From NCBI GenBank assembly GCA_964035545.1, contig OZ037769.1, positions 4,693,929-4,757,928 of the forward strand: a stretch of 64,000 bases of DNA, written 5' to 3'. The notes below the pieces were generated by a model. It saw only the letters and a list, made by a program, of their open reading frames with translations. It did no database searches and was not told the origin of the DNA. Shown piece by piece: positions 1-64,000 of this stretch; position 1 is the first letter of the stretch, and each line of letters begins with the position of its first letter. The translations under genes were made by a program, and so were the position numbers. The stretch is from Bugula neritina. Its lineage: Eukaryota; Animalia; Bryozoa.

Positions 1-3000
1 GTTAATATCATTTGTTGTGTTCCCATCTACAGCCTGCAGGATGTAATGAAACCCTGTTTATAATTTGTTTTCAGTATTAATCTCAACATTCACCGAATAT
101 TCTGCAGTATAGTAAAATAATTAGATAGTAAATTTTGTTACTAATAGGTTGTCTTGTGTTTAATTTCATAAATGACTAATTTAAAAAAACCGTTTAGCAA
201 TATAAAAAATGAATTTAAACATTGCTGAGAAGATAATTTCTTGCTAAAGATACATAGTATTATTTTGAGTATAAAATCCTTCTTCAGTATTCTTTTACTA
301 ACTTGCATAGGGGACCCAGTTTAATGCCCTACCTTTTCTGCTAACTTCTGATTAATAGCGTCATTAGATCCCACGGCTAAAGCTCTTTTATTGTGTCTCT
401 CCTTGTTCAGCCACGTTTCCTTTTTAAATGCAATATTCTCAACTAAAACGAACATCAGTACTCACATGGAAAAGCTGTGTGAAAACTATTTATATTAAAG
501 CTATTTATTTCTATAGAAAACCTTTTGTGTCAACAAACTATTTATATTAAAATTACTGATTTTTTTAGAATTGCAAAATTTGGTTAGTAGTTGTTCTGCA
601 TACCACAAGAAGAAGCCGAGTTGGGGCGAGTAAAACCAGCCCCACATTCTCCAGTATGTTGCTTTCCGAAAACTCCAGCCCTCATCGCTATCCCTTTGTT
701 CCAAGAAACTGGATGAAATCTAATGTATCTTGCAATGAAGGGTTTAGCCAAGTAGTGAAGTCTTTTGTCATTCTTCCCAATATTTCCTCCAAACTCCTGC
801 AAGCAGTAGCGTAGTTACCTTGTATTAGTATTCATTAGATTTTAAAATATATAGCTACCAGAAATTTCATGCTTCAGGGAGTTGTCTTTTCTTCTTCAAA
901 GTATGATGTACATACATTCTAATACTGGTACTCTGACCAAAATGTTTATAAAGCGTTCTATTGAAATTACAAAAGGCAAAATTATGTTATCCAACTGCAA
1001 ATTGTAAGCCATTCAGTGTACGAATAGACTGAGAACTAAAACAGTATTGTTATACACTTACCACCACCCCATCTGCATTCACTTCACTAGGGAGGCTAGC
1101 ATACTTGCTGCTCTCTCCAGCAGCAATTCTTGTGTACTAAAATAAATTTAAAAAAAAAAAAATATATATATATATATATATTAACCCCAAATATACATCA
1201 ACCCCAAATAGTATATGAAGTTTGACTCATCAATTGGTTATGTATTTGATAAATACGAGGATTGCAGGATACTAAGTAAAGGCATTTAGTTTCTTGTAAA
1301 GAGGGGGCAGGCACTACCAGCTATGCTGATCAAAGCCCACACAAATTAAGTTATCAACTTACTCAATCTCTACATACGAATCCGATTATCTAATAATGGC
1401 TGTTAAGTGGTGGACGGAAATCAAGCATTCAAGTGTACTAATCATTACATAAAAATAAATGATGCTTAAACAATACGGTTTGAGATTACGGCAAATTTGG
1501 CTATCAAAAATATCTGAGGTGGTCTACAAGTTACCATGGTTTCTAGGTCCAGAGTGTCTTTGTAAAAGGTCCAATTCTTTGTATCGTTGCTGTAGGAAAC
1601 CTTGTATTTGGTAACCCACTGTTTCCTCCCGGTGTCCCCTCTTCCCATTGTCATCAAAGCCGTCACCAATGTGGGTGGGCCTATGTCCAACTGCAGCCAT
1701 TGATTAGCTAAAAATATAGTTCCATATAAACTGATTATTCGGCACTTAGTTTGACAGTTTGGTAGAGTTGTGACAGCACGATTAATGTGTGGTGTATACT
1801 TGTATTCCAATGTTTTACAAAACTTTCTATTTTTGGCTAATTGTAATCGAAACTGTAATTTACAAACTTAACCTTCTACGCAGTTTAACGATAAGAAATC
1901 TGGGTCATCTTGCACTTAGCTAAGATGGGTTTCATGTTTAGCAGTTTCATTTTTATGTTTCCTAACTTCAATAGCATAATTATACAGTTGGTCATGAGAA
2001 TAATAAAGCTAGTGCATCAATTTTTAATGAACAGAAGCAAGAAAGTTTATTTCTATGACATAATTTGTTATTTCAAGCACACCAACATAAAAAGCTTCAA
2101 TAAAATAATATCAAATTCTTTACCTAAATGAGTAGCTAAACACAATCATATTCGATTGAGAGAATCATAAGCCTTGAGGTTTCACATGAACTTGATAGTC
2201 TACGAATTAGTCACAATCAAAATATTGTAGCACTTGCTCAAAAAGCTCCATGTGATTATGCACTCTTATATACATTGATAACACTATTCAATAAACATAA
2301 GCAGCATAATAAGAAATGCGTATGTTTCTATAGGTCCATTGTCAAGGCATAGCCTGCATATATTCGTAACACAGTGTGTGTTCTATACAGTTACATACTT
2401 GTCTGTATAAATGTATGTAGTTTTTTCTAAATAGCAGGACATATCTAGCATTTCATTTTTGTATAGAATGTAGAATAACAGTCTAATGACTAAACTATCA
2501 TGTGAAACATTTCTTTCGTTCGTTTTAGGCATATTGAAATGTTGGCAACACAATGCAATCTATTCAATTAAAATTTACATTTTAGCTGGCAAATTTTGTA
2601 AATGAGTTGCCAATGAGTTGCCAATGAATTTCGAATATTATAATAATTATTCTCTAAAAAGTAATTAATAATAAAATTAAATGTTTTGGACACCTGCTAC
2701 CACTAAATTTTGTTGTACTAATTGACAGTGGCCGGTGTGGTACATTGATTGTGTTGTAAGTGCAGTAGGCCAGATTATTGTTTGATAATTCGTTCTCTCC
2801 AGTGTTTGTTTTAGTGTAAACGTTATTCAATTTTTGAGTCCTGTAAAAGAGCAGTATCGATAGCTCAAACTCATGATTTTTAACATTTTAAAACTTGACT
2901 CAACCGAGCCATAATATAGAGATTTTAGAACTTAAGCTAATTAAATAGCGACTCTTTTTTCAGCTTAGAGGAGTTTGAAAGAAATCGATGCATGTCTATA

Positions 3001-6000
3001 ATGAGCATTGGTCTTCATTTATTAACATTGTAAGCAGCTAGTGAACCTGCAATAACGTAATGAACGGCTGAGCAATAAAAAGCATTACATTGAAGTTGTC
3101 TCACCGTTATTCTTTGCGGCGCACCATGCTTTCTGGCTAAGAATATGACCATCGTTGGCTTGACAGGAGCTGCCGCCTCTGTATGCGTGCGCTGACGACG
3201 CTATCAGGTTTGCATAAGGCAGCTGCCCGAGTGGTTTCTTATTTTCTGTAACACAAATATATATTGTAAACTAGTTATGTAATACAGGATATATTAGAAC
3301 ATAGTTGTATACAGACTTGCTGTTTATGTGTGAGTGTGTTCCCTTTTCTAGCATTTAGTAACGGAGGATTCAAAGAAAATGGTAGTGATAAGTATAAAAT
3401 TTTATCAACCCTTTGTTCAAGTGAAAATTTTCTCATCTGTCAAAAAGCACTTGAAATGTTTACACCTAAAGTTGAAAGTCTGTTACAATCAACTATATAT
3501 AAGCTTTATTTCAAGCCAGAATGTTTCATTGTTGTATGTATTGCTACTTGAATTTGGTAGAAAACAAGCGACGAGTTTCGAAATCTTTTTAAGGAAAAGT
3601 TAAATGTTGCACACCTTAGAGAACTTGAAGTGTTATTGTTGATTTGCAATGTAAAGTAGAGTACTGCACAGCTTAGAGAACTTGGAGTGTTATTGTTGAT
3701 GCAGCAAGCTTTTTAAAACAAAATAAACTCAGATAAGAAAATACTTCCAGGTGCAGCTAACTGGCTACTAGTCAGAAGCCTGCTAACATGACTTTGTTGT
3801 GTAGCTGTTGACAACCTTACAGTTCTCTTTCATGTTACATTTTAGTTCTAGCGGGCAGAGGAGTACTTCTAGTAGGGAGGGGTAGTTTTAGTAATGAGAA
3901 AGTAGTTATAATAGAGAAAGTGTGTGTTTAGTAGGAAGAGGGTAGTTATAGTAAGAGGAGGGGGGCTAATTTTTGTTATAGAAGGGGTAGTTTTAATAGA
4001 GGAGGCATTTCTTGTCGGGAAGGATAGTTCTAGTACAGATGAGGTATTTTCAATCAACAGGGGTAGTTCTATGAAAGAGATGATAGCTATATTAGAGATG
4101 GGGTAGTTATAGTAAAAAGGATAGTTCAAAAAAGCAGCAGTGTTTGATTCTACACAAATTCTCAAAAAATATTTGTTGTCTTCAAAACTCTAAGAATGAA
4201 AAGTCATTGGAGTTTAATCGATTCTTTTGACATTTGAGGAAATCCAACGGAGTTCCTATGAATTAATCACAGTTTAATTTCTACGAATAGAATTATAAGA
4301 ATGTCTCGGCACATTTCAGTTTACCTTGACAGCCAATGAGCTCTACTCTCATACTGGGGTGCTTGTTCCAGCTCTGGACATGAATCTTGACAAACCTTGC
4401 TTCAATAGGGGATGGTAAATACACATGCTCAATGGAGTATGAGTCAGCATTTCCTCTAAACACCTGTAAATATTAGTTATAAACTTTATAACAAAGGAAT
4501 ATTTTTGCAGGTTTCTTTAAACAAAGTTTATTCAAGGGTTACCTGTATACATAATGTATGAGAGAGCATGTATCAGCCTGTAGTTATGGCGCTATATTGG
4601 AATATACATTATTATTAATCTCATCAATTTTTATAGCACATCTTTATCAAAATAATCGCATTAAACACAAATATGTTGAATAATTGCATCAGTTGAGTAA
4701 ACTGTTGCTATGGCAACAACTATGTTTTAACTTGATTCTGTATGAATAACACATTTGAAAAAGAAATCTGGTGCTAAAGTTATAGACCAAATGTCTAATT
4801 AGCAATAATATGTGCGATTTCTACACATAAATTTGCATAAGTATACATCTACTGGTATTGTTGTTAAAGTATCAGTATACAGTTCGTGGTAGTCATTTTT
4901 ATTATTAATACGCATCTTGGTCAAAATTACAGCAAAACTAAGAATGGAATGTGTTGAAAAATTGTTAGTTTTGAATCACAAAGTCAGTTAAATCTTGAGT
5001 TTTTAGTGAATTTATCATTTTTTCAAATTTTATGGATATAAAAGCTTTTTTGCTGGTGTACATTCAGTTATTTTGAGAAGTTGCCTAATTCTTATCTATT
5101 TTTATCCCACATCACTATAAACAATAGATTACATCCACATTATTTACAGGTGCAACAGATTTCTATAGATGCTGCGTTTTTTATTACTATGCAAATGGAT
5201 GCTCGTAGAAATGGACTTGCATGCACTTAGAGTTGTGGCTTCATTTGATGCAACTGTTTCCAAACACCGGAATGAAAAAAATCATTCCGCATAATGCAAA
5301 GCCTGGAAGTTCGCAGTGATACAGCAAGTACAGATAGTTGCAAGACAGTAATTTACACATAGCTATACAGATGCTAGCCTAACCGTTGCTATTCTCAAAG
5401 CTCTTCAATCATCATACTCAGCATTCGACAGGCTTTACAGCTTACACCAATGATTGAGTTTAGAATACATAAAAGCTATAGAATTTAGAAATAATTTTTC
5501 CATCAAAAACTACACGACTTTCAGTGCTGCTCTAGAATTTCAGACCACTTGAAAGAGCTGATTGACCATAATTATTTGAATCAGTTTTTGTTTTGGTAAA
5601 AATTTGAGTAGACAGGGTGTCTGGCTCAAGTGTGAACTTCAATAAAAGTATCCGACCAGCTGTAATCTTCAGCTAATCACAAAGTGTCTTGGACCAGTAA
5701 ATCAACTTAAATGTGTATTTTTTAAGCAAAAGAATTCAAATATAAAATATTTGTGTGGTTATTTTAAGTTGAATAAGCCAGTGTCAAACGGTATTAAGCG
5801 GCTGTGTGAAAATAAGTATATCAGCCTTGTAAATAAATTACTGCACGGTGATGCAGGAGGACAAATGAGAGCAGTGCAGAAAAATTAATCTAGATTTACC
5901 ACATTAGAGCCGCTGCTGTCCGTAATATATGTCCAGAGAACACGGTCAGAGCTGTAGGAGAGCATAAATCCAGTCACCCATTCTTGACCATCTCCACGGC

Positions 6001-6161
6001 CTTGAATCAACACGGCTGTCACCTAAAGTAAACAATTTGTTAAAACTGGCGGCATATTTATTCCATGTCAGTGTAACCGTTCAATGTACCATCTTTAGTT
6101 GTATGAGGGAATCATAATTTGTCAACTTAAAGTAATAAGTTAAATGCAGAATTTCAATTTG

Positions 6162-6230
<69 letters not shown>

Positions 6231-9200
6231 CCAATAATGCATGAATTGACATCATCACAGTTGCTATAAATTCTTTTTTCAATGACCTTAGGTTCTTTTA
6301 TACTGCGTTGGTTACTTAAACTTATAACAAGAATATATAACAAATTAGAAGCATTTAATTAGCCAATTAAAATGATAAAGTCTGGGTTATTGGATGTCTA
6401 ATTGCAGCGTATGTGAGATAATCCACCATTTGTCAGCTATGTTTTTGTTTTATGCAGATGATTTATGTTGCACTGAGTGTAGAAATATTTGTTTTAAGTT
6501 CATTAAAGCCCTGGAATTTAATTAGACACTGTTTTTTATATAAAAAGGCAGGGCTAATCAGTGCTATTAGGGGACACTTTGGTTTACTTTTGATAATTTA
6601 ATTAAAATGCAAGTCCTCCTCATCTTATTACAAAAGTTTGATTGGGAACTAATGAGCTAGCATGGTATCAAAAGCCTATATTATAAACATTCACGAAGTG
6701 CACTGCCTATGTTAGAAAATATAGCCTAGATTTATCTTTTGTTTGCATCCAATAGGATTCACTGTATCAACAGACGAATGAATACTGTATCAACTTAAGC
6801 TACCCGTGGTTGAGGTAGTGTATTGAGTCAGCATCGTGTGAAAACATACCGGTAGTGTTAGGTTGTTGGGTGTAAAGTAAAACAATGTGAGTCATTTATA
6901 ACATTGTCCAGTAGACGCTAATAGGAATTCATAAAACACTTCTATTTAGATTCAGCAGACTTAGCATTACCTAAGTGTCTCTGCTGCAGTCTAATGTCTA
7001 AAATTTTTATGCAGATGTAGAGCCATCGAGATGTAAAATAAAACAATTATTCAAAAGTTGTAACAAATTATGTGCAAATGGTGGTTGCCGTTGCTTTAAT
7101 CATCATTGCAGCAAAAAGTTTTGCTTTTAGTTGATAAAGTCCTTCATGTATGTCTACTAGAGTTTGATGCATATGCATAAATTCTGCAAATTTCCCAAAT
7201 ATTACATTCATATCCTAGTTTTCAAAATAAAATATTTTCCTGGTTGAAGAAAAGAGAAGTGTTTGCTTTCAACAGTCAAATAATTTTAACTTACTTTTAA
7301 AATAATGTTATGGTACAAACCACTTATGATACTATAATAAATAATTGCTACCCTATCAGTATTTGCTGATAATAAAACCATTTATAGTTCAACTAATTAC
7401 TTTTATCAAACAGTGGTTTTATGTACACAGAGTTATCACCAAAGTTGCTTTGCAATGTATATTTGGTATAGTAGGGTGTAAACTTACACGAATATAATAT
7501 TATGTTAGTTGGTTACTTTTCCACTCACTTATCTGTTTGCTTTCTTAATTGGTGAATTGTTTGTGAGAAAATTATCAATTGGTATTAAAATAGCAACTCT
7601 AAAATTTAATTTTGCATAGCAACATAGTCATGCAGGTCACAGTATGATACTATCATAGCTTCTCTACTCAGACTACTCGATTCTTCCACACAAACAGTGG
7701 AGCATGAATTCCCAACTATTATCACATGCTTTCAATGAGCTGTGAAATTTCATACTTAGTGGTTTTAATGTATTGCAGAATTTAAGATAGACAAATGGCA
7801 GTTCTATCAATGAAACTAACAGATAATACCATGTAACCTAAGGGTTTATGCATTAGGGCTAGCTGGTAAATATCTATCGCCATGAAAATTTGCAAGACAT
7901 TTTGATTTTCACCGGATAGTAAAAGTTTTAACCATGACTATGCTAGTAGCATTTTAAATAAACAGTAGGAAAATAGGAAAATATGCTCCTACTTACTGTA
8001 GAGACAACTCCTAAGTCTACTTGTAGCCATTCTGAGGAAGACTTCACCCTAGCGCACCATCCAAGTCTGTTTTCTAGGTAGGGACGGGCGTAATGCACCC
8101 CACAACCTTTATCCCATTCAGAAGGGTAGTTAGAGCTAGCTGTTATCTGCCAGTCTTCAATCTCTCCAGAAATCATTCCCAGATGTCCATTGTTGTAGGG
8201 GCACCCTGTTGAGAAATCTCAAATATATATAGTTTGAATTTTGTCAATTTGCATGCAAAATTTATTATTTTGCTCAAATATAAATCTATTTATTCTATGT
8301 GAACAGTTTTACATTATCTTTATGATTACTGCAGTTTAATATATTTACATATGATAAAATCATTCCTAACTTGTTCAACAATATTTGATACATGTTTGCA
8401 GTTTTAGTGTGACTAGATTTTACATTGTTCTATCCACAATGAAACCTGTTAACTATAATATTTTAATAAATACCATAAAACTATAATTGCTTTAATATCA
8501 TGCTGAATCATAATACATCTATAATTTTTTCTTTGACTCTTTGCTGATAATTTTCTATATAACTGGGAAAACTGAGGTTATTTGATATTTGAAAAGTTGC
8601 AGACGTATATTATGTTGCCACTTGACAGCATATATAAGTTTAACTGCTGTCATTATAGTACATCTGTTTACCTTCTGCTAGCAACGTCTGCAAAACTAAA
8701 CACGCAATGTCGTCTGTCAAATTATTTAATTACTCATTGGTCCATTCTTTAATAACAGATAATCTCTGGCAATTAAGATACACCATCATCTTGATATGAA
8801 AGCACTCACAGTAACTATCCCATGCTGAATAAAACTAATGATCCATCTGTGGCTATAAATTAAGATAGCAACGTTTGTTTAGGGTTCCCTGGCACTTCAA
8901 AAATCACCCGCAAAAACAAATCTTGATTCCCACTCAGATTTCCAAATCATAAATACATAAATTGTCAATTATATACTGCATGTACATCTGATTTAGTAAA
9001 TGATAAAATGTTATAAATTCATCTTAAATGCAAAAGGAATTGCAACAACACATATATTAAAATTTTAGTATTTAGTATTTTGCTCCTATTCTTAAAATAA
9101 AGTAGTCATGTTGTGGGTGAGTTTTTCTCATGCATGTAATTCAAGCTGTGTTTTCAGTTCATTCATTGATTTTCCGTAAGTATTCCGTGCTATTTATAGA

Positions 9201-10899
9201 AAAGGAAGATAATGCGGACCAATATAGTATTTCTACTCAGATCAATATAATCAATACCTGTTATCTAACAGCGCAGATAAAATTTCACAGAGTTCTTCCT
9301 GTCTATATAAATAATTAACACTCTTCCCAAACGTAATTCTTTTATTCTTTCAAAGATTTTAATGGAGAAACACATTATAATAACAATTGAGAAAATTGCT
9401 TTTGGCAAACCGCACCGGGTGATTTGATTACAACCATTTAGCTATATATAAGTATGGTGGACTCCTGTTTTACTTCCTATAGAGAAGCTTTTATAGGCCT
9501 TTGCATTATAATATGGCAACAATTAGCCTAATCAAAAACTGACCAATCATTAGCTCTGACACATTTAATCACCCTACACTGTCCAATCACTGTCCCTGAC
9601 TCATCTAATCATATTATGTTTTCTGCATTTACAAGTGATCTGTATTTCTAATCACAGAAAAAATGTAGACTGTATCATTTGGAAAAAGTTTACATAGAGG
9701 TTTTTATGTCTGCATTGAGGAATGTTTTCGTACCCAAATATTCTGTGAAAGTTTTGGTAGTTTCTGGAGTTAAATATGTAAATCCCATTCCAGTTTGTTT
9801 ACTTTAAAAGATCTAATATCCAGTGCAGATACAGCAGAATGAAAGCATAGTATGGATGGTAGAAATAATTTATACAGTTTATATTATATGGCACACCTGC
9901 AACTATATTACAGTGAGTTGCCTTGCTACTATATATACACACACAGGGAAAAGGTAGAATTATACCTTGATGACCACTCATGGCTATGAACTATAAATTG
10001 AAATTCAAAATAGCTCAAGAGTCTATACCGTATATAATAAATAAAGTATCGATTACATACCAGCTGTTATATAACTCATTGTAGGTCAATATAACTCAAT
10101 TTAAGTCTTATAGTTAGCGTGTTGGACTGCTACAAGGTGAATTTATCTCAAGTTATTGAAATTTTAGCTAATGTGTATGAATTTACTTTATGATTACATG
10201 CCTGAGCTTTTAGTCAAGAAGCCTTTCGTAGCTGTGATTGTAAATGAGTTTATAATTGCCTATTGAAAACTAGAGTCTAAAACAAATCTAATACTGAGAA
10301 TGCAGACTGTAATTGGTAGGCAACTTCAAAGAGCTTAAAAGCATCCTTGCCCAATTTATGGCTTTTAATCAAAAGTCTATAACCTTTCAATTTAAAGTTT
10401 ATAAAGTTGAGCTGCTCTTTTCTGTTACAATTTGCTAATCTAACAAATTCTGATAATAGTCGTATAATTAAAAGTTATTATATAATGCCATAACTGAAAT
10501 AGCTACACGAGTCAAATGAAGGTAATAAAATCATACAAATAAATGTACCAAAAGAGCTTTAGCTTCCTTAATCAATAGAATTATATCTTACAAAAAAAAT
10601 ATATTAATATTCATTCTATAAATAAATAAACAAGAATATTGTGTACCTTGATCATAATTTTGCTTTGGTTTGCAATAGCTTAAATAACAAAACAATTGAA
10701 ATCTAAATATTTCAAAAAATAAACTTTAAAAGTTTTATAAGCTGTATCACAGAGTTTTAGTGAAAATCTTTGCACCACACTGACTGATACAACAGTTTTA
10801 AGGCACAGACAGATGTCACATGATGTTACCTTGATTCGCCAAAGACGCTTGGCTGCAGATGACAACTACAGCTAATATTCCAAGTACAGAGTACTCCAT
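1..10899 (-). CDS. Secreted discoidin (2x F5/8 type C) domain protein with a C-terminal F-type lectin-like domain; 3'-partial (continues beyond window start)
   Basis: Phase-consistent GT-AG exons: 10830-10899 (signal peptide MEYSVLGILAVVVICSQASLANQ), 7997-8205 (GCPYNNGHLGMISGEIEDWQITASS..WCARVKSSSEWLQVDLG), 5900-6022 (VTAVLIQGRGDGQEWVTGFMLSYS), 4325-4463 (VFRGNADS..ARFVKIHVQSWNKHPSMRVELIGCQ), 3105-3245, 1535-1707 (QWLQLDIGPPTLVTALMTMGRGD..WVTKYKVSYS), 604-796 (FGGN..ARYIRFHPVSWNKGIAMRAGVFG), 333-442 (VENIAFKKET..) and 1-33 (AVDGNTTNDIN). FA58C signature motifs occur twice. NIA...AVDGN is the N-terminal pattern of fucolectin-type domains. Confidence 0.9.
3860..4127. repeat. Degenerate purine-rich ~20-bp minisatellite (GGGTAGTTATAGTAAGAG-like)
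   Basis: Recurrent ggg/gga-tagtt(a/c/t)ta cores about every 20-40 nt, with strong G/A strand bias. Confidence 0.6.
6169..6226. repeat. (TA)n microsatellite
   Basis: Uninterrupted TA run. Confidence 0.95.
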
Positions 10900-13800
10900 A
10901 ATGGCCCACACTTCTTTGTAGTCACTCACTAAAGCTTCTCTCCAGTAAATTAAATCGAAAGAATTTTTATCTAAAAAGCAATAATGAGTAGAGATTAAGC
11001 AATAAATAATGATGATTATTTCCAAAATTTGCTAATATTATGATTATCAATCAGATCAAAGAATAGCTGAATGTTTTGTAGTTAAGGTAACTGGTAACAG
11101 CAACCTATTGAGCTTTGTAGAGCAAACACAATGAAGGTGTGTAATCATAGACTGAGATAGCTTGAGAGAATTTAAGCTAAATATTATAGGCTGGTTATTG
11201 ATTACCCCCATTATTTCTGAAATAGCTGTAATGTGAAACGAGAACAATTGATGAGTGTATTTGTGGTGCATTCACAGAAAGAGAGAAGGGGGGGAATTTG
11301 GCTTCAATGTGGGTGGTTAAGACAATTCAGTAAAGCCAACCAACTTGTCATGAAAATGACTCAAATATAGCTACAGTTAGGTAAATTGATGCATTGCTAG
11401 CTAGTGGTTTGTGTTTTGCATGCGTCAGTCAGTTCCTTTAGTTTTCGTTACGGCATTTCTTAGAGGAGTAGAAATTCGAAACTGTTATATGTATAAGGAG
11501 TGCATTGTTGGTAGGTTTGATTGTAGCCCATGAAGCGAAACTGTAATTGCATAAGCAGAACCAATTTCTTTCTGTATTTTATGTAATAAATAGAACGATT
11601 TTTATTCAATTTTAATATATTTGTTGATGTAGAATAAATTATGTCTTGATGCCTTCATATCTAACATCACAGCTTGGGGACACCAGCTGTGGATTCAAAA
11701 TTTTAAATTAATTAAATTTACATAAAACCATGACATACGCAAGATAGAAAACCTAGCTGGAACAGCCCTAACTGCATGGCTGCCGTGTGTAAATTCTAAT
11801 AGTTGAAGCCTGAATTGTAATTGAAAGAGGAGTTTGGTCCTTCTGCTATACTATGGACGATTCAAGCCTGGCAACGCCCTCATGAAGGAATCAAAGTAGA
11901 TAGTTCAAATTTTCATTTATAGAGTTGTATATAGTCGGTTGTCTTAACAGAAACCTGATTGACATTTCAGGCCCACAATTTCAATTAATCGATAGGAATC
12001 TGTAAGAAGGGGCTACAGGGAGAGGATTTGTAGAATGTATTGATTCGTTGAGGAGACAAACAGTTGCACTGATTGAGCTATTTGATTGATCGGTGAATGC
12101 AAGAGAATAGTATTGAGGAATAAATCAGTGGCTAATCAATTTCACTGCACATTCTGTATGTGATGTAGGAGTCCGGCCCATAAATGGTGCAGGTAAAAGG
12201 ACAATTTGCACATATGAATAAACAACAAACAATAAATAGACAGCTTTATCAATGTCATCCCACACATAAAGTCTCACAGCGTGGGGTAAAGAATTTCTAT
12301 TCTTTTGAAAGGGTAAAATGAGATTATGAAAAAAGATACATTTATCATTATGGATTAGGTTGATAATACGAACATAGTATTTGATGAATTACATAATAAG
12401 TACAATATGGATACAATAATGGCTAATTCAGCATTCTAACATGTCTGGTATTCTGAGAGTAGTTGTCTGGCGTTGACCCCGGCGTTGACCCCATTTTAAC
12501 AATCTTTTAAACTTTGCAAATAAATGTCTCAGGTATGAAAAGTTTACTTATAATCATTCAAACATATTGGAAGAGTTTCAGGGGTAACTAAGGCTATGGT
12601 TTTGACCTTGAACCTGTCTTAGGAAACTCCAAATCTAATCAGTAGTTATTATATTATGTTGATTGTGTGTAGCTAATTGATTGCAGATTATGTAACTTCC
12701 ATAGTTATTGTATCCATGTTTACTTTGACTATTTCTATGATCTCATAATTAACTTAGTTGGATGATGAGAAAGGAAAAATGCAAGCTCACAAATACCAAA
12801 TTGGTTTTGGTTAACTGTTATAAATTTCATTAGCCCCAAAGTTGTTTTTCCTATAGTCCATCGCATGCCCCTACACATGACAGCATTAATATAACAGCTG
12901 TCAAATGAGTTAATATATTTTAATCAGGCTATATATAGTGTGTATTGATTATGAAGTTCGTAAAGTTAATTGGTATTATAGAGAAAGCTATTAAAACAAT
13001 ATTGTTTATGATTACAAGTTTTGTCTAAATACTAACTAATTACCTAATATTGATACATCTATTGTGTTTCTTTCAGTGAAATGTTGTTGTCAAACACCCA
13101 AAAACATTCTGATCATAAATAGCCCTAATCTTTGACCTTAGCATATGCACCAGTTTTTAACAATGCCTGTACAAACATTCTAATCAAATTAGAGTAGAAG
13201 AACCTAAACTATAAGACAATATATTTAGAAACTCGCATGCTTTTTAATGAAACTGGATATTTTTATTAAACTCGTAAAAGTTTCAAGCAAGATAACCTAC
13301 AAGTTTGAAGCATGATAGATGAGCAATCCTGCATGACAGGACTGGTAAAACTTCTCAACTAAACACAGTGTTCTGTGGTTAACTATGCCATGAAGACGAA
13401 CTGTCATGTCGTGACAACTCGCTAACAAGAGAGGAGTATGTAAATCTCAGTGAAAAGTGCTTTAATTGTAATAAATTGTCTTAACACAGGCTGAGAAAAT
13501 CTACTTAGCTATGCCATGTCTTGGGCTGAGTAAAAATTTCAGGTAATTTATGAATGGATCCTCATTTTAATGTTTGACAGGAAGAACAAAGGGCTTGGCT
13601 GTTGTCATAGTTCTATTATTGGAAATTCAGATTCCAGCCAATAAATGATCTGCCATGGTCTATCAGAATCAACTGTCAGCATTCAAAATAAGTTGCAAAT
13701 GGCTTTAGATTAAGAATTAAATAATCAAATAGGTGCAAACCAATCTATAGACTAAATTTTTTGTTGAAAATAATAATCTGAAGTCATTAATATGTTCTGA

Positions 13801-16800
13801 AAAATGATTTGAATTCAAAATATGGAAACAGTAACATTGAACCAAAAGCATGCACATATTAAAACAGTTGCATTTTTAAAATTTTTTAGCATTAAGCAAG
13901 CTTCGACAGTCTACAGAATGAACACAGCACAGATTTACCTGTGGAAACAATTTGCTATAAACTTGAAGACAAATTCAAAGAACTATAAATAGTCAACCAA
14001 GTATAAGTATATACTCACAAACTCGTTTTTCACCTGGACAGCAACAAGTATTCTATATCCTGCAGCAGACGTTTGAAGAAAGTTTTTTGTTGTTGGTGAT
14101 CAGTTAACAACTTGAGAGAAATCTATCGCCACTTGACCAGTCTTTATTATTCAACAGTATTCTATAAAATGAATGCATATTCGCTTCAAGTAGACCTTAT
14201 GTTGATTATGCATTTCACAGTCTATTGTCCAATCAGCTTAATCAAGTGGCAACATTAGCCAATAATACTGAATTTGTTTTTCATGGTGTTAGGGTATTGA
14301 ACCTACTGTAGCTAGACTAAGTGTATATCAATTCCTTACAGCTTTTCAAAATATGCAAATATTGGTAATACAAATCATCAGGTGCTTTAAAATGAGAAAT
14401 CCTGTGAACTTCATTGTTCTTAAGTAGGTGAACTTATTTTGGCAAAAAAGCTTAAAATTTGAAAACTATAATGTTTGTAGTAATTGGCAAAGCAAAATAA
14501 CCGTTATCTAAACAGCTCAGTTCATGTACCACTTCAAATAACTTTTTGTAAGCTACAATTTAACCCTCAGTTCTGAGTTACCAGCTCTCTTCAACACTCT
14601 ATCTATTACTTCATAAGGATTTTACTAAAATATAAAACTATCTTTTAGTAGACAATTACAGATAAGCCAGTTAGTTATTAATAGATAATAAATACCTTTT
14701 CGGCCATCTTGAACAAGGCTTGTAAACTCAAAGGTTACATGATGCATGTCTGAAAAATAAAAATACAGCTTTTTTAATGTTATTTTAAAATAATTTTGCC
14801 TGCGAGAACTCTATGACCTAATTATAGGCAAACGTTTTTTAATTGGCTTAGCTTATCAATCGCTCTACTTAAAATAAAAAATAGTTACCAACAATTAGGG
14901 TTTCTGCTCTACTTTTTCGTGTAATTTTGCCTTATTTTTCTATTATTCAATTATAACCTTGCATGCTGAACTCGTGATTCTTACAGTGCATATTGTATAT
15001 AATTATTGCATTCCAGTAACAATTGCTATTAGAACCAGGTATAGCCATTGTAGACACTCTAATGTAGTTTTCACCTTGTTTTGGATAAGATAATAATATA
15101 AATTGCTTAAGTAGCATTTACATCCTGGCTAAAAGAAACTATGTGAAAGAATATCAAGTGCTATGGGCTGTATATTTATAACAAATGCTTGTCTAATTTC
15201 TTTTTTAATTATTAAATAAAAATTAAGTATATTGGAACGAATAAATTAATGACCGAGTTACCATTTACATATTTAATTTTATTCAAGTTATTCTAACAAG
15301 AATTCAGGTCTTCATATATAGTCATAGCAGGTCAAAATTATAGATTAGTCATCAGGTTTTAATATATTTTATCTGGAAAGTCTAACTCATCAGTCACATT
15401 GGTTTTGCTTAACTGCCTGCAAATTTTGTGTGACTTTGTGGCTCATCATTTGTTATTACTTATATTATTTATACGATTTATAACATTAATATTAGCTATT
15501 TATATTAGTTACATAATTCATGTTATTAATATTATTCATGTTATTCATATTATATTAGATTATCCATGCTATTTATAAGTATATTTTGCCATACATTGCG
15601 TCGTCATAGAATGACTAACATTGATATAAAGCTGCTGCTACTGTACTTTGCTGTGTTGTATAATTACTCAAATATGTGTAGTAAAACTTCTTTCTAATCA
15701 CATAGCATGAAGATGATTATTTGACGCACAATGCAGTTGTAGAGGTGCAACTTGTAAGGCAACACCTGCAACATATTGAGTATCGTTTGAAGTAATTTAC
15801 AGAAACATGCGTTTTTGTAATTGTTTCCACTTGCCTTATTAGATCATTTAAAGTTCACAGCAGTCATGTTTCTTTTCCTTAATGATAAAATGAATGTTAT
15901 GAGTTGCTGTTTGTGCTAAAAGGAGAATGTGCAAACCACTTAATAAATTAACTTAAAGCCTTAAAACTACTTTTTAGCAAATTATGTTTAGCCAATAATT
16001 GTCATCACATTATTTTTGCGTTATTCAGGATAATATAAATTAAAAAACTAAAATTTCTTTTTAAATTAATGTAAACTTTGATGCAAAATTGCTTTTATCA
16101 ACAATGAATCAACCACCTAATTTATGCACTGTTTGTGATGTTATAAAGAGAAGACAACACTTGATATTTATTTTAGATTATAGCCTAGCAACAAAACATA
16201 TTGCATGTGCATGCAGGTGCAGGCATAATATAGTATGAAAGATCCTGAATAAATTAATGCACTATACTAAATTGTGTTGTTAGACAATGCACAAACATGT
16301 AACTATGTAAATTTGATTTGGGTTCTTTTGGATGATCAGGTAATTAAAACTTTGGAGCAAGAGAAATCAAGCACTAACAGCTGTTTGTTAACTTAAACTC
16401 AAAACTAAAATTTAAAAGCCAAGTCATTAAACGAGTATGCACTATTTCCAGTAAATTGACCATATCGATGGAATTTCCAATTCATGTGCAACCAAAACTG
16501 GACATTGCGAAAACTAACAGCTGACAGCTAGCTGCAAATGCCTGAAGGTCTTGCAAATGACTTTGGCGCCTTCCAGTCTTAGTATTCTAACAATAACACT
16601 TCCCTGGAACTATTTTATCCTTGAGCATCAAGTATAAATCTATTTTTAGAATAAATCGGTAGAAATAACATGTATAAATCATTTAGTTTATTTGCTATGA
16701 GTATTTAGTAAACAAGCTATTACAAACAGCAAAGGAAAAGTTCAGTTATGTAAGAATTATGCAGAATTCATGTATTTATATTTGCTAGATTTGTACTACA

Positions 16801-18701
16801 TATCCCAAGGCTGTTATAAGTTTCAATTAGTTTGGCAAAACCAACTCATTTGAAATTCCCCAGTTATATATCTCTGTAGCTGCAGGGTATATTGCTCTAA
16901 AAATAACCAGAGAGTTAATGGGATTCCTTATTCAATAGTTATTAAATACATTTGCAAACACGTCTTTCAAAAGCTTTTCTTCTGTGAGAAATTAGAACTG
17001 GGAATAACAGCAGATGCAAAAAAACTCTATGGTTTGCAAACTTGTAAAAGTATGGAAGCTCTGTTGTTTATATGCACTGGCAGTATTTCTATGACGTGAT
17101 GATTATCGCTGTTGCTATCATCAACTCTAAGAAAGAATATACCAGTTAAAAAGCCTGCTTGTTTCCAGATATGATTTTAGCAGCATAATTTTGATGACCA
17201 TTTATCATATGGAGGATAATACAAAGCAACAATTACACATTTAGTACATATATGCTTTTTTATTAATCTCGAAATGTATGAATAGTATAGTTGATAAAAA
17301 TTAATATTGCACATTACGGGTTGGCAAAATAATTTACAAACAAATAGATAGTGTACAAGTAGCTGTTGTGTTTTAATATATAAAACTATTTATTGTCTCA
17401 TACTGAAAGAAAACAGCAATATGAAATCATTACATCATAAGTTATAAGTGCAGTTGCAAGTGTAAGAAGCAAGTGTCAAGATAAGTGAAAATGCTGGGTT
17501 TTTATATCAATCAAAAAGGACAGCTATTGTGTAGTAGCCATAATGAGAGTGAAAAAGCATCATATAGCTGGCATAGCTGTAATGATACATGAAAAGCTAT
17601 AATGTAATAGGAAAAGCTTCCCAACTTATGTAAAGTCTCAACAACAGCTTTAGTCTTTTTATAAAACAATGCAAGTGAAATAGAGTTTTCTATTTCAATT
17701 TTAATCTTTATTATTTTGCAAGCTGAAAATTTTTTTAAAGGAAGAATATAATAAATAGCATAATATAATGGTATGCTAGTCGTTGGATTGTGATAATGTT
17801 GAAATAGGCATCTGCAGTGTATAGCTTTTATAGAACATAGTTAATATACTGTAAAGATATAATAAAGATTTTCTTTATGGGGTTTTGCTTTACCACAATG
17901 CATTTAGTAGCATAAATAGAGGGGGCAATTCCATTTGGTAAAACATATTCATATAGGAACTTGGAATATTAACAAAGCTACATTAGTTTTAAAATAACAT
18001 ATTTGCGTGCAAATCATTTAGATAGCCCATATTCAAAAACTTGTATGATGAAAGTTAGCGTGCACTCTATATATTTAGGTTACAATTTTATATCATGAAC
18101 TAGTGAAGGTAATTTGGTATCTCCAAGTCATGTGAAATGTAAACAGAAATGCGGCCTTTAATACACTCAACGGCCCCAAAACCGAAATTGAGACATTGTG
18201 AATAAACAAGTGTTGTTGAAAATTCAAATGTCAACTTCAAGAGACAATGTATAAAAATTTCACTCATTGTTTTAGAAGTTATAGCACACATATGATGTGA
18301 TCCAGAGTATATACATCGCGTGTCAACGTGTTATACGCAATTTCTTTGTTTTGGAGGTCTTAAACAAAGGCACTCATATAAGATATTATATACAGATGCA
18401 AAACTTATAAATACACACGTTCAATAACTATTCCAGCTTTTTATTTGCATTCCTTCCAACAATATACCACTCATTTACATACACAATATTCATGCACAAA
18501 ACTTTTAAGAATACAACACTGTAAGGCAATCTACTTTTGTAGGTCTAGTCTTGTTTACTTAAAAAATATTCATACAAAAGCGATGCAAAATGATAACTAT
18601 TTTTTATGTCAAAAATAAGTCTTTGTTATAATTTTTCTATTTTTCAATTTTTAGATTATGTTTTTGAAAAGATATCATGTCAACTACATCACACCGCCAT
18701 C

Positions 18702-18837
18702 TCACATCATCATATTATGAGTATCAACAGATATCATATCATCATATTATGAGTATCAACAGATATCATATCATCATATTATGAGTATCAACAGATATCA
18801 CATCATCATATTATGAGTATCAACAGATATCATATCA
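18702..18837. repeat. 32-bp tandem repeat, ~4.3 copies
   Basis: Unit TCAYATCATCATATTATGAGTATCAACAGATA. Confidence 0.92.
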
Positions 18838-19894
18838 ACTGATGAAAGGTTATCATCGCTGCATATAATCTTCAACATAGTCTCATTGACTTCTGTCTGA
18901 GTCTAAAAGTTAACTTCTATAAATAAAATATAGAGCATTAAGTTTTGTGTTTTATAATGGAAAATTCATATTAATAAAGCAAATAAACAATTAATACCAG
19001 GTTTTTCATAATCAATGCTAGTGGTTTTTCAAAAAGAATAAGTTTTACATATTGCATGGGCTATAGGCTGTGCAAACACATAGATTAGGTTGTCTATTTT
19101 AGTTCAGCTTTTTAAATTTAAATATATTTATATTTTTATTTAACCAATATATGCTAAGGTTTGCATGCCTTTTACCTAATTTATTTAGATTTTAGTATAT
19201 TTTCTAAAATAAAAAGCCTACAATTTTCAAAGAAGGTGCTCAGCTCAAAAGCAATATGATAATTTGAAAACTAGGCTTTGCCGCATTCCAAGCTTTACCT
19301 TGACATTACAAGTTTGAGGTACACAGTCTAGACCTTGGTTAAAATTTTCTGTTAACGGAGTAGCTATAATTTCTTCAATATCCTGCCTCTCATTGAAACA
19401 GTTAGCAGCCACTGCTGGAGTGAGTGCCTGTTATGGTTGTCATGGGAAGATAAATAACTACAATGATATACAAAACAAGAGTTTAGAGCTGCGAGTGAAA
19501 TACTAAAATAATTATAACAAAACCAGTGATAATGTAGAAGAGTAGGTTTTAAAGCAACATAATTTAGTGGAGGTCAATAGCAAGCTAACTAAGATAAGTA
19601 ACTGTAGCGTATATTTTTCACAACTGCGTGTATCATTCCAGATGTTACAGGTGTTGATAATATTTTCAATTTTGCGACTAAAAAAATGATAATACATTTT
19701 AAATCAGTAGTACAAGCCATGAAAGGATTGTAAAAACAAGTTTCAAAACCCATTAGCTAAATTTTTAAAACAATATTTATGTTAGTGTGTCGCAGGTTTA
19801 AATGTTTGTAAGTGCTTCACCTTAGCACACTTGTTGTAGACAGAACGCCAACATTGTTAGAGTTGAGTTTGAAGTGAGCTGCGTAGAGATATTG

Positions 19895-22800
19895 TCAGAT
19901 TTGGCTTGATGAGCAAAAATATTGGGCTACTTCAATAGATGGTTCTTTTCTAAAGAGACTGCGGAATGTACCTAAAATAGAAATAGTAGCAAATAACGGA
20001 TTTATTGATCAATTACGCAATTAATTAGTAACCAATATTCTTTTAATCAAAATATGCCCAAGTAGCTTTAGATACATGTTTGGGTACTAAATATTATAGA
20101 CTGCTATCAATTTTGCTTTGCACTCATATTTTTTCACAACTTCTAGATTAAAAAGTGAATTAGACATGATAAGATTTAATAAATTTTAATTTTATTAGCA
20201 TAGTTAAAAGTAAGAAATGAAATTATAAGCTAACAGCCACAGATAGAGAGTGATGATCCTGAATTTCCAGGAATCCAAAAGCACCCCACAACACAGGAAT
20301 ATTTCATGGACACCACCTATGCTCTCACCTTTTGCGGAAGAAACTGATTTAGGGGTTTTGCAGATGTTTTAGTGGATTTTACATATTTTTTAGCAAACTC
20401 TGCTAAAATGCTGGAAATTTTCTGTGAAGTTGATTTTCTTTTTCTAGACCTTTCTACAGTTGGTAGCATTTGACTGTCCCGCTCAAAGTACAAAGTTGTT
20501 GCTGAAAGTTCACAAAATTCAACAAATTAACAACATTTTCAAACATCATGTGAATTTTCAAGCAATTTTCTTTACCAATATAGCACAACTACATAACTTT
20601 TTCAATGTTAATTTTTGTGGTTACAAAATCATTTCAAAACTATTAAAATATAAGGGCGCTTTAGATTTTCTACTCGCAGGGAATCGGAAAGCGCCCTTAC
20701 TAAAAGATAACATTTGCTCACATTATTTTCTTCTAATATGTTCCAAACATTCGCTTGAATTTCTGTTTTCACCCAGAATTTATTCGTACCAGTTTCACTA
20801 GTATGTTTGCACTTTAAAGATATCAACCAGTCAAAATAGCTACTGGTGACTCGAAATAAAGTTAACAAAATCCAAAGTAACTCAACTCAGACTACAACTG
20901 ACAGTCTGTTTAACATCTACAATCAACCTGCAGCAAACAGTACAGCCAACAGCTACATTTTCAATTATGACCATAAATGGGCGTTTACCAACAGCAGCCT
21001 ATAATATTAGGTCAGCAGACGTATAAGAGTGCTGCCGATGAACTATGCTTGCATACCTGAAGGCATGAGCTGGACAATGGCTTTCCATTTATTTTCATTG
21101 TCAGCACCAGAAGAGAGAGAAGGAGATCCAGAACTTGTTTCAGGTTTTCCATCCTCCTTATTTCCAGTCGCTGCCGTGTCAATGCTCAACCAGGCAACCA
21201 GGCAGCACATCAGGAACATGAATATGGACACTGCTATTATCAAGGATGTGGTTGAGTTGTGTGTTCCGAGACGCTGACTGGACTCTGTAAATAACACAGA
21301 ACAGTGTAATAAATTACGTTAACTATGATGATATAGACAAGTGTGATGAAGCATATATTAACTATATAATAATATATAAAATTATGCAAAACTATATTTA
21401 TTAAAACAATATAGAGTAATATATTAAATTATAATAATATGATTATTATATAGAATAATATAATAAATGATGTATAATAGTTATGATATTATAGTTTTAT
21501 AATAAATTATACAAGTTATATGGGAATAAAATAAATTATATTAGCTATGATAATACAGGATAATATAATAAACCATATATTATTTTTAACCCATTTAATA
21601 AACTTTATTATAAAAATATCATATAACTGTAAGTTTTAACAGAACTATAATATTCTATAAGCTAACTTCATTTTAGGTATGTAGTCCTTATGGTTTAATG
21701 GTTAGCACGCCTGCTTGCAATCTGGATGTCTCGAGTTTGAATGGTCCCAGTGGGGGTAGAAGTTTTAAAGTTACATCAATATAGAGAGCTTTCCCAGCAG
21801 TATCAAATACTTTAGAGACTTGAATGCCGGCAGTAACTTGACATTACACTACATCCTATTACAACTTACCTACATCCAAGTCAGTAAGTTCAGCAATAGT
21901 TAAGTTTGTAAAGTTGTCGGATGGCGTGCTAGATACCACTCTAACGTCTGTGACTACACTCATAGTGAACGTTGATTTTGCTGTCGTAGATTTGTAGGAT
22001 GTGTTTTTCCTTTCCGAACAATGCTTTCCTACCCATGGCTCACGGCATATACAAGTATAACTAGTAAGAGACGTTGAGAGACAACTCCCATTATGTTGAC
22101 ATGGTGCTGAGATACACGGGCTAAGAACATCACATCTACAACACGATATTAGATAGTACTATCACTAATATGTGACATTAATAATATTATAATGTTTAGC
22201 TCAAAAACGTAATTCTTAGAGCTAAAAATTTAATAACTATAAAGTTTAAAAATGAAACAGTTTGTTAAAGGGGGAAGATCTTGAAATTCTGTTTTGAGCT
22301 TTTGACACAAATATTCAAATACGACATCAGAGATCAATTTTCAATTCTGACGATGATTTGTTTATTGTTTGCCCAAATTTAATCTAAATAATGTTAATTT
22401 TAACAAGTTTTTTTTTTAAAATGACTTTAGCAGAAAATTCTACAAGAAAATGCATATACGCACACTAACCACACACATGCACGCATGCACGTCAAAAAGG
22501 CAAATATGTATATCTAAGATAACCTCACCTAGGACCAAGCCACTGGTGATGACATTTACACTGCACGCCACCTAACACTGGTGTACATACACCATGTTCA
22601 CCACAAATGTTTGTGTTGTTCAGACAAGTATTTGGATACTTCTGACATTGGAGCCCCTCAAACGGTGGTGGGCAGATGCAATAGAAACCAAGGCTTGAGA
22701 ATATATTTACAACACATGTACCTTGGTTCATACAAGGTATAGAAGTACACGGGTTGGGGCTCAACTCTACCTATAGTGCATGTATATACAAGTTGATCAT

Positions 22801-24757
22801 GTTTCAAATTTGTTACATCACTGGCAAATAAAGGTACACACTATGTAGTTTTAAAAAATAAAAATTAAATTTTAGTTAGGAAATTTTCATCTAACTATGT
22901 AACTGTGTAAAAATTCTATTCTTAATATTGTATAACATTACATAACATAACATTACAAGTGATCACTAACATCATATACATACATGGTCACATGAAGAGA
23001 TAGATGGCGGACAGTTGCAAGCATGTAGAAACTTCTCTTTTTGAAACGACATGAGGTTACTAGGGGGGCTAGATGGCCGCAGTGAGCACACCCCTTGGTG
23101 TTTGCAGTTAGAGCTGTCACAGGGCTCTTTGAGGGGGGAAGTAGCAATCCTTAACTCGAATGACAATTGCCTGTTAAGATGATAAACTAAAATCATGGAA
23201 ACTTGAGTTTCCACAAATAAATAAAAAGGTAAGTGGTAGATTGTAACTCAATTCACCATTTTAAAGGGGGCAATAATTGAATAATGAAGTAGGATTAGAT
23301 TAGGAAACTCTAAGATATCATTATCTATATAGTATTCATATAATATATATTATTTAGGTAAATTTATCTCACCTAAATGGTAATATCTCAGGCCATTCTA
23401 CCTCTTTCTTGTACCGAATCCATAGATCATTAGTTGTAGTCTGTAACCTTCTTGGCATCCATCGATAGGGGGCATCCATGCACTGCCCTTCCCATAAAAC
23501 TTTTTCAATTTTGCCTACTATTTCATATATCACTAAAGCTCCATTTGCACATCTGCAAGTTCAGATAAATTAAGATCTTACATTGCTCCAAAGCACTAAA
23601 ATGATTTAAAATTAGTAATGAGAAATGATGTGACAAAAAGTGAGGTGACCACCATTGTTTAAAGTCATAGACTTTAAACTGCATAAAATAATGTTTTACA
23701 GAGCTTAAGGAAAAGCTTTCAGCGCAAAAGTTGAAAAAGTTAGATAATTTATGTGTGATGCATTTATTGGACAGTTATAAATAGTAATAATCAATGCTCT
23801 TTATTTTTATGTACCTTTTGAAATTTACAAGTAAATAAATAGCAAAACATACAAACATACTTATGAAGTGCAGGATATTGCAGAAAGTCGAGATGTAAGA
23901 TTCCTTTAGATCTTCCAAAGCTGAGCAGACAACTCCCATATAGCCTGTAATTCTGGTTGGATGGTGATGGTTTTAGTACGATAGCCGTAGCATCCCCAGA
24001 CAGCTTAGCGTAAAGTGTGGAGTTGCAGTACCTGTTCCATAAACCATTCTCTGTTATGAATACTGGGACAGCACCCAGTACCAGCTGAGCACCTAGTAGC
24101 AGTAAATGCTTGCTAAGTCAGCATGAAACCCTATTCATATAGATTCTAGTGTGTTGAAAAGTCATCTATAAGCAGCCCGGAGTTGGGGGTGACTTGATGC
24201 AGTGGTTCAGAGTTGGGTTTCAAACTACCAACCTAAGCTTCCAACTCCAAACTCGAGAACCCCAAAATACTGCACTCAGTCACCCCAAACTCGGAGCTGC
24301 TTATAGAAAGACTCAAGATGCAAAGTCTTATAAAATCACAACCTCCTTAGTAGGCCTACGGCTACGAAACCATGCATGTAACATGCAATACTTTTATTCC
24401 TGATTTTGATTGCTGATATTTTTTGCTGCTGCACCTATATTAGTCACTAAGCTGCCTTAAATGTTAATTCAAGACATTATTTATTATAAATCCGATATGC
24501 TTGGGTGTACTACCCTGAAGTTGTATTTAGCCAATAGCCAATATATGATTGCATCTAATATGTAATATTTCAACATTGCATAAAATTAAATGTAAATTGT
24601 CAGTGACTCTCGGTGAAGTCCGCATTTGAAAAATTCGAGCTCTAAACATTAGTCTGGCTAGACACACAAAATGCAGATAATTTACTTCATCTACAATAGA
24701 AAGCTAGAGGGACTTACCAATACACAGTAAAACAGCAGTAACCATGCCAGATGGCAT
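19895..24757 (-). CDS. Type I transmembrane protein: signal peptide, divergent CUB-like region, 4 EGF-like repeats, Ser/Thr-rich stalk, TM, short tail (~483 aa)
   Basis: Exons 24718-24757, 23861-24092, 23373-23552, 22984-23170, 22529-22770, 21870-22135, 21057-21284 and 19895-19971 join in frame (1452 nt including TGA). EGF repeats include PCTSIPCMNQGTC..CICPPPFEGLQC and PCISAPCQHNGSC..CICREPWVGKHC. TM is LIIAVSIFMFLMCCLVAWL. The first and last exons are less certain than the EGF/TM exons. Confidence 0.8.
21684..21758 (+). repeat. Diverged member of the same tRNA-derived family in an intron of the EGF gene
   Basis: TGGTTTAATGGTTAGCACGCCTGCTTGCAA..GAGTTTGAAT..CCCAGTGGGGG aligns by eye with 39980-40052, indicating a dispersed family. 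Confidence 0.6.
24166..24306. mobile_element. MITE-like imperfect inverted repeat in intron 1 of the EGF gene
   Basis: Left CTATAAGCAGCCCGGAGTTGGGGGTGACTTGATGCAGT; reverse complement of the right end CTATAAGCAGCTCCGAGTTTGGGGTGACTGAGTGCAGT. Confidence 0.65.
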
Positions 24758-25002
24758 TTTTATGATTTGTACAGTTGTGTACAACAGATGGTAATGGGAT
24801 TGTTGGCCTACAACCTTCTGATTGTTGAGCAGGAAGGCAGAAAAATACAATAATACTGAGTAGCACAAAACACAGATGGAAAGGCCTAATTTAAATTAAA
24901 AAGCAGACAACTTAAATATAATTTACAGTAGGCCTATTGGTATAGTTATGCATGTTGTTACACCACACAAACTGAATGTGGTTAGTAGCAGGCAGTGGTG
25001 AG

Positions 25003-25088
25003 GTGGAAGTAGTGGTAGTAGCAGTGTTATTATTTGCAGTAAAAATAGTGCTAGTAGCAGTAATAGTATTAGTAGTAGTAGTATTGGT

Positions 25089-25127
<39 letters not shown>

Positions 25128-25262
25128 GGTAGTAGTAGTAGTAGCAGCACTGGCAGTAGTACTAGCTGCAGTAGTAGTAGAACTACTAGTAGTACAACTA
25201 GTAGTAATAGTAATAGTGATGGTAGGAGTAGTAATGACAGTGGTCATAGTAGTGATGTCATA
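25003..25262. repeat. Compound (GTA)n/(GCA)n trinucleotide low-complexity tract
   Basis: gtagtagtg/gcagcagca runs; the source of the spurious poly-Thr/Leu/Val ORFs. Confidence 0.9.
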
Positions 25263-25819
25263 GCATGATCATAGAATGAGTGAAAAAGGGTAACTAACTC
25301 CAAAATCACTGAAAGAATTATTTTGTAACTAGCATTGTATTGTACAAAGTAAATGCAGTTATTCAGTAAAAGATAACAGTGCGAAAATAGGAAACTAGTA
25401 AATGGAAACAAAACCTCTAACAGTATCTAATCATAAAAATTTCCAAGTGTTTAATTAGCAAATAGTGATCGTACTATTAAAAGTGGAGAATTACAACTCC
25501 AACAAAAACTCTAGTGAAAAATAAGCAATAGGAATTCCATGGGAACAAATAAACGCTATCAACTAATAGACAGAACTAACATTTAGGCCTACGCATATCA
25601 TAGTATCTCTTTACATCGGTGAGTTGACATTAAGTAGCTGATATGCAACTTCAAATTCAAAAAAATATTGCAAATAAGTTATATTATTGAATTATACACC
25701 CATAACCTCATGATTTGACTTCTACATTGGGTTTAATTCATTCAGTATAATATAATATCAGCAGTACAAGAATCTACTATGTGAAGAGGGCAAACAAATC
25801 TTAGGGTCCATGGAATTAG

Positions 25820-29928
<4,109 letters not shown>

Positions 29929-30867
29929 GATGATTTAGGTTGAGGTAACTGAAAAACAGGCAGAAGTTATTGGAAGTCACAACTATAGTGTCTTTACATA
30001 AGTTTTATACTTAATTTTCAACATACAATATTGGGCCCTTTTTACTCTTTTACTTTTTTGTGGTCAACAAATTTTTGTCTGTTTTTTATTTAATCTCGTA
30101 TACATACTTTCTCTACTATATCTTTGGTTAAAAGTTTTACACTATATATAGGTTATGGTGAATAATAAGTAATTTACTTTACAATTTGAATATTCAAAGT
30201 CTTAATTTCATTATTAAATCCCTGAGGGAGTAGATGATTTAAAAAAAGAAAAGGGAGTAAGTGGGTTTTATGTAACTACTGTAAACTAAACGTGAACCAT
30301 AATTGTAACAAAGAGTAAAATACTAGAAACTTTATAAAAAGATCGTCACTCGCTGCGTGTGTATAAGAATACTCCATAAGCAACTAAATAAATGAAAAAT
30401 CACTCATCACTCATCTCTTATTCATATATAACGAGATGTGTTAAAAGTTGAAGATCTAGGTCATGAAGGTACGAGTACTGATGGGAAATTTTAATAGTAC
30501 ACACATTTAGTTTTTACATATTCCCAGACATTTTCAAAAAATAAACAATGAACCTGAAAGTTATACAAGAAAGAGATCCAAGTCAACCAACCAAATTACA
30601 ATTTTGATCTCTTTGCAAACAGTGAAGACAGTGAATGTAAAGTTAGGAGATCCTTAGATTAGAATGGTTAGCATACACTACACTACTTTCAGTTTATTAA
30701 ACTATTTAATCATTATCATTATGATTATCATTATTATTATATAATCATTTATTATAATTACTATGAGCAATTGTAGCCTAATTTGTAATACTAGAGGCAT
30801 CAGACATTACAAACTGAAACTAAAAGTGAAAGCAGTGAATCAGAATGTTGTATTAACTTAAACTATC

Positions 30868-31270
30868 TATTACTATTAGTACTACTACTAATATTACTAT
30901 TAGTACTAGTATTACTATTACTAATAAACTGTAATACTAGTAGTATTAGTATTACAGTTGACATTACTATTACTATTAGACTTAGTATTACTATAACTAT
31001 TAGTATTACTATTAGTATTAGTATTTACTATTAGTATTACTATTAGTATTAGTATTACTATTAGTATTACTGAGTATTACTATTACTATTACTATTAGTA
31101 TTACAGTATTACTATTAGTATTATTGTTACACTAGTTACTATTACTTATTAGTATTACAATTAGTATTATTACTGTTACATTTATGATTAACTAATATTA
31201 ATAATATTATTTGTAAATGTTAGTAGTAGTGTACCCAGTACTATATTACTATTACAGTATTAGTATACTG
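30868..31270. repeat. (TATTAC/TATTAG)n low-complexity tract
   Basis: Repeating tattactattag units. Confidence 0.85.
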
Positions 31271-32791
31271 ATACTCGTATTCATATTGTTGATAGTATTC
31301 ACAGTTATTTGTGAATCATAACCCCGGAAATAGAATAAGTTGCAGTTCTCGAATATCGCGATAGTGCTCCTACGCTTGATTGGCGAAACAACTTCTCATA
31401 ATTATTACATTGATATTATAATAATAATTATGTTGTCATGGTAATGAGCAATGGAGTTTTTTGTGACGCTCCATATGCAGCAGAGTTGACATGTTGCTAC
31501 TTACCATACAATGATCCACGGCACCTGAGCAAATTTAATGTTGCACAATATAAGGCAGACAACTCCCAGTTGTCAATTTGACTTACCATACTACAGTATG
31601 TAGAACCATGCAAACTAATAGCTTTTTGCATTTGAAATGACTTCAGCGCATTTTGTGATACAAAAATAACAAAACCAGAATGTGAACACCGAAACATGTA
31701 ACTTCATGAAGATAAAATGCTTGAGTTATGCAAAATTGCATCAATTAATTTCTTTCTCTACACAATTGATTGGTAGCTTGTGATCTGTACAGCTTACAAC
31801 AGTCAATGCATTTTTAGCCTATTAACTACAGATTTAAATGTATTGAATTAAAATATATGATAAATTGCCATAGGAATTTATGATATTTTAATTCAATGCA
31901 TTAATAAATCTTGCACTCACGTTAAGTAAATCATTGTTATATATTATATCTTGTAATTATCAAATACCAAGATTATCCATTTGTAGTTATTGTAGTTTGT
32001 TGCAACAAATATTTATTTATATAATTTCAGCAATTTGCTGACACATAAAAATGCTGTAACTGGGTTTTATGATGACAATCATATTATTGTCATGCTAGCA
32101 CTACAATATTAAAGCTAGTGTGAGTAATTATTTTGCCAGAGAATTTCAAGCTTTTACATATAAGATGTTGTGGGCCAGAAAAACTATATTATTTGTTTAC
32201 AATTTTCATTACTATTTATTGAATAGCTCTGATATAAACTGTAAATTGTGCTTAGAAAGGAAAATTTAATTTGTATTAACTCAATTTGTAATTTAGCAAA
32301 ATTTATTGCAAGTTTAGTCTGAATCCATTTTCAACAATGAAATAATGTTTAATTAAATAGTATACCATATGGCATATTATATTATATTCAAAATTATCAA
32401 AACAGAGATTTATCTAAAAATAGAATACAATATAAAGATTATGCAGTTGCTCATAAAGGTTAATCAATATTTTATGTACAGATATATAATAAAAAGCCAC
32501 CAAAATTAAAAAAATAATATATGCATGTGTATTATAATATATTATGCATGAGCTATGTCAGCTGCATGTGACGCTGAGACCGAAATATCACCTATAGCAT
32601 GTTATATCACATGGTAATCATACTAAGTATAATACGCACTAACAATATATATTTATATATTAAAAATGTGTGCCTCAGTATAATAGACAGTAAATTTCAA
32701 AAGAAGTTATGTTACATTATAATAATATACTACAGTTATAATTATAAGCCAAAAGTTAAATCCATTATAATAGTAGGTTTTCTATTCTCAT

Positions 32792-35394
32792 CTACATTAT
32801 TTGGAAGTTGAAGGAAGATAGCAGAGCATCAGCCAGTTGCTGCTTGTAATCAGGTGACTCATAGTGTAATGTTTTCATGATCTACAGCACAGTTTCCAAA
32901 ATGTCTCATAATCAATAGATAATCATATAATATTAATCGAACAGTTATAGTATTATAGGATTGTATAACATTACCTACTAAATGTAGATCAGTGGTTAAT
33001 ATTTTTTGAGTTGTGCTCACTTGAACGCTATAAGCTTCACCAATATGCTATTTAACTTACAAGTGTCATCTACTAAATTCTGCCAATCGAAGTGAAACAA
33101 GCAGAACATGTGAGCTAGCCAATTTTGTTAGCTAGAAGGATCTAATTAAATAAATGTGCATGCACCTTCGCCTTGAAAAATATGTAATATCTTGAAAAAG
33201 TTAAAAATTATAGCGTAGCAATCACCCAGCAATGATATCACGAGTTAAATCTAGAAAAACTGTTTGCCTACCTTTAAAGCTGCTCTGAGATCTTTCCTAC
33301 GATTCAACACCTCAGGTTCAATGGTATCCAAAAGTATGATGATGGTTGGCTTGCATAGAGCCAGTGATAAACTCAAAGAAGTGTCAGACCAGTCAGCTTT
33401 TGTCTCATCTTGAGTAAACATATCATTTGACAGAAAGATGATTATTTTCTCTGATGATTTGAGACATTCAGACATGATGAGAGGCGTCACTAAAAGACAT
33501 AAAACACTTCACTCAACATTTGAATAGCAGCTTCTACATGCTCAGTTAACTTTGTAAGGCAGGTGGATAAAAATCTAAATACACTTTTATGGTACTATTG
33601 AAAAAACAGGTTTGCCAAAATTGTTTGCTGCAAGTTGCATTCACCTAAACTAATTTTGAGGACATGTGAAATAAATGAGAAAAATGGATGTGTGTGGGTC
33701 TGCTAATGAATTATACCACTAGAACTTAAATGTTAAACCCTGGCCATTTTTCTAATATACAACTACAATATGGTAAGTTTCTCCATTAGGTTTAGAAAAA
33801 TGCATTCTAATGTTAGCAAAAATGTCAACTCTAGACCAAGAAGTGATCGTGAATGAAAATATTGCAAGCATTAAAAGAGACTTTAGGTTGCAAGGAGACA
33901 AAAACCTTATGTTGATACGTTTGTGCTCCCACCTACATAGATGACAAGTGGATAGATATGTACAGCTGGCTATAAAAAGAGTAATGTAGAAGGTGGTATG
34001 TAGTTATTGTAAGCTCATTTTTATAGTTTCCTTACATTAGCATGACTAAAACATTGTAGTGGAAATCAGTGACACAGATACATAACTGAATATACTGAAC
34101 TATGTTAGACTACTAAGCATTAAACGCACTTCATGTATTACAGTGGCTAATAGATTTCAAACTTTACTGCAAAACGTGTTACTCTGTGCACAACATACAT
34201 GTGGCCTGCTTAAACATCTCAAGATCTAATACATACATACCTGAGCCGATAGCAAAGTCTCGGCCTGGTACACACAGTTTGAGGCAGAACCGGTTTTCTA
34301 TGGTGTTGATAAAAGTGGTAACCGCAGGGTGGTCGATATCTGAGTAGACCATATAGGCAGCATACTTGTAGTTTCCTAAATAAATGGAGTTTTCGAAGAC
34401 CGATGAGATTATATAAATAGAAGCACAAACAGACCACAACAATCTTATTGAGTAACTCGTCTTCAGGAAATCAAATACTAATAAATCAAAATATTATGTC
34501 TCAACTAAATCTAAGCCAACTGTGGTTCAATGCTATTGGCCAACTTGTAGTATGTGATAGAAAGCAGGTAATAAAAAGGCTTTTTGATATGTAAATAAAA
34601 TTTAATGTCATGACTTGTAATTTTTAATAGACTAAATATTTGTACATAAACTTCATCTCGGAGCTAGAGAGAAAAATGATAAATGTAATATTTATTCGCT
34701 ATTGATTAACCAATCATGTACTTTGCTAATTTTGATGGAGCAGAACCTTGGCAAATACAAGTATTAATAATAACTATATGTGTAGTAATTTATTGCCTCA
34801 AACTTTCATGGGCAAGTCGCCAGCAAAACACATACTATCAAGTTTTTTAGCCAATACTTTTAACTTTTTGTTGCTTTTTTCCCCAGAAATGCTTTTTGTT
34901 AAAAACATCTTAATTAAAAATATATAAGTCAATAAATCAACTAGATCAATTGACAATGTCATATTCAATGAGATTTTTAGAGAGCTGCATAAAATTACCT
35001 TAAAGTTTAACGATATGTATGTTAGTATGTGGTACAAACCTTTAGTATAAAGAGCTGATTTTAGCCTCTGTACCACATTAACAGGATACCACATATTGTA
35101 GTATGTATTGTATCTTACGGTGAGGGTGAAGACCAGCACCACAATGATTACTAGCAGAGCTAGGGGCACTGCTATAGCAACCGAGAGGTTTGATTTCTTT
35201 GGAACTTCATGGACTATAGAGTTTGTCTCGGCAACTAAAATATAACATCTATAAAATATAATCATGTGTGCTGCTGAAAACAACGAATATCTGCCCGATA
35301 CCCTGTATATACCTAAGAGAATGTGTGTTTAGTGTGCATGTGGTGTGATTGAGTGTATGTGTGTAATTGTGCATGAATGTGAGAGAAAAGAGAG

Positions 35395-35491
<97 letters not shown>

Positions 35492-38400
35492 GTGTGCGCA
35501 TGAACACATTAACTTGATTTCTGTACTCAATGCAAAACAAAATTAGTTCGCTTGCAGATCAGTAAAATACTATAGCACAGCAACAAAGTAGGCCAAGCCA
35601 ACACAGCTAAAAGATTTTCACAAAACTGATGCAGTTTTATGTTATGCTATGCCTAGAGCAAGGTTATAAACTCAATTCATAACTAAATCCTTATACTATC
35701 ATCAGTTTGAAAAGTGACCGAGCTTTACGTGTCAAAAAAGTAGGCTTATCTTAAAATTGGGTCACATAATCTAAACTATTGCTTTTTTTTCAATACAAGC
35801 TTTAACTTGGAAAAATGTGTAACGAAACTGATAGCAAATACCTTTTCATTCATAATGACTTATCAACAATCTTAAACATAATATATTTACTATTTCTATG
35901 ATGCCTGCTGTCATGACCAACAGAAGCAGTTAGTAGAATTTAGTAAAACTACGTCTATTGAGGAAACAACAAAGTGCAAAACTATTATTAGAAAAGCTGT
36001 AAGTCAATGTTTATATGACTCATGACATGTTCCAAAATGGCGGTTCAAATATGGAAGATTGTTTGCTATTCTGAGTATTATAGCAACTCTGATAATGCCA
36101 GTGGCAATGATCCTAGACCTATACCTTTGGCACATGGTCCACCAGAAACATACATAGCACCACTAACTACTTGGGAGTGGCTGGCTGCTTGACAGTAGTA
36201 TTTCTTGTTCAGCCATTCTTTGTCAACTTTAGGTATCACAACTTGGAAATGACTCTCATTTTCTAGACTGTAAAACAAGCGATATGTTGTGCTAAAACAT
36301 TGAGACTAACTTGTCCTGATAGGTGGATTGGTCACAGTCATTTGGCGAATGATGAGTTAAACTGCCTTTACTGGCTTTTGCTTTTGATAAATTGCTTTAC
36401 AAACATGGTGATGATGTGAGTGAGAGGCCATAATAAATATCTGCTTGCATCATCACTAAAATAAATCACACAATATTTTTGTTTATCCTTGAATATTCAG
36501 TAGAGTGCTAGTGCATAACATTTATAGATAGTGAAAACTTACAGAAGTACAAACTTTCTTTGCATTGCATTTTGGGACTATGACTACCCAACGTTTCGGA
36601 ATCATATCTTTAATTGCCACAGTCATTAAAACTTTCACTTACCAACTTTGCCTTTATAAAGCTGAATTTTATGTATGCTATGTGCAATTACAACAGGGTT
36701 ATGAGTACACAAAGCTACTATAGTGCTACTAACTTAACTTTCTTTCTTAGAAATATTTGCTGTCGGTCCAGACTCATTCGAAAACATTTTCAATCAGTTG
36801 CCGTCCATGGTTAAATAACGAATTAATGCTTTGACTCAAACCATGCTGTCAAAAAGGTTGGCAACACTTTAGAGAAACTCAAAAAAGATTCTGACTGCAT
36901 CAAAACAGCTCCCTCTAACCATAAGTACAGAACATCCAAGTTCCCACAATTTTTCTATAGCTGATGAGATTAGTACTGTGCAATATATAGTTACTTACAG
37001 TCATTGCAGGTGGTATTGTGATTTTATAGAATAGGACACAGGTATGCCAATCTACCTATATAAGACCTGCATCAACCTAGGTATTATTTGGTAGGCTAAT
37101 TAAGCAGTTAAAATTGTCTTACACTGTGAGATTATAAGGGATCTTGTTGAAATCCAAGGCTAGAAAAGTTAAGTTTTCATTAAGCAAGACAATTCGACGG
37201 GTCTTCAACAAATTATCCACAGGATAAGATAAGGAACAGGAAATGGTTATGTTTTCGCCTTCTTCCACGCAAGTCTCTTCCACTTGAAACTTTGTAAAGA
37301 CTGGAAGATCCTGAGACTGTGTAGGCAGCTCTACATACCAGCAACATAAACTCATTAGTGGCTGATATATTATTTGTTCTTTATAGCAAATTGTAAGGCA
37401 GATAATATTCTGACTGTAATCATAACTCCATGTGTACATCTTTTATATGACTAAATAGTACCAAAAAACACGAAAGAAATTTAAAGGGTGCTAGAAGATG
37501 CTGTAGATTGTCAAATGGAAACATAAATGGAGCTAACGAAAACTAAATAGAGCTAACTAACACAAACTGAACTGAAACGTAACTGAAAGACAAAAGAGAT
37601 CTTGAAATAGAACTAACAAACCAACAAAACAGTGCATTAAACTCATGGGGCACAACTGTAACCTTTTACTTTTTATATAGCTATATTTGTAAACTTTATC
37701 AGCTAAAGAGTTTTAGTGATTTTGAATGGGAAGATACAAATAATTTTTAGTATCTCATGACTAATTTGTTAGCAAGGGTTATCCATCAGCTTTTCTAGAA
37801 CTTACGTAACGCTTGGATAGTGATGTTGTTAGAGATAATTGTTTGACCATTAGCTGATATGGCTTCACATGTAAATACAATCTTGTAAATAGCACTGGTG
37901 GAGAATGTAACAGGAAGCGAAGGCTGAAGGGAATACCACATCAACTGCTGTCTGGTATCTTCGTCAGCATAACAGTGAGTCCATGAATTGAAGGGAGATA
38001 ACTTTACTCCATCTTTATACCTAGGCTACAATGCACTGACATTTTGGAGATATTTAAATTTGTACTTTGAATGAAAAAATTTTAAAACATCCAAAAGCTA
38101 ATACATGTGAGGATTTATACTCTAGGTAGGCAACTAATTTTACATTTAGTCTGTAAAGTACTTTGTAAAAACTACAATTGAATTGATGCCTGCATCAATT
38201 TAACATAAAAAGGTAGACAACAAAAACATTTATTTCATGATATACAAGAGAATTAAAATATTATACAACAAACAAATTCTGTGTTGACAAATGTCACTTT
38301 TTTCATCATTGTTATTTTCTAATAAGATTGCAACTTATCATAACGGTATAAAAACATTATATATGCTACCATCGGTAAATGTTAAGTTTCAAAATAGCGC

Positions 38401-39072
38401 AAGACATGCTAAATGACAAAACACTTGAATCTCAAAGAGATAACTTGCAGGATAACTTAATACGGCAAAAGCTGATAAAATAATTGAGTTTAACAAAGCT
38501 TGTTTTAAAAGACTAAACATCTGTGTAATTTTGAAATTCAAATTAGCAAAAACATTAAGATAAGAAAACTGAATAGTACAAAACCTAAGGTGTAACCAGC
38601 TTTGTTGATGATAGAGCAGCTATTCCATGTGTAATGTATTTATGAAGTGCCAGCTTACCAGTTGACAACAGAGAAGCCTGTAGCGCAGCACTCTAAAAAT
38701 ATCATTCGATCTAGATAGTGAAATCTGTGAGTTTGAGGGTAGACGGATCCACTCAGTTGATCATGAGGGTTTACAAAATCCAGAGCTAAAAATAAAAGTT
38801 TGCACTGTAAGCAAGCTTTGGCAATACTACACTTGTAAAGAGTTTTCCCTGACTTGGCCTTTGAATGCGTGTGACCTATATAGCAATAAAATAATCAATT
38901 TTAAAACCAACTCAAAACTTAATAAAGTTTACATACCAGCAGATTTGTTGTTTGGTTTACACATCTTTGCAGTTGGATCAATCTTGGCTCTCTGTTCTAC
39001 TTCTAAACACAGAGAATCAGACAGATGTATAAATCTTCCCAGAATAAGACAAGCTACCAGTACTAAAGCCAT
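32792..39072 (-). CDS. IL-1-receptor-like Ig-Ig-TM-TIR protein, copy 1 (~488 aa)
   Basis: Exons 38937-39072 (signal peptide), 38659-38785 and 37806-38020 (Ig1: LECCATGFSVVNW|YKDG..FTCEA), 37123-37330 and 36125-36267 (Ig2: EGENITISC..FQVVIPKVDKEWLNKKYYCQA), 35040-35234 (TM VAIAVPLALLVIIVVLVFTLTV), 34241-34375 (TIR box1 YKYAAYMVYS, box2 LKLCVPGRDFAIGS), 33272-33489 (SEKIIIFLSND..PTIIILLD) and 32792-32881 (stop). All phases match; 1467 nt. Confidence 0.9.
35381..35489. repeat. (GA)n microsatellite in intron 5 of receptor copy 1
   Basis: Long GA run; the equivalent is long in copy 3 and short (GA/GT compound, ~47155-47214) in copy 2. Confidence 0.95.
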
Positions 39073-39763
39073 CTTCGCATTCACACGTAAAGCTGTATAA
39101 AAGCACTGACCATTGATACCAGACAATACTGCAAGTAACGATTATGGAGGAGAAATGAAGTAAAACTGCACCAGTTTTGTTGACAAACTAGTTTAATAAA
39201 TCATCCACATGCTATTTATATCACACTGCGGTGAGTAGTGTGAAGTGTCGTCACAGCATGGTAGAAAGTTGAACTACGTGTTGCGAAATCATAATTTAAA
39301 GGTGCTTCCAACGAGAATTATATATAGTTGCATACTTTTTACAGCTAGTTTGAATGGCTGTAACTGTAACTGCACTTAGTTTCGCATGCTTTTAGATTTT
39401 TTATACAAGTAAAACATTTCACGTAATGTAAGCATAGGGAAATTTGTTGCGAGAACGACCTGCCACACACAGTGCGTCGGCTGTGGGTGTACGGAATTTT
39501 ATTAGCTAATGATGTAATCGTGTTTAACTTTACTGCTCGCCTACAGACATATGTTTTAATCTAGTCATCGGCTCTACAGCGGAAATGCAAACTATTGAAA
39601 AATGTTTTAATTAGGTTTGGTAGAAGTTTAACTGCGTATGAAAACACAAAAAGTTTGCTTGTTAATGGCAAGCAGCCAATTAGATCAAATCCGTACAAGC
39701 TTCCCGCACTTGCTGCTCCGCATGTTATCCGCATAAAAATTGTAGGGTTGAGTTAACCCAGCA

Positions 39764-39826
39764 GCCTCTGTGGTGTAATTGGTGCTTGCAAGCCGGAGGT
39801 CTGTGGCTGGAATCTCGATGGGAGCA
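39764..39826 (+). repeat. Degenerate tandem copy of the tRNA-derived element
   Basis: GCCTCTGTGGTGTAATTGG..TGCTTGCAAGCCGGAGGTCTGTGG with an internal deletion; it has the same 5' flank (gttgagttaaccc) as the copy at 39980. Confidence 0.65.
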
Positions 39827-39979
39827 TTATTTTACAAGCTATTTCGGTCTGTAGTAAAGTGTAGTAGAAGTACTCCGAGAGAGTTGAGAGGCCAGAGGAG
39901 CCTGAAGACTGAAGGAGTAGTAGAGAGGTCAGTAGAGTTCAGAAAACTGGGTGGGATGTAGTGTTGAGTTAACCCCACA

Positions 39980-40052
39980 GCCCCCATGGTGTAATTGGTT
40001 AGCGCACCTGCTTGCAAGTCAGAGGTCTGTGGTTCGAATCCTGGTGGGGGCA
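39980..40052 (+). repeat. tRNA-derived (SINE-head-like) element / tRNA pseudogene
   Basis: 7-bp acceptor stem GCCCCCA/TGGGGGC, A box TGGTGTAATTGG, B box GGTTCGAATCC and loop CTTGCAA; the anticodon and T stems pair poorly. Confidence 0.75.
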
Positions 40053-40602
40053 ATTATTTTGCAAAAACCACACACAACAGCACACTTTTGAGCTGGACGG
40101 ATTTTTCGCATTTGGTCCCTGCAGGGAAATCTTTGTCGTGTAGCCCTACGCTTAGTGATCCAAAGCAGGATAATCCAACGTGCACATTACTTGTTTAGCT
40201 TGTGAGCTTTATGAGCTACAATCTAAATAATTATGCTGAATTTAATTTTGTAAATAATTTTACAATCATAGTTATTCTAAGTACCTTGATTTATCAGAAA
40301 AGTTGAAAAATATTTGCAGTAGCATACATCATGAGCTTTTCAAGAAGTCTCAACTTGGAGTAATGCATAAATTATAAGTAATACACTTAGCAGTTGGCAA
40401 CTTTTAGTTGATTAGTAAAATTTTGCTCTTTGAAAACCTGTGATGCTTCTTTAAAATATACTTAAAATACTGCATTAAACTACATTTTGGATAAAAAAAA
40501 CTGTTTTATAGCATATAAAACAATGTAAAATATTGGATTAGGTTTAGTAGAAACAACATAGTGTAGAAATAGTCACATACAAAGATTATATATATAACTC
40601 AC

Positions 40603-42774
40603 TTACTATAAGCAGTCAGTTGAGGACGACTATGACTGACGATGGATCAACCTTCTCCACAGTGTTCTGTTTTGTGCCAGGTTGTACCATTTGTTGACGT
40701 CGATATCCTTCTTTTTGAGGTGTTCCTTGATGGTGACTTTGTATCCTAATCTAGAACGTCCTTGTTTTCTATGGCCAGATACCAGCTTAGAAAATAACTT
40801 CTTCTTGGGTAATCGATGGGCATCTCGTCCATTCACGGTTGCAAATTATTACCTGATCATACATTGGTGCTAACTTTGCTCATTGAAGAATTTCAGTGTT
40901 GGAGATTTTTATGCTACCGTTTAACTTTCATGATGAACTTAAACTGTTTTATCACAAAGGTGTTGAGTTTCTTAACCTAAGATTTGTACAGCGTCCAAGT
41001 CTTAGAGCCGTATAGTAGTGTGATCAGAACAATAGCTCTGTACACTTGACATTTCACTCTGGTTGTTACGTCATTGTTGTTCCAGAGTTTCTCTCTCAGT
41101 CTCCCAAATGCAACTGAAGCTTTACACATCCTTGTTTGCGGTTCAGTGTCTAGACTTCCATCATGAGTAATTGTGCTGCCAAAGTATGTAAACCTGCTTA
41201 CATTTTCCAGCAGGCGATCCTCAATCTGGAAATTGCCAGATCTTTTAGTGGTATGTGCACATGGTTGGTACATGACCGATCTGCTTTGCGCATATTTATA
41301 CACAATCTGAAGTCATGGGCAGCTTTAGCAAAACGTGATGTAACCACCTGCTTATTCTCCAAGCTGTGTGCTATTAGTGCTGTGTCATCCGGGAACAGCA
41401 ATTCACGATGCGCAACCACTTGAGTACAATTCTTGTATTTGAAAAGAGCGAGGTTGAATAGATTAGCACCAGGTCTGGTCTGCAGGTAGATACCCTGGGT
41501 GGTGTCAGGGAATGCTTCGTCGAGTACCGCTGCGAGGTATGTGCTAAGCAATTTAGGCCCAAGAACACAGCCTTGTTTTACTCCATCATTGACAGCAAAT
41601 GGTGGTGACAGCTGGTCTTTGCTTGCGATATGTGCTTCCATCCCAACATGGAACTGCTGGATCAGCTTAATCAAGTGTGATGGGACACTGTTTTTTCCAA
41701 GGATGATCCACAGCGCCTCTCTGCTAACTGTCAAAGGCTTTGGTGAAGTCTATAAACACAGCATATAAAGGTCTCTGCTGCTCTCTACATTTTTCTTGCA
41801 CTTGCTTCAAGATGAAAATCATTTCCACAGTACTTCCCTCAGCTCAGAAACCAGATTGGGTTTCTGGCAGAATAGTAGCTTCAATGTGATGATTTATTTG
41901 GTTGAGCTGAGTTCTTGCCATGACTTCACCGGGAATTAATAGCAAGGAGATACCTCGATAGTTACCAAAGTCACGTCGGTCGCCTTTATTAAACATAGTT
42001 ATCATGGCAGTGTCCCTCCAGTCTTTAGGAATTGTACCACTTCTCTAAGCTCTACATATAATTTTCCACAATGCTTCTTTCAGAGATGTGCCACCTTGCT
42101 TTAATGTTTCACCAGGAATTTGCTCGTTACCGGGTGCTTTGTTGTTAGCCAGTCGTTAATTGCGTTGTTCAGTTCTAGAAAGTCAGGCTCTGTCTCCAAT
42201 TCATGAGCAATTGGTATGTTTTTGATCCTGGTGGTGATTTCCGCTGACACAGTACAAGTCTCATTGAGAAGATCATTGAAATGTTTTGCCCATTTGCATA
42301 GGATATCCCTTTCATCTCTCTGAATGTTTCCATCTTCAGCCTTAATGTGGATTTTGTGTCTGGTGGTGACGTCCCCAAACTTCTTTCAGGCTGTTATAGA
42401 AAGCCCTGGTGTTGTTTGTGTCGGCAAGTAGTTGCAGCTGTTTCGCTTTGGATTTTCAACTGGTGATTTTCAGTTTTCTGGTTTTTAGTTAGAGTTGACA
42501 ATAAGCTTCCCGGTGTACAGCTTTATTAGCACGTGTTGCCCTATTAGAGAGTAGCTTATCCCTAGTCTAGTTTTTATCTGACAGAAGCTGCTGAATTTCA
42601 AGATCGTTTTCATTGAACCAGTCTTGATACTTCAGTTTGTTTGTTCCAAGTGTAGCCAAGGACACTCTTATTAATATGGTGCGGAGTGTGCACCAGGTGG
42701 TCTCAACATTACTATCTATGAGCACTTCTTTCTCCGTAGGTTCTTTGGCTATTGTATTATCAAGTTCTGATCTG
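40603..42774 (-). mobile_element. 5'-truncated, degenerate non-LTR retrotransposon (RTE-like LINE) with reverse-transcriptase remnants
   Basis: Frame-broken RT motifs: KGDRRDFGNYRGISLL, QEKCREQQRPLYAVFIDFTKAFDS, GVKQGCVLGP, LLFPDD, LLYGSKTW, and a C-terminal WYNLAQNRTLWRRLIH typical of RTE-clade ORFs. Flanked by the direct repeat TATAACTCAC at 40593-40602 and 42775-42784. Confidence 0.9.
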
Positions 42775-43467
42775 TATAACTCACATGTAGTTAATCCTGT
42801 GCTTCCCATTTGCTGATACTTGCTCAGAAATTTATTTCATATTTTTATGAATTGTATTACGAGGAACTCTGCACCCCATAATTCATTACACAAAAATTTT
42901 CTCATAGAATAATTTACATAAAAAACATCTAATAATTGAATTGAACAGCAGTTTTTAAAAAGCATATGTATAACTGATAGAAATCTACAAAATTTATGTT
43001 ATAACATAAAGTACATAATATTACCTCACTTTCAAATAACTATAGTTATCACTAGTGCGTTGTGTAAAATATGTTATGTGGTGCTTTGGCAAGCTGTGCT
43101 ACATCATGTTACATAATACTTTACATAATTTCATGCAATAAATTGATGGTTTCTTTCAATTCTGAATATATAATGAGTATTTAACCTTCTGTTCTTCCGC
43201 CTACATACATATTGTTGTAAAGGTGTGGGTTGCCTATCGAGGACAGTGCTGATTGAACATAAACTCTTTGTGAAAGTCTGAGTCTGTTGTAGATGTCAAA
43301 TGGTTTATTATTCATAAGCATGCTGCTAAAATGGGCTCATGCATAGACCTATACAAGTAAAGAGAATATTAATTGGGAAAATAGTTCTAAGTAGTCTGTA
43401 GTGATCCTTAGCCAAGACTGATTAACAATAGAAAAACACCTGCCTTTTATACTAAAATGTTTATTGT

Positions 43468-43910
43468 TGGGCTATACATAAGTTGTGATTATAGTGCAGG
43501 TTTTATATGCAGTGTATTTTATTGAGATTCATCTAATAAGGAAGGTACCAAACAAGCTATTCAAAATTGATTCATGCTTTTATGGAATTTATCTGTAGAC
43601 AATCAAATGTTTTAATTGCTTATTTCAGACATTTGAAAACAAATAATATAAGCAGTTGTTGCGTAAGTTGCTTGCAGTTGCACTGTTTATAATACAAATT
43701 TTTGAAGCAATTTTAGAATAACACTAAATATTTAAGTAGAGCCATTAAGAATATGACATAAAAGAGAGATATTCAACTATCAGGTGTAAAAAATTGCTCA
43801 TAGCCGGTTCCATAGCTATATAATATTGTATATAAAGTTACTAGGCTCAACTCATGCAAACCCAAAATTCATTTGTTACGCTACAATGCTCTTTAGCATC
43901 TTTTAGTTTG
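43468..43910. repeat. ~440-bp interspersed sequence, inverted homolog of 58973-59412
   Basis: For example, 43841-43908 (ctaggctcaactcatgcaaa..gctacaatgctctttagcatc) is the reverse complement of ~58973-59040, and collinearity continues to the other end. Confidence 0.75.
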
Positions 43911-44558
43911 CGGATATATACAAACATTGCAATTAGACAGAAAGACAATAATATTTTTGCTCGTAATTTCTATTACCATTTATTAGATAGTTAAAATAAC
44001 TACAAATTGTATTTAACGTAAAGAAAAAAGAGTTTTATTAATATTGTCTTAACATAGTTTGTTCCAGTAAACTTCATCCCAAGCTTAGTTTAAATTAGCT
44101 TTTGTCCGTGAATTAATATTGGCTATAGATTAAATAGTATACCATATCATTATATATTTATTATTCTATAATTATCACGCAAAGGTTTGCATAAAATAGA
44201 GTACACTATAAAGATTATGCAGCTGCTCATAAAGGTTAATGGATATTTTATGTACAAATAATAAAAAAGTCACCAAAATTAGAAAAATATATGCCTGTGT
44301 ATAATAATATATTATGCATGAGCTATAATGTCAGCTGTGACACTAAAATTGAAGTACTTAGTACAACATTCTATATTGGATGGTAATTATGTTGAGTATA
44401 ATGCATAATAATAATATATATTTATATATTAACAATGTGCGTCTCAGCATATACAGTAAATTTCATAAGAAGTTATATTACATGATAATAATATACTACA
44501 GTTATAATTATAAGCCAAACGTTAAATCCATTATAATAGCTTGCTATTCTATTCTCAT

Positions 44559-47500
44559 CTACATTATTTGGAAGTTGAAGGAAGATAGTAGAGCATCAGC
44601 CAGTTGCTGCTTGTAATCAGGTGACTCATAGTGCAGTGTCTTCATGATCTACAGCATAGTTTCCAAAATGTCTCATAATCAATAGATAATCATATAATAT
44701 TAATGGAACAGTTAGCATTATAGGATTGTATAACATTACCTACTAAATGTAGATCAGGGGTTAATATTTTTGAGTTGTGCTCACTTGAACGCTATAAGCT
44801 CCACCAATATGTTATTTAACTTGCAAGTGTCATCTACTAAATTCTGCCAATCGAAGTGAAACAAGCAGAGCATGTGAGCTAGCACAAGTTTGTTAGCTAG
44901 AATAAACTAGTGAAATTAATGTGCATTCCCCTTCCCGTTGAAAATATGTAATATTTTGAAAAAAGTTAAAAATCATAACGTAGCAATAACAAGGCAATGA
45001 TATCACAAGTTAAATACAGAAGAACTGTTTGCTTACCTTTAAAGCTGCTTTGAGATCTTTCCTACGATTCAACACCTCAGGTTCAATGGTATCCAAAAGT
45101 ATGATGATAGTTGGCTTGCATAGAGCCAGTGATAAACTCAAAGAGGTGTCAGACCAGTCAGCCTTTGTCTCGTCTTGAGTAAACATATCATTTGACAGAA
45201 AGATGATTATTTTCTCTGATGATTTGAGACATTCAGACATGATGAGAGGCGTCACTAAAAGATATAAAACACTACACTCAACATTTGAATAGCAGCTTTT
45301 ACATGCTCAGTTAACTTTGTAAGGCAGGGGTATGAAAATTTAGTACACTTTTATGGCTATTGAAAAAACAGGTTTGTCAAAATTGTTTGCTGCAAGTTGC
45401 ATGCACCTAAACTTATTTTGAGGACATGTAAAATAAATGAGAAAAATGGATGTGTGTGGGTCTGCTAATGAATTATACCACTAGAACTTAAATGCTAAAC
45501 CCTGCCTTTTTTCCGATATACGACTACAATGGTAGGTTTTTCTATTAGGTTTAGAAAATGCATTCTAATGTATACAAAAATGTCAACTCTAGACCAAGAA
45601 TTGATCATGGATAAAAATATTGCAAGCATTAAAAGGGACTTTAGGTTGCAAGGAAACAAAAACCTTATGTTGATACGTTTGTGCTCCCCACCTACATACA
45701 TGAAAAATGGATAGATATGTACAGCTGGCTATAGAAAGAGAAATGTAGAAGACGGTATGCAGTTATTATAAACTCAATCTTATAGTTTCCTTACATTAGC
45801 ATGACTAAAACACTGTAGTGGAAATCAGTGACACAGATACATAACTGAATATACTGAACTATGTTAGACTACTAAGCATAAACAGCTCGCATTAAACCCA
45901 CTTCATATATTACAGTGGCTTATAGATTTCAAACTTTACTGCAAAACATGTTACTCTGTGCACAACATACATGTGACTTGCTTAAACATCTCAAGATCTA
46001 ATACATACGTACCTGAGCCTATAGCAAAGTCTCGATCAGGTACACACAGTTTGAGACAGAACCGGTTTTCTATGGTGTTGATAAAAGTGGTAACCGCAGA
46101 GTGGTCGATATCTGAGTAGACCACATAGGCAGCATACTTGTAGTCTCCTAAAAAAGTACAGAGTTTTCGAAGACCGATGAGATTATATAAATAGAAGCAC
46201 AAACAGACCACGACAATCTTATTGAGTAACTCGTCTTCAGGAAATCAAATACTAATAAATCAAAATACTATGTCTCAACTAAACCTAAGCCAACTGTGGT
46301 TCAATGCTATTGGCCAGCTTGTAGCATGTGATAGAAAGCAGGTAATAAAAAGGCTTTTTAAGATGTAAATAAAATTTAATGTCATGACTTGTAACTTTTA
46401 ATAGACTAAATATTTGTACATAAACTTCATCTCGGAGCTAGAGAGAAAAATGATATATGTAATATTTATTCTCTATTGATTAACCAATCATTTACTTTGC
46501 TAATTTTGATGGAGCAGAACCTTGGCAAATAAATGTATTCATAACAACTATATATGTAGTAATTTATTGCCTCAAACTTTCATGGGCAAATCGCCAGCAA
46601 AACGCATACGATCAACTTTTTTAGCCAATACTTTTAACTTTTTGTTGCTTTTTTCGCCAGAAATGCTTTGTGTTAAAAACATGTTAATTAAAAATATATA
46701 AGTCAATAGATCAACTAGATCAATTGACAATGTCATATTCAATGAGATTTTTAGAGAGCTGCATAAAATTTCCTTAAAGTTTAACGATATGTATGTTAGT
46801 ATGTGGTACAAACCTTTAGTATAAAGAGCTGATTTTAGCCTCTGTACCACATTAACACGATACCACATATTGTAGTATGTATTGTATCTTACGGTGAGGG
46901 TGAAGACCAGCACCACAAAGATTACTAGCAGAGCTAGGGGCACTGCTATAGCAACCGAGAGGTTTGATTCCTTTGGAACTTCATGGACTATAGAGTTTGT
47001 CTCGGCAACTAAAATATAATATTTATAAAATATATTCATCCGTGCTGCTAAAACCAACAAATATCTGCCCGACACCCTGTATATACCTGAGATAATGTGT
47101 GCTTAGTGTGTATGTGGTGTGAGTGAGTGCATTTGTGCAATTGTGCAATGGTGCAAGAGAGAGAGAGAGAGTGTGTGTGTATGTGTGTGGGTGTGTGCGT
47201 GTGTGTGTGTGTGTACATTTCATCTTTAAATGGCTTTAATTAAAAAATTACACTGCGTGAACACATTAACTTGATTTCTGTACTCAATGCAAAACAAAAT
47301 CAGTTCACTTGCAGATCAGTAAAATACTATACCACAGCAACAAAGTAGGCCAAGCCAACACAGCTAAAAGATGTTCACAAAACTGATACAGTTTTATGTT
47401 ATGCTATGCCTAGAGCAAGGTTATAAGCTCAATTCATAACTAAATCCTTATACTATCATCAGTTTGAAAAGTGACAGAGCTTTACTTGTCAAAAAGTAGG

Positions 47501-50500
47501 CCTATCTTGAAATTGGGTCACATAATCTAAACTATTGTTTTTTTTCAATTTAAGCTTTAACTTTGAAAAATGTGTGAATGAATAACGAAACTGATAGCAA
47601 ATACTTTTTAATTTATAATTACTTATCAACAATTTTAAACATTATATATTTACTATTTCTATGATGCCTGCTGTCATGACCAATAGAAGCAGTTAGTAGA
47701 ATTTGGTAAAACTACGTCTATTGAGGAAACAACAAAGTGCAAAACTATTATTAGAAAAGCTATAAGTCAATGTTTATATGACTCATGACATGTTCCAAAA
47801 TGGCGGTTCAAATATGGAAGATTGTTTGCTATTCTGAGTATTATAGCAACTCTGATAATGCCAGTGGCAATGATCCTAGACCTATACCTTTGGCACATGG
47901 TCCACCAGACACGTACATAGCACCACTAACTACTTGGGGGTGGCTGGCTGCTTGACAGTAGTATTTCTTGTTCAGCCATCCTTTGTCAACTTTAGGTATC
48001 ACAACTTGGAAATGACTCTCATTTTCTAGACTGTAAAACAAGTGATATGTTGTGCTAAAACATTGAGACTAACTTGTCCTGATAGGTGGATTGGTCACAG
48101 TCATTTGGCGAATGATGAGTTAAACTGCCATTACTGGCTTTTGCTTTTGATAAATTGCTTTACAAACATGGTGATGATGTGAGTTAGAGGCCATAATAAA
48201 TATCTGCTTGTCACTACTAAAATAAATTACACAATATTTTTGTTTAACCTTGAATATTCAGTAGAGTGCTAGTGCACAACATTTATAGATTGTGAAGACT
48301 TACAGAAGTACAAACTTTCTTTGCATTGCATTTTGGGACTATGACTAACCAACGTTTCGGAATCATATCTTTAATTGCCACAGTCATTAAAACTTTCACT
48401 TACCAACCAACATTGCCTTTATAAAGCTGAGTTTTATGTATGCTATGTGCAATTACAACAGGGTTATGAGTACACAAAGCTACTATAGTGCTACTAACTT
48501 AGCTTTCTTTCTTACAAATATTTGCTGTCGGTCCAGACTCATTCGAAAACATTTTCAATCAGTTGCCGTCCATGGTTAAATAATGAATTAATGCTTTGAC
48601 TCAAACCATGCTGTCAAAAAGGTTGGCAACACTTTAGAGAAACTCAAAAGAGATTCTGACTGCATCAAAACAGCTCCCTCTAACCATAAGTACAGAACAT
48701 CCAAGTTCCCACAATTTTTCTATAGCTGATGAGATTAGTACTGTGCAATATATAGTTACTTACAATCATTGCAGGTGGTATTGTGATTTTATAGAATATG
48801 GCACAGGTATGCCAATCTACCTATAGACCTGCATCAACCTAGGTATTATTTGGTAGGTTTAATAAATATAGTTAAAATTGTCTTACACTGTGAGATTATA
48901 AGGGATCTTGTTGAAATCCAAGGCTAGAAAAGTTAAGTTTTCATTAAGCAAGACCATTCTCCGGGTCTTCAACAAATCATTCACAGGATAAGATAGAGAA
49001 CAGGAAATGGTTATGTTTTCGCCTTCTTCCACGCAAGTCTCTTCCACTTGAAACTTTGTAAAGACTGGAAGATCCTGAGACAGTGTAGGCAGCTCTACAT
49101 ACCAGCAACATAAACTCATTAGTGGCTGATATATTATTTGTTCTTTATAGCAAATTGTAAGGCAGATAATATTCTGACTGTAATCATAACTCTGTGTACA
49201 TCTTTTATATGACTAAATAGCACCAAAAAACACGAAAGAAATTTAAAGGGTGCTAGAAGATGCTGTAGATTGTCAAATGGAAATATAAATGGAGTTAACG
49301 AAAACTAAGTAGAGCTAACTGACACAAACTGAACTTAAATGTAACTGAAAGACAAAAGAGATCTTGAAATAGAACTAACAAACCAACAAAACAGTGCATT
49401 AAACTCATGGGGGGCAACTGTAACCTTTTACTTTTTATATAGCTATATTTGTAAACTTGATCAGCTAAAGAGTTTTAGTGATTTTGAATGGTAAGATACA
49501 AATAACTTCTAGTATCTTATGACTAATTTGTTAGCAAGGGTTATCCATCAGCTTTTCTAGAACTTACGTAACGTTTGGATAGTGAGGTTTTTAGAGATAA
49601 TTGTTTGACCATCAGCTGATATGGCTTCACATGTAAATACAATCTTGTAAATAGCACTGGTGGAGAATGTTACAGGAAGCGAAGGCTGAAGGGAATACCA
49701 CATCAACTGCTGTCTGGTATCTTCGTCAGCATAACAGTGAGTCCATGAATTGAAGGGAGATAACTTTACTCCATCTTTATACCTAGGCAACAATGCACTG
49801 ACATTTTGGAGATATTTAAATTTGTACTTTAAATGAAGAAATTTTAAAACATCCAAAAGCTAATACATGTGAGGATTTATACTCTAGGTAGGCAACTAAT
49901 TTTATATTTAGTCTGTAAAATACTTTGTAAAAACTACAATTGAATTTATGTCTGCATCAATTTAACATAAAAAGGTAGACAACAAAAACATTTATTTCAT
50001 GATATACAAGAGAATTAAAATATACAATAAACAAATTCTGTGTTGACAAATGTCACTTTTTTCATCATTGTTATTTTCTAATAATATTGTAATTTATCTT
50101 AACAGTATAAAAACATTATATATGCTACCATCCCTAAATGTTAAGTTTCAAAATAGCGCAAGAAATGTTAAAGACAAAACACTTGAATCTCAAAGAGATA
50201 ACTTGCAGGATAACTTAATACGGCAAAAGCTGATAAAATAATTGAGTTTTCCAAGCTTGTTTTAAAAGACAAAACATCTGTGTAATTTTGAAATTCAAAG
50301 TAGCAAAAACATTAAGATAAGAAAACTGAATAGTACAAAACCTAAGGTGTAACCAGCTTTGCTGATGATAGAGCAGCTGTTCCATGTGTAATGTATTTAT
50401 GAAGTGCCAGCTTACCAGTTGACAACAGAGAAGCCTGTAGCGCAGCACTCTAAAGCTATCATTTGATCCAGATTGCTGAATCTGTGAGTTGGGGGGTAAA

Positions 50501-50831
50501 TGGATCCACTCAGCCGATCATTTGGGTTCACAAAATCCAGAGCTAAAAATAAAAGTTTGCACTGTAAGCAAGCTTTGGCAATACTACACTTGTAAAGAGT
50601 TTTCCCTGACTTGGCCTTTGAATGCGTGTAACCTACATATAGCAATAAAATAATCAATTTTAGAAACAACTCAAAACCTAATAAAGTTCACATACCAGCT
50701 GATCTGTTGTTGGGTTTACATTCCTTTGCAGTTGGATCAATCTTGGCCCTCTGTTCTACTTCTAAACACAGAGAATCAGACAAATGTATAGATCCTCCCA
50801 GAATAAGACAAGCTATTAGTACTAAAGCCAT
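44559..50831 (-). CDS. IL-1-receptor-like Ig-Ig-TM-TIR protein, copy 2 (~488 aa)
   Basis: Exons 50696-50831, 50416-50542, 49568-49782, 48887-49094, 47888-48030, 46814-47008, 46013-46147, 45037-45254 and 44559-44648. Lengths and phases match copy 1 and no in-frame stops were seen. Confidence 0.9.
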
Positions 50832-51551
50832 CTTCGCATTCACACTTAAAGCTGTATAAAAACACTGACCATTGATACCAGACAATACTGCAAGTAATGA
50901 TTATGGAGGAGAAATGAAGTAAAACTGCACCAGTTTTGTTGACAAACTAGTTTAATAAATCATCCACATGCTATTTATATCACACTGCGGTGAGTAATGT
51001 GAAGTGTCGTCACAGCATGGTAGAAAGTTGAACTACGTGTTGCGAAATCATGATTTAAAGGTGCTTCCAACGAGAATTATATATAGTTGCATACTCCTTA
51101 CAGCTAGTTTGAAAGGCCGTAACTGGAGCGCTTAGTTGCACATGCTTTTAGATTTTTTATACAAGTAAAACATTTCACGTAATGTAAGGATAGGGCCACG
51201 TGCGTGAGAATCTGTTGCGAGAACGACCTGCCACACACAGTGCGTTGGCTGTGGGTGCGGAAGTTCATTAGCTAATGATAATCATGTTTAACTTTATTGC
51301 TCACCTACAGACATTTGTTTACACAAATGACAAATAAATTATTTAATCTACGTCATCGGCTCTGAGGCGGAAATGCAAACTATTGAAAAATGTTTTAATT
51401 AGGTTTGGTAGAAGTTTAACTGCGTATGAAAACACAAAAAGTTTGCTTGCTAATGGCAAGCAGCCAATTAGATCAAATCCGTACAAGCTTCCCACACTTG
51501 CTGCTCCGCATGTTATATTCATGAAAATTGTAGGGTTGAGTTAACCCAGCA

Positions 51552-51614
51552 GCCTCTGTGGTGTAATTGGTGCTTGCAAGCCGGAGGTCTGTGGTTCGAA
51601 TCTCGATGGGAGTA
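51552..51614 (+). repeat. Degenerate tRNA-derived element, duplicate of 39764-39826
   Basis: Same internal deletion; B box GGTTCGAATCT retained. Confidence 0.65.
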
Positions 51615-51731
51615 ATTATTTTACAAGCTATTTTGGTCTTTATTGAAGTGTAGTAGCAGTACTCCGAGAGAGTTGAGAGGCCAGTGGAGTTCAGAGAACT
51701 GGGTGAGATGTAGTGTTGAGTTAACCCCACA

Positions 51732-51804
51732 GCCCCCATGGTGTAATTGGGTAGCGCAACTGCTTGCAAGTCAAAGGTCTGTGGTTCGAATTCTGGTGGG
51801 GGCA
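51732..51804 (+). repeat. tRNA-derived element, duplicate of 39980-40052
   Basis: GCCCCCATGGTGTAATTGGGTAGCGC..GGTTCGAATTCTGGTGGGGGCA. Confidence 0.75.
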
Positions 51805-51933
51805 ATTATTTTACAAAAATGTGCACACACCAGCACATTTTTGGACAGGACAGATTTTTCGCATTTGGTCCCTGCAGGGAAATCTGCATCGTGTAGCCCT
51901 ACGCTTAGTGATCCAAAGCAGGGTAATTCAACG

Positions 51934-52641
51934 AATCCGCGACATTTAACAAATGACAATTCAAAAACACCTATTTCGAAAAAGACAATTCCCAAATTGA
52001 CAATTCCCAAATTGACAATTAATAAATTGACTTTTAGAAAAAAAGACATTTCTAAAAATGACATTTCACAAATGATACGGCCCAGTCGGGTGTGAGCTCT
52101 ACCGGGTCGAGAATAAGTTAATATAAACGTGGGCAATTGCAGATTAGGACTGTTTGGTAGCTAACACTACTTCCGTGATAGCCTAACTCATACGGCGTTT
52201 ATATTTGTTGCTGAAAGCTTTAAATCTTGTCAAGTTCAAGTTGAAATAATTACTACTTATTTACTTTTACTTTTATACTTGTATTATTGCGTGATGTTAC
52301 TATGTACACTATATGTTATTTAATTTTATTAATTGTATTTCATTTTCTTCTTACTTTTCAGTTTTAACTTATGAAATACGGTTAATAAAATTAAATAACA
52401 TATAGTGTACATAGTAACATCACGCAATAATACAAGTATAAAAGTAAAAGTAAATAAGTAGTAATTATTTCAACTTGAACTTGACAAGATATAAACCCGG
52501 TATGAGTTAGGCTATCACGGAAGTAGTGTTAGCTACCAAACAGTCCTAATCTGCAATTGCCCACGTTTATATGAACTTATTCTTGACCCGGTCGAGCTCA
52601 CACCCGACTGGGCCGTATCATTTGTAAAATTTCGTGTCACC
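51934..52641. mobile_element. Foldback/MULE-like non-autonomous insertion: ~15-bp tandem repeats plus a ~570-bp near-perfect palindrome
   Basis: Inverted arms ~52063-52343 and 52371-52630. GACAATTCCCAAATT-type repeats at ~51940-52065. Imperfect 9-bp flanking duplication AATTCAACG (51925-51933) / AATTCGACG (52642-52650). The equivalent site upstream of copy 1 has a single AATCCAACG (40172-40180). Confidence 0.8.
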
Positions 52642-53064
52642 AATTCGACGCGCAAATCACTTGTTTAGCTTGTAAGCTTTATGAGCTACAATCTAAATCA
52701 TTATGCTGAATTTAATTTTGCAAATAATTTTACAATCATAGTTATTTTAAGTACCTTGATTTATCAAAAAAGTTGAAAGATATTTGCAGTAGCATACATC
52801 ATGAGCTTTTCAAAAAGTCTCAATTTGGAGTAATGCATAAATTATAAGTAATATTTACTTAGCAATTGACAACTTTTAGTTGATTAGTAAAATTTTACTT
52901 TTTTGAAAACTTGTGATACTTCTTTAGAATATACTTAAAATACTACGTTAAACTACATTTTGGACAAAAAAAACTGTTATATAGCATATAAAACAATGCA
53001 AAGTATTGGAGTAGATTTAGTAGAAACAACATAGTGTTGAAATATTATATTATATATAACTCAC

Positions 53065-53330
53065 TCACTAAGCAGTCAGTTGAGGACGACTATGACTGAC
53101 GATGGATCAACCTTCTCCACAGAGTTCTGTTTTGTGCCAGGTTGTACCAATTGTTGAGGTTCTCTTTTGATGGTGTCTTTGTATCTTAATCTAGGACACC
53201 CTCGTTTTCTATGGCCAGATACCAGCTGAGAAAATAGCATCTGCTTGGGTAGTCGATGGGCATCCACATGTACAATGTGACCCGCCTATTCAAGGTTGTG
53301 AATTATTACTTGATCATATATTGGTGCTAA
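53065..53330 (-). mobile_element. 3' remnant of the same RTE-like LINE at the equivalent site upstream of receptor copy 2
   Basis: Closely matches ~40605-40873 (RLPKQMLFSQLVSGHRKRGCPRLRYKDTIK) with the same left junction (tatataactcac); the rest of the element is missing. Confidence 0.85.
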
Positions 53331-54172
53331 TTAATATAAAAGAATGTATTGTAATTGAAAGCAAACCCACACTTAATAACAGAAAAATACCAGTCACCGG
53401 AATCCCCATCTACTGCGGGTCAGCTTGCACCATGTGCTTTAATCTGCTGAGTTGCTGACGGAGTCCTTAACGATGCCCTCCATACACTTGCCCAGGTTGC
53501 AATGTCTTCAATTTTCTTACACATATATACAAATATTGCAACTGGACAAAAATACAATAATATTTTTGTTCGCAATCTCTATTACCATTTATTAGATGGT
53601 TAAAATAACTACAAATTGTATTTAACGTAGAGAAAAAAGAATTTTATTAATATTGTCTTAATATAGTTTGTTCCAGTAAACTTCATCCCAAGTTTAGTTT
53701 AAATTAGCTTTTGTCGGTGAATTAATATTGGCTATAGATTAAATAGTATACCATATCATTATATATTTATTATTCTATAATTATCACGCAAAAGTTTGTA
53801 CAAAATAGAATACAATATAAAGATTATGCATCTGCTCATAAAAGTTAATTGATATTTAATGTACAAATATAATAAAAAAGTCACCAAAATTAGAAAAATA
53901 TATGCCTGTGTATAATAATATATTATGCATGAGATATAATATCAACTGTGACACTAAAATTGAAGTACTTAGTACAACATGTTATATTAGATGGTAATTA
54001 TGTTGAGTATAATGCATAATAATAATATATATTTATATATTAACAATGTGTGTCTCAGTATAATAGACAGTAAATTTTTTAAGAAGTTATATTACATGAT
54101 AATAATATACTACCATTATAAGCATAAGCCAAAAGTTAAATCCATTATAATAGCTTGCTATTCTATTCTCAT

Positions 54173-56757
54173 CTACATTATCTGGAAGTTGAAGGAAGAT
54201 AGTAGAGCATCAGCCAGTTGCTGCTTGTAATCAGGTGACTCATAGTGTAGTGTTTTCATGATCTACAGCACAGTTTCCAAAATGTCTCACAATCAATAGA
54301 TAATCATATAATATTAATGGAACAATTAGCATTATAGGATTGTATAACATTACCTACAAAATGTAGATCAGTGGTTAATATTTTTGAGTTGTGCTCCCTT
54401 GAACACTATAAGCTCTACCAATATGTTATTTAACTTACAAGTGTCATCTACTAAATTTTGCCAATGAAATGAAACAAGCAGAATATGTGAGCTAGCACAA
54501 GTTTGTTAGCTAGAATGATCTAATTAAATAAAATATAAGCATGCACCTTTGCGTTGAAAAACATCTAATATCTTGAAAAAGTTAAAAATCATAGCGTAGC
54601 AATAACACAGCAATGATATCACGAGTTAAATCTAAAAGAACTGTTTGCCTACTTTTAAAGCTGCTCTGAGATCTTTCCTACGATTCAACACCTCAGGTTC
54701 AATGGTATCCAGAAGTATAATGATGGTTGGCTTGCATAGAGCCAGTGATAAACTCAAAGAGGTGTCAGACCAGTCAGTCTTTGTCTCATCTTGAGTAAAC
54801 ATATCATTTGACAGAAAGATGATTATTTTCTCTGACGATTTGAGACATTCAGACATGATGAGAGGCGTCACTAAAAGAAATGAAACACTACACTCAACAT
54901 TTGAATAGCAGCTTTTACATGCTCAGTTAACTTTGTAAGGCAGGCGGATGAAAATTTAGTACACTTTTATGGCTATTGAAAAAACAGGTTTGTCAAAATT
55001 GTTTGCTGAAAATTACATTCACCTAAATTGAATTTGGGGAAAGAGAAAATAAATGAGAAAAATGGATGAGTGCGGGTCTGCTAATAAATTATACCACTAG
55101 AACTAAATTCTAAACCCTGCCTCTTTTCTGATATACGACTACAATGGTTAGTTGTTCTATTAGGTTTAGAAAATGCCTTCTAATGTATACAAAAATGTCA
55201 ACTCTAGACCAAGAATTGACCGTGGATAAAAACACAGTAAGCATTAAAAGAGACTTTAGGCTAGAAATAAAAAAAAACTTTATGTTGATACGTTTGTGCT
55301 CCCATCTATACATGACAAGTGGATAGATATGTACAGCTGGCTATATAGAAAGAGAGAGGTAGAATTGACGATATATGCTATGTAGTTATTGTAAGCTCAA
55401 TCTTATAGCTTCCTTACATTAGCATGACTAAAACACTGTAGTGAAAACCAGTGACATAGATACATAGCTACATAATATACTGAACTATGTTAGACTACTA
55501 AGCATAAACAGCTCGCATTAAACCCAGTTCATATATTACAGTGGCTAATAGATTTCAAATTTTACTGCAAAACGTGTAACTCTGTGCACAGTGTACATGT
55601 GGCTTGCTTAAACATCTCAAGATCTACGTAATACATACGTACCTGAGCCTATAGCAAAGTCTCGATCAGGTACACACAGTTTGAGGCAGAACCGGTTTTC
55701 TATGGTGTTGATAAAAGTGGTAACGGCAGGGTGATCGATATCTGAGTAGACCACATAGGCAGCATATTTGTAGTCACCTAAATAAATGGAGCTTTCCAAA
55801 ATGAGATTATATAAATAGAAGCACAAACAGACCACAACAATTTTATTGAGTAACTCGTCTTCAGGAAATCAAATACTAATAAATCAAAATATTATATCTC
55901 AACAAAATCTAAGCCAACTGTGGCTCAATACTATTGGCCAACTTGTAGTATGTGATAGAAAGCAGGTAATAATAATGTCATGACATGTAAATTTTTAAAA
56001 GAAGAAATATCTTTATATATAAACTTCATCTAAGATCTGGAAAGAAAAATGATAATTATGATAGTTGTTTGCAATTGATTAACCAATCATTTACTTTGCT
56101 AATTTTGATGGAGCAGAACCTTGGCAAATACATGTATTAATCATAACTATATATGTAGTAATTTTTGCCTCAAACTTTCATGAGCAAGTCGCCAGCAAAA
56201 CACATACGATCAACTTTTTAAGCCAATACTTTTAATTTTTTGTTGTTTTTTTTCCCAGAAATGCTTTCTGTTAAAAACATGTTAATTAAAAATATATAAG
56301 TCAATAAATCAACTAGATCAATTGACAATATCATAATCAATGAAATGTTTAGACAACATAAAATTTCCTTAAAGTTTAACGATATGTATGTTAGTATGTG
56401 GTACAAACCTTTATTATAAAGAGCTGATTTTAGCCTCTGTACCACATTAACACGATACCACATATTGTAATATGTATTGTATCGTACGGTGAGGGTGAAG
56501 ACCAGCACCACAATGATTACTAGCAGAGCTAGGGGCACTGCTATAGCAACCGAGAGGTTTGATTCCTTTAGAACTTCATAGACTATGGAGTTTGTCTCGG
56601 CAACTAAAATGTAACATCTATAAAATATAATCATGTGTGCTGCTGAAAACAACAAATATCTGTCTGACACCCTGTATATACCTAAGAAGATGTGTGTTTA
56701 GTGTGCATGTGGTGTGATTGAGTGTATGTGTGTAATTGTGTAATTGTGCATGAATGT

Positions 56758-56848
<91 letters not shown>

Positions 56849-59800
56849 TGTGTGCGTGCGTGTGTGTACATTTCATCTTTAAATGACTTTAATTAAAAAA
56901 CTACACCGCATGAACACAGTAACTTGATTTCTGTTATACTCAATGCAAAACAAAATTAGTTCACTTGCAGATCAGTAAAATACTATAGCACAGTGACAAA
57001 GTAGGCTAAGCCAACACAGCTAAAAAATAATCGCAAAACTGAATCAGTTTTATGTTATGCTATACCTAGAGCAGGGTAAGCTCATTTCATAACTAAATCA
57101 TTATAATATCATCAGTTCGAAAAGTGACAGGTCTTTGCTTATCAAAACAAGTAAGCCTATCTTGAAATTGGGTCACATAATTTAAAAAAATTTTTTTTTA
57201 ATTCAACTTGGAAAAATGTGTGAATGTGTGAAGAAACTGATAGCAAATACTTTTCATTTATAATTACTTATCAGCAATTTTAAACATAATGTATTTATTA
57301 TTGCTATGATTCTTTCTGTCATAACCAATAAAAGTAGTTAGTAGAATTTGGTAAAACCAGGTCTATTGAGGAAACAACAAAGTGCAAAACTATTGTTAGA
57401 AAAGCTATAAGTCAATGTTTATATGACTCATGACATGTTCCAAAATGGTGGTTCAAATATGGAAGATTGTTTGCTATTCTGAGTATTAGCAACTCTGATA
57501 ATGCCAGTGGCAATGATCCTAGACATATGATGATGCTGATCAGCAAACAGACGTTTTACCTTTGGCACATGGTCCACCAGAAACATACATAGCACCACTA
57601 ACTACTTGGGGGTGGCTGGCTGCTTGACAGTAGTATTTCTTGTTCAGCCAGTCTTTGTCAACTTTAGGTATCACAGCTTGTAAATGGCTCTCATTTTTTA
57701 GACTGTAAAACAAGAAATATGTTATGCCTGTCCTGATAGGTGGATTGATCACAGTCGTTTGGCGAATGACAAGTTAAACTGCCATTTACTTGCTTTTGCT
57801 TTTGATAAATTGCTTTACAAGCAAGGTGATGTAAATGAGAGGCCATAATATATATTTGCTTGTCACTGCTAAAATAAATCACACAATTTTGCTGCTTATC
57901 TTTGAACAATCAGTAAAGTGATAGTACACAACATTTACAGATTGAAAAACCTGCAGAAATACACAAAACCGACTTTATAAGCTAAGTATCATACGCACTA
58001 TATATGTGCAATTACAACCGGGCTATGAGTATACAAACCTGCCATAGTACTATACTGACCCAAACTTTCATGGCTCAGTCATAAACTTTTTCAAACTTTT
58101 CAGTTACCCTTCAAGGCCAAATCATAATAAGGCTATAGTAAATATTAAATTCCTTGCCACAAACCATATTACTAAAATGGCTGGCAAAGTTCTAAAGAAA
58201 CAGAGGAAGTTGTGCTTACATGTCATACCGCCATCAAAAAGGTTCTCTCTAATCCTAAGTGCAGAACATTGAAGTTAATGCCACAATTTTTCTATAGCTG
58301 ATGAGATTAGTACTGTGCAATATATAGTTACTTACAATCATTGCAGATGGTATTGTGATTTTATAGAATAGGACACAGGTATGCCAATCTACCTATAGAC
58401 ATGCGTCCACTAAGGAAATATGTGGTAGGCTTATAAGATAGTCAAAATTGTCTTACACTGTGAAATTGTAAGGGATCTTGTTGGAATCCAAGGCTAGAAA
58501 AGTTAAGTTTTCATTGAGCAAGACAATTCTCCTGCTGGTCTGCATTAAATTATCCACAGGATAAGATAGGGAACAGGAAATGGTTATGTTTTCACCTTCT
58601 TCCACGCAAGTCTCTTCCAATTGAAACTTGGTAAAGACTGGAAGATCCTGAGACTGTGTAGGCAGCTCTACATACCAACAACATATAAATTTATTAGTGC
58701 AGAGCAAATTGTAAAACATATATTAATATTCTGACTGTAATCATAACTTTGTGTATATCTTTAAATGGCTTCATCTGATATGCACTAAAAGGCACTAGAA
58801 GCACCAAATAGCACCAAAAGACACTAAAGAAGCCTAAAGAGTGCTAAAATATGCTGTAGACCGCCAACTTGAAACATACACGGAACTAAAGAAAACTAAA
58901 CAGAGCTAACTGACACGAACTGAACTTAAATGAAGCTGAAAGACATGAAAGATCTTGAAATAGAACTAACAAACTAAATGATGCTAAAGAGCATTGTAGC
59001 GTAGCAAATGAATCTGGGATTTGCATGAGTTGAGCCTATTGAATTTACATAATACTTTACAGCTGTAAGACTGGCTATGAGCAATACTTATAGTTGAATG
59101 TCTCTCTTTTTATGTCATACCAATAATGACAATACTTAAATATTTACCATAAATCTATATTTGGTTCAAAAATTTGTATAATCAGTGCAACTGTAAGCTA
59201 TACTTACACAACAATTGCTTAGATTATTTGTTTTTAAATGTCCAAAATATGCCATTAAAACAACAGATTGTCTACAAATATGTTACGTAAGAGCATGAAT
59301 CAGTTTTGACTAGTAAATAGCCTGTTTTGGTACCTTCCTTATCAGATAAATCTCAATCAATTGATTCACTGCATTTAAAATGTGCACTAAAATCACGACT
59401 TCTGTATAGCTCAAAACAATGCTTTAAACATTTAACTGTAACTGTAACCTTTTACTTTTTATATAGCTATATTTGTAAACCTTATCAGCTAAAGAGTTTT
59501 AGCGATTTTGAATGGTAAGATACAAATAATTTTTAGTATCTTATGGCTTATTTGTTAGCAAGGGTTATCCATCAGTTTTATCTAGAACTTACGTAACGCT
59601 TGAATAGTGAGGTTGTTAGAGATGCTTGTTTGACCATTAGCTGATATGGCTTCACATGTAAATACAATCTTGTAAATAGAACTGGTGGAGAAGGTTGCAG
59701 GAAATGAAGGCTGGAGGGAATACCAGATCAACTGCTGTCTGGTATCCTCGTCAGCGTAACAGTGAGTCCAGGAATTGAAGGGAGATAACTTTACTCCATC

Positions 59801-60902
59801 TTTATACCTAGGCAACAATGTACCGACAGTTTGCAAATATTTAAATCTGTACTTCAAATAAAAGTTTTAAAAATTCGAAAGATTAACACATGTGACAATT
59901 TATACTTTATGCAACTAATTATACATTTAGTCTGTAAGGTACCTACTTTGTAAAACTAGAGAGGTAAATGATACCTAAATCTATTTCGCATTAAAATATG
60001 CGCATCAAAAATATTTGTGAATTCATGATATACCTACAAGAGAAATAAATTATACATTACACTAGTTATAATTTATGAACACATGACACTTTCTTCATAT
60101 TGTTATTTTCTAGTAATTAATATTGCAATTTATTTTAACAGTATAGAAACATTCAATGGGCTACTCCCCGTAGGTTTTAAGCTTTATAATAGATCAAGTG
60201 CTAAAAGACAAACATATACTGTATTATTGAATCTCAAAGTGATAATTTGCAAGATATAGCTTAGTAGTGCAAAAGCCGGTAAGAAGAATAAATTGAACAA
60301 GCTTTGCTTTAAAAAACAAAACATGTGTAATCTTGAATCTAAAAATAGTAACTTGCATGACAAAAAGCATTGAGATAAGTACTTTGAATAGTACAAAGCC
60401 TAAAATTTAACTAGCTCTGTTGATGGTAGAGCTGCTATTTTGTTTGCAATGCACTTAACAAAAGTGCCAGCTTACCAGTTGACAACAGAGAAGCCTGTAG
60501 CGCAGCACTCTAAAGACATCATTCGATCTAGATAGTGAAATATGAGAGTTTGAGGGTAAACGGGTTCACTCAGTCGATCATGTGGGTTTACAAAATCCAG
60601 AGCTAAAAATAAAGGTTTACACTGCAAGTAAGCTTTAGCAAGACAAGGCTATAGGTACTCGCACAGCGCTTTCCCTGATGAAGCTTTTTAATGCATTTAC
60701 CTTACGTAATGATGATAAATTCAGTTTTAAAAAACCGCACTTCAAGACCTAATAAAGTTCACATACCAGCTGATCTGTTGTTGGGTTTACATTCCTTTGC
60801 AGTTGGATCAATCTTGGCTCTCTGTTCTACTTCTAAACACAGAGAATCAGACAGATGTATAAATCCTCCCAGAATAAGACAAGCTACCAGTACCGAAGCC
60901 AT
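54173..60902 (-). CDS. IL-1-receptor-like Ig-Ig-TM-TIR protein, copy 3 (~489 aa)
   Basis: Exons 60767-60902, 60476-60602, 59593-59807, 58457-58667 (one extra codon), 57560-57702, 56409-56603, 55643-55777, 54653-54870 and 54173-54262. Frame and GT-AG boundaries are intact. Confidence 0.9.
56758..56845. repeat. (GA)n microsatellite in intron 5 of receptor copy 3
   Basis: Long GA run at the equivalent position. Confidence 0.95.
58973..59412. repeat. ~440-bp segment in intron 3 of receptor copy 3, absent from that intron in copies 1 and 2
   Basis: Copies 1 and 2 read gaactaacaaaccaacaaaacagtgc straight across this site; an inverted homolog lies at 43468-43910. Confidence 0.75.
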
Positions 60903-63900
60903 CTTCGAATTCACACGTAAAGCTGTATAAAAGCAGTGACCATTGATACCAGACAATACTGCAAGTAACGATTATGCAGGAGAAATAAAGTAAAACTTCA
61001 CCAGTTCTGTTGACAAACTAGTTTAATAAGTCATCCACATCCTATTTATGTGACACTGCAATAAGTAGTATGAAGTGTCGTCACAGCATGGTAGCAAGTT
61101 GAACTACGTGTTGCGAAATCATGTTTTATAGATGCTATCAACAAGAATTATATATATAATGACATATTTCCTTCAGCTAATTTGAAAGGCTGTAACTGGA
61201 GCGTTTAGTGATGCATGCTTATAAATTTTTCATAAGTAAAGCAGTTTGTGTAAAGTTAGTAACACAAAGCGTGACAGAAAAAGTTGAATATGCACACTAC
61301 TTGTTTAGTTTGTGAGCTTTGTGAGTTACAGTCTAAACTCTAAAGTCTAAACAGTTATGCTGTTTATATTCAATTCTGTAATTGATGTTACATTCATAGT
61401 TATTTTAAGTATTTTGAGTTATCAAAAAAGTTGGAAAATAATTGCAGTAGCATACATGATGAGCTTTTCAAGAAGTTTCAACTTAAAGTAATGTATGAAT
61501 TGTAAGTTATACACTTAGCAGTTGGCAACTTTGAGTTGATTAGTAAAATTTTGCTATTTGAAGACCACTACCGTGCATATCATCCCCCCAATGTTTTTCT
61601 AAAATACTATGCTTATAATGCATGCATTATTGTAGCACAGTTTAGATGAAATAAGCACTTCTATAGCATATAAAACAATGCAAAATAATGGAGTAGATTT
61701 AGTAGGAAGATCATAGTGTGAAAACAATCACTTACAAAGATTATACATATATAACCAACACAAAGATAGCCTGGTGTTTCCTGTTTATTGATACTTTCTC
61801 AGAAATGTATTTCATATTTTTTATAAATTGTGCTGCCAAGCAATATGCACACCATGATTCATTGCATAAAAATTTCTCATAAAATAAATCGCATAATAAA
61901 CATCTAATAATCGAATAAAACACCAGTTTTAAACAGCATATAGACAACTGATAAAAATCTCTAAAATTTATATTAAAAGCTAAGGTATGTGACATTATTA
62001 TAATTTTTAGATAATTACAGTTATGACTATAGTGTTGCGTAATGTATGTTACGTGATGTTTTGGCAAGCTGTGCTACATCATGTTGCATAATATTTTACA
62101 CAGTTTCATTTACTAAATTGATGGTTTCTTTTAATTTTGAATATATATATATATAAATGAATATCTAACTTTTTGTTCTTTCACCTGCATATGGATCTAG
62201 ATGATTGGCTGGGATGTTATAAATTATAAACTGAGTTTACAACCTGTAAATCCGGGTATATAATTATGGTGTTTATGTATAAGCTATGTGTGTATAATAT
62301 TTATATAATTATTTTAGATATATTGCAAGCCTAGTGTAATCACATATATATTATATCACACCTATATAATACAACTGAGCGTTGATATGATTACATGCTA
62401 AGCAAATTTCATTCTACATAATGTAATTATGTTATTGAACTACTGTAGCGGAATACAATTTTTACTAAAGGTTATTATTTAGAAAAAGTTATATCCATCG
62501 AAAACCTTTATTTGGTACAGTGTTAATTCTTTGCATATGCTAGCGGAGTCACCAAAAAATTATTGTTGTGATGCTTTATAGCTCTGAATCATTCAGCTTG
62601 CTATTTAACACACGTTACTTTCTAGGAGTAAGAAAAATCATGCTTTATTTGTTGTACATTGACATCAATAATATATGTTAAATAATAAAGTTTAAGCAAA
62701 AATATAAATTTATTTTTAATAAAACAAGTTGTATGAGAATGTGAACCAAGACATTTTTACTATAAAGTTATTTAAAAGGTATCAATGCAGTTATTCAACA
62801 GAATCTCATACACCACACGTTATGTGTATACTGTTGCTATTATACACATATACGTGTCTAATAACCTATTTAAACTTGCTATGACGTTTGTGTAGGTGTT
62901 TTCTGGAAGTAGATTACATATAAAATCTGAGGATTTCCTCATATGACCATTTCCTCAAAATTATTGAGGTAGCTTACCCAATGATACGAGAGTATGTAAA
63001 GGATGCAAGGACAGCAGTATATAGCTACTTCTTAGCTTTGATTGTATAATACTTTGAAAATAAAGCTTAATAGAAAAACTCAAAACCACACCTGAAGGTA
63101 TTTATTATATAAGCACGTGCTGACAACTATTAAAAATTAAAAACCAAAAGTTCCAGCACATTTTCAAATATTTATTTTAAGTTTGAATAGACAGCTTCTG
63201 GAGCTGAATAATTCAATATTTATTAGATTTTTTATTTTCTAAAGATTATTTGTCTGCAATAAGTTTTTTCTAACCGTCATCTTTTATTTTGATGCTGCCG
63301 TAAAATAAATATGCTTTTAATGCCATCAAGATAAATAAAGCTGAAAATGCTGAAATATTTATTATTAATAAATTAATTAATTTTTTATGCACAATATCTG
63401 ACAATAATATGGTACATAAGTATACAAGTACGCAGATAAATGTTACAGTTAGAACAATTTTAGACACACACATATATATAATTCAATGGTTTTTTTAGCG
63501 ATAAACATCAAAATAACTTATTTTAGATAGCTCACCTATTTTTAGTAAGCAGCAGCAGTGTATTTTATAAATTAGTATGTAAATGTTTATTGATGGCAAA
63601 GTCAAGAGTATTTGAGTTCAATTTTTAAATTGACACATAAGTGGTGCTTGTACTCTATTTTAGTCACATGTAAGTTATATCAATTCCTTTATTTATTTTT
63701 AGAACGATTTACTGAATATATAGAATTTACTATTTTGATGCTACTGGATGTCATGTGAGTGATTTAATGACATAAAAATTTACATCTTAATTTATGCAAA
63801 CTCTTTTTTATCCGCTTGAGAGTTATCAGTTCTTTTGTTTTGTTTACGCACCAGTGGCATGTAACTATATAAGGAATTGTAAAATTGCTCTATGATGCTC

Positions 63901-64000
63901 TTTTTCTCTTTTTCTTGTGGGAACAACAATATTCCAGATATCTAAAAAGAGATAATAATAGTTCAATTATTAATCTAAGTTTCATTTCTACAAGTTTATA

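Follow-up and report, generated by a model that had tools for sequence, protein, structure and literature searches.

A 64,000-nucleotide stretch of the Bugula neritina genome (contig OZ037769.1; hereafter, the window) contains a real, well-formed cluster of receptors of a known invertebrate type, namely, three minus-strand IL-1R-like genes denoted c1, c2 and c3 (Table 1). The products of these genes show the layout of type I membrane proteins (with the topology assigned by hydropathy), combining a pair of Ig domains with a TIR domain that is strongly conserved. The receptor type itself is already known; the new observations are a divergent fourth gene (c4), a difference in copy number between two B. 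neritina assemblies, and an exchange of exon 2 between copies.

Gene models and domain architecture

Each of the genes c1-c3 consists of nine exons separated by GT-AG introns, with the phases 1,2,1,2,1,1,1,0, and contains a single terminal stop and no internal stops. These open frames and introns, along with the homology to proteins of another bryozoan, Watersipora, bear out the proposal of an earlier note on this DNA that the locus encompasses three intact 9-exon genes with two Ig domains, a membrane helix and a TIR domain. For exon 2, the 127-nt form is adopted, with a junction that agrees with the GenBank model KAF6016700.1 and with the position of the Watersipora intron; a long form of 217 nt, which is open in c1 and c2, contains stops in c3 and is unsupported by homologues, was rejected. 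Exon 3 matches the B. neritina GenBank fragment KAF6016700.1 (87% over the matched stretch), and the GenBank annotation breaks the young copies into fragments. The least secure model is that of c3 because its exon-5 acceptor has been replaced by a weaker one: the acceptor used in c1 and c2 is gone through a deletion of about 18 nt, and a substitute AG 6 nt upstream preserves the frame but follows a weaker pyrimidine tract. Hydrophobic peaks in the three proteins are confined to exon 1 (signal-like) and exon 6 (KD 3.1-3.2).

Table 1. Coordinates of the receptor genes and related features (window positions, except for c4)
Feature	Position	Strand	Remarks
c1, IL-1R-like gene, 496 aa	39072-32792	-	exons 39072-38937, 38785-38659, 38020-37806, 37330-37123, 36291-36125, 35234-35040, 34375-34241, 33489-33272, 32881-32792
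c2, IL-1R-like gene, 496 aa	50831-44559	-	exons 50831-50696, 50542-50416, 49782-49568, 49094-48887, 48054-47888, 47008-46814, 46147-46013, 45254-45037, 44648-44559
c3, IL-1R-like gene, 499 aa	60902-54173	-	exons 60902-60767, 60602-60476, 59807-59593, 58667-58457, 57732-57560 (alternative acceptor), 56603-56409, 55777-55643, 54870-54653, 54262-54173
c4, divergent fourth 2xIg-TM-TIR gene, 487 aa	70355-63792 (extended window coordinates)	-	last exon 63792..63941 inside the window
c1 exon 2, first Ig1 strands through Cys-Cys motif	38659..38785	-	c3-type sequence inside c2-type introns; probable gene-conversion tract
c2 exon 2, the other exon-2 lineage	50416..50542	-	closest to the proximal VXIV02003486.1 copy (second assembly)
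c1 exon 6, stalk, transmembrane helix, juxtamembrane segment	35040..35234	-	homology and hydropathy
c1 exons 7-9, TIR domain	32792..34375	-	exon 7 carries Boxes 1 and 2, exon 8 the core, exon 9 a degenerate Box 3 region
duplication unit 1	32176..40180		91% identical to unit 2 (43938-51933), 81-85% to unit 3 (~53520-61260)

The Pfam and PDB searches with the spliced models were run exon by exon, and Watersipora proteins served as proxies for whole proteins. In these searches, no single exon of the window yields a TIR match above noise, exon 9 has no detectable match, and a search for LRRs across all exons of the window gives no match. The Ig and TIR domains of c1-c3 are predicted, instead, through homology to the Watersipora proteins, to which exons 2-8 are colinear with 30-57% identity, with identical positions of eight introns; for the TIR exons, the similarity reaches E 1e-13 and 1e-23. 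The Watersipora homologues score 26.7 and 23.6 bits, above the Pfam TIR cut-off of 21.3 bits, so that the Pfam check of the TIR domain suggested in the earlier note fails for the window exons alone and is passed by these homologues. A TIR profile of the family matches PDB TIR chains, including MyD88, IL-1RAcPb, TLR5, TLR3 and IL-18RAP, down to E 1e-8, with the scores tied among MyD88, IL-1RAcPb and TLRs. The Cys/Trp core motifs of the Ig domains are located in exons 2-3 and 4-5. A model of the Watersipora proxy resembles tandem Ig structures (E 1e-8 to 1e-11, Z 10-11, pLDDT 60-85 in the Ig part); its TIR part is of low confidence and gave no confirmation of the TIR fold, and a single-sequence fold of the proxy ectodomain was unsuccessful (pLDDT 41). 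The IL-1R-like architecture proposed in the earlier note is supported: a membrane helix joins the two Ig domains to a TIR domain of divergent sequence.

The TIR domain of c1-c3 departs from canonical members in several positions. The BB-loop proline is replaced by isoleucine (one Watersipora paralogue retains the PG pair of this loop), the FW pair of Box 3 is absent, and exon 9 contains no tryptophan. Where NADase TIR domains have the catalytic glutamate, 4 residues past the alpha-C aromatic, c1-c4 and the Watersipora proteins have a serine (alignment by eye). In the first Ig domain, the Cys-Cys pair pointed out in the earlier note is real: the Cys-Cys-x-x-Gly motif with the following intron is present at exactly four sites in the genome, one in each of c1-c4. 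Together with an N-terminal cysteine and the F-strand cysteine, the pair is conserved in c1-c4 and in Watersipora, and the likely arrangement is two disulfides, one in the Ig core and the other linking the N-terminus to the second cysteine of the pair. The suggestion that such motifs occur in annotated protostome IL-1R-like proteins is borne out here in bryozoans (Watersipora) only.

The tandem array, the fourth gene and exchange of exon 2

The young genes lie in duplicated units of 8 kb, with one minus-strand gene per unit; units 1 and 2 are 91% identical, and their identity to unit 3 is 81-88%. The three copies reported in the earlier note are confirmed, but a fourth gene, of which only exon 9 falls within the window, was missed. 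This gene, c4, starts at about 4,764,283 on C5 (the contig of the window), just beyond the right window edge, and has nine exons with the same intron phases as c1-c3, with 14-37% identity to c1 per exon. Exon 8 of c4 matches TIR_2 at E 2e-4; a single-exon TIR tree gives no placement for this gene. The array is real because a second B. neritina assembly keeps its order: VXIV02003486.1 contains a 485-aa TIR gene corresponding to c4, two young copies, compared to three here, and an EF-hand gene. The two assemblies differ by 2-8% in the c4 exons and by 11% around the EF-hand gene, so VXIV02003486.1 represents a distinct lineage; its 1-bp frameshifts, mostly in homopolymers, are probably read errors.

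The copies have a mosaic history. In introns 1, 2 and 4, c1 and c2 group with the proximal VXIV02003486.1 copy and c3 with the distal one, whereas introns 6-8 of c1, c2 and c3 cluster together against that assembly. The latter pattern indicates homogenisation of the TIR end within this genome. The distal/proximal duplication is probably older than the split from the VXIV02003486.1 lineage, and the c1/c2 duplication is younger.

It is highly improbable that c1 and c2 are artefacts, i.e., two alleles placed in tandem, or that the copies are decaying duplicates. Both c1 and c2 are of the proximal type, of which VXIV02003486.1 has a single copy, and c3 has lost its original exon-5 acceptor; however, short-read contigs from one DNA run carry c1-, c2- and c3-specific sequence, all three frames are open, and dN/dS is about 0.3. 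The depth of these contigs is about 106 for c1-only sequence, about 115 for c3-specific sequence and 151-183 for c2-specific sequence, where alleles would give half depth, although depth is a weak guide to copy number for such contigs and the source sample itself may have yielded this run. The contig depths in this one run are therefore indirect evidence against haplotype duplication, named in the earlier note as a finding that would overturn the cluster.

The exon-2 sequences disagree with their flanks. Exon 2 of c1 shares 13 sites with c3 and 5 with c2, whereas its flanking introns share 165 sites with c2 and 13 with c3 (Fisher p ~1e-9). The simplest reading is that exon-limited gene conversion placed a distal-type exon 2 into the proximal-type c1. 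At the protein level, exon 2 is the most variable exon: 13 of its 41 positions vary, compared to 32 of 239 across the remaining ectodomain exons (p=0.006). In the proxy model, the variable segment corresponds to the first Ig1 strands, up to the one bearing the Cys-Cys pair. The matching segment in Watersipora has 22% variable positions vs 12%, a difference that is not significant (p=0.11). Pairwise dN/dS for exon 2 is 0.4-1.1, with no excess in the N/S ratio over the other ectodomain exons (p=0.45), so that positive selection is unsupported and the exon-2 diversity is largely attributable to sequence exchange between the copies. Over their whole length, c1-c3 are under purifying selection, with dN/dS of 0.29-0.34 overall, about 0.4 in the ectodomains, which are 86-91% identical, and 0.06-0.12 in the TIR domain, the most constrained part; the N/S ratios of the ectodomain and the TIR domain differ with p=0.003. 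The description of a recently expanded, diversifying family therefore holds with respect to recent tandem duplication and an ectodomain that evolves faster than the TIR domain, but not beyond: there are only four genes, purifying selection prevails, and no signal of positive selection was detected.

Comparison with known receptor classes

The closest relatives are found in Watersipora subatra, where RefSeq proteins XP_067933549.1 and XP_067936316/358/359 are named "IL-1 receptor accessory protein-like" or uncharacterized, and a further homologue is an "IL-18 receptor 1-like" protein; all these names are automatic. They share with c1-c4 the N-terminal cysteine, the Cys-Cys motif and the TIR core, but Watersipora differs from Bugula in having undergone separate duplications, with about seven genes on three chromosomes, including a tandem triplet of its own. 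Literature searches yielded no functional study of these homologues and no description of this receptor type in Bryozoa, although RefSeq already names the homologues. Word-indexed homologue searches, which are limited in sensitivity, retrieve only bryozoan or unnamed proteins. This does not imply a bryozoan-only family because the Atlas shows arthropod look-alikes: the nearest clusters of a Watersipora homologue are chordate and arthropod IL-1RAcP-like, IL1RAPL2-like and SIGIRR-like proteins, at 0.94-0.95.

By architecture, c1-c3 fall within the working definition of invertebrate IL-1R-like receptors. As in the putative IL-1Rs of cnidarians, ambulacrarians and arthropods (PMC13736523, PMC5094078), there are two Ig domains, one membrane helix and a TIR domain, with several copies per genome. 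In cnidarians and ambulacrarians, such two-Ig receptors are linked to IL-1anc genes (PMC13736523). Unlike the ancestral IL-1/IL-1R locus (PMC13736523), the Bugula cluster has no IL-1anc, GCC2 or ESD neighbour that could be seen by eye within 40 kb on the left and 60 kb on the right. An exon-wise PDZ profile search detects no match within 3 Mb of the locus, with the only match on C5 being 3 Mb away (split PDZ domains can escape such a search), and a search for the eukaryotic ESD-like esterase gives its best match on C7, not at the locus.

The jawed-vertebrate IL-1R family (IL-1R1, IL-1RAcP, SIGIRR, IL1RAPL; TIR group 4, PMC7075850) resembles c1-c3 in the Ig-TM-TIR layout, the tandem clustering and the Box 2 spacing from the alpha-A Glu to RD. 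However, its members have one or three Ig domains rather than two; of the nine residues of the group 4 Box 2 motif E-x3-G-Y-x-L-x-I-x-x-R-D-x-x-P-G, c1-c3 match five, with G, Y, I and P differing; and the Box 3 FW pair with the beta-E Trp is absent. Judging by the Ig count and these residues, c1-c3 lack the defining features of this family. The TIR introns located before Box 1 and after Box 2 are presumably in the register of those in human IL1RAP, and the one after Box 2 may occur in adaptors. With TLRs (TIR group 3), the similarity is in the Box 2 region, which includes the group 3 Cys and RDF..G, with 5 of the 7 motif residues, but c1-c3 contain no LRRs, and the Bugula TLRs are separate genes with another exon layout. 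From the NADase TIR domains (SARM1, plant and bacterial), c1-c4 differ by the lack of the catalytic alpha-C Glu. Independent origin of the Ig-TIR combination in several lineages has been argued (PMC2858798, PMC7075850).

Predicted function and alternatives

We assign about an even chance to the reading in which these genes form a small bryozoan family of invertebrate IL-1R-like, cytokine-type receptors that signal via a MyD88-like adaptor. The family would have originated from one old gene, c4, and a second gene that duplicated in tandem. The two Ig domains would bind a host protein, with an IL-1anc-like beta-trefoil cytokine as the likeliest candidate, through a surface resembling site A, which in vertebrate IL-1RI is formed by D1 and D2, with a second chain being recruited (PMC6596353). 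Binding would pair the receptor with a partner chain, for which c4 is the obvious candidate, a sister copy being the other option, and the paired, presumably non-enzymatic TIR domains would recruit a Death-TIR (MyD88-like) adaptor, with an output of the NF-kB/AP-1 type. The genes c1-c3 would then be nearly redundant, differing slightly in the ligand surface and hardly at all in the signalling end. As for the adaptor, a candidate is suggested by domain matches at C1:3.02 Mb, where TIR_2 exons are preceded on their own strand, at a distance of about 1.2 kb, by a death-domain exon; such an arrangement is found also at 3.05 Mb. Because the BB loop has no proline and Box 3 no FW pair, canonical MyD88 recruitment is uncertain.

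The view expressed in the earlier note, that invertebrates lack clear IL-1 orthologs, is outdated by the publication in 2025-26 of the IL-1anc proteins, which combine a PDZ domain with a beta-trefoil and are present also in bivalves and crustaceans (PMC12338702, PMC13736523). These proteins are candidate ligands, with binding to any invertebrate receptor as yet unproven and bryozoans unmentioned (PMC13736523). In the Bugula genome, a search with the PF00340 (IL1) profile gives no match and is uninformative. A pair of beta-trefoil genes 1.47 Mb away was considered and rejected as a source of the ligand: the proteins are FGF-like by eye, without a Pfam or PDZ match.

Lacking the NADase glutamate as well as the proline of the BB loop and the FW pair of Box 3, the TIR domain is a non-standard scaffold, which makes an inhibitory role a serious rival. 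The receptors would then be regulatory or non-immune, either a dampening chain like SIGIRR/IL-1R8 or an adhesion receptor like IL1RAPL1 that binds another surface protein; we consider this unlikely but the foremost of the alternatives. It is in line with the inhibitory role of vertebrate members that have fewer Ig domains, and the proxy model has IL1RAPL1 chains as structural neighbours, albeit tied with many Ig proteins. However, TLR3 signals despite the absence of the BB-loop proline, the motif being seen in the PDB matches; the PG pair persists in a Watersipora paralogue; and the TIR domain evolves under the strongest constraint.

Somewhat less probable still is a role in pattern recognition, in which the receptors would bind microbes themselves and pathogen pressure would have diversified exon 2. 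The differing number of young copies between the assemblies, the Watersipora triplet and the concentration of variable positions in exon 2 are all compatible with such a role, but the exon-2 dN/dS and N/S values are not those of positive selection, the enrichment is not significant in Watersipora, there are four genes only, and LRR-type TLRs are encoded separately in the genome. Furthermore, a cytokine receptor chased by pathogen decoys would yield the identical exon-2 pattern.

An allorecognition locus governing colony fusion, a role also raised in the earlier note, is very unlikely: the animal is colonial, the ectodomains consist of Ig domains, and two old exon-2 lineages persist across copies and assemblies with flanking introns alike, but no sign specifically supports the role, the differences lie between paralogues (all 40 listed variants against c1 from one DNA run, in which there are 161 more variants, are c2 or c3 letters), the ectodomains are 86-91% identical, and allodeterminants are not known to use TIR tails. 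Allorecognition loci of the Hydractinia Alr type are marked by extreme allelic polymorphism of the ectodomain and by genotypes that predict fusion or rejection; the comparison here covers one DNA run and one other assembly.

Returning to the cytokine-receptor reading, a more specific version, which we regard as improbable, is that c1-c3 are the ligand chains and c4 the accessory chain for a bryozoan IL-1anc, with exon-limited conversion shuffling the ligand-contact strands and selection maintaining the two old types of exon 2. If true, an invertebrate cytokine receptor would diversify in an MHC-like manner, and under such a receptor/co-receptor arrangement, TIR intron positions in common with vertebrate IL-1Rs would speak for true homology with them.

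The cluster does not represent a novel class of system, and Bugula is a less suitable first model than species in which an IL-1anc is known. Nevertheless, with its clean gene models, an adjoining candidate co-receptor and natural ectodomain variants on a constant TIR domain, the Bugula cluster is a usable test set, and the locus bears on whether two-Ig TIR receptors bind IL-1anc and on homology versus convergence with the vertebrate IL-1Rs.

Surroundings of the receptor cluster

The EF-hand gene, the product of which resembles myosin regulatory light chain, is the downstream neighbour of the receptor cluster in both Bugula assemblies. The EGF/discoidin gene(s) encode a hydrophobic segment (window ~21050-21320). 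Among the receptor genes c1-c3, the c1-c2 interval contains the broken non-LTR retrotransposon, and the c2-c3 interval contains the MITE-like inverted repeat, with arms of 145 nt and 125 nt (95-98%). The small genes located 1.47 Mb away from the cluster on the same sequence look FGF-like by eye; a Pfam search of these genes (L046, L047) gave no matches.

Features around the cluster and elsewhere in the Bugula assembly (G000; C1-C5 and C9 are its sequences)
Feature	Location	Strand	Content
EGF/discoidin gene(s)	window 1-23300	-	multi-exon; EGF and F5/8 type C domains
EF-hand gene	window ~25800-29950	-	
Broken non-LTR retrotransposon	window 40600-42850	-	reverse transcriptase fragment
Inverted repeat	window 52060-52633		long, nested, MITE-like
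Small genes (L046, L047)	C5:3,200,000-3,215,000		gene, inverted duplicate, third relative
TLR L050	C3:6,767,406-6,770,260		LRR exon, then TIR exons
TLR L052	C2:16,735,200-16,738,030		LRR exon, then TIR exons
TLR L054	C2:16,432,430-16,435,840		LRR exon, then TIR exons
Death-TIR locus	C1:3,015,900-3,020,000	-	death-domain exon, two sets of TIR_2 matches
Death-TIR locus	C1:3,049,000-3,055,400	+	death-domain exon, two sets of TIR_2 matches
Additional TIR_2 matches	C2:2.13 Mb; C2:2.83 Mb; C9:6.41 Mb		
Additional TIR_2 matches	C3:18.80 Mb; C1:8.58 Mb; C4:3.48 Mb		

A receptor model without TIR

In Watersipora subatra, the annotation of the third gene of the triplet (XP_067936359.1, P0016; L016/L019) stops shortly past the membrane helix, without a TIR domain; this is possibly a decoy receptor or else an incomplete gene model.

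Other TIR-encoding genes

Canonical TLRs with LRR exons of 775-792 amino acids are encoded at L050, L052 and L054, the first two of which were analyzed with Pfam; no TLR was found in the B. neritina transcriptome (PMC8609888). The two death-domain loci on C1 are inverted copies of putative MyD88-like genes, possibly with a second TIR; in each, the TIR_2 matches come after the death-domain exon. Finally, the additional TIR_2 matches at six positions in the genome are broken around profile position 36-38, which resembles the exon 7/8 border of c1-c3; these loci could be further Ig-TIR or adaptor genes.
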